The translations under genes were made by a program, and so were the position numbers. A stretch of DNA of 63,896 nucleotides, the filler included, from Corallochytrium limacisporum Hawaii (Eukaryota > Protista > Pluriformea), in NCBI GenBank assembly GCA_002811645.1. It is 6 parts of 6 records of this genome, joined end to end, with 100 filler letters (N's around TTAATTAATTAA, not from the genome) between each part and the next. Parts side by side here need not be neighbours in the genome. Positions count along the whole stretch, not along the records: positions 15,793 to 22,249 come from PDIP01000158.1; positions 22,350 to 45,393 come from PDIP01000058.1; 4 more parts are not named here. One strand, given 5' to 3'. The number at the start of each line of letters is the position of its first letter. The stretch's first letter is position 1. This document shows, piece by piece, positions 1 through 63,896 of the stretch. A model generated the notes under the pieces. It was not told the DNA's origin, searched no databases, and saw only the letters and a program-made list of their open reading frames with translations.

Positions 1-107
1 AATAGAATGGAATCAATATAAGTTATTATACAATCAAGATTGAAAAAGATCCTCGGGAGTCAAGTTTTTCGGAGTTTTGACCCTAACATACCAGACAGAG
101 GGTGGTA
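1..107. mobile_element. Right end of a dispersed repeat / putative Tc1-mariner (Stowaway-like) MITE, cut by the window start
   Basis: 1-109 nearly matches 49202-49310 (a few substitutions). Similarity stops right after ...CAGACAGAGGGTGG-TA(CC). The same terminus occurs at 60835-60849. Confidence 0.65.
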
Positions 108-1726
108 CCGAAAAAGCCACCGCCCGTAGGCACAGAGCGAGGTTTTTTTTTTTTTTCCCCTTTCGTTTTTCTTTTATTTTGGATGGGCGGTTGTGTGCCT
201 GCACTCAAAAGAAACAACAGTGGAAACCGCGGTCCTCCCTCGGTTCGGGCGAGCACCGAGCGGTGCCCTTCCCCGATCCGCCGTTGTCCCGTGTAGTTTT
301 ATTGGTACATACGCGCAGGTATGGATTGGTACACTCTGTACTCGCTGGTATTATCTGTACGTACCGGTACCTGCGTACGTGCGTATGGGGGTCACTTTGC
401 TCGCCAGCTTGCTGCAGGCCCAAATGGTCACGACTTTCTTTTTGTCCACCATACGTTCAGTACCGAGCTCCGCCCCCGGGGAGGGGGTGGACCGTTCCAA
501 TCGGCAAAGGCCGGACCCGGACGCGGGGCAGGGGGGTGGGATGCCTCGATCTGGGGCTAACTGATTCACTATTGATTTACCTCTCCGACATATGTAAAAT
601 GTCATCGAGGGTTTGATTGGATCGCCTTTCTATCGGCGCGTGTTTTGGAACCCGATTGACATGGGCAATCATATATTGATTCTGGCTGGAATGGCCTGCT
701 TTCCTGAGGGGGGCCTTTCCCGGAGCCTCGTGGAAGGGGGCAGATGTGGGTAAAGACGTGGACGGATGGATCGACTGGCTGTGGGCGACAGTGTCGGAGT
801 GCAGTTCAAACGCTTGCCAGGAGGTGAATAGATTTTTTCTACATCCGTGATATGGACAGGTGTAAGAAAAGGATAAAGTCTGCTAACGAATCGTTGTCGA
901 CAGCTGCCTTTATTCACAAAGTCGATCCAAACCAAGAGTTGCAGGGTATAGTATTATTACATTGAATTCCACTGTGCTAAGAGTTTGGTAGATCAAATGT
1001 GCAGATTGTAGTCTCAATTTCGTGAGCAGGCCTCCTCGCATACTCAACGCCCGACAAGAGCCAGGAGATCAGTCTCGCCACCTGGACTACACACATTTTG
1101 AAAATATGCCTTCCCTTTCGTCCTCAGATTATTTGACCATTTCATTCTGTAACATCTCGCACTGCAACGGCTGTACCGATGTCGGGAAAAGCTCTCACTC
1201 GTGCTCAACATACTCATCATAACTTTCTTTAATTTAGGAGGAAACGACTTTTCTGGGATCAACCAGTGACCACATGGGTTCAGAGATGGGGAAATAGTGA
1301 CTCCGGATCACCAACCAGTGGTGACGAACATTTTCCGGAGAACCGGACACAGATGCGTATGAACTATTGCTGCCAAGCGCCGATTGAAAAGAACGTGTAA
1401 CCTGAACCAAACGAAGCTGACCTTAACCTCCTCGAAAACTCAAACCTTTTCTCCTACTCATGCTGCTGCTGCTGCTTAACTGCCGCCGCCGCCGCCTAAT
1501 CTCTGTGTTCTGTGTATACCTGATGATTTTGCTTTATGTGACATTAACATAAACTTGATAAAACGCTTATCAGTAAGTTCTCACAAATCCGAACCCTGAT
1601 TGCTCGCGATTGATAGACAAAGGCTTTGCGTGAAGAAATCCGCCCTGAAGATATCATGTTGCTCGTGTGTAAATTCGATTGTCAACCCGTTGGGACCCAA
1701 CAGTGACATGCTCCAGTGATTGGTGT

Positions 1727-3670
1727 TCAATGGCCACCGCCGCCATAGCCACCACCTCCACGAGGTGGAGGAGCAGCATACGGGTCGTAGTGGTCGTAAG
1801 GGTCCTGGGCACCGTAATAGGGGTCAGCAGGAGGCCCACCCATGTCGTAACGACGGGTATCGTAGTGACCGTAGCCACCACCACCACCACCACCACCACC
1901 GCCACTCGGGGGTGCCGCCGGGGGAGGACCGCGGTCTTCGTAGTTACCACGACCCGGAGGAGGACCACCAGTGTCGACACGGAGATCGATGCGCTTCCCC
2001 TCAATGTCGTTGCCATTCTTGCGCAGAGCATCGTTCATGTCCGTATCATTGGCAAAGTCAACAAAGCCGATTCCAGTGGCGTAGCCATTGTTGTCGGTGA
2101 GACGCATGCCGACAGGGCGGATGGGATCAAAGAAGTCCCTGACGTCACGCTCGCGCACATGCAGAGGAAGACCATTCATGCGCAAAGTGCAACGGCGCGG
2201 AGGAGGTCCGCGGTTGTAAGAGGGTGGAGGCCGATTGTAGGGATCGTAGTAAGGGTCGCGGTCGCGGTAGCCACCGCCACGTCCACCACGGTACCTGTCC
2301 TCGTAGTAGTAATCGCCACCGCTGCGACCACCACGACGGCCACGACCACCACGGAAGCCGCCGCGGTCGCGTCCACCACGTCCACCATAATAGTCCTCAC
2401 GGTATCCACCACGAGTACGCTTGCGCTGGGCCAGGATGCTCTTGGCATCCTCAACGGTGGTGTCAAAGACCTCAATGTAACGGTCACCCATACTGTGCCG
2501 GTTCATGTCCATGGCACGGTGCTTGTCGTCCTCGTTCTCGAAGCGCACAATCGCCTGTCCGGTAGGCTTTCCGTCCCACCTAAAGACAATAATGATGCCC
2601 TGGTCTGAAATAGCCAGGCCCTTGAAAAAGTTTGTCACATCATCCTCGGTAACGTCGTACGGTAAGCCACGCAGCACAACATACATTCGAGACTCACGAG
2701 GATCAGCGTACAGGTATTTAGCACCCATTGGCATGGCGGGACTCCGTTGCAGCTCCCGACGGGCTTCATCTGTGGTACAGCGGAAGATTTCAATGTAACG
2801 ACTACCCATGTCCTTGTTATGCAAGCTTAGAGCCTTATCCACATCTTCTGCCGCGGTCATCTCAACATAGGCTTCTCCTTTGGGCTTACCACTCGGTGCG
2901 AAAGTGAAGTGAACACAAGTATTGGCATCTGTATCCTTTAGAGTGCACTGGCTCTTCTGTAAGAACTGCTCCACATCCTGTGCAGAAGCACTGTAGGGCA
3001 GACCCCTCAGCCGAACAATATAAGGGCTTAGTGCATCCAAATTGGGGCCACGCTCCCGTCCGTAGACCATGCGTTCGGGAGCTCCGCTGCGCTCTCCATA
3101 ACCGCCGTCCCGCTCGCTGGCACGACGGGGACTGCGTGACCGACTACGTGAACGATATCCACCGGGCGATGCACTGCGACGATTGTACCGGTCATCACCT
3201 CCTCTCCGGTCATAGTCACGTTCATAGCCACCACGGCGCTCTCCACCTTCACGGTCGTAGTCATCGTACCGTCCTTCACCATAATCGGCACCACGGCCGT
3301 AGTCGTAACCGCCACGGTCGTCACCGCGGGGCTCTACCTCACCGCGTCGGTCATCTCCGTAGTCGTCATACCGGCGTTCGTCGACGTAGTCTGTCCTTCG
3401 GTCGCGTCCATAGTCTCCACGACGGTCATCGCCATAGTCTCCGCGACGGTCGTCACCATAGTCTCCACGGCGATCCTCTCCGTAATCACCGTAGTCTCCG
3501 CGGCGATCGTCACCGTAGTCTCCTCGACGGTCATCTCCGTAGTCTCCTACAGGTCTGTCATTTTCCGCTGCAGCCGGAGCGGGTGCTGTTTCTTTTGCAA
3601 CGGGAGTGGGATCTGCGCCTTCCTCGACCGCCTGGCCGTTGCGACCAGTGTCTTTCGCGGCGTCACTCAT
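1727..3670 (-). CDS. hnRNP F/H / GRSF1 / ESRP-family RNA-binding protein with three quasi-RRMs and RS, RGG and Y/D/G low-complexity regions
   Basis: 647-aa ORF. qRRM signatures IVRLRGLPYSA...GEAYVEM...HNKDMGSRYIEIF and VVLRGLPYDVT...GQAIVRF...RHSMGDRYIEVF, plus a third RRM (LRMNGLP...GFVDF). RSRSRSRSP and RGG tracts. Confidence 0.9.
   Translation of the reverse strand: MSDAAKDTGRNGQAVEEGADPTPVAKETAPAPAAAENDRPVGDYGDDRRGDYGDDRRGDYGDYGEDRRGDYGDDRRGDYGDDRRGDYGRDRRTDYVDERRYDDYGDDRRGEVEPRGDDRGGYDYGRGADYGEGRYDDYDREGGERRGGYERDYDRRGGDDRYNRRSASPGGYRSRSRSRSPRRASERDGGYGERSGAPERMVYGRERGPNLDALSPYIVRLRGLPYSASAQDVEQFLQKSQCTLKDTDANTCVHFTFAPSGKPKGEAYVEMTAAEDVDKALSLHNKDMGSRYIEIFRCTTDEARRELQRSPAMPMGAKYLYADPRESRMYVVLRGLPYDVTEDDVTNFFKGLAISDQGIIIVFRWDGKPTGQAIVRFENEDDKHRAMDMNRHSMGDRYIEVFDTTVEDAKSILAQRKRTRGGYREDYYGGRGGRDRGGFRGGRGRRGGRSGGDYYYEDRYRGGRGGGYRDRDPYYDPYNRPPPSYNRGPPPRRCTLRMNGLPLHVRERDVRDFFDPIRPVGMRLTDNNGYATGIGFVDFANDTDMNDALRKNGNDIEGKRIDLRVDTGGPPPGRGNYEDRGPPPAAPPSGGGGGGGGGGYGHYDTRRYDMGGPPADPYYGAQDPYDHYDPYAAPPPRGGGGYGGGGH
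3386..3547 (-). repeat. Coding 24-nt tandem repeat (DYGDDRRG)n in the N-terminus of the RNA-binding protein
   Basis: About six imperfect DYGDDRRG units in the translation, seen as recurring (c)gtagtctcc...cgacggtc units in the DNA. Confidence 0.85.
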
Positions 3671-4593
3671 GGGGTTTGTTTCAACGGACGGAATTTTGGC
3701 AGTTCCTGAGTTTCTTTTAAGTATGTTGTCGACCCGAAACCCGATGTCTGTGAGCAGACAAGGTGAGCTTCGTATTACTTTTAGTTCAGAAAGTAAATCA
3801 AATGAACCTATGAACTCATTAAAAATGACTCCCTAGGCCAGAAGAGTCCTAGATATCCTGAACAAAAATAGAATTATTCTTGGCACGCTGCCCAATGCAG
3901 CAACGATTGGTGTTTGCTCGAGTTTGACTAAATGATGGAAAATCGGGTTCGAGATTTAAATAACTTGTATCAAATCTTCATGACTGCTATCGAAAACTTG
4001 TATAGAGTATAACAATAGGACTCATCATGCCGAACCTACTGTCGCGCAAAAGTGAAAACAAAAGAAACCTACCACCATTCGGGACCACACTGTGCTTTGT
4101 TCTCTGGTTTTTTATCTCTCTCGCCTTCCCTCTTGCCCAAGGACACTGGGCCGTTGATGACCGCAAGGAAGGGTGCACTCACCTTTTCTTGGACCATTCC
4201 CAGTAGAAAAAGAAATGAATCACGCAGCCACCGCAGGTCTCCCCACTCCCCGTCCCCCCCCCCCAAGGCAGGGTTGGCTGGTTGGTTAAGAAATGGTCTA
4301 GAAGGACACAAGGAAAAAAGCCACCGCAAGAAAACAAGGGGGTGGGAAGGCGAGAGAGTGTGTGGGGGGNNNNNNNNNNNNNNNNNNNNNNNNNNNNNNN
4401 NNNNNNNNNNNNNNNNNNNNNNNNNNNNNNNNNNNNNNNNNNNNNNNNNNNNNNNNNNNNNNNNNNNNNNNNNNNNNNNNNNNNNNNNNNNNNNNNNNNN
4501 NNNNNNNNNNNNNNNNNNNNNNNNNNNNNNNNNNNNNNNNNNNNNNNNNNNNNNNNNNNNNNNAACAAGGGGGTGGGAAGGCGGGGGAGTGTG

Positions 4594-4624
<31 letters not shown>

Positions 4625-5945
4625 CGGCGGGCGAAGGAAGAGAGGAAAAAAGGGGCAGGACGGGAGGGCGTTTTTTTTTTTCGAAAGGGAACGCCGTTTT
4701 GGACCGGTGATTTTTCCATTACGGAGATTTTTTTTCTCTTCGCCTTTATTTTTTTCGCCGTTCAACCCTGCGCCCCCGAGAATGAAATGGCAAGAAATTG
4801 TAGAGGCCAATGGAGCCCTGGGAGGGGCGTTGGTGGCGGAGAAAAGGGAGAGTGCGAGCCCTTCTCTTTCTCTGCCGTGTGTCTTGGTGCCTTCCCCGTT
4901 CAGCGGCGCTGTTGTTCCTTTGCTGGACCGGAACTGGGGGTACCGGAAAAAAGGGAGAGAGGGCACTGAGACAGAGAGAGAGAGAGGAAGGGAGGAGGAG
5001 GACGAGGGGGACAGACGCAGTTTGGAAACAAAAAGAAAAACCCAAGCCCGGCGCCTCTTAGCGGAGTGCGTCTTGGCTCTGCAAGGAGAGCATAGGTGAG
5101 TGAAGACCACTTCGGCACTCGGCGGTGGGGGATGAGATCTTTCGTTTTTCTTTCTTTGGAATTCTTTCCTTTATTCTTTGGGGCTTACCTTATTTTTTTT
5201 TGCGTTTGGCTCCCCTTTATTTGCAGCCGAGGCAGGCGCACCCAGAAATTTTTAAAAGAGAAAATAACGCGATAATACGTCGCGGTCGGCGGATTCCTCT
5301 ACGAAAGCGCCAAAAAGGGAGGCAGGAAAAAAGCAGGCCAAGTCAAAGTGTGCGAGCCAGAGAAAGCAGGAGGGACCAAGAAGGGACGAGACAAGGGGGG
5401 GGGGAGCGGGAAGGAAGGAGGGAAGGCAGTTGGACCCACGTGCTTGTTACAAAGCAAGAGAAAAAGGGGAGGCAAGTGGGGCGGTGGTGGTCCTTATGCC
5501 GTACTATCGAACTGTACACAGGAGCGTAGGAAGAGTAAGGGCAGCGAATGTCAATTGCGCAGCATGCGGGGGGAGTATTGGGGGGGGGGGAGTAGTGAGG
5601 ATCCCATCACAAAACGGCTTTCTCACTGCCTGAGATTCCGTGCCACTGGTGAATGTTATACTACACAGGTACGATCATCCGAGGTCCACAGTGCAAGGAG
5701 TATATACCATCAACATAAAACTCCCATCCTTCACATCCTCTGACACCTAATCCAGAATGCAATCGTTATATCTATCACTGTTGCGTAGATGATGTTCACG
5801 GTCACATCATCAGGGGACACTTAGCCAAGGGGCAAAGGGAATATTGATTGCTGTGTGTGCCGTTCGCCAAGGGAGGGGATCGTGTATGGGCCATATTCTT
5901 TAGTGTGGTATATTTCTAATCTACAGGGATGCTCGCATCCCATTT

Positions 5946-6698
5946 TCAATCGTACTTGGCATCTGGCAAGCGAACACGGTTGTAGACAGCGATCCATTTC
6001 GACCCCTGGTTGCGTTCTACCTTCTTGCCTTCTTCAGTGTTGTTCCACATGATCTCGGCAGCCGGATCATTGGTGGCATCCTCTTCGGACAGCCGGGAGA
6101 ATGCGGGGTGGCGATCGATGTAATAAGTCATCCATTCATACAGCTCAAACACATCTGTGATGATGTAAAGACGGCCACCATCAGTACGCAGAAGATGGGC
6201 ATACTCGGTCAGCAGTGTGTGCGAGATGATTCGCCATTTGTGCTTAGCCTTCTTGAAGTGTGGGTCAGGGAAGCAAAAGTACATCTTGCTGAGCTGACCC
6301 TTCTTGAAGAAATGCGGCAAAAACTTCATAGCGTTGGCCCTTAGCACGGAGATATTCTGCCATTTACCTGGCTCTTGCAGCCTCAGGGCACGGATCCGTT
6401 CATTAACATAGTCAGAGACCTTCACTCGAATCTCGAGCCCCAGGCTGAGTTTGTCTGGGTAGAGTTTGGACAGTGCCAACAGGAGTCCACCATACCCACA
6501 ACCAATGTCCAGGATCTCCACACCATTCGTGTAATTTTCGAATTCAGGATAATGTGTCTTCCAGTCCATTAAAGCTGGCTGTGAAGGATATTCAAACGAA
6601 TGGTCCGACCTGGGATTCGCATGGGCTCTTTGCCGATAGAACCTCTTCTGTGGGAGTGCGACGGTGTCACCGTCAGTAGTCTGTCCGTTATTCGCCAT
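5946..6698 (-). CDS. METTL1: tRNA (guanine-N7)-methyltransferase catalytic subunit (Trm8/METTL1)
   Basis: LPQKRFYRQRAHANP, SAM motif ILDIGCGYGGLL, GLEIRVKVSDYV, NAMKFLP, FPDPHFKK, TEEGKKVERN. Start placed at ATG 6698 (MANNG); the track's 6794 start is not an ATG. Confidence 0.96.
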   Translation of the reverse strand: MANNGQTTDGDTVALPQKRFYRQRAHANPRSDHSFEYPSQPALMDWKTHYPEFENYTNGVEILDIGCGYGGLLLALSKLYPDKLSLGLEIRVKVSDYVNERIRALRLQEPGKWQNISVLRANAMKFLPHFFKKGQLSKMYFCFPDPHFKKAKHKWRIISHTLLTEYAHLLRTDGGRLYIITDVFELYEWMTYYIDRHPAFSRLSEEDATNDPAAEIMWNNTEEGKKVERNQGSKWIAVYNRVRLPDAKYD

Positions 6699-8070
6699 AG
6701 CTGAACCACTAGTGGCAAATCTAAAATATTCTGTCGGGTATATGATGAAAGGGATCAACATGTGGACCTGTACTGCCCGGTGAAATACCACCATTTGGTG
6801 CCTGTCCAGTTAGACGGCTTATGTGTGTGGGGGACCCCCCGGGCAAGCAGGGCCACGCAGTCCCCTCCCCCTCGCTCCGGAGAGGCCGGTCCCATCCGTC
6901 CCTACCTCAAATCCACAAGTGCAACTGTGGGTTTCTGTATACACAATTCAGTGGAATGGCCATTCCACCTGACATGTTGATCTTTCAACGCTAGAAATGT
7001 AATGAGTATTTCCTACTAGTTGCTCATGTCATGAACACGAAGCGATTGCAAACATATGAGAGTCTCCCGTCTCTTCAAGGGAACTCCGTCTTGGGCACTC
7101 CCAGCTTCTCCTGACGATCGTTCTGTTCCGGTTTAAAGAAAAAGAATGTGCATGGTTAGTGTCATTGTCCCTGTATCACATCATTGACAAGTTATGTTAT
7201 AATCTCCTACCTACAATTTCGTTTTTGATACCAGAGTACATCAAGTACGGCACACCGATCATAAAGACCATGGTCAGGGCGGTAGTGCGGTAGTTCCATC
7301 GAAAGTGAGCTGTGCTGCCCTCGCGAGCGGTGACCCAGCGCTCAATGGCCATAGATTTCTGCAGAACAAAAAGACAATTGGAACTCCTGTTAGTCTATCC
7401 AATCCTGTAGACGCATCATGCGATGATCCCTAAAAGCATTCACAAAGTGCATAACCTACCCTTAATGCCTCACCCATGTCTGCAGATGATAATTGTTTAC
7501 CGAGGCAACAGACTTATGAAACGGAGAAAAATCCAGTATTAACGTAAGTGCAGAGACCTCTATACCTTACAACGCATGTTCTCCTGTAATTTAATCCGTT
7601 CCCTCGAGCCGTTGGACTCGAATTCTTGCTCTATTTTAGTTGTTGCCATGTTGCCCTTGTGCAGTCAAAATGTCTCTAACACTGGAGAAAGCCAGTGGCC
7701 CTCCCACAATCCGACACGAATGTCGTTCCATGACCCCTTTGGTCCGTACTTCCAGTACTGACCAAAACAAAACGCAAGAGCTTTGGTTCATTCACTACTG
7801 GGCCGACTCTGCTGATGGATTTACAAGACGTCCGGATGTTTAAGCGTACTCCTCCCAGTATATTCAGTACGAGGTGGGGGTACCCGGTACTGGCTGCGGA
7901 GGTGACCCGCCAAATCGCCTTCGCCCCGTTTTGGAGGATTTCCTTGGGCGTTATCGGACCTGCTGGTTTTGATGGGTGCATGCCACCTTGCTGACAAGGT
8001 ACTCATGGCCAGGGACAGGTTTCACGTACAACTGCATACAGCCAGCTATTTGCTTACAAATGATCAGATC

Positions 8071-9474
8071 ATGGACCAAATAGTGGTCGAGGAGGCAATG
8101 GAAGCCGCGAGTGATGGCACCTCGAGCGGTGCCCACATCACGGACCTTCCTGACGAGGTCTTCTACTTGATCCGGGAGCATCTCGACGCTGTCAGCTGGC
8201 AAGAGATTGGATACACATGCAAGCGTCTCCGAAAATTATGCCACGATGAAAAGTTCTGGGAGAAAATGTGTAAAGACGATTTGTTGATTGATCCGCTGCA
8301 CGACGACATGGAGACGTGGGAGCATTCCGTTCTTGGGGCACACACCCTTGGCTATGAAAACATGTCTACGCTTCAACCACACATGTGGCGTTTAATTTAT
8401 AATCTGTGTGAGCCATATCGTCAATTACAAGGTCTCTGGGCGGGCAAATTTCGGCGACATCGTACCCATCCATATGGTGCCATGTTCTACATTCATTTTT
8501 CGAACGGAAAACTTCACCTCCGTTATATGACGGGTTATCTTGAGTTCGACAAACAGGAAGTCAACTACTGGGCAAGGGTATCGAATGGCAATGTTCCGTC
8601 TGGAGAAGATCGATGTCCCACACCATGCATCCAGCTCCGCCTGAGTCCACACAAACTTGCATTTGACAATGCATATTGTGACTACCAGTCCAAACTCTAC
8701 TTGCCAAGAAGAATTAACCGATTGCAGTCCATGCTGAGAGAGCGAATGGACGACGCCTATGCAGACGGCGTGCAGACAAAGGAGCTGGAGACCACGCTTG
8801 AAATTATGGAGCCAGGCCTTGCCTATCTCAGCATCCAACATTTTGACCTTGATCTGAGTCGACTCCCTAGTGGGTGTTACATGGACCCGGACTTCTCCTC
8901 TGTGGAAGGTGTCTGGGTCGGCGACTACGGCCCGCACGGTGTGGAGATTATTGCAGTTACCTTGGAGGATGGTGTGCTTTACGGTCGCAAAATCACCGGC
9001 GATGAAAATGTGCCTGCAAACGAATTAACATGGCGAGTACAAATTCAGGAGCAACCGGAGGAAGTTGATTACCGCATGTGGAATGTCCGATTTGCGCAGG
9101 ATCATATGGACGGCGTCGATTCCGTCCGATTGATTTATCCAGGGGCTGGACAGATTGCAGGGCATGGCTTCCGTGATCCTACGTATGTCCCTGGAAAGTT
9201 TGCAGTCGTTAAAGATACATCCGAACACAGGTTCATAGAATTTGTATGGACCGATGCGGTTATTGGCTTTGGGATCCGCTACAAACGCTTCGAGTTCACT
9301 GACCGGGAGCGGATTGGCTGCCAAAGTTTCCAGCGCCCTGAAGAGATGCCACGAGCCCCGCGTGACTCACCACAAACGTTTCGTGGGCTTGAGCTTCTCC
9401 TCGGAAACTTCGCGGATACGATGGAAGAGGAAGAGGACTCGGACTCTGGATCCTTCCATGCCAACGGCGACTGA
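8071..9474 (+). CDS. F-box protein, FBXO31-like (F-box plus cyclin-D1-binding-type beta domain)
   Basis: F-box ITDLPDEVFYLIREHL...TCKRLRKLC. GLWAG...PYGAMF. C-terminal GVWVGDYGPHGVEII...GRKITGDENVPA...GQIAGHGFRDP resembles FBXO31. Start uncertain (in-frame ATGs at 7972 and 8071, among others). Confidence 0.8.
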   Translation: MDQIVVEEAMEAASDGTSSGAHITDLPDEVFYLIREHLDAVSWQEIGYTCKRLRKLCHDEKFWEKMCKDDLLIDPLHDDMETWEHSVLGAHTLGYENMSTLQPHMWRLIYNLCEPYRQLQGLWAGKFRRHRTHPYGAMFYIHFSNGKLHLRYMTGYLEFDKQEVNYWARVSNGNVPSGEDRCPTPCIQLRLSPHKLAFDNAYCDYQSKLYLPRRINRLQSMLRERMDDAYADGVQTKELETTLEIMEPGLAYLSIQHFDLDLSRLPSGCYMDPDFSSVEGVWVGDYGPHGVEIIAVTLEDGVLYGRKITGDENVPANELTWRVQIQEQPEEVDYRMWNVRFAQDHMDGVDSVRLIYPGAGQIAGHGFRDPTYVPGKFAVVKDTSEHRFIEFVWTDAVIGFGIRYKRFEFTDRERIGCQSFQRPEEMPRAPRDSPQTFRGLELLLGNFADTMEEEEDSDSGSFHANGD

Positions 9475-11063
9475 CCCCTTCAACATCAAGTCCTGGAGCC
9501 CACGGACCCTACATATTGGCCTGGGCCAGAGGACCGCGTAAATAATATCCGGCCGGGATGAAGTACACCGGAGCACACCGGGGGATTCAGAACCCAATTT
9601 GGAAAATCTTAAAACTGGCTTCATTGGCCGACACACCACGCTCCGGCCGTTCGGTCTCTGAACAGCATTCTGGCAAAATGCGTGAACATTCACTACCCGA
9701 GGCGTCACCTGAACTCATTTCGGGCCACGTGATGAAGAGAAAGTAGGAACAACAGCCGACCGTTAGCGAGTGGGCGTGCTGCCGGGCACACGCAGGAGAA
9801 ACGTCACCGCCCTGAACCCCATAGACACAGTATGTCAGTTTTTCTTCACGTCTTCTTCTTGCCAGCTTGGACACGGGAGGGAGCGGTGCAGGGTCAGGAA
9901 AAAGGACCGGCAGAGCAAGGTTGAAAAGAAGAAGAATAAACTTCCCTCCTCTATGAAAAGTGTAATTAACGAGCAAGCCTGCTACGCGCGCGCGATCAAA
10001 CTGAAAATGTACTTGGAAAAAAGGGCCGTACTGTTTAGATCCCGCGTCGGCGGTTTTTTTTTCTTGCGACGGTCGGAGATGCACGATCAGAGAGTGTGTC
10101 TCGACCGCTTGACTCCCGGGTGACTCCCCCTCCGCTCCCTTACACTCTCCCCTTCGACCCTGAATAGGTCAGGGCTGCTCAGCTTTCAGCGATATCATCG
10201 TTTTCTGCCGTGTCGGCTACCTGCCCCGCGACGGAGGGGAGGAGCAGGACAAAGAAAAAAAAAAGTAAAGAAAAAAATGGACGGAACAGGACCGCGTCTG
10301 GAGAGAGGGGGGGACATTGGTCAGACTCAATCGCGCGCCCTCGCCTCGTTTTCTTTGTGTGAGGGCTCTTGTTGGCGCGCTGAGCACAAGCACCACTCGC
10401 GGTTTGCGCAGTGTGCAGCCCGCAGCGGGTGACCTCCCGGGCCCCGGGCGGGTCCCATTTTAAATTCAGAGGAGCGGGTCGCCTGTCAAGGCGGGACTTT
10501 TTTGGTAGCCCGACGGAACTCTCACGGTACTTTCTCTATCAAGCCGCCGGGTGGGTCGGAACCGTCGTGAAAATTTCAGGAGTGGCCAGCTGCAGCAAGA
10601 GATTGTCATGAACAGTCTTGGGTGTTTCGGGTCGGTTTGGTCGTTTGGAAAACGCGGGTTTCGGAGATACGCACTTGGAAGCACCACGGTGATGAAGATG
10701 ACTGATAGATGAAGGCACGGTCCTGGCTTGAAAATAAAATTCTCTATTGACGCTCCCTATCAGAGTCGATAACTCTGTGACATCACCGGGTCTTCGACAA
10801 GGTTTTTGAAGCAAGGTATATTTATGCATCTACATAAATATAGAAATATTCATGTTAGCTTCTTGTACAGTATTTTAGATCTGATTAAAGGGACGGGTAT
10901 TGAAAGAAACCTTTCACGTATCATGACATGAATGTGGTCCTCTGTAACCACGCGTCATCACCGTGAAATGCAGGCATTCAAGCCCAAGGGGACCGCCACA
11001 CAGGCTCTCGTCACAACAGCTTCAGCACATAAAACACAAGGTCTTTTAGGCATTATTCCAGTC

Positions 11064-11900
11064 ATGGATCCGACCAAGGCAGCAGTAGTTGCTGGTGTGG
11101 TCAGTGGAGTTGCACAGACTGCAGTGGGACACCCATTCGACACTGTAAAGGTACGTCTGCAAACCTGTCAAAACGGGTATGGTACCTTCAAGGTTATGTC
11201 GACACTCTTCAAGACTGAAGGGTTACGGGGCTTTTACAGAGGAATCTCGACACCACTTTTAGGCGTTGGTGCCATGAACTCACTCATGTTTTCTTCTTAT
11301 AGTATTGTACAGAGCCAACTGAATAGTATGGGTTGGGAAGCTGGACCAAAGCGGGACGCAGCGTCAGGCGCCGTGGCCGGGTTCGTGTCCAGTTTCCTGC
11401 TCACACCAATCGACTACTTCAAGTGTAACAGACAGGTTCTGCAGTCGCAAGCGTGCGCTACGGGAGGAACAGACATCCAGTTGGTACTCCATACCATGCG
11501 TACTAGGCCCATTGAAATGTTTAGAGGTCTCGGTGCCACATCCATGTTCCTGGCAGTCGGTGGTGCTGCATTCTTTACAACGTTCAACATCGTAAGGGCG
11601 AAGTTTGCTGAATTGCGAGGTGGAGAAATCAGCGCCTTGGATAACGCTGTTGCTGGTGCTCTTGCTGGACTTGGCTTTCTGTCCACAGCTTATCCACTGG
11701 ACCTGATCAAAACCCGAGTGCAGACGGGATCAAGCAGCGGTATCTCAAGCGCATTGAGCAGCGTACTCTCGACCCGTGGAGTGCCTGGTCTCTACCGCGG
11801 CTTCAACGCATCAGTAGCCCGTGCCCTACCGGTCGATGCAGTCCTGTTTGTCGTCTACCACGCCGTCTTCACCGCATTGACGGGCGAGCTTAGCCGTTGA
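11064..11900 (+). CDS. Mitochondrial carrier (SLC25), carnitine/basic amino-acid carrier-like
   Basis: Three Px[D/E]xx[K/R]x[R/K] signatures: PFDTVKVRLQ, PIDYFKCNRQ, PLDLIKTRVQ. Also GLRGFYRG and GLYRGF. The ORF is open from 10932, but ATG 11064 gives a typical carrier length. Confidence 0.92.
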   Translation: MDPTKAAVVAGVVSGVAQTAVGHPFDTVKVRLQTCQNGYGTFKVMSTLFKTEGLRGFYRGISTPLLGVGAMNSLMFSSYSIVQSQLNSMGWEAGPKRDAASGAVAGFVSSFLLTPIDYFKCNRQVLQSQACATGGTDIQLVLHTMRTRPIEMFRGLGATSMFLAVGGAAFFTTFNIVRAKFAELRGGEISALDNAVAGALAGLGFLSTAYPLDLIKTRVQTGSSSGISSALSSVLSTRGVPGLYRGFNASVARALPVDAVLFVVYHAVFTALTGELSR

Positions 11901-13892
11901 GTCCAACAGACGGCCTTGCCTTGGCACAATGTCCGAAATTTACATCGAGAACCCTCCTGTAGTATTAAAACTGACCGTATATAAATTTAATAGTTTCGTA
12001 ATCAATAGAACTCACCTTACTCAATACCCCGAATAATTGGCGGACTATAGAGACTTCATAAAGTAGACTTTCTATGCTCCAGTTCTGGACAAGATAGCGG
12101 TGTTGGCCCCCCACGATAGACGGACGCAGACAGGTCAAATAACAAGCCCCCTCCATCGCACACTTAAGTATGTACACAACCTCCTATGTACCTCAGAGCA
12201 TGTCCATAGAGGCTCCCATCAGAAACGACGCGTGCTTTCGTTGTATACCACGTACCGCTGATGGGATCAGTTGGCAAATGGCGGACCCCGGAATCTACAA
12301 TGCTTCTATGGATTCAGTACTTGCCTTCTCCCGCGCGGTAGCTGAAACAGGGTCAGCTGAACAGAAAAGGGAAGAAAATGAGAATAGGGTGACGGACGAC
12401 AGAAGCAAAGTGAAAGAAAGGAAGGAAATTTGTGGGCAGGAGACCCAACCTCTCCAGCTGTGTGCTACCCTCATTTGCCCGCGGTGGCAAAACCTTCCAA
12501 ATATGCACAAGAGAAGTTAACCTCCCTTCCCCGTTCGTACTCACTGAATTGGCTAAAAGCTAAGAGTGGGGGCGAGGATTACGGAAGCGAGGCCTATCCG
12601 CACGCAGTGCAAAACTATTGGCCAAAGTTGTTTGATGTGTAGTATTGTACACGACACACGCACACGTCAGTATCACCGGATGGCGGTCGTGGTCGGATCG
12701 TCAGTGCTATTCGTTTTGATTTCCATGGTCTCTAAAAGGCCAAAGAGGTAGTGCGGTTGTCTGATATTGTTTGGAATACCATCCGAATGAAACAATGCAC
12801 TTGGTAGCATACCTCTTTCTTTCGTTTGCGTTCCTCTCTATTTTCTTTCTTTGCCAGGTCAACAGCCCAGCCGTACTATCTAAGAGATTATGAGAATGGA
12901 CTATAGTTTTACCCCGATGGGAAGGAACGAGATGATCATACTGTTGAAATCATGGGGTTCGGCTTCGAACGTGCGTTTGCTTGTTTTAGGTCTGGACCCG
13001 GTGATGGATGGGTCAGAATACACGTATTTTCCGATCGGCTTATCTTTTTTACGCATTTGTAACGGTACAAAATCATGTTCAGATTTCTAACAAAAAGTCA
13101 AATTACCGCGCACATGAGGGACGGTACACCTGCCTTGGTGGACACAATTTACTTGCTGGACATGAACAGAAGCCAAAACCGTCCACGAGGGTGATCCAAT
13201 GTATGGTCTACGTTCGGTAAACATGCTCTCGTGGAAAATGTATTTGATTGCAACGTGGAAATCTGCACGTTGGATGATCAACATCATTTGTACATGTAAA
13301 AAAACTGTCTTTGGGCTCCGGCGCTGCCGGCGGGATTGATTCTGTAGTCTTTGGATTTAAACAACAACATTCTGCTTTTTGGTCGTGTATACTCTATGCA
13401 TCGTACCTGCTGTGAGCACATGCCTCACATCTGCTCAAGTGGATAATGTCAACGAAGAATCGGCCAATTTGAGAGAACAACTTGCCAAGTCACACATGGT
13501 GCGCAACATGGAAGGCCGTCCATGAGTCATCCCTGTCCCTGTGTCAGACAAATCAACAACAAACCCCTGTAGCTTCAAGACCGCGCGGGAGGTGCACGCG
13601 ACTGGTGCACTCAGCATCACTTCTGCTGCTGGTTTGTATGATCTATTTTTGGGAACCTTATTGCCATCCTATATCCTCTGATACTCCAGGTTCTACAGGC
13701 CTGGCAATTTTTCTGTACAACATGGCATGGGCAGCATGCCACTCAGCACAATTTGGCTTGGGGTCGAAAAGGGCAAGTTTTTGTGGCCACGGAAAGGGGA
13801 TCCAACCGCATTGGGGCTCGTCCATACTTTGTGTATGGGCACACTCGTAAAACTGGGAGAGTCAGCACAATGGCGGACACACAAGAATAGAA

Positions 13893-13980
13893 ATCTCTCT
13901 TTCTCTCTCTCTCTCTCTCTCCCCGCGGCTCTGTCTCTCTCGCTCATTCTCTCTCTCTCTCCCCGCGGCTCTCTCGCTCT
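13893..13980. repeat. (CT)n microsatellite with a 40-nt-period duplication
   Basis: ctctctctctccccgcggctct occurs at 13911 and 13951 within CT runs. Confidence 0.8.
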
Positions 13981-15692
13981 TCCCACAGGAGCCCCCCCCT
14001 CCTGGGCGATACACAGTCATTAACGGCCCGAGTTCCACGAAAGGAAAGAAAAAACGACGTGTGTCGTCCTCAATAGGGGGCGCTAGAGATAAGAATCCAA
14101 AAGGCTCATTCGCGATTGCTATCACACCGCACGGGCACTTTCTTTTTTATTTCCCGTACAAACGTAGGGCGCTATAATTTCCGTACGTGACCCCAATGGA
14201 ATGTTCCGAACCAAGCAACAAGGAAACTAGGTACACACGCTACCTCTCTCTCTTGTGTGGATGGTTCACACGCCAACACACACCATACAAACGAATACCT
14301 TATTGCTCACATCACCGTGAGCGCATCCATCATCAGGCCCAGTGGACATTCACGAACATTGCTCGCATCGGCACTGGATGTGTACCATCAAACATCACCC
14401 GCCTCCAGCTTCCTCACTACATTTTGCCTTGTTGTTGCGAAGATCGGCAAGTTGCATCAACGGACCAATCGCTGCAGTTCACGCACTCCGCCCCACCAGT
14501 CAAAATGTTGCGGAGGAAAGGAAAATCTGAACATGATGAGACCTGTACGAGGTAAAGTCACATACTATATCAATCAGGAAATTTCAGAAACCAAATACCA
14601 ACCTCGAGGGGCAGCACGAAAACGAAACACAAGGCAGGCAGCAGAAACTTTGACCGAATGGTCGGACGGAATGTTTGGGGAACATTTGAATGGAAAAAGA
14701 CAAAGATTGGAAAGAGCGGTGAAAACGTTATGGGCTGATCGCCTCTTGGCTATCGACGCTGCGGCTGGTCTTGGGGCGGCCGTGTCTCATGTCCGGTCTC
14801 GCGCCCTGCCCTTCGACTCTCCAATGTTCGCGTACCTTCACTGTCGAAGGACCGGAAAGCGAAAGGCGGATCCATCTCCGCACTTTCTTTGCCGGGTATC
14901 CTCGTTTCTACCCGTCCCCTTTTTCTTCCCGCGATAGGATGCATGGTGAACGAACCGGCACACCAGTCACCCGAGACCTCACCGACGAGGAGAGGGGGAG
15001 ATGGAAGCGGGAGACCGAGAGACCGAGCGAGAGTTGAACGAGAAATACCGAAACGGAAAGAAGAAAAAGGAATAGTTCGAGAAAATCATAAAGAACCAAA
15101 CTGCAATAGGAATGTTTGAAGCACAGGACACCCATGAGCAGAAAAAGGCAAGTTTTTGATTTCCTTGCGCGTTACGCCCTACCTTGCCCTCTACCCATGC
15201 GCGAATCGAACCGGTACCCCCCGCACGGAACCCAGTTGGCATCTCATACTGAATACATTGACCACGCAAAGGGAAACGAAACGACCGGTCTAATGATCCG
15301 GTCCTCACCTCCAGCCCTATGAGACCGCGCGGACGCGCGTAATGCTTAACCCCCCCCCCCCAAAAAAAACAAAAGAATGGAAGAGGAAAACGATTATCTA
15401 AACTGAGTATCAGATCCATGGACCCCCACCAACCATCTCCCCCAGGTCTCACACCCCCGACCCGGGGGAGAAAGATGTCAAGGAATTCAGTACGGAGATT
15501 GATGAACGGTCGATTACACCGGACCCCACTGCGCGGGCGTGTGAGGCGGTGGAGTGTCGGAAGCCCCAAAGAGAGAGAGAGACTCTGGGTAAGAATAAAA
15601 AGAAAAATCAAAAGAACGGTGTGGGGGGAGGCGGCGGTGGTAAGCCGGGGCTGGGAAAGAGAGAGTGGGGGGGGGGGGTTGGTGCGTGACCA

Positions 15693-15792
15693 NNNNNNNN
15701 NNNNNNNNNNNNNNNNNNNNNNNNNNNNNNNNNNNNTTAATTAATTAANNNNNNNNNNNNNNNNNNNNNNNNNNNNNNNNNNNNNNNNNNNN
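15693..15792. other. Artificial scaffold spacer N44-TTAATTAATTAA-N44 (also at 22250-22349, 45394-45493, 49039-49138, 60647-60746)
   Basis: Five identical 100-nt structures. The 12-mer gives stop codons in all six frames. Confidence 0.97.
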
Positions 15793-17008
15793 GGGGGGGC
15801 CGAAGAGCGGTGGGCCACACTGGTCACGCAATCCGCCAAAGGCACACAAGAGCGAACTCACCCCTTTTCTAATAGAACCCCCCAAGAAAATAACCAAAAA
15901 GGAGAAATAGAAAGGGAGGAGCAGGGGACCAAAACAGCCAAAGAATCAATGGAAACCCCGACGATAGATACGTAGAAAGAACTCCTTGTAGTACATTGAG
16001 TATGGGGAAATATAAACTGCTCTGGAGCCCTGGTTCTCGCTGAGACTGTCTTTTTGGCCCGTCGGGCAGGGGAAGGGAAGGGGGGAGGGGAACACACGCC
16101 ACGGGGCAAGGGCCAAGGGGAACGAGGAACAGGAGGGAGAGAGAGATGGGAATTTCGCGGACAAAGTGGGAGGGGCTGTTGAACATTTAGTACCGCGGAC
16201 TGCGCCGGCCCAGGAGGAGGGGAAGGGAAGAGGAGAGGAGAGCACCCCCCGGCCCTCCCGGGGGGGAGGGGGGGCAGCGCCACGGATGCTTGAGCTTCTG
16301 GAGAGTATGTGCGCGTGTATCCGGCTTGGTGCCCGTGCCCGTCGTCTCCCGCCACAGGTGAGATCTCCGTTGTGTTTGTTTCAAGCCAGGGTTAATGCGC
16401 CTCTATCTCCATGTACGGCGTCTTTGCACAGGAAGTGTGACAGCAAATGTAGGGGTATGTCTTTGGCACGGATGGATGTTTCATTTGTGGCAGCTCCAGC
16501 GTTTCGTATGTTGCGAGTTTATGCCCTTTCTTGCGGAACTCGATCTCCCTCATTGTGGATGAACTTGTCTCGTTTTGTTAACCTGTATTGACCTGGGCAC
16601 ATAAATTGTTGTCGATAACCAGGGGGGAAAAGAAGTACGGCTTTCCGGTGCAGTGGGTCCCATGGAAGACAGGGGACAGCCGCGGGCTTCGTTGCCAAAT
16701 GAGGTGGCTCAGCATTTAGACTGATGGTTGCATCCTTTATGTGGAATTGTTGACTCCACGTCTTGGTGTTTATGTCGACTGTCCTATTTCAGAAAGTCTG
16801 CGACACCCCACTTCCTCTGGCCTACAACAAACAAGAAACAATGGGTCCACGGTTGGAGTTTTCAGTGTATAGTACACCGAAGGACACACTTGTGGACAGG
16901 GATCCAGGCAAAGTAATTGCACATCACCCACGGCACCAAGCACACTGACAAGGAAGAACAATGAAAGTGTAGCAGGCACGAGGCTCTGTTATAGACCACG
17001 CAAGTACT

Positions 17009-18220
17009 ATGGTAGTGGCAGCATACATTGGGCTAGCCATTGGTGCCTTTGTCCTGTTGGCGATTATTGCTATCGTGGGGCACCGAGCATATCACAAATG
17101 GCTTGATCGACACACTATTGTAACACAAACGAGAGGGATCTCTCGACGTAAGGGATACGGAGGCGGACACCGGCCTGCTAAAGTGCACACCAAACGGAAA
17201 GCAATCGACTCCAAGGGCAAAACATGGAGCGATATAGTGTCACGGCTCCACGGACACGCCCCCAAAAAGGGCTACGTGATCACCATGGATGAATATGAGC
17301 AGCGACTGGAGGACATGGAGCGCATGGAAGCTAAGGTCGGGACGACGGTGGAACAAAACAAGGAAACATCGCGGGGTTCGGAGGATGGCGCAGAGGAATT
17401 TCCCACGGATGCACTAGTAGTTGTCGTGGAAGACACTCGCAAGATACCTAAAGAGCAGCAGGCATCACAGAATAAGGAAGTAGAGAACGCAGTTGCGACC
17501 AACGGGACAACAATAGAGGACAAGCCGACCGTCGCCATCACCAAGAATGCAGAAGGGGCACCGAACGAACACACGAACGAAGGAGTTAGCGAGAATGCCA
17601 GTTTCGACGCAGGCATCGACGATGGGGGCTCTCTTGCCGCAGAGCGGCACTCCCAGTCACCGCATGAGCAGAGTCCGCTGCCAGCACAAAGACCAACTGA
17701 CGAGCAGCTCATGGCTCGCCGCGATGGTAAGCCCTACTACCTCACCACCGGCGCCACTGTCCTTGATGGGCGCATCATTGACGCAGAGGACACGGCCCTC
17801 GACTACGCCGGATTAGACGAAGAAGACGATCCACTATCGGAGCACGAACCGGACGTCATTGTCCATCGTCCATCGCTAGAGGGTGCGGCAGAGATGGAGC
17901 CTGCCGGGATCGCGAACAATTGTGTGGCTCCCACCGCCCACAGCATAAGTGGCCAGGTCCAGGTGCTTGACTCTCTGATGGCGCCCGTGAATAAATCGGT
18001 TGCTTCGCTGAGGCGCACCGGATCGCACGGCAGCGGTAGTCACAGCAGTAACAGCCGCCGTGGCGCACTGAAACTAAGTCCCAGAGCACACAACGCGAAC
18101 ACTGCCGCAGGCGGCAGTTTCAACGCGTCGGATGTCGACGACTGCCCCGATAGTGATGTCAGCTCGCAGCTGTCGACCGTGTCCTTCTCGGAGCAGAAGA
18201 TGAGGTGCGCATCCACGTAG
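17009..18220 (+). CDS. Hypothetical single-pass membrane protein (N-terminal anchor, long acidic/Ser-rich disordered tail)
   Basis: 403-aa ATG ORF. Hydrophobic AAYIGLAIGAFVLLAIIAIVG followed by a basic segment; the rest is polar. No domain recognised. Confidence 0.75.
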   Translation: MVVAAYIGLAIGAFVLLAIIAIVGHRAYHKWLDRHTIVTQTRGISRRKGYGGGHRPAKVHTKRKAIDSKGKTWSDIVSRLHGHAPKKGYVITMDEYEQRLEDMERMEAKVGTTVEQNKETSRGSEDGAEEFPTDALVVVVEDTRKIPKEQQASQNKEVENAVATNGTTIEDKPTVAITKNAEGAPNEHTNEGVSENASFDAGIDDGGSLAAERHSQSPHEQSPLPAQRPTDEQLMARRDGKPYYLTTGATVLDGRIIDAEDTALDYAGLDEEDDPLSEHEPDVIVHRPSLEGAAEMEPAGIANNCVAPTAHSISGQVQVLDSLMAPVNKSVASLRRTGSHGSGSHSSNSRRGALKLSPRAHNANTAAGGSFNASDVDDCPDSDVSSQLSTVSFSEQKMRCAST

Positions 18221-18643
18221 ATCGACAAGGCAGGAATGTTCCGGACTCTCCCCTGGTGGTAACCAGAGCGCCGGAGCATGCCAAACTAACGGATGCTTAT
18301 CCGGAACTGAAGAAATGATGAAGAATTGAAAGGTAGTTAACCTGTAAAGACATCTGTGATCTGACCATACAATGCCGTGACATGAGCGGGGTTGCTTGCC
18401 GTTTTGTATTGGGCACATGTACTTGGAAGTCGGAACATTGTGTGCAAAACCGATGATGGGAAGCTACCCGAACTACGCGGGGAGAGGAGCAAGAGGACGA
18501 TACGGTCAGTGCGTCGCAAAAACAAGGAGAGCAATGAAACGTGTTGAAAATGTGTAAATCGGTAGTGCTATATGGGGAAATCTTTATAGTTGTTCTTGTT
18601 GGGGGTGATGTTATGTTATGGATAAGTGCGGCAGGTAGTGACC

Positions 18644-21475
18644 TCACACCAGTGCGCTCGAGCTCTCCGGGACTCCCATGGACTCAATGTGCCTACTGAC
18701 TCCGGTGGAGCGGCGCCCATCACTACTGCTCGGGCTAGCGGTGAATGACTCTGAGCTTGCCGACTTCTTGTTGCGCTTCTTCACGTACACACCGGCGACT
18801 ACGGCAGCGATGACCACAGCACCACCACACGCAGCAACGGCCGCAATGGCAGCTGTGCTTAGGCCACCATCGGAACTACTAGAGCCCTCGGTGTCGCCGG
18901 TGTCGCCAGTATTCGACGGGGATTCAATTGGCAGGGAGTCGCTTTCCAGGGCGGAGTATTCGAGTGTGTAGCCAGCATCACCAACGGCCTCATTGGCGGC
19001 CAGACGATTGTACACCGCCTCAGTGTTGGTCTGGGCAGTGTCCGCGTCGCTTGCACCCATAAAGAATTCAGTTCGTACCTGGTTGAAGATTTCCTGCTGA
19101 GCAGCGACAGTGTTCTCATCATTATTAGAATTGGAGGCCGTAGCAGCAGTAATGATGACAGAAGAGGGGTCCTCGCCAGCCATTTCAAACATTTTCTGAA
19201 GCTCGTTGACCGCCGCGGACACTGCACCATCTTCAGTGGTTGAGAAGGATTTGGTCACCTTGATGGTGGACGCCGGACGTGGGTACTCGTCAGAGTTGGA
19301 CGCGGTAGTACAGGCGCCGGAGTTGCAATCAACAGAACGGCTGCGTTCCTCCACGCTGGGGCAGAGAGTTCCAAACACGGTTCCTTCCACCAAGATTTCT
19401 TGGGTTTCAATTTGTGTGCATTCCGTGGAGCAGATATCGGCGGGGATGTGATCACCGAGTACACACTCAACGGGACCGGGGCACGGCGCATCCTGACAAT
19501 TTTCGTAGTCAGAGCGCTCTTCGAGTGAGGGGCACTCGGCGCCACCATTAAGTGGCTCCTCTAGAATCTCCTTGACACGGGAGCGACGGCACGTTTCGGT
19601 GCAGTCACCCCACTCACCGTATTCCGTATCAACAACACAGTCCCGGGGACACAAGCCTTCACCGGCATCGCACTCACGGATCTGCTCGTAGTTGCCATCT
19701 TTGATCAGGGTAGCAGGGTCCACCTCGGTGTCGTCCTCGGCGGCGTCATCATTCTGGCGGCGGCGACGTCTCCGCTGGGCAGGAACGTCGTCATCCTGCT
19801 CCGGGCACTCTTCTCCGCCTTCGGTTGGTTCGCTTACGATTCTGCGGGTGCGAGAAGACGTACAGGTACTGTCGCACGCGGACCAGACGGACCACTCAGA
19901 CAGGACGCAATCGGCGGGACACAGACCTTGGCCAGCCTCGCAGACTTCCTCGCTGGTCTCTTCCAATTCCGGGCATTGTAGAGGTCCCTCGGGTTCCTGT
20001 GTGACGGTTCGATTGCGGATTCCGACGCACTGTTCGTTACATTCCCACTCGGACCATTCGGATACCTCGCAAGAACGGGGTTCACCGGAGCAAATGGCAC
20101 CAGAGCAACTGTCGCCCGCGCGTGCAAAGATCTTAAGCGAGCTCTGGGGGCTGATGTAGTACCAGCGGGTGAAATCCGGACCGTGCCAGTAGCTCTGGCT
20201 GGGCTCAGGAAGGGTGCCAGTGGCCAAAGGTAGGTAGTCAAGACCGGTGACTGGCACGAGGCACTCCTTTTCACGTGAGAAGATGTAGAATCCCTTGAAG
20301 CTCCCGTCAGCGTTATACTCCGTGGTAGCTCCAATACCGCAGTCAATACGCGCCTCCCGGCTGTAAAGGTTGTCGTCAATATAATAGTCGCCATAAGCGC
20401 CGATGGCGCACACGCAGGTTCCCTTGTTTTCTCCACCGGGGCATGTGCAGCCTCCTGGGGCAACAGGGAAGCTTGTGTCGGCTGCAAATGCATTCATGTT
20501 GGTGGTGAAACGACCGCCACCGCCCGTACAGAAGAAGCTTAACTGGGTGCACAGTTCGGAGCGGATCTCAGGGAACTTCTGCCAATTTACGACCTGGTTA
20601 AAATTATGGGTACGTCTGGCACCGGGCCAGTAAGGTCCCATGGCCCAGTCAGCCATATACAACACGGCGTAAATGGCAGCGCGCTTCCAGAAGCCCGCCT
20701 CAATGTGCAATGCCATGGCCATGGGACCACCAGTTGTCTTGTGATACCCCAGGACTGTCTTGCCCCCGCTGACGAGAATAGGAGTGTCCGCCGGGCCAGG
20801 AAATACCGGCTGGTTAGTCTGAACACCGGTCTCAGCAAAGTTATAGCCAACCCATTCATTGATGATCGTAGAGAAATTGTGGAGCTGTGGGGTTGAGACC
20901 ACAGCACCGGCCTCAGCACCGGACAGCCTACCGGCTGCCGTGGCGCCGTCAAAGTAGTCCAGGCTGTCAGGACTCATCCAGATGAGCTTAATCTTGTCAT
21001 TTCCGTACTTATTGATGTAGTCAAAAATAGCCTGAAATTCGTCCGGACGCATGATCTGGCGGAGAGCTCCAAACCCTTCCTGCTGACCGAAGAGGGTGGA
21101 CGTGATCACGATAACGCTGTAGCGGGCATGGCCATCGGAATTCTCAAGGTCAGTCGCAAAGTTAAAGTCAATAGAGGAGTACCAGGGAACAAAGCAGCAA
21201 GTGGGCTCCCCATACTGGTCGCCAATACTCTGGGCGGGGTCTTCGCGCTGAATGTACCGACGGTCGTCGTTGTATGTGTTCCGCTGCCCAATAACAGCCA
21301 CCTCGTAAGGGAAACCAGCCCACTCAAAAATAAACTGGATGGCTTCTGGCACTGGATAGTGCAAATACCTGTCGTTGGTCTTAGTGTCCTTTTTGATGAT
21401 CAGCGCACGAGAGTCAACGCCCATACCGAGGGCCATATTGACCATGGCGAAGAGGAGAACAAATGGGTAAATCAT
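18644..21475 (-). CDS. Type I membrane protein: signal peptide, Agd3 N-terminal (CBM87-like) region, Cys-rich region, four spondin-type TSP1 repeats, stalk, TM helix, short tail
   Basis: 943-aa ORF. Signal MIYPFVLLFAMVNMALG. N-terminal ALII..AGFPYEV..RYSVIVIT..DEFQAIFDYINKYG..KLIW and DWAMG..PGARR...NQV recall the Agd3 N-terminus. TSRs CEVSEWSEW, CVLSEWSVWSAC, CVV..YGEWGDC, CVLG. TM GLSTAAIAAVAACGGAVVIAAVVAGVYV followed by KKRNKK. Confidence 0.85.
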   Translation of the reverse strand: MIYPFVLLFAMVNMALGMGVDSRALIIKKDTKTNDRYLHYPVPEAIQFIFEWAGFPYEVAVIGQRNTYNDDRRYIQREDPAQSIGDQYGEPTCCFVPWYSSIDFNFATDLENSDGHARYSVIVITSTLFGQQEGFGALRQIMRPDEFQAIFDYINKYGNDKIKLIWMSPDSLDYFDGATAAGRLSGAEAGAVVSTPQLHNFSTIINEWVGYNFAETGVQTNQPVFPGPADTPILVSGGKTVLGYHKTTGGPMAMALHIEAGFWKRAAIYAVLYMADWAMGPYWPGARRTHNFNQVVNWQKFPEIRSELCTQLSFFCTGGGGRFTTNMNAFAADTSFPVAPGGCTCPGGENKGTCVCAIGAYGDYYIDDNLYSREARIDCGIGATTEYNADGSFKGFYIFSREKECLVPVTGLDYLPLATGTLPEPSQSYWHGPDFTRWYYISPQSSLKIFARAGDSCSGAICSGEPRSCEVSEWSEWECNEQCVGIRNRTVTQEPEGPLQCPELEETSEEVCEAGQGLCPADCVLSEWSVWSACDSTCTSSRTRRIVSEPTEGGEECPEQDDDVPAQRRRRRRQNDDAAEDDTEVDPATLIKDGNYEQIRECDAGEGLCPRDCVVDTEYGEWGDCTETCRRSRVKEILEEPLNGGAECPSLEERSDYENCQDAPCPGPVECVLGDHIPADICSTECTQIETQEILVEGTVFGTLCPSVEERSRSVDCNSGACTTASNSDEYPRPASTIKVTKSFSTTEDGAVSAAVNELQKMFEMAGEDPSSVIITAATASNSNNDENTVAAQQEIFNQVRTEFFMGASDADTAQTNTEAVYNRLAANEAVGDAGYTLEYSALESDSLPIESPSNTGDTGDTEGSSSSDGGLSTAAIAAVAACGGAVVIAAVVAGVYVKKRNKKSASSESFTASPSSSDGRRSTGVSRHIESMGVPESSSALV

Positions 21476-22349
21476 GTTGGCTGTGTTCTCTTGGTCTCCT
21501 GGAGAAAAGTTTTGCTTATGACTCGCAAGACCCGAAAAATCTGTGGAGCTTGCGTTGCGTGTGAACTCCTTCGGTTTGTATGAACAAGATGGACCTGGGC
21601 TGGAAGTGTTGAGACCTGCTCAAGCGATGTCCAGGATTCCTGTGTTTGTTCCTTGCTCCTGGGAGGCGAGGTCTCAGAGGGTTCTGAAAAGACGTACCCT
21701 TGCATCTTTATGCTACCCTCCACCACAAAGTTGAGGGATCCCTGAACTACCTTGTTGCAAGCGCACTGAGAAGATGAACTATACTTAGTCTGAGTCTGTG
21801 CTCTTGCTAACGCGGCAAACGCGACAGTGATAAACGATTGTCTGTCTTGCTTGAAGATCCGGCTACGCTGCGGGAGATAGACCAGGCTTTCCTCGAGAAG
21901 AATGTCCTCGCCTCTCTCCAGATCTTCAGCGCACACTAGGTGCTACCTCAAATGGTTGTACGCTTAGCCAAATTGCATCAGAGGACACTGAACAAAGTGT
22001 CTCGTACGCAATATGTTCTCCAGCCACCAGAGCGCTCTCAACTGGCTCGCGTGTAAGCTTGGCATATGCGCAAGAGGCCCCGAAGGAGAAACAAAGAAAA
22101 AAACCCTAACAAAACTGATAGTGGGGAGGTCGAAATGAGAAAGTAGGGGGAGAAAAACAAGAAAAAAAGGGGGAAGGGGGGAAAAGCAAGGAATTCTCCA
22201 AATTTCCGGAGCGAGAGATGCCCTCATCTCTGTTTCCCTCCCTCCCCCCNNNNNNNNNNNNNNNNNNNNNNNNNNNNNNNNNNNNNNNNNNNNTTAATTA
22301 ATTAANNNNNNNNNNNNNNNNNNNNNNNNNNNNNNNNNNNNNNNNNNNN

Positions 22350-24014
22350 GACAACTTCCCCCTCGCCCAGGCTGCGCAGTCCAGCAGCTGGAAGGAGGGA
22401 TTCAATTGGTTCAGCCATACCATGACCCACCCCAATATGGGAGTGCTCAGTGATTCTGACTCCGAGATCGAGATTCTGTACAACAAACACATTGCTGAGG
22501 ACGTACTTGGTCTGCGCGGCTACAGCACCTGGTCCCCCAATTCGGTCCTGTGCGGTCAATACTCCGGCATGATGAACGGGGACGTTTTGACAGCAATGGA
22601 CCGCGTGGGAATAACCAATGCGCTGACTGATAATGCCAACCCTGAGCATAGCTACACTGAAACCACTCGCGCTAACTATGAGCCCTGGATCACCACTGTT
22701 GAGACAAATGGCTATGCTGGCTTCACTCTCATCCCGCGACACCCCACTTTTATTGTCTGGTACGCGGCCACACCGGCTGAGAATCTAGATTTTTGGACCC
22801 AGTGGGGTTACCACTTCGATACTATTGAGGACCTCGTCCAGTATGACCTGGTAAACGTATTAGGCCCCCCCATCATGTCTCTACGGCAGGATCCCTTGAT
22901 GTATCACCAGGCGAACTTGTACACGAACAACATCTCTGGTAAGACGGCCAGTCTTGTGTCTTTCCACGTTGATGGACTGACTCAGGCAATCCATGAGTAT
23001 CTGACCCTGCCCATCCGCTCCTTCAAGCAGGACGACGTGGCCAAAATTTTCCGTCGACGGGCTGCTCTCAACAAGTGCACCCCAGAGGTCATTTTGCAGC
23101 GCGCCGATGACGGCACTATCAACTACGTCCGTGTTCGCACCAGGGCAGACTGTTACGTTCCCATTGAGGGCGTCACCCTACCCACCGCTGTAAATGACGC
23201 ATCAGCAAACGCTGTGCTCTCTGACGACGGTGAGCGGGTACTGATCAATGCCAGTGCGGGCGCAATCTACGAATATGGCTCTACCGAGGGCAGTTCCGGC
23301 GGTGGCGGAGACAACGGCAGCGGTGACGATGACGCCTGCTCTTACAACGAATGGACTTTCAGCCACACCGGCGAAGAGTGTTGGTTCCAGCCAGGCCGGA
23401 CTGACTGTGCCCAGTGCATTGAGGGCGGCTGTCAGTGCGGCGCGGAAAATCATCAAGTCTGCGTGCAGTGCGGTGACAGCGATGCGTGCGGTGTCGTCCA
23501 AGCGTGCATCCCTGACGGTGGCGACAATGGTGGCGACAATGGTGGTGATAACGGAGGCGACAACGGAGGCGGTGACGATGACAGCTGCTCTTACAACGAA
23601 TGGACTCTCAGTCACACCGGTGACGAATGTTGGTTCCAGCCAGGCCGGACTGACTGTGCCCAGTGCATTGAGGGCGGCTGTCAGTGCGGCGCGGAAAATC
23701 ATCAAGTCTGCGTGCAGTGCGGTGACAGCGATGCGTGCGGTGTCGTCCAAGCGTGCATCCCTGACGGTGGCGACAATGGTGGCGACAATGGTGGTGATAA
23801 CGGAGGCGACAACGGAGGTGGTGACGATGGTGGCTGTTCTCATAACGAATGGACCCTTAACCACACTGGTGACGAATGTTGGTTTGATAAGAATTCCAGT
23901 GACTGCGCCGTGTGCAAAGAGGGTGGCTGCCAGTGCGGCGATGACAACCGGCATGCCTGCGTTGAATGTGGAAATGGCGACGCCTGTGCCACTACAGTAG
24001 CTTGTATTCCGTAA
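22350..24014 (+). CDS. agd3: Agd3/CE18-like polysaccharide de-N-acetylase, copy A (5' part lost in gap), with three C-terminal 10-Cys modules
   Basis: Frame is open from the gap edge (DNFPLAQ...FNWFSHTMTH). Agd3-type motifs HTxTH, GMMNGD, TDN, GYAGFTLIPRHPT, LRQDPLMYHQANL. Close paralogue of copy B. Confidence 0.82.
   Translation, partial: DNFPLAQAAQSSSWKEGFNWFSHTMTHPNMGVLSDSDSEIEILYNKHIAEDVLGLRGYSTWSPNSVLCGQYSGMMNGDVLTAMDRVGITNALTDNANPEHSYTETTRANYEPWITTVETNGYAGFTLIPRHPTFIVWYAATPAENLDFWTQWGYHFDTIEDLVQYDLVNVLGPPIMSLRQDPLMYHQANLYTNNISGKTASLVSFHVDGLTQAIHEYLTLPIRSFKQDDVAKIFRRRAALNKCTPEVILQRADDGTINYVRVRTRADCYVPIEGVTLPTAVNDASANAVLSDDGERVLINASAGAIYEYGSTEGSSGGGGDNGSGDDDACSYNEWTFSHTGEECWFQPGRTDCAQCIEGGCQCGAENHQVCVQCGDSDACGVVQACIPDGGDNGGDNGGDNGGDNGGGDDDSCSYNEWTLSHTGDECWFQPGRTDCAQCIEGGCQCGAENHQVCVQCGDSDACGVVQACIPDGGDNGGDNGGDNGGDNGGGDDGGCSHNEWTLNHTGDECWFDKNSSDCAVCKEGGCQCGDDNRHACVECGNGDACATTVACIP
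23337..24011 (+). repeat. Three 249-nt coding repeats: 10-Cys module plus (GGDN)n linker
   Basis: Modules start at 23337, 23586 and 23835. The first two are almost identical in DNA. Confidence 0.93.
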
Positions 24015-26504
24015 AGCGCCGAGTGGTTTTGCAAATGTAGGTAGGTATCCTTCATTACATTCATTCGTTTCATTGTATACAGAAAGCAGTGCCGATTTGG
24101 CTTGCAGGTCCAAAAGCCGTTAAGTTGAGTCATTTGGGTGTGCATCATTCCATCGCACAGCAGTAAACAGATCAGGCCTTTCCTCTTTGAACGAAGACGC
24201 AGCTCAACGTAAGCTCCAGAAACCCTCCGTCACGCAACCATGTACAGCCGGTTCCCAGTAAAGACAAGATAAGCAATCGGCAAGGTGGAAGCTGTGCCCT
24301 CTATGCGCTTTGCACAACCAGGTCTCATCATCATATTGTTTTCGCTTCCTTGGCAGACAGCACAATTTCAGCGGCCCTTGAGATTATTTCAGGGATGATT
24401 TGAATTCCTCATTCACAACAGGGAGGCGTCGGATCCTACTCGCCGCAGAAAGCCACTTCCTATGAAGAGGACAGACTGAACATGGAGAACAGCACCACGG
24501 ATACCAAAACGGCAGTCGTACTTCACTTTGGGACAACACCTCTGCGACTCTTCTCTGACAATTCCCAAGGGCGCTCCTCGGTGTTCTACCAAAATAAATG
24601 TTGATCATCACACTTGGTCACTCTTCCTTAGTTTTCTGTGAGCTGTGACCATGCGAAGCACCATACATGGCAAAATAAGACGCAGAACACAGATGTCAGG
24701 AAACTGACAACTCAGCATTCGACCACTGGGTGCGGTTGGGGAATGAATTGTACTCCTTCCCTGTTGGCTGTCCATCAAATTCCACTCTCAGCTTCAATAT
24801 CTATGGTGTTGGTTTATTGTTGGTGCGAGCAGATTTTGTTTTCGCTCGCTGGGGGCCGGTGATACAATTCATCTATGGCAAGCAGTCGTGGCTACNNNNN
24901 NNNNNNNNNNNNNNNNNNNNNNNNNNNNNNNNNNNNNNNNNNNNNNNNNNNNNNNNNNNNNNNNNNNNNNNNNNNNNNNNNNNNNNNNNNNNNNNNNNNN
25001 NNNNNNNNNNNNNNNNNNNNNNNNNNNNNNNNNNNNNNNNNNNNNNNNNNNNNNNNNNNNNNNNNNNNNNNNNNNNNNNNNNNNNNNNNNNNNNNNNNNN
25101 NNNNNNNNNNNNNNNNNNNNNNNNNNNNNNNNNNNNNNNNNNNNNNNNNNNNNNNNNNNNNNNNNNNNNNNNNNNNNNNNNNNNNNNNNNNNNNNNNNNN
25201 NNNNNNNNNNNNNNNNNNNNNNNNNNNNNNNNNNNNNNNNNNNNNNNNNNNNNNNNNNNNNNNNNNNNNNNNNNNNNNNNNNNNNNNNNNNNNNNNNNNN
25301 NNNNNNNNNNNNNNNNNNNNNNNNNNNNNNNNNNNNNNNNNNNNNNNNNNNGTCGGCATATGCACTTGCGCAGCAGAAAAGCGGGCCGTGCCCCGCGGCC
25401 CGTGGTGAGGAGCACGGCGCACGGGGGAAAACTAAATACGACGATGTACAGTCACACGAGTGTCACATCAGTAAACTTCCTGCAATGTGTAAAGCAAAGA
25501 ATGGCGCCAAAGTAAGCCACGATGGGAAATGAGAAAGAGCCTCTGCTGGTGTACATCCCATTCCCCGCCTCGCATTACAGAGGCCGGGTCTTCTGCGCAT
25601 GCTGTAGTCCAGTGAACGGGGAAAAGTTTATTCTCAGATGCACTCGGTGGCAGATTTGTTTTCTACGATGTACCGGTGCGCATCCAAATCAAGACCCGAT
25701 AAGAAAAGTTTGGAAGAACGGTTGGTTTAGTCAGCGAGTTTGCCAAAGTGTTGGGAGAAGGGCATGTGCCAGGCCGCAGACACTCAAACAAAGCGGAACC
25801 GAACCGATCCGCAGTGGAACAAAGTGCATACCGCAACTCGTCGTGCTCGTTCCTTGTCGACGTCAATTGTGAGTTGTGAACGACACAGCAGGTTTGAAAA
25901 TGTGTGCGGAGAGTGCGCACAGCGCTCCTCACTGGGGACATGGAGCAACCGAAATCGATGAGATGTTCTTCCTTTGCCTAGGCACAGGAGGCAACCCCTA
26001 TTGCACGGTTATGTTCACTCTCTTCGGCCAGAAACGGTGCAGGTTGCGTGTTTTGTGGAATCTGCATTGTGTGGTTTTCAGTGTACGCGTGTGTGTGTAT
26101 GGGCATAGTGAGTCCTACTGGTGTGCGCGCACTTCTTGACCTCACATCGAAAAGCCAGCAGAGAACAGCCCCATGGAAGGGCAGTGCGTGGTGGTGCGGC
26201 AAAGGGGTGCCCGATGATTGGGGTCCGTCGACAGAACAAAAGAGTTTCTGTTCCTTCAATTTGTGTCCGAGAATGTGCTTCAAAGCTTCAAGGTATTTTG
26301 TAGCCTAGCATTGACCCATTACTGATCCGACTTCCCATTGCTGTGGAAACAAGATACGGGCAACTAAAACAAAAGATCTGCTAGTGAAGTTTACGCCCCG
26401 TCCTTGGATCTGCATCAGTTTGCTAAATGAGAAGAATTCTACCAGCATTGTCAACAATGCAAAGCTTCCAGAGCTAGAGAAAGCAACGTAATATCAAAAG
26501 CATC

Positions 26505-29500
26505 ATGTATCGAAACCATTGCCGTGAGCGTCTCGTCGGCTTGATCGCTCTGTTGATGTTCACNNNNNNNNNNNNNNNNNNNNNNNNNNNNNNNNNNNNN
26601 NNNNNNNNNNNNNNNNNNNNNNNNNNNNNNNNNNNNNNNNNNNNNNNNNNNNNNNNNNNNNNNNNNNNNNNNNNNNNNNNNNNNNNNNNNNNNNNNNNNN
26701 NNNNNNNNNNNNNNNNNNNNNNNNNNNNNNNNNNNNNNNNNNNNNNNNNNNNNNNNNNNNNNNNNNNNNNNNNNNNNNNNNNNNNNNNNNNNNNNNNNNN
26801 NNNNNNNNNNNNNNNNNNNNNNNNNNNNNNNNNNNNNNNNNNNNNNNNNNNNNNNNNNNNNNNNNNNNNNNNNNNNNNNNNNNNNNNNNNNNNNNNNNNN
26901 NNNNNNNNNNNNNNNNNNNNNNNNNNNNNNNNNNNNNNNNNNNNNNNNNNNNNNNNNNNNNNNNNNNNNNNNNNNNNNNNNNNNNNNNNNNNNNNNNNNN
27001 NNNNNNNNNNNNNNNNNNNNNNNNNNNNNNNNNNNNNNNNNNNNNNNNNNNNNNNNNNNNNNNNNNNNNNNNNNNNNNNNNNNNNNNNNNNNNNNNNNNN
27101 NNNNNNNNNNNNNNNNNNNNNNNNNNNNNNNNNNNNNNNNNNNNNNNNNNNNNNNNNNNNNNNNNNNNNNNNNNNNNNNNNNNNNNNNNNNNNNNNNNNN
27201 NNNNNNNNNNNNNNNNNNNNNNNNNNNNNNNNNNNNNNNNNNNNNNNNNNNNNNNNNNNNNNNNNNNNNNNNNNNNNNNNNNNNNNNNNNNNNNNNNNNN
27301 NNNNNNNNNNNNNNNNNNNNNNNNNNNNNNNNNNNNNNNNNNNNNNNNNNNNNNNNNNNNNNNNNNNNNNNNNNNNNNNNNNNNNGGCCCTGCAATGGGT
27401 CACGCGCGGGTCGTTTGTGGGAACACGCCAGCTCAACGTGTCGCCACAGGTCGATGATTTCTTCCTCAATGACAACCCTGCGTATGTAGATCATGTCACT
27501 TGGCACCTAGAGTGGCAAAATTCTCACAATTCTGCCTACGGTGATGACATCAGGCTCGACATGGTGTTCAATGGCATGGGCATCACAGATGGTGGTATTG
27601 GCCGGCGCTTTGAGTGGGGTGATGAGTACGATTTGTACGCCAAGGATGTTGATGCATACTCATTGCCTGGTAGTAACAATGATAAGTACACCAGACCTTG
27701 GCCCGAGAACTGGTGGAATAACTCAAGTTTCTGGCAGAGCTGGGTGGACAACTTCCCCCTCGCCCAGGCTGCGCAGTCCAGCAGCTGGAAGGAGGGATTC
27801 AATTGGTTCAGCCATACCATGACCCATGCCAATATGGCGGCACTCAGTGTCTCTGACGCTGAGATAGAGATTCTGTATAACAAACACATTGCTGAGGACG
27901 TACTTGGTCTGCGCGGCTACAGCACCTGGTCCCCCCATTCGGTCCTGTGCGGCCAGTACTCCGGCATGCAGAATGGCGATGTCTTGATGGCAATGGACCG
28001 TCTGGGCGTAAATAATGCGCTCACCGACAACTCTAACTCTAATCACGGCTACACTGCAACAACACGGGCAAACTATGAACCCTGGTTCTCTACTGTTGAG
28101 ACTAATGGGTACGCTGGGCTTACTCTTGTCCCTCGACACGATACCTTTATTTGGTGGGACTCTGCCACGCCTGCTGAAAATGTCGCTGCTTGGAACCAGT
28201 GGGGTTACAACTTTGGTAGTATCGATGACATGGTGTACCATGACCTGGTGAATGTATTAGGACCATTGATTATGTCTCTGCGCCAGGAGCCGTTGATGTA
28301 TCACCAGGCTAATATGAATACCAACAGTATCAATGGTAAGACGGCCAGTCTTGTGTCTTATCACGTTGGTGGGCTAGCAGAGGGCATCCATGAGTATCTG
28401 ACCCTGCCCATCCACTCCTTTAAGCAGGACGATGTGGCTAATATTTTCCGTCGACGGGCTGCTCTCAACAATTGCAAACCTGAAGTGATCTTGCAACGCG
28501 CAGATGATGGCAATGTTATCTACGTCCGCGTCCGCACCAGAGCAACTTGCTACGTTCCTATTGAGGGCATCACCCTACCCGCTGCCGCAGATGACGGATC
28601 AGCGACTGCCGTGCTCACGAACGATGGTGAGCGGGTGTTGATCAGTGCCAGTGCTGGTGTGACCTACACATACGGCGCTATGGACGGTAGTTCCGGTGGT
28701 GGCGGTGACAACGGTGGCGGTGACAACGGTGGCGGTGATAACGGTGGCGATGATGGCGGCGGCTGTTCTTACAACGAATGGACTTTCAGTCACACTGGCG
28801 ACGAGTGTTGGTTCGAGTCAGGACGATATGACTGTGCCGTGTGTATGGAGGGTGGTTGCGGATGCGGCGCAGAAAATCATCAGGTTTGCGTCGAATGTGG
28901 TGATGTTGCTGCCTGCGGTGTTGTCCAAGCGTGTGTCCCTGGCGGAGGTGGCAATGACGGTGACAACGGAGGCGGTGATGGCGGTGATGGCGGTGATGGC
29001 GGTGATGGCGGTGATGGCGGTGATGGCGGTGATGGCGGTGACAACGGAGGCGGTGACGGTGGTGATGGCGGCGACAACGGCGACTGTTCGTACAACAAAT
29101 GGACTCTCAGCCACACTGGCGACGAATGCTGGTTCGAGTCGGGACGGGATGACTGTGCCCTATGCACAAGCGGTGGCTGCGGATGCGGAGCGGAAAACCA
29201 TCAGGTCTGCGTCGAATGTGGTGATGTTGCTGCCTGCGGTGTCGTCCAAGCATGTGTCCCTGGTGGCGGAGGTGACAATGGCGGCGACAATGGCGGCGAC
29301 AATGGAGGTGATAACGGCGGTGACAATGGCGGTGACAATGGAGGTGATAACGGCGGTGACAACGGAGGTGACAACGGAGGTGACAATGGCGGTGACAATG
29401 GCGGTGACAAGGGCGGTGACGGCGGCGACAACGGCGACTGTTCGTACAACGAATGGACTCTCAGCCACACTGGCGACGAATGCTGGTTCGAGTCGGGACG

Positions 29501-29897
29501 GTATGACTGCGCCCTATGCACATACGGAGGCTGCGGATGCGGCGCGGAAAACCATCAGGTCTGCGTCGAATGCGGTGATGTTGCTGCCTGCGGTGTCGTC
29601 CAAGCATGTGTCCCTGGCGGCGGAGGTGACAATGGCGGCGACAATGGCGGCGACAATGATAACGGCGATAATGGCGGTGACAACGGCAGCGACAACGGTG
29701 GCGGTGACAATGGCGACTGTTCGTACAACGAATGGACCCTGAGCCACACCGGCCACGAGTGTTGGTTCGACTCGGACTCAACCGACTGTGCTGTGTGCAA
29801 AGAGGGAGGCTGCCAATGTGGCGATGACAATCGACACACCTGCGTCCTTTGCGGAGATGGCGACGCCTGTGGCACCGTACTAGCCTGTGTACCGTAG
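26505..29897 (+). CDS. agd3: Secreted Agd3/CE18-like polysaccharide de-N-acetylase, copy B (internal gap 26564-27385), with four C-terminal 10-Cys modules
   Basis: Signal-like start MYRNHCRERLVGLIALLMF. After the gap: WVTRGSFVGTRQLNVSPQVDDFFL (Agd3 pattern WxTRG..G.R....Q[IV]DDxFL), FNG.G, FSHTMTH, GMQNGD, PRH, MYHQAN. The DD/HxxxH metal ligands and the catalytic His are all present. Joining across the gap is inferred. Confidence 0.85.
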   Translation: MYRNHCRERLVGLIALLMFXXXXXXXXXXXXXXXXXXXXXXXXXXXXXXXXXXXXXXXXXXXXXXXXXXXXXXXXXXXXXXXXXXXXXXXXXXXXXXXXXXXXXXXXXXXXXXXXXXXXXXXXXXXXXXXXXXXXXXXXXXXXXXXXXXXXXXXXXXXXXXXXXXXXXXXXXXXXXXXXXXXXXXXXXXXXXXXXXXXXXXXXXXXXXXXXXXXXXXXXXXXXXXXXXXXXXXXXXXXXXXXXXXXXXXXXXXXXXXXXXXXXXXXXXXXXXXXXXXXXXXXXXXXXXXXXXXXALQWVTRGSFVGTRQLNVSPQVDDFFLNDNPAYVDHVTWHLEWQNSHNSAYGDDIRLDMVFNGMGITDGGIGRRFEWGDEYDLYAKDVDAYSLPGSNNDKYTRPWPENWWNNSSFWQSWVDNFPLAQAAQSSSWKEGFNWFSHTMTHANMAALSVSDAEIEILYNKHIAEDVLGLRGYSTWSPHSVLCGQYSGMQNGDVLMAMDRLGVNNALTDNSNSNHGYTATTRANYEPWFSTVETNGYAGLTLVPRHDTFIWWDSATPAENVAAWNQWGYNFGSIDDMVYHDLVNVLGPLIMSLRQEPLMYHQANMNTNSINGKTASLVSYHVGGLAEGIHEYLTLPIHSFKQDDVANIFRRRAALNNCKPEVILQRADDGNVIYVRVRTRATCYVPIEGITLPAAADDGSATAVLTNDGERVLISASAGVTYTYGAMDGSSGGGGDNGGGDNGGGDNGGDDGGGCSYNEWTFSHTGDECWFESGRYDCAVCMEGGCGCGAENHQVCVECGDVAACGVVQACVPGGGGNDGDNGGGDGGDGGDGGDGGDGGDGGDGGDNGGGDGGDGGDNGDCSYNKWTLSHTGDECWFESGRDDCALCTSGGCGCGAENHQVCVECGDVAACGVVQACVPGGGGDNGGDNGGDNGGDNGGDNGGDNGGDNGGDNGGDNGGDNGGDNGGDKGGDGGDNGDCSYNEWTLSHTGDECWFESGRYDCALCTYGGCGCGAENHQVCVECGDVAACGVVQACVPGGGGDNGGDNGGDNDNGDNGGDNGSDNGGGDNGDCSYNEWTLSHTGHECWFDSDSTDCAVCKEGGCQCGDDNRHTCVLCGDGDACGTVLACVP
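28690..29894 (+). repeat. Four 10-Cys modules separated by variable (GGD)n 9-nt and (GGDN)n 12-nt minisatellite linkers
   Basis: Modules start at 28764, 29085, 29439 and 29718. ggcggtgat and ggcggtgacaat arrays lie between them. Confidence 0.93.
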
Positions 29898-32750
29898 GAC
29901 TCGGTTTGCTGCGCGAACGCCAGTCCCTTTCCATCGATCTCGAAAAACTGCATACGTCCCTTTCAACAGCAGCAGCCAATAAGGGGACCATTCAAACACA
30001 AAGGAGCCCATCTAACCACCGGCAACACTGATGAAGTCACTTAACGGACAAAGACTCCAAATGGAGTCAACCGCTTAATTGAACGCAATCTTGAAGGTGT
30101 CACTCAGAGTGAAAACGGATGAGGAGGCCAAAGGCACCAAATGCTTCAGAAAGGAAAAGGAATGGAAGAATATGCACACAACCAAAACGGTTTGTGTTCT
30201 TCCCTCAATCGCGCATCGTTCTCTCCCACATCGCCTCTGGGAAAACCCTTCCCCCCCCCCCCCCNNNNNNNNNNNNNNNNNNNNNNNNNNNNNNNNNNNN
30301 NNNNNNNNNNNNNNNNNNNNNNNNNNNNNNNNNNNNNNNNNNNNNNNNNNNNNNNNNNNNNNNNNNNNNNNNNNNNNNNNNNNNNNNNNNNNNNNNNNNN
30401 NNNNNNNNNNNNNNNNNNNNNNNNNNNNNNNNNNNNNNNNNNNNNNNNNNNNNNNNNNNNNNNNNNNNNNNNNNNNNNNNCCCCCCCACCCCCGGGTCCC
30501 CCTTCCGCGAGGGCAGTGGAGCGGCAAAGGCGGGTTTGGGCCTCCAAACGAAAAGGGGCCGCGGGCCCCGTAGCCAACTGGGAAATCTCTCTCTCTCTCT
30601 CGCTCTCTCGCTCTCCCTCTCCCCCCGGGGGGGGGGGAGGTGGGGGGTTCCAGAAAAGAAAGAAAAAGGGTGAAAGATTGGACACATTCCGCTTAAGCAG
30701 GCCCTGGCAAGGGAACAAAATAAAAAATGCAAAAAAAAAGATAAAAAAAAACCGGAAGAGAAAGGGACTCCCCCCGGCCCGCCGGGATAGAGAAAACCAC
30801 AAGGGAACTGCGGGCGAGTGAGAGAGCAGAGAGATTCTTCCAATCAAAGAAAAGCATCAAAATTAAAACAAAACAAAACAAAAAAAAAAGAGAAGAAAAG
30901 AGAAAACACGCAAAATACCCAAAACACCCTGCCTAATTCCTCCGCAACGGCAACTTTCTTTGGTTTGGTTCCCCGGGTACCGAGAAGCCCCGCCGGAGAG
31001 GGGTGGGGGTACCAGGCAGAGAGCGAGCGACAGGGAGAGAGAGAGGGGAGGGGGAGCGGGGGAGGGGGTGGCGGAAGCAGAGAGGGAAGCGGGGCCTGGT
31101 CAAGTTCGGCGGGTTTGACTTTGCAAAAGATTTTCTTCACCCCAAAGGGCAGCTCGGAAGTGGGGGCGCTATTGAAGGCCTGACATGTCTTTTGAGGTGA
31201 TGAACTACCTCGCAGTTGGTACAAAACAGCTGCCGGGAAACTGAAAGATTGGCGTTTGTGTTATTTCAGCAAAGGAAAAGATGTCTCTTTATGTTTAAGC
31301 ATTGATGGGTACTTTTGTGAGTGTGGTTTTGGACTTTGGGCAGCATCAGAACGTTCAACGGGATTCAACATCCAAATGTCGTTTTGATTGATGATGATGG
31401 CAATGAAATTTAGAATGGTTCAAAACGCATCTCTGCGTCACGATATCCAAAAAGAGGACGCCACCCTCGTCATCAAGAGCAGAGGATTAAAGAGCGATAC
31501 GGGGATAGGGAATTCTATGCGCAGGATGATGTGTCAAGGATGTCTTGTAGTGAATGAATATATAACTAACAAACTATCAGGATTATGAACAAGGAACGGA
31601 CAATGGACGTTTTAACTACGGACTGGCGAACAGACTTCCACTGTTTGTGCAAATTTACCATCGCGCGCGGAAAAGTGGCAACATCATCAACTACAGCAAA
31701 AACTGGTTGTCTCCCTGGTGTCCTATCATTCTTATCTCTTCTACGAACGTTAAAAACGGTTCATCAATCTACATCCACCCACGCATACTCATCTCTACAC
31801 ATTTCCGTGTCTCCCGCGCATCTGTCCACTCAATAGGGATTGGTGAGTCAATGTTCAATAGCTTGGTATGTACTTGTCCAGAGAGTTAGGATGTGATTAG
31901 AAAGGGCCTTGTAATACACTACAAACGTTGCTTGCAGTGACTCCATGTAACGCTGGTATCCCATGGCACATGTACAAGCATAGCCCGTCCGTACGCGGAA
32001 AAAGCCGGACACCACGACAACAACCATGCTCAGATAGGTGTTCGCATATCCGGTACGAAATTCACTGCTCACTGTCCTCAAGTTTGTTGGTCATGCGAGC
32101 GGATTTAGACCTCATCGCCTGGCCCGCTTTGAGTCCAATCAACGCAAAGCCTATTCATGAGGATCCTACACATTGTTGCAGCATCACAGCTGGGTTTTTC
32201 GAGGCCGTCCAAGCGCCGGTCAAACCCGACCAGAAGTGCGTCCTCCCGGGTCCCTGACGGGTCAGACTCTCCCCTAGCGAGTTTCCTTTCAATACATTTA
32301 GTATACTAAACCCGGCTTACGGCAGTCCGACCCCCCTCTACCCCTTTCCCCTCCTGTCCCCCCCCTCCTTCCCGCCCCCCTCTTCACTTCCGACTCTCAC
32401 CTAACCCCTAACCCCCCCAACCACGCCCCATTGGCAGTTAATTTGGGTAAGCACCCACCTTCGTCGACGACCTTTTCTGGAGCAGTAGGTAAAACTGCCT
32501 GATCGGGAGGGGGTCTGGCCGCCTTCCGCCCGAACCCTCCCCCCACCCCCCGGGCGGGCGCGAAAAGGGCAGAAAAAGGGGGGAGGGGGAAGGGGAAAGT
32601 GCGCAGCCACCCGCAGTGGGTTGTGAACTTCACGTCCGTACTACCACTTCGTTCCGGATAGTCGAGGGACAATTAAGCAAACCGCGTCGTTTGAACCAAT
32701 GAAGCAGCCACAGGACTTCAAAATTCTTTTCACTGCAATGGATGATCACA

Positions 32751-32758
32751 TATTTAAA
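32751..32758 (+). promoter_or_regulatory. TATA-like element upstream of the 32859 gene
   Basis: TATTTAAA about 100 nt before the ATG. TATTTAA also lies upstream of 40808 (at 40675) and 59041 (at 58934). Confidence 0.4.
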
Positions 32759-32858
32759 GGATTCGGGTATTTCGCATTGGCCATGAAAAGCATCCGGTAG
32801 ACCGCTGTTTGGGTTCGAAGAAGAAGATAATCACAAATACATACACACATTTACCGTC

Positions 32859-35423
32859 ATGATCTACGGATTCCTATTCGTGGTGGCGCTGAGCGCCATG
32901 CTTGGGACAGAGTGCAAAGCAGAAGGATGCGCTCTCAACCAGTGGACCAGCCTCGCCAGTGGTGCTCCTTGCTACTTCGATCACGGCCTGGACTGTGCCA
33001 CCTGTGCCCCGGGCGGATGCCAGTGTGGTCCTGGTAAGGGTAACGTCTGCGTTGAGTGTGGAAAGAGCGAACATTGTGATCATGAGCCAGTGTGCTTCCC
33101 TGGTCTTGAAGAAACTTCCACATCAGCCAGCACTGATCAGCAGACTACTACATCATTCACATCCACCAGTACAAATGAGCAGACAACTACCACTAGCGGT
33201 GCTACCTCCACATCTGGCAGCACTGATGAACAGACCACTACCGCAGAGGGGGACAGCTGTACCTTGAACAGCTGGACGGTTTCCACCTCTGGAACACCCT
33301 GCTGGGACAACAGTGGCCAGGACTGCGCCACCTGTGCTGTCGGTGGATGCCAGTGTGGCAGCGGTAAGGCTGCTCTGTGCGTTGAATGTGGCACAGACCA
33401 TTGCCATACTGAGAATCCCTGCGTTGATGGCTTCATCTCCACCACGCCAACCTCCACGTCAACCAGCACCAATGAGCAGACCACGACAACGTCAGGTGCG
33501 ACCTCCACATCTTCTGGCTCTGACCAACAGACCACTACCGCAGATGAGGATAGCTGTACCTTGAACAGCTGGACGGTTTCCACCTCTGGAACACCCTGCT
33601 GGGACAACAGTGGCCAGGACTGCGCCACCTGTGCTGCCGGTGGCTGCCAGTGTGGCAGCGGCAGGACTGTACTGTGTGTTGAATGTGGCACCGATCATTG
33701 TCAAACTGAGGATGCCTGCGTTGATGGTACCATTTTCCCCGCACCCGCCTCGTCCTCTGATCCTCAGGAAGCCAGCCCACCGGACGGCCCCTTCGACCCT
33801 CCCTCCCTGTATGAGGGCGGCACCAAGTCTTTGGCTGACGACTACGGCGGCACCCGAGTGCGTTCCCTGCCTTCCTACAAGAACTGGCATATCAACTACG
33901 CAAATTGGAACCACGTCGACCCTGCTCTGCATCAGTTTCACCTGGTTATCGTGCACCATACGTCATTCTGGGGATCCGAAGCTGAGATGAGCGTGGTGTT
34001 GGAACAAATTCAGGTGGGTGCTGACGGTGTAAAGGGTACTGAGGACGATGTTGCTGTACTTATGTACGTATCCATCAGTGAACAGGCGCCCGCCAGTCCT
34101 AAGGCTGCAAACGGTCATCTAATCGCAGGCGATGGTTCCGGACCCGTGCACTTTGCAAATGGTGAGCGCCAGTACGCCCACGCTGGCGTTGCTCCGTTCT
34201 ACATTGACAAGGAACCCGACGGCAACATCGACACCCACGGCACCTGGGGCGGCTACTACATTGATTGCCGAGACCAACAGTGGCGCTCGATCATTCTTGA
34301 CGAGGTTAATCATTGGGTCAATGACCTAGGCTTCGATGGAATCTTTCTGGACGCCCCAGAGGTTGGAGACCCGTGGCACGGCCGCGGTTGGGCTGCAGAG
34401 GGTGTCCTGGACATCGTGCGTGACTTGGACAATGCCTTCCCTTCTTCTCTGTTCCTGCTGAACCGTGGCCTATTCTACTTTGTACCCCACTATAGCTACC
34501 AGTTTGATTTCAATCCCGCAAAGTATGTCGACTTTGTGCTGTTTGAGTCCTTTTATGCAGGCTCTGACTACGGCAGCAACGAGTACAAGAAGTCGCCTTA
34601 CTACCTTGAGAACCGGAATTTCATGCTGCCAAAGGTCCTCGCCGAGTTCTCCCGCCCAGATACCTACGCGGTGGTTCTGCAGCTGGACTACTGGAAAACC
34701 CCAAGCAATGCGCCCAACACAGCCATCTTTGATGACTACATGGATGATGTGTCAAAGTTTGGCACTCTGCCATTCATCACGGACATTCAGTTGAGCAAGA
34801 GCTCCAATGTGGCGGCCGAGTCGCTGCCCTCTGACACTGTGGGCCCCACCTGGTCCAACACCTCAAACGGCGTTTCTCACTGCAACAGCCAGGCTGCATT
34901 CTTCCACTATAAAGGCGCCCCGCAGAATGCCGGACAACCTGCCCGTACCGGCGTTCAGAATTTAATCCCCAGCGGCGACAATGGCTTGACGGTGCAGTGG
35001 GATCTCGCTATTGATCAGACCCGTCCGCTTCGTTACAACGTTTACGTGTCGCGTGCCGACAGTAACATGAACTTTAGTAGCAGCAATCAGGTCGTCAACG
35101 ATAGCAAATCGGACAGCCATACTTTGGACAGTGCGTCTGTCGACACCTTGTCGGGCGGTATGACACTGGTGTTCCCAGACATTGGGTCCGGTATGCCCGC
35201 TAACTACAAGGGTACTGACTTCACATGTGGTGGGCGAACTTTCCTTCAAGGTGAGGAGGTCTACCCCTTCGAGTGGTCCCTATTCAACTTGCCCTCTGGC
35301 ACTTATCATGTGGTCATCCGTGCCGAGGACGGTACCTCCGGTGCTACTGTAACTAGTGGCCGCCGCGGTTACAACGGTGGCATCGAAGAGGAGAATACTG
35401 TCACTCGCAGCATCACCATCTAA
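32859..35423 (+). CDS. Secreted modular glycoside hydrolase: three 10-Cys modules with Ser/Thr linkers, PelA-hydrolase/GH114-GH166-like (beta/alpha) barrel, FN3-like C-terminal domain
   Basis: 854 aa with signal peptide. W.INY, F.LVIV, VLMYVSISE, WGGYYIDCRDQQWR, GFDGIFLD, LLNRG, FVLFES, VLQLDY follow the PelA/endo-alpha-1,4-polygalactosaminidase pattern. C-terminal TVQWDLAIDQ..LRYNVY..VIRAED..GIEEENT. Confidence 0.8.
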   Translation: MIYGFLFVVALSAMLGTECKAEGCALNQWTSLASGAPCYFDHGLDCATCAPGGCQCGPGKGNVCVECGKSEHCDHEPVCFPGLEETSTSASTDQQTTTSFTSTSTNEQTTTTSGATSTSGSTDEQTTTAEGDSCTLNSWTVSTSGTPCWDNSGQDCATCAVGGCQCGSGKAALCVECGTDHCHTENPCVDGFISTTPTSTSTSTNEQTTTTSGATSTSSGSDQQTTTADEDSCTLNSWTVSTSGTPCWDNSGQDCATCAAGGCQCGSGRTVLCVECGTDHCQTEDACVDGTIFPAPASSSDPQEASPPDGPFDPPSLYEGGTKSLADDYGGTRVRSLPSYKNWHINYANWNHVDPALHQFHLVIVHHTSFWGSEAEMSVVLEQIQVGADGVKGTEDDVAVLMYVSISEQAPASPKAANGHLIAGDGSGPVHFANGERQYAHAGVAPFYIDKEPDGNIDTHGTWGGYYIDCRDQQWRSIILDEVNHWVNDLGFDGIFLDAPEVGDPWHGRGWAAEGVLDIVRDLDNAFPSSLFLLNRGLFYFVPHYSYQFDFNPAKYVDFVLFESFYAGSDYGSNEYKKSPYYLENRNFMLPKVLAEFSRPDTYAVVLQLDYWKTPSNAPNTAIFDDYMDDVSKFGTLPFITDIQLSKSSNVAAESLPSDTVGPTWSNTSNGVSHCNSQAAFFHYKGAPQNAGQPARTGVQNLIPSGDNGLTVQWDLAIDQTRPLRYNVYVSRADSNMNFSSSNQVVNDSKSDSHTLDSASVDTLSGGMTLVFPDIGSGMPANYKGTDFTCGGRTFLQGEEVYPFEWSLFNLPSGTYHVVIRAEDGTSGATVTSGRRGYNGGIEEENTVTRSITI
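32928..33720 (+). repeat. Three 10-Cys modules (32928, 33258, 33555) with mucin-like T/S linkers; the last two form a 297-nt near-identical duplication
   Basis: CTLNSWTVSTSGTPCWDNSGQDCATCA.GGCQCGSG occurs twice, plus one diverged N-terminal copy. Confidence 0.9.
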
Positions 35424-35871
35424 AACCACCGTAAAGAACAACCTGTCCAAGGATAAACCATTGCTAGTAACATGACAATATATTTTCAGAGGCATATCCC
35501 GTAATGTATTTGTGTTTTGTTTCGGCTGAGTCTACGTCGGGGATTGGGGCCACCGCGAAAGGTGCGGCACGGGGAGTCCAATATACACTCATTTAACTCT
35601 CACGTACCATTGACATGTCCTCGTGACCTTTCTTACAGGGTATACTGTGGTAGAGTTATTGAACTTGCATACTCTCGGATGTAGCTCATGCCCAAATCAA
35701 CCCATTTGGTTTTGGGGCCTTAAGCTCTGAAGTCTGCAGGACCATCAAGCCAACTCAAGAAGTTTGTTGTGATAAGGGTAGCCAACCTAAGAAACCCATG
35801 ATCTCCTGTGGTTTCCGAGTCGGTGACACCATGAATGTCGTCGATGTCGGCATCGGCGTCCGTTGAGGAGG

Positions 35872-36549
35872 TCAATAGTACCGAGGGGTTGAATGAGACG
35901 ACTCTTCAAAAGAAGGTGAGGATTTCTTGACATGCTCACGATTGATTGAAGACACCCGGGTGTCAGGGCCATGCTCACCGGTACAGCATGAAACGTAGCC
36001 TTGCTTGATCAAACACTTCAGACTCATGATACCAGCCAATGCCATGTACGCGGAAACGAAAATGTAGTAATAGAAGCCAACGTTGATGACATCTTGTACT
36101 TCATTCTCCGGGTAGTCCACTTTACCCAGCAAAACTGTTGCAGTGACGACACTAACGATGGCAAAGACGCTAGCATCCAAGCCCAGCAAATGAATGGGGG
36201 CACACCGTACCGATCCAATGAAGCACAAGAGGAGATAACCACCCATAAGACCAATAGCAAGGAATGAGGCGTACTCGGATCCTCGGAAAATGTCACACGA
36301 GTCTTTGTCGAGGAATGGCACTCTTTGTCCATCTAGATCGACCGTACAATCATTATGGAAGCTAAAAGTATCACTGTCGCACTGGTTTGAAGCATTACAG
36401 ACACTGAAATAGAGCCATCTGTAAGCCACAAGGAGCAGACCATCGTTGGTATTAACGGTAACGACGATCATAAAGGGGATCGCCTGGGGAAGGATCAGCA
36501 AGACCACAGATCCGCTCAGCAGACCCAGTAAATGCTTTTCGGTGAGCAT
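35872..36549 (-). CDS. Four-TM claudin/PMP22-like membrane protein
   Basis: Four hydrophobic segments. Large first loop with WLYFSVC...C...C...C. Tail CC motif. First ATG at 36549; TATAAAA on the minus strand at 36649-36655. Confidence 0.6.
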   Translation of the reverse strand: MLTEKHLLGLLSGSVVLLILPQAIPFMIVVTVNTNDGLLLVAYRWLYFSVCNASNQCDSDTFSFHNDCTVDLDGQRVPFLDKDSCDIFRGSEYASFLAIGLMGGYLLLCFIGSVRCAPIHLLGLDASVFAIVSVVTATVLLGKVDYPENEVQDVINVGFYYYIFVSAYMALAGIMSLKCLIKQGYVSCCTGEHGPDTRVSSINREHVKKSSPSFEESSHSTPRYY

Positions 36550-37798
36550 ATTGTCAAGTTTGGAAACGTTGCCAATCGGATGAATTTCGGGAGGATTCGA
36601 GCTCACGATTTCAGTCTAGAAGCCTTCTTGTGGCCAAGATGCAAAGTCTTTTATATGTGACCAACTGGCAAACAGAGAAATCTCGTCACAATATGGTATG
36701 CATCGTGCACCTTTGGTCCGGTTATCCTTCTTCTTTGTCGGGATTTCAGACCTAACCAGAACGGAGGCCAGTCAAATAACACAGCACTTCTAACCCTACT
36801 GATTCGACATGAAACGAAGACATTTGGCATCAGCTAAGCAACAAGGAAGTGTTCACGCGATTTGTGGACCATCTATTCTTCCCTTTTTTGGCCGGTCCAT
36901 TTCCTGTCGTGGCAGATGACGTGCAATGCGAATGACAAAAGAATATGACTCCAGCAAACCGCAGGTAGCCCCGATGACCGTTGGCAAAGTTCAGAAAGGA
37001 AACGGATATGGATGATGCCCGCTGATGACGGATTCATGACCGCTCTCTACGTAACTGTGGAACCGTCGATTTCCCCTCAATATCCCTCCCTCCCTTGGTG
37101 TGAGAGAAAACCAAGACTGAACAAGTGCTGTTGGAAACTTACGTCTTTACTGTGTTCCCCTTCATTTTTTCCCTTTTAGTTTCCTTGTGCTGGAAGTTTT
37201 GTTGATGATGGGGTGGGGTCGATGCTCGTCATTGGCCCCCCGCCTGCGCATCATCGTTGCGTAATGTGGTTCGGAGCGGCGCGTCAGGGAAAGCGACGGA
37301 GATGCGGTTGAGGGGGGCGGCAATCTGTGTCTTCGCTTTGGAGTGATCTGGTTGCTCTTCCGGACACGCATTCGAGTTTGCTCCTCCCATTCAGCAGAGA
37401 GGCAATGTCTTACACGAACCAGGAAGGAGCACAAGATTCATTGGGTGCTTCACCTGCCAAAGAAAGAGCAATGTCCTTCCAGGACGACCAAATGCCACCA
37501 AAGATCCTTACATGCTACACATACCAGCGGGACAGAAAATCATCAGAATAGCTGGTAAGTGCCCCCCCCCCAGGACACACAACAATGGGTCACATTTTCT
37601 TGCGCGCAAGATGTATGATCGAGCTCACTCAGACTCGCAAGGGAGAGGACAAATAGGCACGCATCTGATCCATACCTGATTAACCACGATTTATTTCAGA
37701 ATGCAAGTGAAGTTGTCCCCTGACGAGAGCTGGTGAACACGGAGATCCGATGGAACTTACTGTGCCACCGTACTTTGAGAGGTATCCAGCCAGCGCAG

Positions 37799-39712
37799 TT
37801 AACGCTGGGACTTTATTCTGTGCTTTAAGAATAGTTGGAAGTAGACAACTATGTTAGCTTGCTTAAATATTTTGCCCAGTGTTGTGAGGTCGCTGTCGCG
37901 TACAGTCGGGGCCTCTATATTGGCATGCATCTCGTCTGCCAAGAATTGCACTACCGTCTCATGGCAGTTCACTACGGCGAAATGCAGTGCAGTCCAACCG
38001 TCATTGTCTTTGGCATCAACATCGGCTGACATGCTCTCCGCAAAGTACCGCACCACCGTCTCATGGCCTCTCTGTGCCGCATAATGCAATGGGGTCTGAC
38101 CTTCTTCGTCCTTGACCTCAACATTGGCATGCATCTCCCCTGCCAAGAACTGCACTACCGTTTCATGGCCGTGCCGTGCGGCATAATGCAGTGGGGTCCG
38201 ACCAATCATGTCCTTGACCTCAACATTGACATGCATCTCGCCTACCAGCAATTGCACTACCGCCTCATGGCCGCCCTGCGCGGCCAAATGCAGTGGGGTT
38301 AGAGGATGCTGCGACACGGAATCCACGTTGCAATGCATATCCATTGCCAAGTACTGGACTAGTGTTTCATGTCCGGAAAATGCGGCATGGTGGAGTGGAG
38401 TTAACCCTTCTTTGTCCTTGGACTCAACATCGACAGACATCACCTCCACAAAGTACCGCACCAGCGTCAAATGGCCATACATTGCGGCCAAGTGCAGTGG
38501 GGTCATACCGCCTTTGTCCTTGGTCTCCACACTGGCACGCAACTCGTCTGCCAAATACCACACTATCGTCTCATGGCCTGTTATCACAGCATAGTGCAGC
38601 GGTGTCCTACCAATCGTGTTCATGGCCTCCACATTGGCATGCATCGCGCCCGTCAACAACTGCACTACCGTCTTTTGGCCGTACGCCGCGGCATAATGCA
38701 GTGGGGTCTCACCGTCTTTGCTCTTGGCCTCCACATTGGCGCACATCTCGCCTGCCAACACCTGCACTACCATCTCATGACCTTTTACTGCGGAATAAAA
38801 CAAAGGGGTCCGAGCCTCTTTGTCCTTGGCCTCCACATTGGCGCGCATCTCGCCTGCCAACAATTGCACTACCGTTGTTTGGCCGCACGCTGCGGCAGCG
38901 TGCAGTGGGGTCTGACCGTTTTTGTCCTTGGCCTCCACATTGGCATGCATTGCGCCTGCCAGCAACTGCACTACCGCCTCATGACCTTCAGCTGCGGCAT
39001 AGTGCAGTGGGGTCCGACTCTCATTGTCCTGGGCCTCCACATTGGCGCACATCTCGCCCGCCAACAACTGCACTACTATCTTATGACCCGGCTTTGCGGC
39101 AAAGTGCAGTGGGGTCCGACTATCTTTGTCCTTGGCCTCCACATTAGCATGCATCTTGCCTGCCAGCAACTGTACTATAGTCTCATGACCTTCAAGTGCA
39201 GCATGATACAGTGGGGTCCGACCCTTCATGTCCGTGGCCTCAACATTGACATGCATCTTGCCCGCCAACAACTGCACAACAGTCCCATGACCTTTCGCTG
39301 CGGCACAATGCAGTGGGGTCCAACCGTCCTTGTCCTTGGCCTCTACATTGGCATGCATCTTGCCCGCCAACAACTGCACTACCGTCTCATGCCCGTTCCG
39401 TGCGGCTATATGCAGCGGAGTACGATGCCGTTGAAAGCGGACATCCGTCCCGTAGGTTTGTGCAAGCATTTTCACGCCTGCCATGTCACCGCCTTTACAG
39501 GCCAATTCATACTCTTCCATATTCATTACGGTGTTCATCCACAGAGATGTCGTCTTCAAATCGTTTTCGAAACTCAAGCTAAGATTTCTGCGGGTCGGGG
39601 TTGTTGCGTGTTCAGAAAGATCTACTCTGCTGCCAGTCGCACGACACTCTTTTGGTTTGAAGCAACCGAGAAAAAACCGGGTGTCTTTCACCATGGCCTG
39701 TGTCAATTGCAT
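37799..39712 (-). CDS. Ankyrin-repeat protein with about 15 34-aa repeats
   Basis: 15 TPLH/TPLY-type units of the form G.TPLH.AA..GHE.VVQ.LAG.M.ANVEAKD, with a 102-nt DNA period. Start uncertain. Confidence 0.93.
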   Translation of the reverse strand: MQLTQAMVKDTRFFLGCFKPKECRATGSRVDLSEHATTPTRRNLSLSFENDLKTTSLWMNTVMNMEEYELACKGGDMAGVKMLAQTYGTDVRFQRHRTPLHIAARNGHETVVQLLAGKMHANVEAKDKDGWTPLHCAAAKGHGTVVQLLAGKMHVNVEATDMKGRTPLYHAALEGHETIVQLLAGKMHANVEAKDKDSRTPLHFAAKPGHKIVVQLLAGEMCANVEAQDNESRTPLHYAAAEGHEAVVQLLAGAMHANVEAKDKNGQTPLHAAAACGQTTVVQLLAGEMRANVEAKDKEARTPLFYSAVKGHEMVVQVLAGEMCANVEAKSKDGETPLHYAAAYGQKTVVQLLTGAMHANVEAMNTIGRTPLHYAVITGHETIVWYLADELRASVETKDKGGMTPLHLAAMYGHLTLVRYFVEVMSVDVESKDKEGLTPLHHAAFSGHETLVQYLAMDMHCNVDSVSQHPLTPLHLAAQGGHEAVVQLLVGEMHVNVEVKDMIGRTPLHYAARHGHETVVQFLAGEMHANVEVKDEEGQTPLHYAAQRGHETVVRYFAESMSADVDAKDNDGWTALHFAVVNCHETVVQFLADEMHANIEAPTVRDSDLTTLGKIFKQANIVVYFQLFLKHRIKSQR

Positions 39713-39847
39713 CGGAAAGCCATAACACGCATACCAGTCTCCTGTGAGAGTTTTCTGTACCCAATTTCAGAGCATTAAATACCAGTCCCTGAGTATATGG
39801 CAATGCAGTGCACAAAAGCAGTTGATCCGTAGCCTGTCCAAGCCAAA

Positions 39848-39964
<117 letters not shown>

Positions 39965-40807
39965 AAAATCGTTGATGCATCTACCACCCCATGTCAGCTC
40001 TTTATCAAAGACGCTCAACGCAGACAGAAAAGAGATACAATACTTAGGACGATTGCGTTTGACATGGACCGAGTAGTTTGGTTTGGTCATTCTCAAAGCA
40101 AAAGTGTCGAATTGAAAAAGCCTTTCAGTTTTGGTTCCTACCCTGCGGCAACCACTCACCAGCGCTGAGCACTGTGTGGAGAAAAAGGGAATATAAGGGA
40201 ACCATGGGAGAAGCAGGACACCAGTGGGTATAATGTCCTCTGGGACCTTGCGTCTGGGGGATGTGTCACTAAGAAAACAACGCGGAGAAGGAAACAGGAG
40301 GGGGGGGAGAAGAGGGGTCATGGGGCGGGCAGGCTCGATCTTCGGGCGCTCTCGTAAAGGACACTGCTGGACATGGGCCGAGCTCAAAAATCCAAAGCTA
40401 TGCACTCTTGAGCTACGATCTTTCTATCTTAGTCAGTAAGAGCCCATTTTTACTTGCTTTCTGAATTCTTGGTCTCGTTACAGCCTTCTGAATGAAAATT
40501 CGAGCTCCCCTGCACTGTGACCTGTTCTTCGTCCTCGCCTCGCTGATGTTCATCCAGCGGCTCCGATGTTACTTTAGCACATAACCACTAGATCTGATAA
40601 GTCACTGAATCTACAGAACTCTTTTCTATGAACTCTTTTCTATTTCTGTCTCACGGTATTCTAGCTAGGAAAAGTATTTAATGTAGGATGCTTTTGTCAG
40701 GTATGATCTGATCCTCGTATTTGGTTATCTTCAAGAACCTTTGCGTCCATCCAGATCGCGTTGATGCATCCCCACGATCTAAGTCATTGAAAGGAAATCA
40801 CTACACC

Positions 40808-42553
40808 ATGAAGAGTTACCCAGTATGGACTGTCGTTCTTGAGGGCTTGACGCTCGCCTCTCTGACATATGCTGCCCCTCCTGCGCTTGACTGTGGTTAT
40901 GGTGATGTCCAGTCCAGCTACCCAACCCTCTATAAAGGTGGACAAAAAAACGAATCACCCAAATACGGCGGCACAAGTATTCGTGACCTCAGGGACTATC
41001 GAAACTGGGAAATTAACTATGGCGATTGGGTAGATCCATCCACATATGAGCCATGGAAACAATTTGATTTGGTGGTCCTGACCTGGAGCTTCTTCACTGG
41101 CACCGAGGAACAGATGCAACGCAGCCTAGAAGACCTGCAAGCCGGTGTGGATGGCAAACGTGGAACTTCTGATGATGTTGCTGTTATCGTGTACTTGTCA
41201 GTCTATGAAGAAGAAACCAAGCAGGACAAGATGAGCCCAAAGGCTCTCGAAGGCAAACTGTACGCTGGCGACGGCCGCGGTCCTGTTACCTTCGAAGACG
41301 GTGAGACGAAGTACCTGAACCAAGGTATTGCTGACTGGTACATGTCTACTGCCGGCAACTGCACTCTGGATGTTAATCCCTGGTGGGGAGCGTACTATGT
41401 AGATGCCAGGAGCAAGGATTGGCAGGATGTGGTAATGGATGAAGCAAGGCACTGGATCAAAGGCCTTGGGTTTGATGGTATTTTCTTCGATACGGTCGAT
41501 GATGCAGACCCATGGACAGGCAAGGGTTTCACTGCAGAGGGTGCCTCGGAATTGGTCTTAGCATTCAAGAATGAGTTTCCTGACTCCTTGCTTGCATGGA
41601 ATCGTGGTCTGTACTGGTTTGCGCCACATTTCTCCTACCATTACTCTTTCAATCCTATAAAACACCTGGATTTTGTTCTTTTTGAGTCATACTACCAGGA
41701 CGGTAATTATGAAGTCAATCCATGGTTGGCAGACAATCGAAACTTCTGGCTAGGCAAATTGCTGGCCGAAGCAGCACGCTCTGATAGCTATACAGTCCTT
41801 CTTGAGTTGTCGTACTGGGAAGATCTAGACAATGCTCCCAACACTCCCTCTTGGCCAGGCTACCTATCGGAGATAACAACATTCGGATTCTTGCCGTACA
41901 TAGCCGACAAGCATTTGCAAAAGAGCTCGAATGTTGCCGCACAAAGCATAGGCGAGGATGTTTCCGCTCCCGAATGGTTCTCCTCTGCAAATGGTTTTGT
42001 GTCGGAATGCAATGCAGCAGCTCTGTACTTCGACTACAAGGGTGACGGTGACGACACGGATCCGGGCTTTGGATCCCGCACGGGAGCTCAAGTAGCGTAT
42101 TCGGATCATAGTGGTATTGCTACTGTTGAATTTGACCTACCCGTAGACCAGACCCGGCCGCTGCGGTTCAACGCGTACGTGACCAAGAGTGGAAACGCGA
42201 TGGACTACGATGCAAAGGTCGTGAAAGCCCACGCGGCCACTACATACAAGGTCAACCCAGGGGAGGCTAACAAAGTGACCAAGGGGGAAAGTCTTCGATT
42301 GGCCGATATTGGCACCACCATTGGCCGTCACTATGAGGGGGTTGGATATCACTGCGGTGGCCGTGAGTGGCATACAGACACACACGTGTACCCGTTTCAG
42401 TTTAACCTCGAGGGACTCGAGCCTGGCACTTACGACATCACGATACGTGCTGAGGATTCCACGATCGGTGTAAAATATCCTCAGACTGGTAGGACAGGCC
42501 CGAGCGACGGTATTGAGGAAGAGAACGAAGTCATTGTCACTGTCACTGTTTAG
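40808..42553 (+). CDS. Secreted PelA-hydrolase/GH114-GH166-like glycoside hydrolase with FN3-like domain; paralogue of 32859-35423 without Cys modules
   Basis: Signal-like MKSYPVWTVVLEGLTLASLTYA. WEINY, VIVYLSVYE, WWGAYYVDARSKDWQ, GFDGIFFDTVD, WNRG, FVLFES, PVDQTRPLRFNAY, IRAED, GIEEENEV, collinear with the 854-aa protein. Confidence 0.82.
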   Translation: MKSYPVWTVVLEGLTLASLTYAAPPALDCGYGDVQSSYPTLYKGGQKNESPKYGGTSIRDLRDYRNWEINYGDWVDPSTYEPWKQFDLVVLTWSFFTGTEEQMQRSLEDLQAGVDGKRGTSDDVAVIVYLSVYEEETKQDKMSPKALEGKLYAGDGRGPVTFEDGETKYLNQGIADWYMSTAGNCTLDVNPWWGAYYVDARSKDWQDVVMDEARHWIKGLGFDGIFFDTVDDADPWTGKGFTAEGASELVLAFKNEFPDSLLAWNRGLYWFAPHFSYHYSFNPIKHLDFVLFESYYQDGNYEVNPWLADNRNFWLGKLLAEAARSDSYTVLLELSYWEDLDNAPNTPSWPGYLSEITTFGFLPYIADKHLQKSSNVAAQSIGEDVSAPEWFSSANGFVSECNAAALYFDYKGDGDDTDPGFGSRTGAQVAYSDHSGIATVEFDLPVDQTRPLRFNAYVTKSGNAMDYDAKVVKAHAATTYKVNPGEANKVTKGESLRLADIGTTIGRHYEGVGYHCGGREWHTDTHVYPFQFNLEGLEPGTYDITIRAEDSTIGVKYPQTGRTGPSDGIEEENEVIVTVTV

Positions 42554-43061
42554 TACCTTGACTATAGAACCTACGTCGACTACAGTATGCTACCCTCACC
42601 TGAAAATGCGAGCACCCCCACCCGTCAACACACACCGTAAGAATAGATCAACATGATGACTTCGGTCGAGACACACCATCTCCCGCCAACGAGTAGTCAG
42701 TACGGAATACCCGCCCAGAATGATAGAACGAAGGGCAGAGCCGCTTGTAATATCCCAGGGCTGGAGATCTTGTGCGAGTGCCATGGCCTAGCAGCCCAGC
42801 ATATACCATCTCATCATACATCCGTGATTGGTACGATGAAGACCAAACGAATGGAGGGTCTGAAAACAGTGTAAATCATGCGCAGTTAGACTGTACCGTA
42901 TGGCTTGCGATTGGGCCCATTCGTCGCAGGTAATACAGCAGAGAATTAGACGTGAACAATATGTACTCATTTATTTGAAGGACCACGGCTCATTCTGTTC
43001 CGTAGGCGTTGAACTGTTGAGTTGTTCCATATAAAATTGGACAGACCTCATTGGTACTATC

Positions 43062-44597
43062 TCAGCAAATACGTTTGACAGCATACTTTTGATTCTCTTC
43101 ATCTATGAGATCGAACTGTGTACAACTGTCACGGCGCAGAAGGGAGCTCATGTCAAATTTCTCATCAGATGTAGAGCGTCGGTTGGAACCTCCACAGCTT
43201 CTCATGAGGGGATATTTCTCAGCCAGTTCCTTGTCACAAAGGCCCTTGTGAACTTCCTCTGCTGTCATTTGAAGTGTGTCGCAACCCCAGATTTGCATAA
43301 CCAAGGAACCAGCACTACCTTCAGACTTTCCAGTAGCGGAAGTGTGGATCAGACTATCTTCAAAAGCCGTACTCCAGTCCGCGCCAATCAGTTCCTCTGC
43401 CAGCTTAACGACGTTCAAAATCTTGGTTGGAGTGGTTAAGGTTTCCTGCCATACCATATCGCGTTTGCTGTAATAGGAGAAGTCCCAGCTAGGCCGGATT
43501 CCACTGAATGCTTTGCCATAGCCCTGGATATGCATCTGCAAGCCATCATAATCATTATTCCATACACCCTCACCTGTGTAAAACATATCCACGGCAACCT
43601 CATCAACATAAAGAGAAACGTTTACAATCGCCATGTCGGGAACATCCACGACAGCTGCGTAGGTAAACGTTTGCTCGTACTCATGAGAGCTGCTTTCTCC
43701 GCTTCCAAATGCCTGGCTGGATGTCGCCTCGAAACCTTCGGTCAAAACAGAAGAGACTTCGGTACCAAAGCCTCCCATTGAAACTGATGCGCTAGCTCCG
43801 AGACTCCATTCAGAAGTCCTGGTAACGTCAGAGGAATACTGGTAGGTAGACGAGGAAGTGAATGAGGAGGCAGTGCTTTCAGAATACTCAACTTCCATAT
43901 CCGTGCAGCTGTTGATCGTATTGACAAGCTTGAAAGTCTGTGGACTTCCATACTCACGCTCGGATTCCACTGACCACACAGCCGACTTAAGCGAAATCGG
44001 GCTGTTTACCTCCTCAAGAATAGCGTTCGCGTCAGTTCCGGTCAGGTCGTCGGGGAAGGCAACGAATCGTGGAATGACGTCTTTGGAATCAGATCCTTCA
44101 ACACAGGCTGCCTTCATAGGGACACCATTATAGATTTGATTCTTGGGGAAGAGAGCATGCAACGCGTCAAACCAGCTGTCCCAAAGGTCCGCATTATCTG
44201 GCGTACGGTCCACGTAGTAAGGTGCCATCATGACGGGGCAGGTCACCGCATTGAGCTTGTGGAGGAAGGTTCTCCAAGGACTCCAGACGTTGTCGTACTT
44301 AGACGTAACGCCAAAATCACCCATAAAAGGACTAATGTAATCCTCAAAATCAGTTCCCATATTGGCCACTTCTTCGGCCAAGGGACGAATATCGAGAATG
44401 CCACCAATCATAGCATCTTTATCCCATTGCGGGAGATCGTGCTCCCAGAACGTCTTATTGGCTGCCCAGCCTTGCCATTCTGGGCTCTCATTTGCACAAG
44501 CATCGTCGAGAGAGCGAGTTGCAATTGGATGAGCAGAGGCCATTTCCATGCCAAGGGCAATGGCTACAAAGCTTGAGACATGCTTGGGAGTCTTCAT
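43062..44597 (-). CDS. Secreted aerolysin/ETX-MTX2-like beta-pore-forming toxin homologue
   Basis: Signal-like MKTPKHVSSFVAIALGMEMASA. Central N(T)..C + S/T-rich strands flanking an alternating hairpin (SEWSLGASASVSMGGFGTEVSSVLTEGFEATSS), then TFTY..VVDVP...VNVSL...V..FYTG. Confidence 0.65.
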   Translation of the reverse strand: MKTPKHVSSFVAIALGMEMASAHPIATRSLDDACANESPEWQGWAANKTFWEHDLPQWDKDAMIGGILDIRPLAEEVANMGTDFEDYISPFMGDFGVTSKYDNVWSPWRTFLHKLNAVTCPVMMAPYYVDRTPDNADLWDSWFDALHALFPKNQIYNGVPMKAACVEGSDSKDVIPRFVAFPDDLTGTDANAILEEVNSPISLKSAVWSVESEREYGSPQTFKLVNTINSCTDMEVEYSESTASSFTSSSTYQYSSDVTRTSEWSLGASASVSMGGFGTEVSSVLTEGFEATSSQAFGSGESSSHEYEQTFTYAAVVDVPDMAIVNVSLYVDEVAVDMFYTGEGVWNNDYDGLQMHIQGYGKAFSGIRPSWDFSYYSKRDMVWQETLTTPTKILNVVKLAEELIGADWSTAFEDSLIHTSATGKSEGSAGSLVMQIWGCDTLQMTAEEVHKGLCDKELAEKYPLMRSCGGSNRRSTSDEKFDMSSLLRRDSCTQFDLIDEENQKYAVKRIC

Positions 44598-45681
44598 TAT
44601 TTCCACAGGTTGGTTTTGGAACAAGTTCTTTGAATACGTGATTCTAAGGCTTTCAGTGGCAAACTCGCTCAGAGCAAGGTAATGAACATACGATCAGGTC
44701 AATGATCAACAAAACTCTTGAAGATCAGAGATCCTTCTTATAGCCGAATGTGCAAATTTCACTTCGTTGTACATTCTTGCGATTCACGATCGTCAGCTGA
44801 GTCCTCTGCCATGTGTATGTTGTGACAGGGACCGCCCTTTGAAAGGCTGCACTGCAGAAGGAACGCCATCGCAATGGCTACCGACGAACATGTTGCTAAC
44901 ATCACAAAGAATAAAGTTTATTTGATTTGCCTCACAGATGCTCTTCAAATAAAGTAACCGAGTCCTGAGATGGACCCTATCTCTCGACGACTTTGCCCAT
45001 TGGGATTGCAGTCCACGCGTCAAACGGTTCCTGCCTTCCCCTCCGCCCCATGGCGCGACCATGGCTTATTACCATTCCTGGAAATTCGTATTAATGGATA
45101 GAGGAAGCCATTGCACAAATCGCGCCGGACTGTGGACTAGCCGCTGGCGCCAAGCGGACACTTCCACCCCTCCCAATTCAGTACCCAAAGTACCGACCGA
45201 AACGGGGAGGAGGTCCTGGCAAGAGGATTTCGCCAGCCGAGAAATTGGGTTCTGTTCCTCCTCTTCCGGCCGCCGCCCTCCCGTCTCATACAAGTACTAT
45301 CGTCTGAGTTGAATGTATACTCCGTATCCAACCAAAATTTTCGTTCGAAAATATATACCGGATCGTGATTTATATGATTATTTATTCGATTCANNNNNNN
45401 NNNNNNNNNNNNNNNNNNNNNNNNNNNNNNNNNNNNNTTAATTAATTAANNNNNNNNNNNNNNNNNNNNNNNNNNNNNNNNNNNNNNNNNNNNATCTCCC
45501 TAACCCAAAGGTTCTACGTAGTCCCTGAAGCCGACGCATTCTGCCATCGTCGCTTTGGCCGGGCCATGAATCCAGCACACACAATGCGGTGATATTTTGT
45601 ATTGGAATAGTTCTTGTATAAGTTAGAAACGGTTGAAGACCAAAGCATTCTCAGTTTCACGGATCTGTACCCGTACGATGG

Positions 45682-46107
45682 CTAAGGAAGGTGTTGTTGC
45701 CGATCCGAAACATCCTCCGCTATATTGGATCCTTGACCACCTGTACTGGTTTGCGTCACATAACTGGAATTCTTGGTCTTAGATGTTTGTGGGGTTTGAT
45801 AGATGCAGCACATAATAGAGTCATATAGCCAGAAGAACGCGGCAATAAAGGTTAATACGGCAATTCTGATATGTGTGGCACTGCCCGGGAAACTGTCACT
45901 GAAGATTGTGATATGGGTTGGGCCAGGGAGATCAGTGTCCAAAGCTTCAGCTTCTATGATGTCGGCATAACTCGGACCAAACATAATTTTCTTGTGCAAC
46001 TGAGTGAGGTAGACACCTGCCAGAGATACCATGACAATGGTCCATAAAAAGGAGAAAGAGGATTTTAGGAACAGGACGGAGGAGTTGTTAGATTCCCCAG
46101 GTATCAT
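45682..46107 (-). CDS. Possible small two-TM protein
   Basis: ATG ORF with two hydrophobic stretches (SFSFLWTIVMVSLAGVYL; IAVLTFIAAFFWLY). It begins only about 50 nt after the upstream stop, so it may be 3' UTR. Confidence 0.3.
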   Translation of the reverse strand: MIPGESNNSSVLFLKSSFSFLWTIVMVSLAGVYLTQLHKKIMFGPSYADIIEAEALDTDLPGPTHITIFSDSFPGSATHIRIAVLTFIAAFFWLYDSIMCCIYQTPQTSKTKNSSYVTQTSTGGQGSNIAEDVSDRQQHLP

Positions 46108-46155
46108 GTTGGCGAGAAGATTCCTAAGTAAGGTTTGCTCGCCCCTTAACAAATC

Positions 46156-48471
46156 TCAGGAGGCGTAAGGGATGTGTGGCACTGATGGAACGTAGCCTGG
46201 CATGAGAGGTCTTCTAACAAAGAGTGTAAACCCATTGTAAGGTCCGTGAGGAACATAATCTTTCTGCAATTCGTACATATTCTCCACTGCTACATCAGTA
46301 TCTAAGATTGCCATGTCAAGTTCGCGTACCTCATCGACAGTGCTGACAACCTCCGTGCCCGGGAGGATTTCTTGCAAAGATTCGCCAGCAAAGTTTACTT
46401 CCATTGTGTAGGTTGGGTTCAACTGGCTGAGGAATCGACGCTTAACTTCATCATCAGGCACATCCTTGAACAACTCCGCAAAGTCGATGCGACCGAACAC
46501 TTCGAGCGCACCTTTGTATCCTGCATTGGTGAATTTGGTTCTGCCGTCATATGCTGTTTCAATGTACTCTGCCGCTAGGACCATGCTTGGCAACATGACA
46601 TTCTGCACATCCGGAGCCTTGAGCTTCCTTCCCTTGCCAAAATAGCGACTGTCAAAATGATCCTTGTCATCCTCTTTACTGAGCCATTGGTCACCGTCCT
46701 TCTTTTTCTTCTCAGCGTTGTCTGCTTTGTAGGTCATGTCAACACCAATAATGAACACACTTTCGTAACCCAAGTGGCCAAGAACTTCCATGCCTGTGGA
46801 TGCGACAGTGCCCGAGGTACCAACCGTGGGCTGTGTCATGGGACCCGGTTTGTCGCTCTCTGTTTTGGAGAAGTCGTGCTCGTCACCAAACCAGAACCAA
46901 TGTGTGTTCTCACCTGGAACGATGGACTTGAAATAGTCAAGATCTTCGAATGTGTACGGAAAGAATGCGTATTCCGTGAACTGACGATACCAATTGATAT
47001 CAGGGCTAACATCAGGACATACCCAAGAATCGATGCACATGTACATCAGCGGGGTCCAATTATAGAAGCGTTCCTGCATGAGGTAGAATCGATTGAATAC
47101 GAGAACATCTTCGCCAGTCAGCATCCACAGCGGAAGACGATTGAGGCTAGGTGCGTTGCCCACCAGAAAGGCGCGTTTGCCTGCCTTAAGACCCTTTGAT
47201 TCATTCCACCATCTGGAATTCCCAAGTATGTCCGGTGTCCTACGGCTGCCCACGCGTCTCTTATCAAGGTCCCCGAGGGCAATATCAAAAAGGGAGCGAC
47301 TAAGATTGGCATGACGGAGCATTCGCTCAAAAACCACCCGATCCTCAAATCGTGCGACACCTGTGCGTGAAACCTCCACAAGATCTTGGATGAGGTTGTG
47401 ATAGTCTGCCCTAGCACCACCACTCGCTAACACCGGTAATTGTTGTAAAGTACAGCCGACAAGAAAGAGGACATCCTTGTCCAAGGCCACATCACTGTGC
47501 ACGAAGGCATCGTCTCCACTGCAGGGATATATCCAATTGCCACCATCCATATCAAGCGCCTCCGCATGCGCCTTTTCCGCTAATTCCGTGAATGTGTCTT
47601 CAGTCAATCTGCCTTTCAATGCATTCAGGGTGCCGCGCCAACCAGAATCTAGAGATTCTTGACGATTGTGTCTGTTTCTGTCACCACTGAGAATATACAA
47701 GTATTCAGTGCCACTGGAGGCATGGTTTGAAGTGCCCAAAGCGCCCGGGCCCGCAAGTGCACTTGCCTTTCTTGCCATTACACTGGAGTATGCAAGGAAG
47801 GCCCCCGTGTTTTCGGTCAGGAACAGCGAAAGATTTGTTGCCAGAGGCCAAGCCCGCACGGGCATGCTCAACAGGTTCTCGCTGTGCACCTCTTGCACCC
47901 AATGTGTGCGGTTGACATGGGATGGTGCGTCCTGCAACTTCACCTTGAATGATGATCCATTCGGATTTGCATCAATGTCGAGCGCGTTTGGAGCATTGTA
48001 GACACCGCGATAGTCCGTCTGGCTAAACAGAATGTCCCCGTACAGCGTTTGCTCATGTTCAAGTGTGGTACGCTCGAGGCTACTTAGTTGAATATTGTCG
48101 ATCGCTTCAATGACAAATACGTGCAATGCTTCCACATCCTCGACCCGTTTCGAAGACACCGGTGGCTGGGATCCAAAACTCTTCAGCCATGTGCGACGGG
48201 CCACTTCGCGCCACCAAAACTCCCCGGGCCTACTAAAAATGAGAAACATCACTGTGCTACTGGCCTTATACTCGCCTTGTGTGGTTCCCCACGAGAATAA
48301 AGTATCCGGACGATTCCTAGCTGTGCTATTTAATACCAGGAAGATGAAAACCATGAGCCCGAATGCCATCACGCAGGGGCGCCGCCGTAGCAGCTTGGCG
48401 AGCATGTTGGGGGCTGACATTGACACCTTTGCAATCATAATGAGGATTGACATTGACTTGTGTGTATGCAT
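46156..48471 (-). CDS. Type II membrane glycosyltransferase-like protein: GT31-like N-terminal region plus DUF115/Maf (sialyltransferase-like) C-terminal domain
   Basis: RRR followed by TM (VMAFGLMVFIFLVL). GT31-like FLIFSRPGEF..REVARRTW, HVFVI, LEHEQTLYGDIL. C-terminal KRAFLVGNAPSL, VFNRFY, P.MYMCID, GTVA...LGHLGYESVFIIGVD, HFDSRYFGKG, NAG..GALEVF. Start uncertain. Confidence 0.75.
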   Translation of the reverse strand: MHTHKSMSILIMIAKVSMSAPNMLAKLLRRRPCVMAFGLMVFIFLVLNSTARNRPDTLFSWGTTQGEYKASSTVMFLIFSRPGEFWWREVARRTWLKSFGSQPPVSSKRVEDVEALHVFVIEAIDNIQLSSLERTTLEHEQTLYGDILFSQTDYRGVYNAPNALDIDANPNGSSFKVKLQDAPSHVNRTHWVQEVHSENLLSMPVRAWPLATNLSLFLTENTGAFLAYSSVMARKASALAGPGALGTSNHASSGTEYLYILSGDRNRHNRQESLDSGWRGTLNALKGRLTEDTFTELAEKAHAEALDMDGGNWIYPCSGDDAFVHSDVALDKDVLFLVGCTLQQLPVLASGGARADYHNLIQDLVEVSRTGVARFEDRVVFERMLRHANLSRSLFDIALGDLDKRRVGSRRTPDILGNSRWWNESKGLKAGKRAFLVGNAPSLNRLPLWMLTGEDVLVFNRFYLMQERFYNWTPLMYMCIDSWVCPDVSPDINWYRQFTEYAFFPYTFEDLDYFKSIVPGENTHWFWFGDEHDFSKTESDKPGPMTQPTVGTSGTVASTGMEVLGHLGYESVFIIGVDMTYKADNAEKKKKDGDQWLSKEDDKDHFDSRYFGKGRKLKAPDVQNVMLPSMVLAAEYIETAYDGRTKFTNAGYKGALEVFGRIDFAELFKDVPDDEVKRRFLSQLNPTYTMEVNFAGESLQEILPGTEVVSTVDEVRELDMAILDTDVAVENMYELQKDYVPHGPYNGFTLFVRRPLMPGYVPSVPHIPYAS

Positions 48472-48970
48472 TACCAGGGAAGCCAATACTGTTGCGCTTG
48501 CTTCCTTAGTTTGCGATCTACATGGCTTTCTAGCGGTGAAGGCAGAAGGGACGTCGTTCCCTTGTGCCAAATCTGATTTAAAAAATTCATCCGTTCTTGT
48601 GTCACTTGCCTATTTACCACTTGTTGTGTTTGCGGTACACCTTGAAATAACTTTGTTTCGAAAGTGAGATAGAACCTGTGCCACACATATTTGGCTTCTT
48701 CACCGTCATTCATCCCTTCATGGAACGCTCAGAACCAAAGCCGACGCGGCACCAAGACCCCCTCTTACTCAGAGTGAGGTGGGTACATCCTCATGTAATG
48801 GACGGACCCCGGCAATATTTCGCAATGGGCGTCACTTCCGGAAACGAAAAAAGGGACGAAGAAAACAGAGAAAGAAAAAGCCAGCACTGGCCAGTAAAAC
48901 AACTGAACTCCGAGAGTTCCAGTGTGTGGTTTAGTTGCGACTAGTCCAGTCCACATCAGTTCTAACAACG

Positions 48971-49308
48971 TACCAACCTCTGCCCCATAAGTTAAGGAGG
49001 AATCTGCCTAAAAACATGCACCGTAATATAAGGAGGGANNNNNNNNNNNNNNNNNNNNNNNNNNNNNNNNNNNNNNNNNNNNTTAATTAATTAANNNNNN
49101 NNNNNNNNNNNNNNNNNNNNNNNNNNNNNNNNNNNNNNCTTCGTTTGAATCAGCTATTGAAATATTTGTGCATGATTGTTAAAAAGAGCAAAATATAATA
49201 AAATAGAATAGAATCAATATAAATTAATCTACAATCAAGATTGAAAAAGATCCTCGGGAGTCAAGTTTTTCGGAGTTTTGACCCTGACATACCAGACAGA
49301 GGGTGGTA
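48971..49308. mobile_element. Putative MITE (TA-flanked, imperfect TIRs) interrupted by a scaffold spacer
   Basis: Left TA-CCAACCTCTGCCCCATAA, right GACAGAGGGTGG-TA, AT-rich interior. The right part repeats at 1-107. Confidence 0.55.
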
Positions 49309-50252
49309 CCACCATCATTGCAGGAAATTTCTAACCCACACCCAGTTGCGTCGTTTGAATGTGTTACTGATCCACAAACGTCGCCCGGTTCTTCCGGTGT
49401 TCTCTAAGAACCAGGGCGAGGGCATTCCTTGCTTCGCTCGGTGATTTCAATGACCACCAAGACCTCGATGAAGATCGGCCGTGAACTGCTAGTTGGCATG
49501 GTGTGACAGTGTGCATACTAAGAAACTAAACAAAAGTGGAAAGAGACAATACAAAAAGAGAAACGAAAGAACCATTAAACCAAACGCGATTGAGAGAAGC
49601 TTGCTGGAGAGAGTGGTCGTGCGCATCCAACTGTACGTAGTGCAAGAAGTACACACTCTCCAGACCATGGGTAACCCGTGATGGCCCGGAGTGTACAGAA
49701 TATTGAAGTGGCAGCTTCTTGACATCTGAAGTCTATCTGGCATGCATACAGTCCACAGAATATCATGTGAGGGTGCAGATGCAGGGATCAACTCCATTCT
49801 GGCTTGAGGGATAGGATGACCAAAGAGAATCCGAGTTCCGAAAACTCTGATACTCTTGCCTTAAACTGTAACGTGTTGCTGCCTTCGTGTTCTGGCCGTG
49901 CTGGAACCATTCCAGGTGCCTTCTATGCAACAACGGGGACGTACGAATGTGGCTTCTGTTCGTTAGAGGGGACGTCGACGCCTCCTTGTTTTGAATGAGT
50001 AATTCGGTTCGTCTCCAGGCCCCATATCAATCGTTCCTTAAAGTTTTCGGAGAAATTTTCGTGCTCATGACTTTTCCTGTCATGTTATTTCACTCCGGGG
50101 CTAGGAAACCGAAGGGGAGGAGGGCAGGTTTCCCGAAATTGGTAGACTTTGGCCGGTAACGACGAGCTAGTGAATGATCTTGCAACAATTTGGTTTCTCG
50201 ATGGGATTGGAGAACGGTGGCTGTCGGCAGAATTGAAAGGTAAACGCAACCA

Positions 50253-52532
50253 CTACATAGTGATAAGTTGGGTATGGTGGGCTTTCAGGCTACTGCGGTG
50301 GCCGAGGCTAATAACAGTGATGTTGAGGTCTTTGCATAGCCTATACATCTGCCCCTCGACGTGTTCATCCATAGCACTGGTGGCTTCGTCAAGGAACGCA
50401 AACTTGGGACGGTGGATGAAGAGGCGAGCAAATCCTAGCAGTTGTCGCTGGCCTGGTGAGTGCACAAGCTCCCATCTCTGGCCCATATCAAGGTCCAAGA
50501 CGGTCGCTCCGGCACCCTCACGTTCGTTGGTCAGCACATTCCGGTCCATATCAAGTTCCAGGACGGTCGCTCCAGCATCCACACCTTCGTTGGCCAGCAC
50601 ATTCTGGTCCGTATCAAGTTCTAGGCCAATCGCTCCAGCATCCTCACCTTCGTTGGTCAGCATATTCTGGTAGTGGTCAAAAAGACCGACATGTTTTAGA
50701 GCCTCCACAGCAACCTCCTCAAAGACTTCCTCTGGTAGAACAGATTGCAAATTTTGGGCCCAAGGGTGCTTGCTGAGGTGCTGTTCCTCCTGGAAGATGG
50801 AATCATTGGCATTTTTGGGGAACATCAGCTGCGCCCGCAGACTACCAAAAGTGAAGCACTGTTCTTGTGGAGTAAAATAAACCTGATTGTGGCCATGGGG
50901 CAGGCGAATGCTCCCGTTAGAGACACGCCAAAGTCCAGCTGCCGCCCTAGTCAGTGAAGTTTTGCCACTGCCACTCGGTCCCGTGATCAGGGTGTCCTGA
51001 CCAGGGAGTACAGTAAGGCTGAAGTTGGAAACAACGACCTGGCGGGTTCCTGGAACGCACAGGTCAACCGCATCAAAACTGATTCCCTGGTTTTCCTCGG
51101 CCTCGCGTGGAACAGGCTGGATGTGCGCCCCTTGGTTTGTCAAAACAAGACATTCAGAGGCATCCGGACCGTTCTCAAAGTCCATTTCATGATCTGAATG
51201 CAAGGATTCAATGCGACTGTTGTCCATTTCATGGTCTGAATGCAGGGATTCAATGCGACTGTTGTCCATGTCATGTTGCGACTGCAGGGATTCAATGCGA
51301 CTGTTGTCCATAAAATGTTGTGCTTCTTCCAAAAACTCTGCCACACGGTGTATGTAGCCTGACAGGTCCGAAACCTCCGTACTCACATCCACAAGGTTAC
51401 TGAAATTGTAGATAAGGTACATGGTCATGAATGTTCCCTGCGAAATAAATGAGGACAGCTCCACAGGGCTGAGGTTGTCTTTTTGTCCCATGATAATGGG
51501 AATGCCGACGATGACGTAGGTGAGGATACTGCCTGCGTAGTTGAAGAATTGGACTGACAGATTCACTGGCAGTGACCAGTTCACAATGCTGCGCTGCAGT
51601 CTCAGCAATTCGTGGAGCTGTCTGTTGGTCACGGCTCCCTGTTCGGTCTCACCTTCCACTAGGGCAACCGGTTCTACGTGACGACGGGTGTGCACGTGAA
51701 TGTAACGGTACTGGCCCTCAAAACGTTCCTGGAGGTACACTCGACGAGACACGGGAGAGATCAGGAATTTGTTCACAAAGGTGACCAAGATGAACCAGAT
51801 AAAACAGGCTCCCACACCCCAGGCACCCATAACGTGACTTACTTTGACCGAGTAGTAGATAATCACGAACGGAATGACTGCGACCTTTACCATGATATCA
51901 CTGAGTGAGGTGGTCAAACGATCGGCATCTTGGGTCAGACGTTGGTCCGCGTCGTGTATTTTACTTCCCTCCTGGGTGAGGGATGGGTAGAACACGCTCC
52001 GTTTGAAGTACAGATGGTTCATTTTGTGGCACAGACGGGCACGCCAGGTCACCTTCAGGATACCACCCAGGAATGACTGTAGTGCATTGGCAACAGCCTG
52101 AGCCGTGACCAGGAGAAAGGCATGGAAGACTAGTATCCAAAAGGGATGGGGTTCCTTATCGCCCAAGACTACATAGAAATGTGAGGGGATAAGACCGACT
52201 TGGTACGTAATGACCTCTAGTGTTGCATTGAAGCCAATGAGGAAGAGTAGGGTGATGATGGGTCTTGGTCCCAAGAAGCCACCGATCAACGGTAGCCAGG
52301 ACAGTTTTCTGCTAATCTCGTCGGCACCTGGCACAGAAGGACCTAGCAGGACTGAGGCCACCACTTTTGTACGCTTAACCAGAAGCGTGTTGAACCCAAA
52401 GCGGGACACTGTGGGCAGGTAAGATTCATACATTAGAATCTTATCCAGAGCCTGCATATCCTTCAACCCCTTGACGGTCATTTGGGTAGCACCACGAGCT
52501 TCAAGCTCCTTGGCCTTAGCGGTGTCTACCAT
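50253..52532 (-). CDS. ABCD4: ABC subfamily D half-transporter, ABCD4-like (lysosomal cobalamin exporter family)
   Basis: YQVGLIPS.FY.VLGDK (ABCD4-like), DADQRLTQD, EGQYRYIH, Walker A GPSGSGKTS, signature variant HSPGQRQ, Walker B AFLDEATSAMD, SLGHR. Confidence 0.88.
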   Translation of the reverse strand: MVDTAKAKELEARGATQMTVKGLKDMQALDKILMYESYLPTVSRFGFNTLLVKRTKVVASVLLGPSVPGADEISRKLSWLPLIGGFLGPRPIITLLFLIGFNATLEVITYQVGLIPSHFYVVLGDKEPHPFWILVFHAFLLVTAQAVANALQSFLGGILKVTWRARLCHKMNHLYFKRSVFYPSLTQEGSKIHDADQRLTQDADRLTTSLSDIMVKVAVIPFVIIYYSVKVSHVMGAWGVGACFIWFILVTFVNKFLISPVSRRVYLQERFEGQYRYIHVHTRRHVEPVALVEGETEQGAVTNRQLHELLRLQRSIVNWSLPVNLSVQFFNYAGSILTYVIVGIPIIMGQKDNLSPVELSSFISQGTFMTMYLIYNFSNLVDVSTEVSDLSGYIHRVAEFLEEAQHFMDNSRIESLQSQHDMDNSRIESLHSDHEMDNSRIESLHSDHEMDFENGPDASECLVLTNQGAHIQPVPREAEENQGISFDAVDLCVPGTRQVVVSNFSLTVLPGQDTLITGPSGSGKTSLTRAAAGLWRVSNGSIRLPHGHNQVYFTPQEQCFTFGSLRAQLMFPKNANDSIFQEEQHLSKHPWAQNLQSVLPEEVFEEVAVEALKHVGLFDHYQNMLTNEGEDAGAIGLELDTDQNVLANEGVDAGATVLELDMDRNVLTNEREGAGATVLDLDMGQRWELVHSPGQRQLLGFARLFIHRPKFAFLDEATSAMDEHVEGQMYRLCKDLNITVISLGHRSSLKAHHTQLITM
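50481..50669 (-). repeat. Three 63-nt in-frame repeats within the ABCD4 nucleotide-binding domain
   Basis: QNMLTNEGEDAGAIGLELDTD / QNVLANEGVDAGATVLELDMD / RNVLTNEREGAGATVLDLDMG. Confidence 0.9.
51186..51311 (-). repeat. Three 42-nt in-frame repeats in the ABCD4 TMD-NBD linker
   Basis: MDNSRIESL[QH]S[QD]H[DE] x3. Confidence 0.92.
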
Positions 52533-55500
52533 GGTTCCCCGGCAAAACTGTAGAGAGTGATCGTCGTGACTTTGGGAAATCTTGGCTGAGATCACTCAGC
52601 TATTTACGATCCAATGAACATGGAAGTAGAAGAGGATACCAAATATAACAGAATCTTAGAATCATGGGCATTCCAGATAATTTATACCATGGCGCACCAT
52701 GACGGTGTTCAATTCAGAGGAATACCGCACCACAATGTGCACGTCTGATGGGGCCCCGTGTCAATAGTGCACACAGAAATGAAGCCCCAAACCCCAAAAA
52801 GTCCGAAGTCAACATCAACATATATTTCTGATACTGATGAGGGCCCTCGTCCTGATGCATCTTCCCCGACCTCGCCCTTCAAATCGACATCAATCATATC
52901 CACGGTGACCCATCCGATAACACACGTCTGCCTCCACTGCACGAGTGGGCAGGAACCCTGAGGGTCCATCTCCACTTGGTTCTAGCCACTCCCGGCAATT
53001 GTCCAGGGCGAGTTCAAACACATCGGGAAGGAGAGTTTCAGTAAACAGTGTGTTGGTACGGTATTGCGTAGACTGCGATAACGCAGGAATAATGAAAGAG
53101 TTAGCGTATAGGAATGTGCGTTCCCATACGCAGTCCCATCTCTTGCGAGCACGCCTCCACAAAGACTTTGTCCTACTATGCATCAATACAAACAAACAAA
53201 GTTATACAGCCGTCAAACATCACACTGTCTAGGCGCACATGCCCAGGGCCCACAACAAAGTACACGTAAATCCGTACGCTCCCGTGGGCACGATGGATGC
53301 TCGATTTCACAGGCAAGGCCCCACACCACCACCACGTCCGCCAGTGATAGCATTCCTACTAAAGTCCCCTAACCCCCTTTGGGGCCAGCCGGGTCCTGGT
53401 ATCTCTCTGCCGGTACTTTTACTATGAATCACTCCGTTTTGCTTTCCGAGTGCGGGGACTGGTGCCAGTATGGGTGGGAGCTATTGTCATGTGGGTGGGT
53501 CATTGATTGGCTTGATTCTTGAGTATGGTGCGTTGGGCGGATGAATGCTTAACGAACACATCCAATTGGAATCCCATAAACTAGCAATACCTATTGATCA
53601 TGGTCTTGAAGATCTGGCTGTTTCCTAAGTTCTCGTACTGTATGCCAAATAATGTCACAGATAAGAGCATAAAGCCCTGCCGTAGCTGATTGGTGAAGAC
53701 TACTATTTTTCCACAGTCAAAAGTTAGCGCATTCCATCTGAGGGATTCTGGTGTTACCCCTCGTTCCAAACATTCCAATCTTGGTGGTGTTATCACATGG
53801 GCTTGACCCTATATCTGCCCTCGATGAACTCTACAATATTGCACAAAACTTCTGTGGCAATCAATAGAATTCATTCTTCAATCCATATATTTGCCAGTGC
53901 AAACGATCTGGCATCGAAGTCTCCTTGCAAAACTTCGCGTAGATCGAAACAGAGGACACCGCGTACACTTGAAGAACAAAGAGCGCGAGCTCATTTACTC
54001 GTGGATAAGGAGTCAGGCACAAAAGGGTTTCAGTGGTCATGGAGAGCTCTGTGAGCTAGACTGGCTGCGGCAGTTGCTGACAGTCGCCTCTACATGAAAC
54101 GCGCGTACCAGGTGGTAATGTTTTAGCAAGAAGCGGCTGGCTACGTGTCTGCCAGTGAGACGAATCTTACCACGAACAAGACTTATTTGGGACAGTTTTG
54201 AAACCCGGACATTAATCTCAAACGAAACCAATATCCCCGTTGCATCAGGCCAGGTATATGACACGCTGGCCGTTTCCTATCTCACACATGGCACTGTACG
54301 GCGCACACCAAATGCCAGCCTTCGGTGTACCCACAAGCGTGCATCGGTGAAAGAAATTGAGTTTCGCAGCTGCCAATGTTGTGGTTAGGGAGCTATTACA
54401 GGTGTTCACGGCAATGCGAATTCAAGACAACAGAACCATATCCCGCCTCGGGTTGAACACCTTTACTATTCATGACTGTTGTTAAGGAGACTTCGAACAT
54501 GGTTCTGAATTGGCTCATCTAGACTCTTGAAGTCCTTATCCTCGTCTGCACGGGCTCGAACTGGCCCTTGCGAGTGATCCATAGGAGGCAATCCGTGGCA
54601 CTTATGAAAATTGAGCTCCTCGCATTATGAGTGGCAACTACGCGGCAAGTAAGCATTAAGCATAGATGCTGCACATCTAACGTACACCTATTCTGACCCT
54701 CTGGTTTAGTTTTGGCCTTACCTCTTATCTATCAGTCGAACTCAAACCCCAAATGCTTCTCTGAATACTGGAACTCTCTCGAGGTGATGCAAACTGGTTG
54801 CACGAGCAATTCCTAGGCATCTAATGCCCCCATCATTTTGGACCACCCCCAAGGGTGGTATGTCTTATTGCATGGTAGGGCTTCCTCGGTGGTTGCGAAG
54901 GGAACCCTGGGCACGCGTGAGATTGGGGAACTTGGGATGCGAGACACTCCCTGTTCTCTCCCCTTGTACTTGCCCACAAGATGATTGATGCTATCAAGAC
55001 CTCTCATAACCTCTTTAGTGTCATCGGGCCCCACTAAGATCCCCATTGAACCACTATAAGACAATGTTTCCGGTCCCTCCCCTCGACCCCTGCGGACGGA
55101 GCGCCGAAGGACGTTGGTATAATATTGGGACTGCACTGCCACACGAGGCCAACTGGTTGTGCCAAAGGGAGGGGCGTAATGGGAGCCCCCCCCACCCGGG
55201 GGGGGGGAGGGACGGCGGATGAAAGGGAACATGTTACAGCCTCGCTCGGACTTCCAAAGTTCCAGTTTCAATACTTGCCGAGTATCTTCAATCTATTGGG
55301 CTTGTGATAGAGAGAACATCTGTCTAAGCTTTTCCATTATGATCCTCTCAACGTAAACGATTGGTATTCTTGGACTATGTATCCAATCACTCTCTGCAAT
55401 CGTGCGTTCCAATCTATCGTCAGTCAGTGATGCATGTATACGAGCGTTGCGTGTATTCAAGCGTTCGTGCATGGTATGATAGATGAAGATGGGGGATCCA

Positions 55501-55644
55501 GACCATGATGAGACAGACACAGAGAACGGTTAGAGCGCTGCGAAAGGTATTTATTGAAAACGGAGAGTAAACAAAGATCAAGGCGGCTGCTCATGACCTA
55601 GAAGCCTAAATACATTGTTCGTGCACCACAAAAAAGAAGTTAAC

Positions 55645-56292
55645 ATGAAGTTCAACACCGAAGCTTTGCTGATGCTGGTTGCTACCAGTAGCATGATGGT
55701 TTCTGTTTAGGCCAAGCCCAGTGTTGATACAAGCAAATCTGATGAGAATGCAGTCAACTCTGACGAGGCTTCAATCAACTTTGAATCGGCACACTCTCAC
55801 GGCGTCACCTCCGAGATTAAGCCCCTAAGTGACGACAACTCGAGGGTCATCAAGCCTTCTATCAACACTGAATCAGAGCAGGTCTCAATTTTCTGTTATA
55901 GGCTCAAGTACAAGATCCTCTCAAACACCTGCGAGGTGACAGAAACGGATGGTCAGTGCCCGGTAGACTGGACGAGCGAGGTAAGTTTCAGTGCTGGATC
56001 ATCCCAACGCACCGCCAGCGCGTCGAGTTCTACCTGTACAACTTACCACAGCTTTGGCGCGTCCGAAATGATGCTGCCTATCCATAACGCGGGATTCCCA
56101 GGCGTCAACCCTGCTCCGGAGCTGAAACAGGTTATGAACATACCAGGCGCTACAGAGTCAATCAACTCGGTCCAGACCCTGCAGCTCCCTAATTTGCACT
56201 ATCCTTATGAGTCGCAGGAATTGGAGATCTCGTACACTGGGGATGACCAAGCTTTCGCATGCCGTACCACCTACAAGGTGACGTGTGCATAG
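55645..56292 (+). pseudogene. Secreted Cys-containing protein gene with an in-frame TAG at codon 22 (pseudogene or base-call error)
   Basis: ATG 55645 gives MKFNTEALLMLVATSSMMVSV*AKPSV... The TAG is at 55708-55710, then the frame is open into the 55936-56292 ORF (same frame). Confidence 0.65.
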
Positions 56293-59040
56293 TGATGTTG
56301 CCAAACTCATATTCTGACAGTATGAGATCGTGTAGATTCAAAAGCTTGCCACAGATTTACTAGCCGAATTCCCCACAGGGGCCTTAACTCTTGGCTTTCG
56401 CCGGCCTCACATATAGATTTAGAACATAGAGTACTCCATACAGACACGTCCTTTACCTTGAAATGTTCAGTTGCTGATACCCGTATCCCTCTTCCATTCG
56501 GAATGAAGGGCACTCTAAGCAAGGGCCCGTTTTCAGGGTCACACAGGAACCGATCTTCACCTCATCCTTTTGCAACCCCGCAAAGACCTTTTGTGTTCAG
56601 AATCTAAATGCACCCCTGCTGATCTTCCATGAGCAAGATAGATTCCAGCGGAATCTGGTGGAGTATGAGAGTAGAATAGAGCATGTGTAGGGATAGGAAC
56701 GTGAAGCATGACGCATGATAAGCATGCGCCACCGCGCTCCCTCCCCCTACCCAGCCCTTTAACGGATGTGTGCAGAAAACCCTCTCAGTGCGCTCACCAT
56801 GCACTCCGACTGCTCTCCCTTTTGTATCGATGCCGATACGGATTCCGTTATTGCGGCTGAGCTATGAGATTTCTCTGCTTTTTCCACTGCAAGGAGCAAA
56901 TTTGATTGCAACACACATCAATAGTGAGCTGGGGAAACCATCCAGTGAACGAGCAATCGGTACAGACGCATATAGTTGTGTAAGGGTGTTCAAGGAAACC
57001 ACACCAACGAGGGTACAAGCTGTGGGACTATTAGATGTCGGACTCTCTGCAGTCCCGGGTCCTCGTGCTCAAGGAGTGACACCCCGGACGTCCGACGCTG
57101 CCAGACCATGCCCAGTACATTCAAAATACTCAGCTGCTCATTTGCCTCTGGCCCTCGGCTGTCCACTGCGGCAATGTGCCCTTGTTGTCCGTATGTGTGC
57201 CTGATCAAGGCAGTGCGGTGTAGCTGGTTTTGGCCACATAGGAATCCCAATGACGTGTGGATACAAATTCTGCGCACAGAGCGATTCGTATCGGGGGCGG
57301 GTGCAGGAAATCTGTGCGCAAGAGCATCGATAGCTTACCACTAAAGGTGAACGACCCACATGTATTTTCGGTGGTGGCACTTTCCGATTCAGCTGGAAGG
57401 GACCGGTCCGTGAGCCCCATCTCTCTTGCGCGTACCCAAACTGTATTGTGGCCCCTCCGGGGCTCAGTGCTTTAAAATTTTTTCTTCTCCCGTCCTTGTT
57501 CCGTTCCCTTTCTCGCTCTCGTCCTCGTTCCGCCCCAGCCTAGCCCTTTTCGCGAACCTCCCGGTGGTGAATCCGAAGTTATTGACCAGGAAGAAGTTAG
57601 GCGCGCGCGCTTTAGCTTCCGGTGCCGACAACAGCCATCCTTCGGATAGTTGGCCGGGTAGAGAGTCTCGTTAGGAAGGTGCTCGTATGCCTGGAATGCG
57701 TGCCAGCCCCGCCGAAGAAGCATTTTTACTTCTATACTGGAGCGGATCGTACATTTTTCTTTGTTGTTTTTCCTTCTCTACCCGGCAGATCGGCGGGTAG
57801 TGGCAGAAATTTGTCCCCGTACACTTGCTCGGAAAGAGAAGTTGCTGCAGTTGACGAAAAAGGTAAGTGATGTGCTCCGCTGTAATGTTGTTATTGAAGG
57901 CTCGAACTATGTGCGCTGGCTCGGTACGCATATTTGTTCATGGATTGCGGCCACCCCGGGAGTGCTGGCGAATATGTCACACCCATTCTTTTGGCGGAAA
58001 CGCCAGGAGATCTGATTTGCTTGAGGGATCCTATTGGGCTTTACCCCTACTCGTTGGCTAACCCGCCCTTCCAATCTTCTTGTTCATAGGATACCACAGT
58101 GAGGTTACGCACGTCCGAGATATCTTCGTGCACACGTGGGCAAAACAATTGCTTGGGCACAGGACTTTCTTGTTGAGAAAAAGTACCCGTACCGTATGCA
58201 CACCGAACAGTTTCAAAACTGCCTGATTCCGATACCACCAATACCCACCAATTTAAGGTCGGAAGCATATTCACTACGTGTGGAAGGGGCCCGGGCACGC
58301 CGAGCCATTTCAGAAGGTGGGCTGTATGAGATACTGGGGCCGGCAAACAAAAAGCCCAGGGTTGGAGAATTGTTTCCGCCGACGACGAGATTAGAGCGCA
58401 CATCAAGATCATCAAGGCTGTTTTCAAAAGAGATGACACGTTTTCCTAAGGAGTTTCCCATGAATTCAACCACTGTTCGTGCAGGAGACATGCAAATTCA
58501 CTAGCCTGCTATGCTTAGGTAGTATCGGCATTTTCAAACAGACGCACTCGCCATCTACCCTGAAGGCATATCAGACAATCTCCCAGGCTATGATTAACGA
58601 AACACAATAATCTGCTTTTGTGTCCGCTTAGTTATCAGTGGAAAGGGTAGTATGGGTTCCGCATGCAGCACTCTGGTAATCCAATGTCCATACAGAGACT
58701 ATTGTCAGTGACAATGCACACACACTGAAGATGGAGACGGCCCGGTTGGATAGCAGGACAGCCTAGCCCGTTCAATGTACGAGACCGAGAAAGTTAGGCT
58801 TAGAGGGGAAAAGGGAAGAGGGCGATCCGATGTTTAAATGGTCGCAAGGGATCTATTGTGGGTTGTGGGGTCAACGTTAAAAATTTCCGTGTTGCATCCC
58901 TCAAGCACATGCACTACTCTGGCGCAAAAGAGCTATTTAAGAGTGTGCAACTTCTTCCGCTGAGGCACAGGAAATCATGATCAGAGCCGAAGCCATCCAA
59001 TTCATAAAAGCCCCTCTGAAGAACTAACTTTCTGTTAACA

Positions 59041-59481
59041 ATGCAGTTCCGTATCGCCGAGATCGCCGTCATTGCTACCTTGCTGGTTGGAGCAGTAGCT
59101 GATAGGAAGATCCAGGTCGATGGACTTGCCTGCGAGCAAAATGAAAAGAGAAGCGTTGGTGGATCTCTCAGCCTGAGCGCCCATGGAGGCAACCACCGTA
59201 GTATTTATGTGGAAGTTGACGACAAACAGAACTTTATTCTCTCTCTGCATGACGAGAACCTCTGGATTTCCGTGACTCCCAACACTAGAGTTATTCTTGG
59301 GGCGCAGATGAACACAGTGAACCCAGAGAACCCAGAAGATGATGTCGTTCTCTTTGACCGTTTTAGGCCTCTGATGGTCACTAGAAAACCTGTTGACGAT
59401 GGCGAAGTTACATTTAAAAGCATGAAGAACGGTATTAAGTGTGAGATTCTGTACACTGTCGTAGAGCACGTAGAGGAGTGA
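59041..59481 (+). CDS. Small secreted hypothetical protein (beta-rich, two Cys)
   Basis: 146-aa ATG ORF with signal peptide MQFRIAEIAVIATLLVGAVA. TATTTAA lies 107 nt upstream. Confidence 0.7.
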   Translation: MQFRIAEIAVIATLLVGAVADRKIQVDGLACEQNEKRSVGGSLSLSAHGGNHRSIYVEVDDKQNFILSLHDENLWISVTPNTRVILGAQMNTVNPENPEDDVVLFDRFRPLMVTRKPVDDGEVTFKSMKNGIKCEILYTVVEHVEE

Positions 59482-60519
59482 GTAAATCAAGCAGCAGCTG
59501 CTATTGGTGTGCCCTGACTTCCTAGATAGCAGAGGTCTCTGGTGGCTTTCCTTTCAGAATCGAATCGGACTTCCCACCGACTGTTCCATAGTACTCACGA
59601 TCGCACTGACCACTACGAACATTTATAACCTTACAGCGAATAGATGACTAAACTTTTTTGTGTACCGAGTCCGTATAGACTTGAAAGAGAAGCATCGAGG
59701 GACAATTCGGTATTTACGTTTGAATCTAATTGTCAGCGGATTTTGTGCTACAGATAGTAACATGAGCGGTGGGCTTTGGAATCAAGTTACGGTCCGCCAC
59801 CTGACGGGACCGGCGGCACCACGTATTTGCAGCAAAGATCGTGACCCCAACCCTTTCGGCCACTCTTAAGTACACTCAAATTTAAGATGGTCCTATCTGT
59901 CGGAGGAATTGGCAATGCTATCCAGGCACGACCTGTGTTGTATCCTCTTGCACAGTGTGCGTTGCGGATGGTAGCGACCCCAATGGCTTTACAAGACCGG
60001 CTGGTAGCCACTGCAATAGTGGGGCGGACTCCCATTCTGAGGTATGTGAATTTGACTCCTATTCTGCGTTTTCTTTTCCGGGCTAGTTTGCTGCATCACA
60101 ATGTACATGACTCCCACATACCATGGTAATGTAGGTATGTTGTGCCCCATCGCATCCATGCTCCATTGTAGGATCGATCAAGTCTGTTTTGTGCCGTCAA
60201 CTGGATAGCGCGACGGATCATTGTCACTTTTAAGCGACCATCTTTTACTCCCCGTGACACATTTGAGGCTCCACAGCCAAGCACCTTTCCGGCCTGACGA
60301 GCATTCATACAATGTTGATGCAAAGGAATATCAGGCCCTGAAGGTGGATGCGGTTTAGATCTTGGTTTTCTTCAAAGTGATGGAAGTGGACATATTTTTC
60401 CTTTACGGCTACGAGATACGAGATCTTCGGTGTCAAAATGAGGGCAAAACGTATCAATTCTTGAAGGATGCTTAGGTATTGCATTCAATCCTTAAACGAA
60501 GTATGTGGCAATAGTTTAG

Positions 60520-60849
60520 TACTATCCTCTGCGTCGAAATATTGCTCCAAATCATATTTAATCAACCGGAATAAGGAGGGAGGGAGAAATTCGCGCCAAC
60601 CGAGTTCAAATTCGAACTCAGCGACCCCGAAACCCTCTCTGACCCANNNNNNNNNNNNNNNNNNNNNNNNNNNNNNNNNNNNNNNNNNNNTTAATTAATT
60701 AANNNNNNNNNNNNNNNNNNNNNNNNNNNNNNNNNNNNNNNNNNNNCGCTGAGTTTGAACGCGCAAAATGTTTCCCGCCACAGCGGTCGGGATTCGAATG
60801 AATTTGATTTGAATAGATTCGGCCTAATATTATGAGACAGAGGGTGGTA
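60520..60849. mobile_element. Putative MITE of the same TIR family, interrupted by a scaffold spacer
   Basis: Right end AATATTATGAGACAGAGGGTGG-TA; degenerate left end TA-CTATCCTCTGCGTCGAAATATT. Internal inverted pair TTCGAACTCAGCG (60611) / CGCTGAGTTTGAA (60747). Confidence 0.5.
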
Positions 60850-63800
60850 TACCCTTCGACTCTCGCCAGAGACTGTAATTGGGAGTCTATTTTCAATCAC
60901 TACTTGGGGTTGACCCGCGATCCTCGTTGGCACAGCCCAATACCCAGTGCTGTTACCCGCTTGCAGTTGCAGGGTCTCGGGAGGACGGCCACTTGGGTTC
61001 TTCAATGACATCAATAGGGTCCAACGAACATTCTTTCCACACATAAGAAACATGGATAGGCCCAAGTGGTAGAACAGAACCACACGTCGAGGGCATGAGT
61101 GAAGTGTACAAGTAGTACAAACAGCCATCCCATTGACATGTAACCCTTGGAAACAATGATGCAGTCGTTTTAGCCGATGCCAGCACTTCGCCGGCTCTCT
61201 ATTACCTACTGGGACCCCACCCCTTGCAAAGCCCCGACCTCGCTCGCCCCAGGGTCCCAGTTGGTAGTCGGGTAGGACTACCAAGCTTGGGGTTTGGTCG
61301 ACCTAGTCGCGTGTGCTAAGTCGGACCCCGGGGGTGGGATTCTATTTTACTCAGACGTCGTGAAAGTTTGCGAAACGCAGCGCGTTCGGAACGGGTCCCC
61401 GCCCGTGAGCTACGAACGGGGGTCGCTTTGAGGGCCCGCGGTGCCCATATGGGCTGTGTATTACAATGGCAGTCATCGAAAACCAGGCTAGATATGCTTC
61501 CGTCCAGCAAGAGGAACGTCTGCACACAGATTGCACGAACTGCTATGCGAAACATGCTATTATGGAGGCAGACTTTTCCCTTGCAGTATCACCGTGTGGA
61601 ATAATCCCAGCGGAACGAACCGGGGAGAAATTTTGGGTTGCAATTCAGAGCATGTCCGTGGTGACCATTCTGCTGTGGAACTAAAAAATAACATCTTGCT
61701 AAGCATGCGTTGACGTCCTCCTGCCAACCTCATTACATGGATTTCGACCGGACTTGTGGCAAGGTGTTCATTCTTCTTGTCAATCGACAATTGGACTCCG
61801 CCGTGTGCTTGCAGAAACGTTTTTGCCCCGCGGTTCCTCCAAACGCAGCATTCTCTGGGCCAATCGGGCGGCCATTTTCTGATACCGAGTTTTCGCGCCA
61901 AATTGACACAAATCCGCGATAGCATGAACGCCCACAACTAGGGATTGAAACGTACCTTGCATTCTACCAAACCACTGCCAGGAAACAGATGACACAGACG
62001 ATGATTTTGGAAGAATACTTGACGCATAGAAAAATTCTTAGGCAGCCTGTGGTGCGAGCATGTGAGGGACTGTGAGGAGGAAGGATCAGAGCGAACTGGA
62101 TGTTCATTCGCAGGAATTTTGGATCCATTTTTGTCGTACTTTCATGTCGATTTACCCAAGTCACCATGGTCATGATCCGGAAAACCTAGGAATGGGATGA
62201 TGCAGACTTCACATTGGAACTATCGGTGACTGAGCACGGACTGACATGGTCACATGCTGGCCACTCTATTGGACATGCATATGATAGTACTCTGCTGGCG
62301 ATGTTGAATAAACAATGGGAGAGCGTCTATCCATTTAAGTGGTTGAGTACAGTCACCCATCACCCCACTAACTGTATGCCTCATTTGGAACTTGCCTGCT
62401 TATGCGGTTCCGATGATGATGATGAAAATTGTTGATGTCGTTTGTTCCTTGCCGCACACGAGTACTGGCATTGGGACGCTAGGGACGAAGGCATGCGAGC
62501 ATGCCTGCATATCGCTACGATGGTCGGCAACGGAATATCCAGACCTCTGAAAACGAGTATGCAGGGCCGTGGTGGCTGTCAATCATCAAAACACTGGGGT
62601 GCGGGGGGACATAGCAGCCGGACCACGGTGGCCTTCCTACCCTAGGCACTACGTCCGCTTTCTCTTTCTCATTCCCTCGTCGACCAGTCGTCTATCGAAA
62701 CTCCAACCCCCCCCGGGGGGAAAACACACGAAAGTGGAGTCAAAACAAGGGGGACACCTCCCTTACATTTTCTATTCTCGACGGGCATTCAAAATGTTCA
62801 AGCGGAAGAAACGAGGGGCATGGGGGCGGTGGGGAGTGGGCCAGGGGGAGGGCCGCTTTATACTTGACTGCGGTGCGTGTCTGACGATGCCTTATCACTA
62901 ACACCATACTGCAGTCCTCAGATTAACAACGTTGATACCGGGGCTGCTGTCAGATGCACACATTCTTGGCTTTTTGTTGCCTGCATAGTTGGTAGTGTCG
63001 ATGAACACTCATACCGCATACGAGCAGCAACACACGCAATGGACTAACGGCCATGTTGTTCTTGCGGTCTGTCTCTCTCGCTGTCTCTGCCTTTCGCACT
63101 CCTGGGCTTGTTCCCTCTTCTCCGCCCACCTGGGTTCGCTCACCCGAAAGGAAAGGCCCCTCCCCCCGGTCTGCGCGTGCCCGTTGGCCGGTGGTAGCTT
63201 GCCGGTCGCCGCCGTTTGGTGCAACGCCACACTACTCGTCCATTCTCCCAATAAGAACCCCCCCCCCACACACACACATACACACCTCCTCTCGTTCAGG
63301 GGCAGGACTGGTGTGGAGGTGGGAGGAAAGAGGAAACAGCACCGGACTGGGGGAGGGGAACGCCTCGGGAAGTGAGCAAAAAGATTAGGGAAAATGTTAA
63401 AAAAGGGGGGAAGGTTCACACTCCGGACACATTTTGGTAACAAGCTCGGGATCTTGCCAGACCTTCGGCCGGTCAGCATCGTTCGACGCTTGCCCGACCA
63501 AATTTTTCGTTTTCTCTGTGCGGGGGTGTCCCTAATTGGACCAACACTTGGTTTTTTGGGTCCCCTTTGGCTGCCCCTAGCGATTTGGCGCGAATTTCCA
63601 ACTGACCCAGGCGTTCCATACTGAACGTAAGGAAGAAAATTTCAGGCATTCACCAAATGCGGACACAATTCGGCCCTTCGAGTGCGCCAGGTTTTCGCAA
63701 AACTCCAGTGGCCCAGACGCAGTCCCCCCCCCCTTCTTCAAATGTCACTGCTCCGTACGCGACCCGCCAAACCCGAGTGAGGGAGACCAAGTGAGAAAAA

Positions 63801-63896
63801 GTTAAGAAGCACCCGAGCGAGAGAGAGACAAAGAACAGGACGCCGAGGGGAGGGGAGTTATTGTATGGAGGAAAAAACGGACAAGGGGGAGGACGG

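Follow-up and report, generated by a model that had tools for sequence, protein, structure and literature searches.

Five genes of Corallochytrium limacisporum, a unicellular marine organism related to the animals, all confirmed inside positions 18644-42553 of the window (the whole 63,896-nt stretch of DNA that was analysed), encode two CE18 deacetylases (Agd3-a and Agd3-b), two TIM-barrel hydrolases (GH1 and GH2) and a surface protein derived from a deacetylase. We propose that this group, which is not itself a GAG or pel cluster, belongs, plausibly though not quite probably, to a set of tools spread through the genome with which the cell modifies, trims and binds an alpha-1,4-GalN/GalNAc-type coat of its own. 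What is directly established is that the genes exist with the domains listed below, that catalytic residues are intact, that the surface protein has lost the barrel and that related bacterial hydrolases occur in pel operons; the gene set hints at a sticky coat like that of a fungus or bacterium. The features of the locus are as follows.

18644..21475, minus strand: surface protein, 943 aa (signal peptide, CBM87-type domain, insert, C-terminal beta domain, TSP1, TM, short tail)
20621..21424, minus: its CBM87-type domain, about aa 18-285, with W263 aligned to Agd3 W344
20372..20608, minus: its insert of ~80 aa in place of the barrel, replacing ~300 profile positions; QVVN versus QVDD in the family
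aa 369-456, minus: its Agd3 C-terminal beta domain (profile alignment)
three repeats and one degenerate, minus: its TSP1 repeats (Pfam TSP1_spondin, 3 stretches)
aa 870-888, minus: its TM helix (hydropathy)
22250..22349, no strand: artificial contig spacer, N44-TTAATTAATTAA-N44, 100 bases
22350..24014, plus: Agd3-a, CE18 deacetylase, 3' part (CM2, CM3, CM4, C-terminal domain, 3 Cys modules); 5' part missing
23337-23507, 23586-23756, 23835-24005, plus: Agd3-a Cys modules (module search)
26505..29897 (27387-29897 past the gap), plus: Agd3-b, CE18 deacetylase (CM1-4, 4 Cys modules); start codon uncertain
in the gap 26564-27385, plus: Agd3-b 5' part, 550 bases in contigs
27447-27458, plus: Agd3-b CM1, QVDD (motif reading)
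28764-28934, 29085-29255, 29439-29609, 29718-29888, plus: Agd3-b Cys modules (module search)
32859..35423, plus: GH1, 854 aa (signal peptide, 3 Cys modules, TIM barrel with D498/E563/W463, C-terminal beta domain)
32928-33095, 33258-33422, 33555-33719, plus: GH1 Cys modules (module search)
35872..36549, minus: 4-TM protein gene, 225 aa (4 hydrophobic segments, no family), between GH1 and GH2
37799..39712, minus: ankyrin-repeat gene (Pfam), between GH1 and GH2
40808..42553, plus: GH2, 581 aa (TIM barrel with D228/E293/W193, C-terminal beta domain; no Cys module)

The five genes are intronless and their closest named matches are Corallochytrium proteins, in agreement with the intron-poor, non-fungal host described in an earlier note on this DNA; a fungal source of the genes was rejected on the same observations. 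The 4-TM gene and the ankyrin gene appear unrelated to the system, and an Rfam scan found nothing.

Deacetylases, hydrolases and a barrel-less Agd3 derivative

Profile searches bear out the earlier assignment of two Agd3-like deacetylases. Pfam Agd3_CE (PF25115; cut-off 27.6) matched Agd3-a and Agd3-b at 142 bits each (E = 2.6e-41 for Agd3-a), and the sole PDB match of Agd3-b at E<=1 was Agd3 (6NWZ, E = 3.8e-24); NDST1 was not matched at this threshold. Agd3-b, in which the entire barrel can be read, has all four catalytic motifs, CM1 (DD), CM2 (HxxxH), CM3 (R) and CM4 (MxH), and retains in the 6NWZ alignment (offset 122, hand-counted) the equivalents of D377, D378, H510, H514, R613, M666 and H668, whose catalytic roles in Agd3 have been described (PMC7229062). 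CM2-4 are present in Agd3-a, where the position of CM1 falls in the missing 5' part. Any N-terminal CBM87 domain of the two enzymes would lie in assembly gaps, the 550 bases for Agd3-b corresponding to about 180 aa. Sequence identity of the CE18 enzymes to Agd3 is low. Both enzymes are predicted to strip N-acetyl groups from an alpha-1,4-GalNAc-type polymer.

GH1 and GH2 are 42% identical and, as the earlier note had it, are paralogous TIM-barrel glycosidases with PelA/GH114-type motifs. GH2 scored 23.3 against Pfam GH114 (PF03537), below the cut-off of 27, and 24.8 against TIGR01370 (TM1410 family; GH191), below the cut-off of 181.25; GH1 matched neither of these profiles nor any Pfam family. 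In a structural search, the five best matches to the GH2 model were all of the alpha-1,4-galactosaminidase type (GH191 at Z 16.5 and 16.1, PelA at 16.1 and 15.8, GH114 at 15.6; rmsd 3.4-3.7, 215-251 residues aligned), with near-ties to GH66 (Z 15.3) and GH168 (Z 15.1), within about 1 Z of the galactosaminidases. This model is mediocre (pLDDT 60.5), and Foldseek ranked a GH168 first. When a GH profile was searched against the PDB, only cycloisomaltooligosaccharide glucanotransferases were found at E<0.01, and they too carry the Trp; a single-sequence PDB search with GH2 gave no matches. In both hydrolases the Trp lies 35 residues before the Asp, the same as in Ega3 and both GH191 enzymes, and the Asp-Glu spacing is 65, compared with 58-69 in those enzymes (reference residue numbers from PMC12054363). 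The modelled barrel places the Asp on beta4, the Glu on beta6 and the Trp in a beta3 insert, as in the GH114/GH166/GH191 group; because GH66 has these residues too, the set leaves the substrate unfixed. The C-terminal beta domain of about 150 aa in both proteins had no deacetylase profile match, so a PelA-type fusion is absent. We place GH1 and GH2 with the TIM-barrel hydrolases of the GH114/GH166/GH191 group; neither scores above a family cut-off, and they probably form an unclassified subfamily, which could widen the set of anti-biofilm enzymes. Their predicted action is to cut an alpha-1,4-GalN/GalNAc-type polymer.

A 10-cysteine module is common to both enzyme classes, as had been noticed previously, with ten copies distributed over Agd3-a (3), Agd3-b (4) and GH1 (3). 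Outside these genes, it is shared by CE18 and GH paralogues too (P0003, P0011 and P0014). A search of the ESM Atlas with the module returned nothing, which is no proof of novelty; we regard the module as a candidate new carbohydrate-binding module.

The surface protein had been credited with an Agd3-type N-terminal region. Its relation to Agd3 stands, but that description is too narrow: both non-catalytic Agd3 domains are present and the barrel is gone. It scored 49.6 bits against the Agd3-family profile (best of 500 shuffles, 0.8; reversed sequence, -1.8), and profile positions 262-564 and CM1-4, that is, the CE18 barrel, are absent. Its model, which was built from the Agd3 alignment and is not independent of the profile match, matched 6NWZ at Z 22.6 (rmsd 2.9, 288 aligned), followed by human NDST1 at Z 12.6, and 6NWZ was the sole Foldseek match below 1e-3. 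On this match the protein has a CBM87-type fold (Agd3 141-364); the insert that replaces the barrel has a pLDDT under 50. Among the binding residues, Agd3 W344 is kept as W263, W292 aligns with F in a low-confidence stretch, and D242 with W at a position that varies within the family. Pfam PF25116 gave no match at E<=0.01, and it also missed six named paralogues with intact N-termini. A single-sequence PDB search yielded two weak, unrelated matches, a near-length homologue search only the protein itself, and the ESM Atlas, queried with the N terminus, unnamed or DUF clusters, which do not prove novelty; the CBM87-TSP1-TM form was absent among the 150 best CE18 relatives, a set chosen by the barrel. 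A single 3031-base X5 contig spans the whole gene without gaps, and contigs of two runs guessed to be RNA cover it end to end. In a second sample the gene has 16 differences; because 11 of the 16 alter an amino acid, there is no sign of strong constraint. The surface protein is a membrane-anchored, type I Agd3 derivative whose catalytic barrel has been lost, which makes it a clear example of an apparent change from enzyme to surface binder, and it likely binds the sugar polymer.

Missing synthase, paralogues and bacterial relatives

By its published definition, a GAG cluster requires a glycosyltransferase and an epimerase (PMC4817252), and the window contains neither a linked Gtb3/GT4 glycosyltransferase nor a linked UDP-sugar 4-epimerase. 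No tblastn match below E 0.1 was found in the window for PelF (bacterial query), PelG or the epimerase (best epimerase, E 0.18), and GT4, epimerase and Sph3 families were lacking among the 54 window ORFs scanned with Pfam, in line with the earlier observation that no Gtb3/PelF synthase, Uge3 or Sph3 is visible there. Seven further CE18-like genes and two further GH genes are found under nine other Clim scaffold numbers. The locus is not a GAG or pel cluster, because there is no synthase or epimerase in the window, unrelated genes interpose, no contig crosses one of the joins, an assembly spacer, and nine or more named paralogues have other scaffold numbers. Of the candidate GAG/Pel-type gene cluster of the earlier note, the family assignments survive, whereas the published definition does not fit and the group is a local one within two larger families. 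The claim that the missing synthase favours degradation is weaker than stated, because the search covered the window only and five of the six paralogous CE18s tested have a C-terminal hydrophobic membrane anchor. Likewise weakened is the claim that no such cluster had been described outside fungi and bacteria: Agd3 homologues in such organisms are tabulated in the supplement of PMC7229062 (2020; 11 ichthyosporean, 18 green-plant-lineage and 5 stramenopile rows).

Bacterial proteins, L004 and L005 among them, form the sister group (99/98) of the eukaryotic GH clade (support 100/100). In the L004 and L005 loci the hydrolase gene comes immediately after pelF and pelG, in an operon that also encodes PelB and, in L005, PelD domains. 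Linkage to pel was found in two of four bacterial loci of the sister clade and in 5 of 35 loci of the close bacterial clade; pelF lay no more than 10 kb from a GH relative in 21/80 genome loci from at least six phyla, and near one in 7/58 metagenome loci. These 58 loci, the only ones on metagenome contigs, are distant (22-42% identity), and viral contigs had no GH relatives. None of the 80 bacterial GH loci had an Agd3-like ORF within 10 kb. Two GH trees were built, a quick one with 79 rows and a careful one with 26 hand-chosen rows, and GH1 and GH2 fall in different sub-lineages of the latter. The hydrolases probably came from bacteria. The proposed link to Pel/GAG chemistry is upheld by the GH191, PelA and GH114 structural matches and by the pel-operon genes in the sister clade. 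In the CE18 tree (FastTree only; 82 of about 150 matches, P0011 dropped), six proteins form a lineage-specific clade (support 100) whose sister group lacks resolution, and we claim no donor. The deacetylase family may be older than the gain of the hydrolases, because relatives occur in ichthyosporeans, chytrids and algae.

Proposed editing of the cell's own coat, and its alternatives

If the toolkit edits the cell's own coat, the two CE18 enzymes would remove N-acetyl groups from a surface polymer of the alpha-1,4-GalNAc/GalN type, in a metal-dependent reaction (D-H-H triad) that would leave it cationic and sticky. Chains that have lost part of their acetyl groups would be cleaved by GH1 and GH2, with the beta4 Asp and beta6 Glu making a retaining endo-cut that may serve trimming or the release of cells at division. 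The barrel-less Agd3 derivative would hold the polymer at the membrane, the 10-Cys modules may tether both enzyme types to one wall layer, and the synthase would be unlinked, elsewhere in the genome. We counted for this reading the catalytic residues kept in Agd3-b, the galactosaminidase-type structural matches of GH2, the Trp position and Asp-Glu spacing of both hydrolases, their pel-linked bacterial relatives and, for the polymer being the cell's own, the anchors in five of six tested CE18 paralogues, the type I membrane binder with its complete contig cover and the presence of the Cys module on CE18 and GH paralogues. We counted against it the lack of a synthase or epimerase in the window, the GH66 and GH168 near-ties, the mediocre GH model, the pel linkage in only 5/35 (close clade) and 2/4 (sister clade) loci, the low CE18 identity, and a binder with two of three tested CBM87 residues changed, no PF25116 match and 11/16 changes altering an amino acid. 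The CE18 architecture also serves heparan sulfate in NDST1, which was counted on the same side. The organism is described as chitin-walled (PMC6492006), making chitin an alternative substrate. A bolder version, which we offer only as a conjecture, is that this holozoan itself synthesises a cationic alpha-1,4-galactosamine coat, through a synthase not yet recognised, and edits it with expanded CE18 enzymes and Pel-operon-derived hydrolases, one deacetylase having turned adhesin by deletion of the barrel and addition of TSP1 repeats and an anchor. If this is true, GAG/Pel-type adhesion would have been reached by a third route, out of an enzyme architecture that also underlies animal NDST.

The main rival is digestion of foreign biofilm, possible but doubtful, in which a saprotroph binds, deacetylates and digests the Pel/GAG-type biofilm of bacteria or fungi with GalN-preferring hydrolases to feed or colonise. 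Corallochytrium is a marine osmotrophic saprotroph, and by hydropathy Agd3-a, Agd3-b, GH1 and GH2 all lack a C-terminal membrane anchor, but most other CE18 paralogues are anchored. Tandem modules are present in three of the four, as is typical of enzymes that act on insoluble polymers. A deacetylase would aid digestion because Ega3 prefers deacetylated polymer; the synthase is absent from the window, and 30 of 35 close bacterial GH loci lie outside pel operons. Multi-copy Agd3 homologues, however, are also present in photosynthetic algae, which do not eat biofilm.

It is unlikely that the two enzyme classes act on different polymers, the CE18 enzymes on, for example, chitin or another GlcNAc glycan and the hydrolases on an alpha-glucan or fucan, being neighbours through old duplications and sharing a Cys module that is only a general wall anchor. 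The GH66 and GH168 near-ties, the CE18 architecture of NDST1 acting on GlcNAc, the nine paralogues under other scaffold numbers and the two unrelated genes inside the group would all fit. Yet bacteria and fungi have agd3 and GH114 genes together, GH1 and GH2 come from different sub-lineages, and in a simple simulation a GH locus fell no more than three genes from a CE18 locus in 2.2% of trials (8 and 3 loci, 7535 genes; post hoc).

The spacer at 22250-22349 parts the surface gene from Agd3-a, is bridged by no contig and hides the Agd3-a promoter and roughly 1 kb of its 5' part. The Agd3-b gap (26564-27385) has 550 bases in contigs versus 822 in the window, and 550 bases put the ATG at 26505 one base out of frame; the contig across it has doubled depth and a loose end before 26456, and an X3 contig and the window disagree at 48 positions, of which those listed are in 27478-27662. 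The loose ends of contigs had no match in the window or among the named Clim paralogues. X3 and X5 are sequencing runs, contigs only, both guessed to be RNA; the stretch was absent from every run on record as RNA, and missing cover of Agd3-a (also of Agd3-b and GH1 in X5) carries no information on expression. That the grouping is partly a product of this assembly, with the surface gene away from Agd3-a and parts of Agd3-a and Agd3-b swapped or one copy frameshifted, is highly improbable despite the unbridged spacer, the X3 differences and the off-frame ATG: a chance join would hardly place an Agd3 derivative beside Agd3 genes, 22350-45393 has no further spacer of this kind, and long contigs cover 30652-33284 and 34220-39800.

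Comparison with known systems

Work on GAG and Pel has treated them as biofilm polymers of fungi and bacteria. If a holozoan has a kit for processing them, this chemistry would extend to the animal branch of the opisthokonts, which would bear on the composition of its wall. Because Corallochytrium can be cultured axenically and transfected stably (10.1101/2020.11.12.379420), the question is directly testable.

Similar to the Aspergillus GAG cluster (uge3-sph3-ega3-agd3-gtb3), the locus has a CE18 deacetylase beside a GH114-like hydrolase, with four motifs in Agd3-b; unlike it, the window has no Gtb3, Uge3 or Sph3, the enzymes are duplicated, Cys modules are present, and many paralogues have other scaffold numbers. 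GH1 and GH2 are closer to bacterial proteins than to Ega3, which the GH2 model matched at Z 14.5 (rank 10). The Pel system (PelA hydrolase GH166 plus deacetylase; pelA-G) shares the hydrolase fold (5TSY, Z 16.1) and its operons contain close bacterial relatives of the hydrolases, but hydrolase and deacetylase are in separate genes here, the deacetylase is CE18 and no PelB-G is in the window. With the GH191/GH114 endo-alpha-1,4-galactosaminidases GH1 and GH2 have in common the TIM barrel, the beta4 Asp, the beta6 Glu and the Trp 35 residues before the Asp, whereas identity is 14-16%, scores are below the GH114 and TIGR01370 cut-offs and the C-terminal beta domain is extra. The surface protein resembles the CBM87 domain of Agd3 in fold and in its W344 equivalent, but unlike Agd3 it has no catalytic barrel and is joined to TSP1 repeats and a TM helix. 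Its second structural match (Z 12.6), human heparan sulfate N-deacetylase NDST1, has a published likeness to Agd3 (PMC10864358); unlike the surface protein, NDST1 is a Golgi enzyme that acts on GlcNAc and has a sulfotransferase domain.

An Agd3-derived surface protein

The earlier note described five genes between 18644 and 42553. This observation was borne out, and its interpretation was supported in part; the analysis characterises the genes as follows:

18644-21475 (-): surface protein, an Agd3 derivative without the catalytic barrel, with CBM87-type and C-terminal domains, TSP1 repeats and a transmembrane helix
22350-24014 (+): Agd3-a, CE18 deacetylase
26505-29897 (+): Agd3-b, CE18 deacetylase
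32859-35423 (+): GH1, TIM-barrel hydrolase
40808-42553 (+): GH2, TIM-barrel hydrolase

The barrel-less CBM87-TSP1 membrane protein is the most distinctive element of the locus. A profile from 93 Agd3 relatives matched it twice, skipping the barrel (profile 78-262 to aa 105-290; profile 564-637 to aa 369-456), with a score of 49.6 bits versus at most 0.8 in 500 shuffles. The match ends at the family's catalytic motif QVDD, where the surface protein reads QVVN. Its model aligned with the Agd3 structure 6NWZ (Z 22.6, rmsd 2.9, 288 aligned, chain 143-805), followed by NDST1 (Z 12.6); the model was built from an Agd3 alignment, and this match thus depends on the profile match. Agd3-NDST1 likeness is already published, as excerpts of PMC10864358 indicate. 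The equivalent of W344, the residue most important for galactosaminogalactan (GAG) binding in Agd3, is retained in the alignment; W292 and D242 are not identical. One gap-free contig from read run X5, a second sample, covers the whole surface gene with 17 differences, and the barrel deletion is therefore not an assembly error. Coding differences in this contig numbered 16 (5 silent, 11 amino-acid-changing). A convergent neighbour of the surface gene (17009-18220, +), covered by X3 and X5 contigs, encodes a 403-aa protein that is hydrophobic in an N-terminal segment and matches no Pfam family.

CE18 deacetylases and the Cys module

DEACETYLASES: Agd3-a and Agd3-b each matched PF25115 at 142 bits (Pfam). 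Agd3-b aligned with 6NWZ over 427 residues and retained every catalytic position, residue roles being those in the available text of PMC7229062. A scan of 1.84 billion representatives returned 412 relatives, including seven whose Clim names carry the scaffold numbers 215, 46, 72, 50, 7, 251 and 149, if such names are read as gene plus scaffold; chytrid proteins scored best among the other named relatives. Agd3-a and Agd3-b are sisters inside a clade of six from the same lineage, and five of six CE18 paralogues tested carry a C-terminal hydrophobic anchor. Two chytrid proteins, P0015 (1926 aa) and P0016 (2398 aa), contain 3-4 tandem Agd3 units. The main text of PMC7229062 treats fungi and bacteria only; the portion of its supplementary table available holds at least 11 rows for ichthyosporeans, 18 for Viridiplantae and 5 for stramenopiles, with Corallochytrium absent among the matches listed.

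The window contains ten copies of a 57-residue unit with 10 cysteines, which is also present in P0003, P0004, P0011 and P0014 and matched nothing in Pfam or ESM Atlas. Its tandem, linker-separated position suggests a putative binding role.

Hydrolases and their bacterial relatives

In the GH2 model (pLDDT 60.5), matches to GH191, PelA and GH114 (Z 15.6-16.5) and to GH66 (15.3), GH168 (15.1) and Ega3 (14.5) are near-ties. The Asp, Glu and Trp positions of GH1 and GH2 agree with the excerpted PMC12054363. Two more paralogues bear Clim names (scaffold numbers 198 and 97), and a Chaetoceros debilis library supplies one further relative. A careful tree unites five eukaryotic hydrolases in a single clade (100/100), whose sister group (99/98) consists of five bacterial proteins. 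The partner of GH1 is the diatom-library protein and that of GH2 is P0002, so the two hydrolases are not a recent tandem pair. The diatom transcriptome protein (P0004, P0161, P0162), GH1's closest relative (100/100), is also on two 2.6-kb JGI contigs; P0004 carries two Cys modules. It may reflect either transfer or an unrecognised co-cultured eukaryote.

Two of the five sister proteins, both from Fibrobacterota, are encoded directly after pelF-pelG, downstream of a PelB-type gene; the gene at locus L003 adjoins a betaine transporter, and L020, a sister-clade member in a larger quick tree, lies at a contig edge. Of the 80 bacterial GH loci, 21 have pelF and 10 have pelG no more than 10 kb away; the wider close clade was pel-linked in only 5 of 35. 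The loci below encode an unclassified GH subfamily, its C-terminal domain fn3-like, within or close to the pel operons of Fibrobacterota, Geobacter and clostridia; no scanned member reached a Pfam or NCBIfam cut-off:

L004: 9884-12184
L005: 9581-12205
L035: 6180-7943
L014
L027

Genome context and readings of the gene group

About 15 single-ORF eukaryotic genes lie in the window (RRM protein, tRNA methyltransferase, F-box, mitochondrial carrier, ABC transporter and others). Nine single-ORF translations are identical letter for letter to protein-collection entries (seven shown as EukProt), so these gene models are intronless over ~15.7 kb of coding sequence. C. limacisporum has a 24.1-Mb genome with 7535 genes and an intron density of 0.0 per kb, against 0.7 per kb for Chromosphaera (PMC5560861, in part). 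Its two strains differ very little. The nearest named relatives of both enzyme types are Clim_ proteins (44-54% for GH2, 36-52% for Agd3-b). Gene structure and these matches point very probably to C. limacisporum itself as the source of the window, and the Clim_ proteins are presumably paralogues of the window genes.

Elsewhere, 52600-63896 (~11 kb) has zero Pfam or Rfam matches in an otherwise gene-dense window, and a 109-base repeat occurs at 1-109 and 49202-49310 (95% identity), the second copy adjoining a spacer. A 511-aa protein (43062-44597, -), 500 bases past GH2, resembles aerolysin-family pore formers in a Ser/Thr-rich stretch; its sole PDB match is natterin-like protein 4ZNO (E 0.001), and it matched nothing in Pfam or NCBIfam. 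A 771-aa type II membrane protein (46156-48471, -), past another spacer from the five genes, is not PelF-like and gave a weak MptE-like match (19.9 bits; cut-off 34.6). By resemblance, it could be a glycosyltransferase-like Golgi protein.

Five identical 100-base spacers with a stop-codon linker, N44-TTAATTAATTAA-N44, mark artificial joins, across which gene adjacency is putative:

15693: spacer start
22250: spacer start (22250-22349, between surface gene and Agd3-a)
45394: spacer start
49039: spacer start
60647: spacer start

The longest X1 contig stops 15 bases beyond 22249. Agd3-a starts mid-barrel, its first sequence matching 27747 onward. The contig that crosses the Agd3-b gap has roughly twofold depth, and there is a loose end ahead of 26456; both show that this 5' region exists in a second copy, and Agd3-a is thus probably intact in the genome. 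In contigs the Agd3-b gap measures 550 bases rather than 822, so that reading from ATG 26505 misses the frame of the barrel by one base; Agd3-b may therefore start within the gap or else carry a frameshift. A variant segment after 27476 in one X3 contig suggests that the assembly exchanged portions of the two copies.

Remodelling of the organism's own coat is the reading we favour, tentatively, for the predicted toolkit. Digestion of foreign biofilm is possible but less probable, and action of the enzymes on unlinked substrates is rather doubtful. It is very improbable that the grouping is an assembly product. Excerpts of PMC6492006 describe C. limacisporum as a chitin-walled saprotroph. Among the mainly open-access papers searched, none connects GAG, CE18 or these hydrolases with Corallochytrium or any other holozoan; the accessible text of PMC13345962, whose supplements may list these families, lacks the words deacetylase and galactosaminogalactan.

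Local grouping of the enzyme genes arose at 2.2% in a rough simulation. The GAG/Pel-type cluster proposed earlier does not stand as a GAG cluster by the definition in the available part of PMC4817252; what stands is a non-random local group inside dispersed families.

Follow-up and report, generated by a model that had tools for sequence, protein, structure and literature searches.

An enzyme-less Agd3-like head on a thrombospondin-repeat surface protein of Corallochytrium limacisporum: a possible polysaccharide receptor or adhesin

Introduction

Can the carbohydrate-binding domain of an exopolysaccharide deacetylase be displayed at a cell surface without the enzyme that it accompanies? This question is raised by a locus of Corallochytrium limacisporum (strain Hawaii) whose product, P0001, had been described in a first-pass annotation as a non-catalytic Agd3-derived region fused to thrombospondin repeats (TSRs) and a membrane anchor. 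Agd3 of Aspergillus fumigatus is composed of a CBM87 domain, a CE18 domain and a C-terminal beta-sandwich (PDB 6NWZ), and every homologue examined in the Agd3 study had the CBM87 fold together with deacetylase domains (PMC7229062). The window analysed here is a stretch of 63,896 nucleotides, filler included, in which six parts of assembly GCA_002811645.1 are joined end to end; the P0001 gene lies in the piece from PDIP01000158.1. We put at roughly 55% the probability that P0001 is a surface protein in which an enzyme-less Agd3-like head, carried on TSRs, acts as a polysaccharide receptor or adhesin.

Results

P0001 is most likely an expressed type I membrane protein

An intact, unspliced ORF of 943 aa plus stop occupies positions 18644-21475 of the window on the minus strand, on which all features described below also lie. 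The ORF listing contains precisely the frame given in the first-pass annotation, whose domain coordinates (residues 23-298 at 20582-21409 and residues 469-722 at 19310-20071) were likewise correct. The complete single-exon coding sequence is covered without joints by contigs of two 2015 RNA-like runs; the RNA label of these runs is a guess by the tool, hence we refer to the contigs as transcript-like. They extend over 18637-21667 (X4 contig, 18637-21667; X3 contigs, 18663-19445 and 19461-21569), include a ~190-nt 5' leader, and abut at their 3' end the transcript of the convergent neighbour. In both runs the contigs cover the P0001 gene and the neighbour gene and not the intergenic stretches, with cover absent at 21668-22249 and 16300-16826.

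A putative signal peptide (residues 1-19; 21419-21475) is marked by a hydrophobic segment at residues 1-20, and the hydrophobic N-terminus is similar in all paralogues. Toward the other end, an acidic, Ser/Thr/Asn-rich stalk (residues 723-871; 18863-19309), for which no Pfam family was matched, shows weak collinear similarity to the stalk of the paralogue P0002 (E 0.026). The stalk leads into a predicted transmembrane helix (residues 872-898; 18782-18862), seen as a hydropathy peak of 2.52 at residues 870-900 followed by K-K-R-N-K-K, and then, from the translation and hydropathy scan, into a Ser-rich cytoplasmic tail of 45 aa ending in A-L-V (residues 899-943; 18647-18781). P0001 is most likely a type I membrane protein that this unicellular holozoan expresses.

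Three clear thrombospondin repeats and a degenerate fourth

Pfam TSP1_spondin (PF19028) matched P0001 in three stretches with 73.5 bits against a cut-off of 41 (E 1.6e-20). When units were scanned singly, TSR 1 (residues 469-520; 19916-20071), with a W-S-E-W motif, gave E 5.4e-6 over residues 469-514; TSR 2 (residues 521-611; 19643-19915), with a W-S-V-W motif, gave E 5.3e-12 over residues 523-562 and also matched TSP_1 (E 0.0013); and TSR 3 (residues 612-668; 19472-19642) gave E 4.9e-10 over residues 613-665, spanning model positions 1-52 of 52. The motif scan placed WxxW-type motifs at residues 474, 528 and 619. Four spondin-type repeats had been claimed earlier: three are clear, and the fourth (residues 669-722; 19310-19471) is degenerate, with residues 671-722 aligning over the whole model (1-52 of 52) at E 0.036. 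In this unit the Cys framework is retained and the Trp layer lost, and an equivalent unit is present in P0002. TSR 2 is interrupted by a charged insertion of ~40 aa, in which the motif scan found a run of six arginines (residues 568-573; 19757-19774), a possible dibasic-protease cleavage site.

The P0001 TSRs align with those of UNC5B and F-spondin, and P0001 shares spondin-type TSRs, WxxW motifs and the six-Cys framework with animal TSR proteins (F-spondin, UNC5, thrombospondins), but is without their EGF, laminin-G/L-lectin, reelin/spondin or Ig/death domains. To our knowledge, the head domain of P0001 does not occur in animal TSR proteins.

The head belongs to a small paralogous family and is homologous to the Agd3 N-terminal domain

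When 1.84 billion representatives were searched exhaustively, only four relatives emerged, all of them C. limacisporum paralogues. Word-indexed searches are blind at this family's divergence: P0001 as the query returned only itself and missed P0002, and the family alignment returned no match at E up to 10. All five paralogues have the same head, followed by a family-specific Cys-rich/beta-rich module; the P0001 head is 23-29% identical to the other four, with 26 invariant positions. Their stalks differ, consisting of TSRs, of a TSR plus thrombospondin type 3 repeats (nine in P0005), or of bare low-complexity sequence with a transmembrane helix or a likely GPI signal.

The likeness of the head (residues 20-298; 20582-21418) to Agd3 was not visible to a single-sequence search, in which phmmer with the N-terminal 460 aa found no relevant match in the PDB. 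Pfam CBM87_Agd3 (PF25116), the only Pfam match to the N-domain, scored E 0.067 and 13.4 bits, below its 27.6 cut-off, and was seen in just one of the five paralogues. A profile of the five paralogues, however, picked out Agd3 (6nwz_A) among 177,635 PDB sequences at E 2.1e-5, with the next match at 0.17, and a leave-one-out profile built without P0001 had 6nwz_A as its sole match (E 2.4e-4). The profile alignment is collinear over ~190 residues (Agd3 residues 189-379) and stops at catalytic motif 1, which is where the likeness had been said to end; here the family stretch W-x-G-x-R-R ... V-V-N-W aligns with Agd3 ...G-H-R-R-V-N-L-N-T-Q-I-D-D-M, so that G-x-R-R before motif 1 is shared. Identity to Agd3 is below 20%, and Agd3 is secreted whereas P0001 is membrane-anchored via TSRs. 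A search of ESM Atlas features with the head gave only unrelated bacterial clusters (0.93-0.94, few shared features).

AF2 modelling of P0001 gave a pLDDT of 33 from the single sequence and, with the five-sequence alignment, a mean pLDDT of 45 and a pTM of 0.54. In the comparison with Agd3 CBM87 that the first-pass annotation had proposed, VIA-align of this low-confidence model (pLDDT 45) against 48,161 PDB representatives ranked Agd3 145-347 first and as the only chain with Z of at least 8 (Z 8.1, rmsd 3.5, 112 aligned), a Z within the range often reached by models without true relatives. With the same model and set of chains, the NDST1 N-terminal domain came second (Z 6.6-7.4) and a class I glutamine amidotransferase fourth. 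Foldseek against the PDB gave no significant match, with 6nwz_A at rank 3 (E 0.18). The ranking is consistent with what has been reported on the CBM87/NDST1 fold (PMC7229062; PMC10864358). Together, the two family profiles and the fold ranking bear out the earlier assignment of residues ~23-298 as Agd3-like and support homology of the P0001 N-terminal domain with the N-terminal CBM87 domain of Agd3. Taken jointly, the architecture and this homology are, in our view, very probable.

The NDST1 N-terminal domain (residues 79-307; PDB 8CD0, 9F6Z) belongs to the same fold family as CBM87 and, as P0001 does, comes from the holozoan lineage; the P0001 head would be the same module as precedes the deacetylase in animal NDST1. 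At the sequence level, neither family profile matched NDST1 in the PDB at E <=10. The NDST1 domain differs in its setting: it is joined to a sulfotransferase and a deacetylase that is active, is Golgi-located and has an occluded cleft. We know of no function assigned to it.

Convergence on a flavodoxin/Rossmann-like three-layer fold, such as a vWA-like head, without common descent, would offer another explanation of the Agd3 likeness. Integrin I and vWA domains, flavodoxins and TIR domains do reach Z 4-5, the AF2 model is of low confidence, and the layout of an alpha/beta head, TSRs, stalk, TM helix and short tail resembles that of TRAP. This explanation is nonetheless highly improbable, given that profiles independent of the model single out Agd3 twice, that the alignment remains collinear up to motif 1, and that the top two fold matches belong to a single superfamily, of which they are the known members. 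A vWA/TRAP-like head in particular was rejected, as Pfam gave no VWA match and the profiles chose Agd3.

The deacetylase has been lost

Catalytic motif 1 of Agd3 comprises the base D377 and the metal ligand D378. These correspond to V296 and N297 in P0001 and to WN, TN, TN and WY in the four other paralogues. About 170 aa separate motif 1 from TSR 1, as against a 369-aa barrel in Agd3, and residues 299-468 contain a single His, hence no HxxxH. P0001 is missing the CE18 features, namely the distorted (beta/alpha)7 barrel and equivalents of HxxxH (H510/H514), R613 and H668, and neither Pfam nor the PDB gave a match to the Agd3 CE domain. The replacement of DD by VN and the absence of the deacetylase barrel, both proposed previously, are thereby confirmed. 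With neither catalytic aspartate retained and no CE18 barrel, P0001, judged from its sequence, cannot be an Agd3-type deacetylase.

What occupies the place of the barrel is a Cys-rich, then beta-rich module (residues 299-468; 20072-20581), which the alignments show to be conserved in all five paralogues. Its 11 Cys agree with the Cys-rich region annotated earlier; the stalk, TM helix and short tail of that annotation were also recovered, by the hydropathy scan. The module has no Pfam family, its profile gave one weak match, to Lap adhesin repeats (6xi3; E 0.0015), and the ESM Atlas feature search gave no usable lead. Its derivation from the CE barrel or the C-terminal beta-sandwich of Agd3 is unsupported, with no Agd3 match in the PDB or Pfam, and no Agd3 C-terminal domain was detectable anywhere in P0001 with these databases.

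P0001 might be a pseudoenzyme that works alongside an active Agd3-like deacetylase: its membrane-anchored head would catch the nascent polymer at the cell surface and either present it to the secreted enzyme or compete with that enzyme, and so tune the degree of deacetylation. Its head does derive from the enzyme's substrate-positioning module (PMC7229062), and Agd3 copies nearby were reported, by the first-pass annotation only. Against such a role, which we regard as improbable, the ORFs of the piece carrying P0001 include no Agd3 gene, and a set of five paralogues that differ in their stalks suggests a receptor/adhesin family more than one dedicated cofactor. The head-to-head Agd3 copy A of the first-pass annotation would lie beyond this piece, at whose right edge no ORF is cut off.

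One of three mapped glycan-binding residues is retained

In Agd3, mutation of D242, W292 or W344 weakens GAG binding, with W344 having the largest effect among the CBM residues (PMC7229062). P0001 keeps one of the three, W344 (W263), and has M and T in place of D242 and W292. Across the five paralogues, the position of D242 holds M/N/N/K/Q and that of W292 holds T/S/Y/Y/F, in the stretch where the HMM alignment is least certain, while the W344 position holds W/W/F/Y/F and is therefore aromatic in all five. We rate the prediction that the P0001 head binds a glycan as somewhat short of an even chance.

P0001 could also be a general TSR surface adhesin or receptor, its Agd3-derived head having ceased to bind sugar and now engaging a protein or other ligand or forming a structural cap. 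The two unconserved GAG-binding positions fit this reading, as do the adhesive nature of TSRs in themselves, the fast evolution of the head between strains (see below), and NDST1, in which the equivalent cleft is occluded and the domain may serve oligomerisation (PMC10864358). The aromatic residue kept at the W344 position speaks for sugar binding instead, and carbohydrate binding is the only biochemically tested function of the CBM87 fold family (PMC7229062). We consider loss of sugar binding a serious contender, if an unlikely one; P0001 would in that case simply be a lineage-specific TSR protein of unusual ancestry.

Differences between two strains are concentrated in the P0001 head

P0001 shows 16 differences between two strains, 11 of which fall within the first 298 codons, making the head its most polymorphic part. 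This fits relaxed constraint as well as it fits a fast-evolving binding surface. The whole-gene pN/pS of ~0.65, which is drawn from these 16 differences only, would also suit a decaying, functionless remnant of a truncated Agd3 gene. That origin has a very small probability in our estimate: the 943-codon frame is intact in both strains and lies under transcript-like contigs; the signal peptide, TSR Cys frameworks and TM helix are all there; and the head is kept, with its invariant positions, in four paralogues.

Discussion

Based on these data, we propose that P0001 plausibly serves as an adhesin or matrix receptor. Its head would be the ligand-binding part and the remainder a display scaffold, in which the TSR rod and glycosylatable stalk could raise the head to tens of nanometres from the membrane. 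In that position the head would bind a hexosamine-rich extracellular polysaccharide and leave it unmodified; this ligand could be a polymer of the cell's own matrix or wall, or one present on a substrate. That the head may tether a polysaccharide to the cell, as the first-pass annotation suggested, is a reasonable hypothesis and not a finding.

More tentatively, and with considerable doubt, the family could reflect an independent pre-animal invention, in which a holozoan freed the substrate-binding module of an exopolysaccharide deacetylase from the enzyme and distributed this module among TSR and thrombospondin type 3 surface proteins, generating lineage-specific matrix-polysaccharide receptors; the superfamily of this module would also have given animals the heparan-sulfate enzyme NDST. 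A free-standing, membrane-displayed CBM87-like module in P0001 would demonstrate that such a module is able to function by itself, and it could serve as a natural probe of polymers rich in hexosamine. C. limacisporum is among the few stably transfectable unicellular holozoans (bioRxiv 10.1101/2020.11.12.379420), and localisation and loss-of-function tests of this TSR-based surface family are therefore feasible in a near single-celled relative of animals. This bears on the use of extracellular-matrix-type domains before animals became multicellular.

The three-layer alpha/beta head, TSRs, low-complexity stalk, single TM helix and short tail of P0001 are reminiscent of the apicomplexan TRAP/MIC2-family adhesins, in which a vWA head is followed by TSR, stalk, TM helix and short tail. 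In these gliding adhesins the vWA/I-domain head has a MIDAS site, and the tail is acidic with a sub-terminal Trp. The P0001 head is not a vWA domain (integrin I domains reach only ~Z 4), and any likeness between these unrelated lineages is a matter of convergence. The P0001 tail lacks Trp and, far from being acidic, is basic as well as Ser-rich; together with the hydrophobic C-terminus, it may serve trafficking or cytoplasmic coupling.

Domain organization and expression of P0001

P0001, a 943-residue protein with thrombospondin type 1 repeats (TSRs), is an expressed protein of predicted type I surface topology, with an enzyme-less Agd3-type module at its tip, three or four TSRs beneath this and then a stalk. 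A signal peptide (residues 1–19) and an N-terminal domain (20–298) are followed by a module of 11 cysteines and then predicted β-strands (299–468; window 20072–20581, minus strand). The first-pass annotation had placed each part of the protein correctly, including the Cys-rich region, and had counted four spondin-type TSRs; three of these are clear (TSR 1, residues 469–520, E 5e-6; TSR 2, 521–611, E 5e-12; TSR 3, 612–668, E 5e-10), but TSR 4 (669–722) is degenerate, aligning over its full length at E 0.036 with the Trp layer lost. The stalk, TM helix and short tail were likewise located: an acidic Ser/Thr/Asn-rich stalk (723–871; window 18863–19309, minus strand), a TM helix followed by K-K-R-N-K-K (872–898), and a Ser-rich tail of 45 residues ending in A-L-V (899–943). 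With 73.5 bits for the whole protein against TSP1_spondin (Pfam cut-off 41), P0001 is, by profile score, a bona fide TSR protein.

The gene, found in the ORF list of the piece at window 15793–22249, is a minus-strand ORF of 943 codons (window 18644–21475). Contigs of two 2015 runs (RNA label guessed) cover it, those of X4 over window 18637–21667 and those of X3 over 18663–19445 and 19461–21569, with no joints seen in either. Both runs also have contigs over the neighbouring gene (16827/16845 to 18572/18605), and neither covers window 16300–16826 or 21668–22249. Since coverage of genes with uncovered spacers is the pattern of transcripts, the P0001 gene is taken as expressed and intron-less, the RNA label of the runs being a guess.

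One RNA-like run shows no difference from the window. The other has 16 differences in the CDS (11 non-synonymous, 5 synonymous), and the frame stays intact. The two runs, about 0.5% apart, fit the two known strains of the marine holozoan C. limacisporum, from India and Hawaii. Eleven of the 16 differences, 7 of them non-synonymous, fall in the first 298 codons (window 20582–21475; binomial p 0.0025), and only two lie in the TSR block; whole-gene pN/pS is ~0.65, from small counts. A binding surface that evolves fast would give this pattern, and so would relaxed constraint. With this pN/pS on one side and transcript cover and an intact frame on the other, a dead gene is barely credible.

A lineage-specific family with a constant head

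An exhaustive phmmer search with P0001 residues 20–460 against 1.84 billion cluster representatives matched only four other proteins (E 5e-31, 1e-28, 5e-22 and 9e-4), all EukProt Clim_evm entries bearing the prefix of C. limacisporum gene models. The head was found in this one species only, in a search whose query was a single sequence rather than a profile, so that more distant members may exist. The five proteins share the head (P0001 residues 20–468) at 23–29% identity to P0001, with 26 invariant positions, and diverge in layout downstream of it. P0002 has the layout of P0001, while in P0003 the head is followed by a stalk of low complexity and then a TM helix. In P0004 (Clim_evm67s218), a Thr/Ser/Asp-rich stalk leads to a terminal hydrophobic stretch (589–612), and there is no cytoplasmic tail; the stretch resembles a GPI-anchor signal more than a TM helix. 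In P0005 (Clim_evm51s195), the head is followed over residues ~508–940 by a single TSR and nine repeats of TSP type 3 (Pfam TSP_3 E 1e-50), and then by a TM helix. In a unicellular holozoan, this pairing of TSR and TSP3 recalls the thrombospondins of animals. P0001 thus belongs to a five-gene lineage-specific family in which the head is kept and the stalk varied. Because the head is constant and the stalks interchangeable, this arrangement argues that the head carries the family's function.

The head is related to the N-terminal module of Agd3

As a single sequence, P0001 had no PDB match, and the only Pfam family reported for its N-terminal domain was a faint CBM87_Agd3 (E 0.067, residues 110–162 on model positions 44–95). 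The five-member profile, searched against 177,635 distinct PDB sequences, gave one significant match, to the Aspergillus fumigatus deacetylase Agd3 (6nwz_A; E 2.1e-5, 27 bits), with the next match at E 0.17; a profile built without P0001 again matched 6nwz_A alone in the PDB (E 2.4e-4). The match spans Agd3 189–379 (residue numbers in the PDB chain run 122 below those published, as checked on W170 = W292 and D255/D256 = D377/D378). It thus takes in most of CBM87, which comprises residues 141–364 (PMC7229062), and the first CE strand up to catalytic motif 1.

An AF2 model from the five-sequence alignment is poor (pLDDT 45, pTM 0.54). Foldseek found no significant match for it, Agd3 ranking third with the highest probability (0.69). 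VIA-align over the top 1000 Foldseek chains placed Agd3 145–347 first (Z 8.1, rmsd 3.5, 112 aligned), and when 48,161 representatives were compared without Foldseek it again ranked first, the sole chain at Z ≥ 8. The second match, the N-terminal domain of the animal heparan-sulfate enzyme NDST1 (human; Z 6.6–7.4), corresponds to the Agd3 CBM, the two enzymes being homologous (PMC10864358). A class I glutamine amidotransferase comes fourth; it was to this fold that the Agd3 authors likened CBM87 (PMC7229062). The model-based fold evidence is weaker than the profile evidence, yet independent of the profile alignment, and Z 8 from such a model is not by itself decisive. Fold convergence is the other way to read the likeness. 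We take it as decisive that the two sequence-profile searches agree with the two top fold matches, give homology a probability of about 0.85, and hold convergence to be highly improbable. The Agd3-like layout annotated for residues ~23–298 is borne out by the same searches.

Loss of catalytic residues and partial conservation of the cleft

Agd3 D377 and D378, the base and a metal ligand (PMC7229062), align to V296-N297 in P0001 and to WN, TN, TN and WY in the paralogues. Between the motif 1 equivalent and TSR 1 lie ~170 residues with a single His, where Agd3 has a 369-residue barrel with H510/H514, R613 and H668 (PMC7229062). A profile of residues 299–468 matched neither the CE nor the C-terminal domain of Agd3 in the PDB, and the region has no Pfam family. 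The replacement of DD by VN and the absence of the barrel, both annotated earlier, were confirmed. Judged from the sequence, Agd3-type deacetylase activity is excluded and P0001 is not a CE18 enzyme. In the Agd3 study, all homologues examined had the CBM fold, in each case within a three-domain deacetylase (PMC7229062), and no description of a free-standing CBM87-type module was found in the papers searched. P0001 might instead be the partner of an active deacetylase, which we consider improbable. Our literature search found no paper tying Corallochytrium to Agd3, to its GalNAc/GalN polymer GAG or to CE18.

The 299–468 profile also matched, weakly and more than once (E 0.0015), the Ig-like repeats of a Lap adhesin from bacterial biofilms (PDB 6xi3), around a T-x-x-x-D-G-S-Y-x-L-x-G motif. 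The match hints at a β-sandwich in the second half of the module.

In Agd3, D242A, W292A and W344A weaken GAG binding, W344A most strongly (PMC7229062). In the HMM alignment, which is least certain in the middle stretch holding D242 and W292, W344 corresponds to W263 of P0001 (W, W, F, Y, F across P0001–P0005), W292 to Thr (T, S, Y, Y, F) and D242 to Met (M, N, N, K, Q). The predicted cleft is partly conserved across the paralogues, least in P0001. Because the head is related to CBM87 but departs from it at these residues, it is called CBM87-like, not a CBM87 member. Sugar binding by the P0001 head is an inference; with W263 retained and the other two positions changed, a head repurposed for a non-glycan role is possible, though less likely.

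Proposed working of P0001

We propose that the CBM87-like head binds, but does not modify, a polysaccharide rich in hexosamine, that the TSR rod and stalk hold it away from the membrane, and that P0001 would act as a matrix receptor or adhesin. In this it may be likened to an adhesin scaffold that displays a CBM; its likeness to TRAP/MIC2 is one of layout only.

TSR 2 is split by a charged, acidic insertion of ~40 residues holding six consecutive Arg (residues 568–573; window 19757–19774, minus strand), which the equivalent TSR of P0002 does not have. The stretch may be a dibasic-protease processing site and may permit head shedding. The four TM-anchored paralogues have C-termini of small hydrophobic residues (A-L-V in P0001, window 18647–18655, minus strand; T-V-L, V-D-V and N-V-V in P0002, P0003 and P0005); they may be ER-export signals or PDZ-ligand-type C-termini, serving ER export or PDZ-type coupling. 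The P0001 stalk shows weak collinear similarity to P0002 ~750–860 (BLASTP E 0.026), and hydrophobic patterns alternate there. Next to the membrane, these stalks may include a small folded domain and not low-complexity sequence alone.

Neighbouring sequence and environmental matches

The convergent neighbour (17009–18220, plus strand, 403 codons) encodes a protein with a hydrophobic N-terminal anchor (~2–24), a long acidic Ser-rich low-complexity remainder and no Pfam family, and is expressed in both RNA-like runs. Its gene abuts or overlaps the TSR gene at their 3′ ends, where short high-depth X4 contigs lie (18576–18666). Agd3 copy A, which the first-pass annotation placed head-to-head with the P0001 gene, would lie beyond the piece; the 775 bases upstream of the P0001 gene hold neither an ORF that continues past the edge nor any RNA cover. 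At window 16968–16997, contigs of the DNA run break, one with a loose end reading TGTCTCTTATACACATCTG, which we recognise as the tail of a Nextera adapter; the site is bridged in both strains by RNA-like contigs, so the window sequence is continuous there.

Several marine metagenomes contain 5–7% of the words of the P0001 gene. A 264-nt contig of the coral-reef metagenome run X8 matches window 19468–19731 with 2 differences (99% identity), which places C. limacisporum or a very close relative in the reef sample.

Follow-up and report, generated by a model that had tools for sequence, protein, structure and literature searches.

The locus described here most probably holds two tandem, intronless paralogues for secreted, metal-dependent de-N-acetylases of the Agd3 type, as predicted from their sequences, which would act on a GalNAc-rich polymer and be tethered by their cysteine-rich modules, a reading that is given a probability of roughly three in four. 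The two genes, referred to as copy A and copy B, lie in a 63,896-nucleotide stretch of DNA (the window) from Corallochytrium limacisporum Hawaii, a marine, single-celled opisthokont related to animals, and the piece of it that was analysed covers positions 22350-45393 (23 kb). The features of this piece to which the argument refers are as follows.

22350..24014, + strand: copy A, the 3' two thirds of a predicted Agd3-type (CE18) deacetylase gene, truncated by the edge of the piece; positions 126-365 of the Pfam Agd3_CE profile, E 2.7e-41
22416-22430, 22731-22742 and 22899-22916, + strand: copy A motifs HTMTH, IPRH and MYHQAN, respectively
23337-23513, 23586-23762 and 23835-24011 (span 23337..24011), + strand: three 10-Cys modules of copy A, joined by GGDN linkers
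26505..26563, + strand: ATG and first 19 codons of copy B (MYRNHCRERLVGLIALLMF), resembling the start of a signal peptide; first in-frame ATG
26564..27385, no strand: assembly gap in copy B, 822 N as written, covering the N-terminal domain; true length 549 letters, or 183 codons
27387..28700, + strand: CE region of copy B; Pfam Agd3_CE E 2.7e-41; 6nwz_A E 4.3e-24, chain residues 235-677
27447-27458, 27813-27827, 28128-28139 and 28296-28313, + strand: copy B motifs CM1 (QVDD), CM2 (HTMTH), CM3 (VPRH) and CM4 (MYHQAN), respectively
28764-28940, 29085-29261, 29439-29615 and 29718-29894, then the stop codon (span 28764..29897), + strand: four 10-Cys modules of copy B, joined by GGDN or GGD linkers
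32859..35423, + strand: G1 (854 aa), in which a signal peptide and three 10-Cys modules precede a GH114/GH191-like (beta/alpha)8 glycosidase-like domain, with a beta-rich tail after it
32928-33104, 33258-33431 and 33555-33728, + strand: the three 10-Cys modules of G1, joined by Thr/Ser-rich linkers
40808..42553, + strand: G2, a glycosidase-like secreted protein of 581 aa that belongs to the G1 family and lacks Cys modules

Visible in copy A are, in order, the CE domain from just upstream of CM2, a C-terminal beta domain, the three Cys modules and the stop codon. Copy B as a whole occupies 26505-29897 and spans its gap, and the gap at 24896-25351 lies between the two copies, outside both reading frames. 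The visible frames are open for 554 codons in copy A and 836 codons in copy B, and the copies share 79% amino acid identity with an 18.5% difference at the DNA level that leaves the frame intact. Tandem repeats with periods of 249 nt and 354 nt span the first two modules of copy A and modules 1-3 of copy B, respectively. No tRNA genes were found in the piece 22350-45393.

Assignment of both genes to the Agd3/CE18-type deacetylases by family, with intact visible catalytic residues, is supported by sequence comparison. Both copies score 142.2 bits against Pfam PF25115 (Agd3_CE), for which the cut-off is 27.6, and copy B matches the solved Agd3 structure 6NWZ with an E value of 4e-24 over chain residues 235-677 (residue numbering in 6NWZ is the chain number plus 122). 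All six residues known to be essential in Agd3 align in copy B, where identical residues are found for D377/D378, H510/H514, R613, M666 and H668. In Agd3, D377 is the catalytic base, D378, H510 and H514 are the metal ligands, R613 lies in CM3, M666 lines the active site and H668 is the catalytic acid (PMC7229062). The QVDD of CM1 in copy B aligns with QIDD of 6nwz, the HTMTH of CM2 in both copies with HTFTH, and the (V/I)PRH of CM3 and MYHQAN of CM4 in both copies with NPRW and MFHQAN. CM1 and CM2 of copy B are 120 residues apart, CE18 being marked by a spacing of more than 100. The sequence-only reading had placed QVDD, HTMTH and MYHQAN of copy B at exactly these coordinates, had ascribed to copy A every motif from HTMTH onward, and had equated the DD and HxxxH residues and the catalytic His with those of Agd3; HTMTH, IPRH and MYHQAN were all located in copy A, and the 6NWZ alignment together with the published residue roles bears out the equivalence for DD, HxxxH, R and M-x-H. 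Since the frame of copy A is open from the edge at 22350, its CM1 is not missing but lies beyond the edge of the piece, and a double-depth unitig over 27386-27476 suggests that copy A shares the CM1 stretch.

Aspergillus fumigatus Agd3, a fungal biofilm enzyme and the founder of CE18 (6NWZ; PMC7229062), shares with copy B the base Asp, the metal-binding triad Asp-His-His, the Arg of CM3, the Met-x-His of CM4 and the long spacing from CM1 to CM2, and with both copies their secretion, which is predicted here. Copies A and B differ from Agd3 in that they lack a Ser-rich N-terminal region, have an N-terminal domain, concealed by the gaps, of about 180 aa as opposed to 224, and carry three or four C-terminal 10-Cys modules which are absent from fungal and bacterial homologues, in keeping with the earlier proposal that both genes have added such modules to the fungal Agd3 plan. 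The hosts differ as well, being a unicellular holozoan for copies A and B and Pezizomycotina for Agd3.

Contigs of three public runs (X1, X2 and X3) bridge the gap at 26564-27385 with 549 letters between the flanks, not 822. The two DNA runs contribute a 731-nt contig apiece and the third run a 2243-nt contig; that X3 is RNA is a guess only. Since three divides both 549 and 822, the ATG at 26505 is in frame with the CE domain, and closing the gap with the 549-letter bridge keeps the frame of copy B. Given a gap of this length, the Trp of the WVTRG motif in copy B is residue 207, in agreement with 216 and 208 in the nearest homologues; counting across 822 N had put it near residue 298, a position which must be abandoned. 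There is an in-frame stop 9 codons upstream of the ATG, and this stop and the length match with the homologues support 26505 as the predicted start of copy B. The Corallochytrium homologues likewise open with a hydrophobic leader. Copy B would encode 1039 aa if the 549-letter stretch is open, and in practice two gapped gene models are corrected, with the gap set to 549 nt.

The hidden N-terminal part, signal peptide included, comes to 203 aa, and its counterpart in the Corallochytrium homologues is equally long. CBM87 (Pfam PF25116) is the seven-stranded N-terminal alpha/beta/alpha domain of Agd3 (residues 141-364), with W292 and W344 as binding aromatics. A CBM87 domain inside the copy B gap is plausible but unproven, judging from the homologues. 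PF25116 found no match in the Corallochytrium homologues at E values up to 1, and hhalign aligned their N-terminal domain with the fungal/bacterial N-terminal domain at a probability of 79.5% (E 1.5e-5) over only 59 columns. The 99% hhalign score of a global N-terminal alignment was discounted since it was driven by the conserved LQH..WxTRG..QVDD tail, and the alignment was rerun without the tail.

The C-terminal module of copies A and B has 59 aa and 10 Cys, and the three or four units per protein that had been counted from the sequence stand at three in copy A and four in copy B, each of 59 aa with 10 invariant Cys. A profile built from the ten copies in the window matched only 152 proteins among 1.84e9 representative proteins. 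Carriers in Corallochytrium include GH114 proteins (two), CE18 proteins (two), a purple acid phosphatase and the G-family glycosidases, and those in animals include extracellular proteins in which F5/8-C lectin, VWD, EGF and Fz domains occur. The AF2 model of the module has a pLDDT of 88, and one of its Cys pairs covaries perfectly (77 sequences have Cys at both positions, 35 at neither and 0 at only one). Pfam searches with single modules and with all 112 modules assigned no family, the sole weak match being to PSI in 1 of 112 (E 0.043), and the PDB sequence profiles gave no match. Foldseek against PDB folds returned E values of 5 or worse, a wide VIA-align search returned no Z of 2 or higher, and the ESM Atlas yielded TM values below 0.5 by shape and nothing by features. 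Identification of the module as a PSI or TNFR-type repeat was rejected for want of a significant match. Like those domains it is small, extracellular and disulfide-rich, and its CxxC...GC.C is loosely PSI-like, but its Cys count and spacing are unlike theirs.

Among the neighbouring genes, G1 and G2 encode products that are 43% identical to each other and look like GH114/GH191/PelA-type glycosidases in sequence and in the G2 model. G1 has the motifs GFDGIFLD at 34329 and LFESFY at 34539. G2 reaches 23.5 bits against Pfam GH114 (E 3.7e-5), below the cut-off of 27, aligns with GH114 at 93% over 46 columns in hhalign and has no match among PDB sequences. For its AF2 model, which is of low confidence (pLDDT 60), Foldseek ranks GH168, GH191 and the PelA hydrolase highest, with E values from 1e-8 to 1e-6 and of about 1e-7 for GH191 and PelA. 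A (beta/alpha)8 fold, modelled in G2 at pLDDT 60, would be common to G1, G2, Ega3 (GH114), TmGH191, Env-GH191 and the PelA hydrolase (GH166), and the DGxFxD strand motif and later invariant Glu of G1 and G2 would fit an Asp nucleophile and a Glu acid/base as in GH114, GH191 and PelA. The two proteins stay under the Pfam GH114 cut-off, and they differ from those enzymes in their large insertions and in a beta-rich extension at the C-terminus, about 200 aa long. Their own family is small, with members in Corallochytrium, a single diatom transcriptome record and a few proteins from metagenomes. GH114/GH191/PelA-type families cut GalN/GalNAc polymers, and Ega3-type GH114 prefers deacetylated stretches (PMC12054363).

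Based on these comparisons, the two deacetylases would be built, in order, from a signal peptide, an N-terminal domain of about 180 aa, a CE18 barrel, a small C-terminal beta domain and the module array. The barrel is predicted to bind its metal through Asp-His-His and to use an Asp, held by an Arg, as base and a His as acid, and the array to comprise three (copy A) or four (copy B) 59-aa units with a putative five disulfides each, separated by acidic Gly/Asp/Asn linkers. The enzymes may deacetylate an extracellular polymer rich in GalNAc, similar in type to galactosaminogalactan or Pel, and would thereby render it cationic and sticky. Each enzyme would be anchored by its Cys modules to wall, matrix or polymer, as judged from the proteins that carry such modules, which also include GH114 and GH114-like glycosidases and further secreted enzymes of the same organism. 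Both GH114/GH191-like neighbours would trim the same polymer, which is presumably the organism's own.

The fungal GAG cluster consists of five genes, uge3, gtb3, agd3, ega3 and sph3. Searches within 22350-45393 found no genes for a glycosyltransferase, a synthase (Gtb3/PelF type), an epimerase or a GH135 enzyme, and of such a cluster only two CE18 and two distant GH114-like genes are present there. A synthase, an epimerase and GH135 being missing from the 23-kb piece, a complete GAG-type cluster is not demonstrated in it. It is possible, though doubtful, that the encoded proteins are degradative instead, the CE18 deacetylases and the GH114-type hydrolases being secreted against foreign GalNAc-rich polymers (Pel-like from bacteria or GAG-like from fungi in biofilm matrix, or mucus glycans) for feeding or clearing competitors. 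The presence in the piece of solely modifying and cleaving enzymes, with neither synthase nor epimerase, would fit such a role, as would the expansion and dispersal of the Corallochytrium genes (at least six CE18-like genes, dispersed, and several GH114-type genes), which are usual in secreted digestive enzyme sets. The preference of Ega3-type GH114 for deacetylated stretches (PMC12054363) would likewise make a deacetylase and a hydrolase a catabolic pair. However, the characterised Agd3, Ega3 and PelA of fungi and bacteria are parts of biosynthetic systems, and the modules and the membrane or GPI-like tails of the paralogues suggest retention at the organism's own cell surface.

The closest Corallochytrium limacisporum EukProt proteins are Clim_evm76s215, Clim_evm17s46, Clim_evm8s7 and Clim_evm18s50, with identities of 52%, 44%, 30% and 44%, respectively, and are therefore paralogues and not the same genes. 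These proteins have the same N-terminal length ahead of WVTRG as copies A and B. A Cys module follows the CE domain in Clim_evm8s7 and Clim_evm18s50, as in copies A and B, whereas Clim_evm76s215 and Clim_evm17s46 have Ser/Thr-rich stalks and a hydrophobic or transmembrane tail without Cys modules, and none of the four has the three or four modules of copies A and B. Other Clim carriers of the module, the GH114 protein Clim_evm79s22 for example, resemble copies A and B in their GGDDN-type linkers. Fungal, bacterial and metagenome relatives are about 30% identical or less, the Agd3-type fungal enzymes being at 26-28%. In trees for which named fungal and bacterial sequences were thin and were supplemented from genome contigs and metagenome loci, copies A and B and the Corallochytrium proteins form one clade with 100% support on a long stem (length 2.2). 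A CE18 tree had been proposed as a means to separate vertical from horizontal origin; it places the Corallochytrium enzymes in a clade of their own, nested in neither the fungal nor the bacterial group, and the origin itself remains inferred.

That low identity and the long stem separating the clade from those of fungi and bacteria would also fit enzymes which keep the CE18 fold but act on another substrate, such as chitin/chitosan, another N-acetylated wall glycan or a glycoprotein glycan, with a likeness to the GAG system at the family level only. Any substrate-binding features of CBM87 would lie hidden in the gap, and the lack of a Pfam CBM87 match in the homologues points the same way. A substrate of this kind is nonetheless rather unlikely, as the neighbours and module-sharing partners are of the GH114 type, whose known substrates are GalN/GalNAc polymers, and both M666 and all four CM motifs are retained.

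The unitig that bridges the gap in copy B has a depth about twice that of its flanks and is therefore probably common to copies A and B. That the tandem pair is not two working genes, with either copy or both being a pseudogene or an assembly artefact from a collapsed repeat, is very improbable: gaps interrupt both genes, the double-depth unitigs show that the assembler failed to separate the copies, and the X3 contig mixes copy B flanks with 48 differences at 27478-27670, but the frames are open over 554 and 836 codons with every visible catalytic residue kept, the 18.5% DNA difference is accommodated in frame, and the indels of the variant contig, like the bridge length, add up to multiples of three.

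Two secreted Agd3-type deacetylases acting on a GalNAc-rich polymer thus remain the preferred reading of the locus. CE18/Agd3 and the GAG system have been reported only from bacteria and from Pezizomycotina, with one further, transferred case in a basidiomycete, and their origin has yet to be settled (PMC4817252, PMC7229062). No publication connecting Corallochytrium with GAG, Agd3, CE18 or GH114 was found in the literature library that was searched. A catalytically intact, expanded CE18 family beside GH114-type genes in a holozoan protist broadens this distribution to an unreported lineage, and the Corallochytrium enzymes provide a third, deeply separate clade from which the origin of the system may be traced. 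The module appears to be a previously undescribed domain, compact and confidently modelled, without a relative in Pfam, in the PDB or by fold, and its partners are carbohydrate-active enzymes here and lectin and mucin-type extracellular proteins in animals. Much more tentatively, Corallochytrium may produce or reshape a cationic GalN/GalNAc exopolysaccharide matrix resembling GAG or Pel in type, with enzymes targeted by the module, which would then represent a new glycan- or matrix-binding family, part of a pre-animal toolkit for the extracellular matrix, that animals have kept in matrix proteins of the lectin, mucin and VWD types. If the module does bind glycans, it would define a new CBM-like family and mark the biology of the extracellular matrix before animals.

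Two tandem genes occupy the left part of the usable piece (22350-45393), which contains runs of N at 24896-25351, 26564-27385 and 30265-30480. The first, copy A, is cut by the edge of the piece and the second, copy B, extends across the middle gap.

22350-24014, + strand: copy A, open reading frame from the piece edge to a stop at 24012-24014
22416, 22731 and 22899, + strand: copy A motifs HTMTH, IPRH and MYHQAN
26505, + strand: upstream ATG of copy B, before the gap
27387-29897, + strand: copy B, open reading frame beginning directly after the gap, with a stop at 29895-29897
27447-27458, 27813-27827, 28128-28139 and 28296-28313, + strand: copy B motifs QVDD, HTMTH, VPRH and MYHQAN

Both translations match the Pfam family PF25115 (Agd3_CE; E 2.7e-41; score 142 bits, cut-off 27.6), copy A over profile positions 126-365 and copy B over 29-365. 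For copy B there is a further match to 6nwz_A, a solved Agd3 chain (E 4.3e-24, chain residues 235-677). These matches bear out the assignment of both genes to the Agd3/CE18 type in the sequence-only reading. The copies share 79% protein identity and 81.5% DNA identity over 980 nt, with short stretches that are 100% identical. In Agd3, D377 is the catalytic base, D378, H510 and H514 form the metal triad, R613 in conserved motif 3 (CM3) is the base-coordinating arginine, and CM4 contains M666 and the catalytic acid H668; mutation of any of these residues abolishes activity (PMC7229062). With the offset of 122 between the 6nwz_A and Agd3 numberings, the alignment pairs QIDD, HTFTH, NPRW and MFHQAN of Agd3 with QVDD, HTMTH, VPRH and MYHQAN of copy B, so all of the listed catalytic residues are identical, and the proposed equivalence of the DD, HxxxH, R and M-x-H residues holds. 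CM1 and CM2 are separated by 120 residues in copy B, and a long spacing between these motifs sets CE18 apart from CE4 (PMC7229062). CM1 of copy A would be located 5' of 22350, outside the piece. There is good sequence support for reading A and B as a tandem pair of CE18 deacetylase genes, catalytically intact and with additional Cys modules.

The start of copy B was reconstructed from Logan contigs of three public sequencing runs aligned on 25352-28760, of which X1 and X2 are DNA runs from the same sample and X3 comes from another study and is guessed to be RNA. A 731-nt contig in each of X1 and X2 aligns to 26473-26563 and to 27386-27476, the two aligned parts being separated by 549 letters, and a 2243-nt contig of X3 spans the gap at 26564-27385 in like manner. 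The gap is therefore 549 nt long and not 822, and since both lengths are multiples of three the CE domain is read in the frame of the ATG at 26505. Of the earlier proposal of a reading frame running through an 822-nt gap, the frame thus survives bridging, as judged by length, and the gap length does not. An in-frame stop is located nine codons 5' of this ATG, from which copy B begins MYRNHCRERLVGLIALLMF, a sequence that resembles a signal peptide. With the corrected gap length the Trp of the WVTRG motif, which precedes CM1 and had been placed near residue 298, falls at residue 207, compared with residues 216 and 208 in the two nearest homologues. This agreement supports the start codon and a predicted full-length copy B of 1039 amino acids. 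It is plausible, from its length and the homologues' partial profile match, that the gap contains a CBM87 domain (the N-terminal domain of Agd3), as had been guessed.

The bridging unitig spans the ATG, the hidden N-terminal domain and QVDD, and its depth is about twice that of its flanks, as is also the case for other segments in which A and B are 100% identical. Both copies probably share it, and that would account for the assembler's gaps; if so, copy A would have an intact CM1 as well. The X3 contig has a variant stretch at 27478-27670 with 48 substitutions and with indels of +3 and -3 plus three single deletions inside an 8-nt span, which leave the frame unchanged overall. A contig diverges 5' of about 26456 into other sequence, probably that flanking copy A on its 5' side. 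In that case the identity between A and B would start about 50 nt 5' of the ATG and reach 27476, which would suggest recent gene conversion.

The proteins nearest to the two copies are Clim_evm76s215 (52%) and Clim_evm17s46 (44%), EukProt proteins of Corallochytrium limacisporum, followed by Sordariomycete Agd3 orthologues at 26-28%. The source organism is very likely C. limacisporum or a species very near to it. Another EukProt protein, Clim_evm18s50, is Agd3-like (44% identity to copy B) and retains CM1 and CM2, followed by a Cys module and a transmembrane tail, without CM3 or CM4, which reflects either an error in the gene model or a paralogue that is truncated and inactive. The sample for phylogeny included bacterial contig homologues from Polyangia, Kofleriaceae and one cyanobacterium (21-28% identity), 80 metagenome loci, most of them of fungal type and none above about 30% identity over long matches, and four sequences from named fungi. 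Two trees were built, one careful (14 rows) and one quick (46 rows), both unrooted and with long-branch warnings. Copies A and B are sisters (support 99/99) and group with three Corallochytrium proteins in a clade that has 100% support and a long stem (2.2 changes per column). In these unrooted trees the clade stands apart from the fungal-type clade (34 rows) and the bacterial group and is nested within neither. Given the lack of a root and the long branches, the trees favour neither vertical nor horizontal origin.

The extra Cys modules reported for both genes are present, three in copy A and four in copy B, at the C-terminus on GGDN/GGD repeat linkers. Internal modules are repeated in tandem almost without change, every 249 nt in A and every 354 nt in B, and the final module of A has its counterpart in the final module of B, so module number seems to have been altered by unequal crossing-over. 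At 28701-28734 contigs of X1 and X2 exit copy B within the GGDN linker into another module start (...NGGCTLNEW), and a 3-nt length variant occurs at 28715-28717; the assembly here is evidently confused by other paralogues with the same linker repeat. Modules of this kind also occur in one of two neighbouring glycosidase-like genes, G1 and G2.

32859-35423, + strand: G1, 854 aa, with a signal peptide, then three modules joined by Thr/Ser-rich linkers, then a domain that looks catalytic
37799-39712 (39767-40405 upstream), - strand: ankyrin-repeat gene between G1 and G2, 637 aa, about 15 repeats, 102-nt DNA period
40808-42553, + strand: G2, 581 aa, without modules, 43% identical to G1 in the catalytic-looking domain

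Copy A (three modules), copy B (four) and G1 (three) together provide ten module copies, which share 10 invariant Cys over 59 residues. An exhaustive search of 1.84 billion representative proteins with a profile built from these ten copies matched 152 proteins at E <= 1e-3 and 35 at E <= 1e-10. Carriers in Corallochytrium, in which the modules are joined by the same odd GGDDN linkers, are the GH114 proteins Clim_evm79s22 and Clim_evm7s29, the CE18-like Clim_evm8s7 and Clim_evm18s50, the purple acid phosphatase Clim_evm9s170, the G-family protein Clim_evm1s97 and three proteins without a recognised catalytic domain. Other carriers are marine metagenome fragments and extracellular proteins of amphioxus, abalone and annelid origin, where the partner domains are Fz/Ig/trypsin, VWD/C8/TIL, D8C, EGF, HYR, F5/8 type C or galactosyltransferase. 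Pfam returned nothing significant for any of 112 modules, nor did the PDB sequence profiles. AlphaFold modelled the module with confidence from the alignment of these 112 sequences (pLDDT 88, pTM 0.72), and no relative of the modelled fold was found by Foldseek, VIA-align or Atlas. Two alignment columns are both Cys in 77 sequences, both non-Cys in 35 and mixed in none, and the window modules lack this co-varying pair and have a first-and-last Cys pair instead. Such a pattern is expected from one relocated disulfide and argues for a real five-disulfide domain. Judging from the partner proteins, the module is likely a glycan-binding or matrix-anchoring extracellular domain. The EukProt protein CAMPEP_0194124860, from a transcriptome recorded for the diatom Chaetoceros debilis (MMETSP0150), belongs to the G1/G2 family (40% identity to G2) and has two N-terminal 10-Cys modules; either both families have a genuine stramenopile member here, or the sequence comes from a culture contaminant.

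The complete G1 and G2 proteins are present in the protein collection via EukProt only. Their family matches Pfam GH114 just under the cut-off. A GH114 profile aligns with the family by hhalign (93%, 46 columns spanning GFDGIFxD), and its nearest clusters by language-model features are GH114/TM1410 (score 0.77, a lead only). In an AF2 model with a pLDDT of only 60, the top Foldseek matches are GH168, TmGH191, PelA hydrolase and Env-GH191 (E 1e-8 to 1e-6). GH114, GH191, GH166 and GH135 are known alpha-galactosaminidase families acting on galactosaminogalactan (GAG) and Pel (PMC12054363), so the genes beside A and B suggest a GalN/GalNAc polymer. Within 22350-45393 there is no gene for a synthase or an epimerase and none of the GH135 family. 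Elsewhere in the piece, the ankyrin-repeat protein also matches Pfam HTH_upst_double_PIN (E 1e-24), and a (TG)58 microsatellite lies at 39849-39964. An open reading frame at 43062-44624 (- strand, 520 aa) has a signal-peptide-like start, a Ser/Thr-rich middle and no Pfam match; its residues 243-344 weakly match (E 1e-3) the aerolysin-type module of the zebrafish natterin-like protein 4ZNO, and it may encode a secreted beta-pore-forming protein. Another at 35872-36606 (- strand, 244 aa), with several hydrophobic stretches and no family match, is possibly a small multi-pass membrane protein.

The favoured reading is that the deacetylases encoded by copies A and B would have as their substrate a GalNAc-type polymer on the surface of the cell itself. 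A serious rival is that the deacetylases and hydrolases digest foreign polymers rather than mature the cell's own matrix. Agd3 homologues have been described as fungal and bacterial (PMC7229062) and the GAG cluster as confined to Pezizomycotina plus Trichosporon (PMC4817252), and no paper linking Corallochytrium with GAG, Agd3, CE18 or GH114 was found in the literature searched. The kind of enzyme is already known; what is new is the lineage, the way the domains are combined and a module family that has apparently not been described before.
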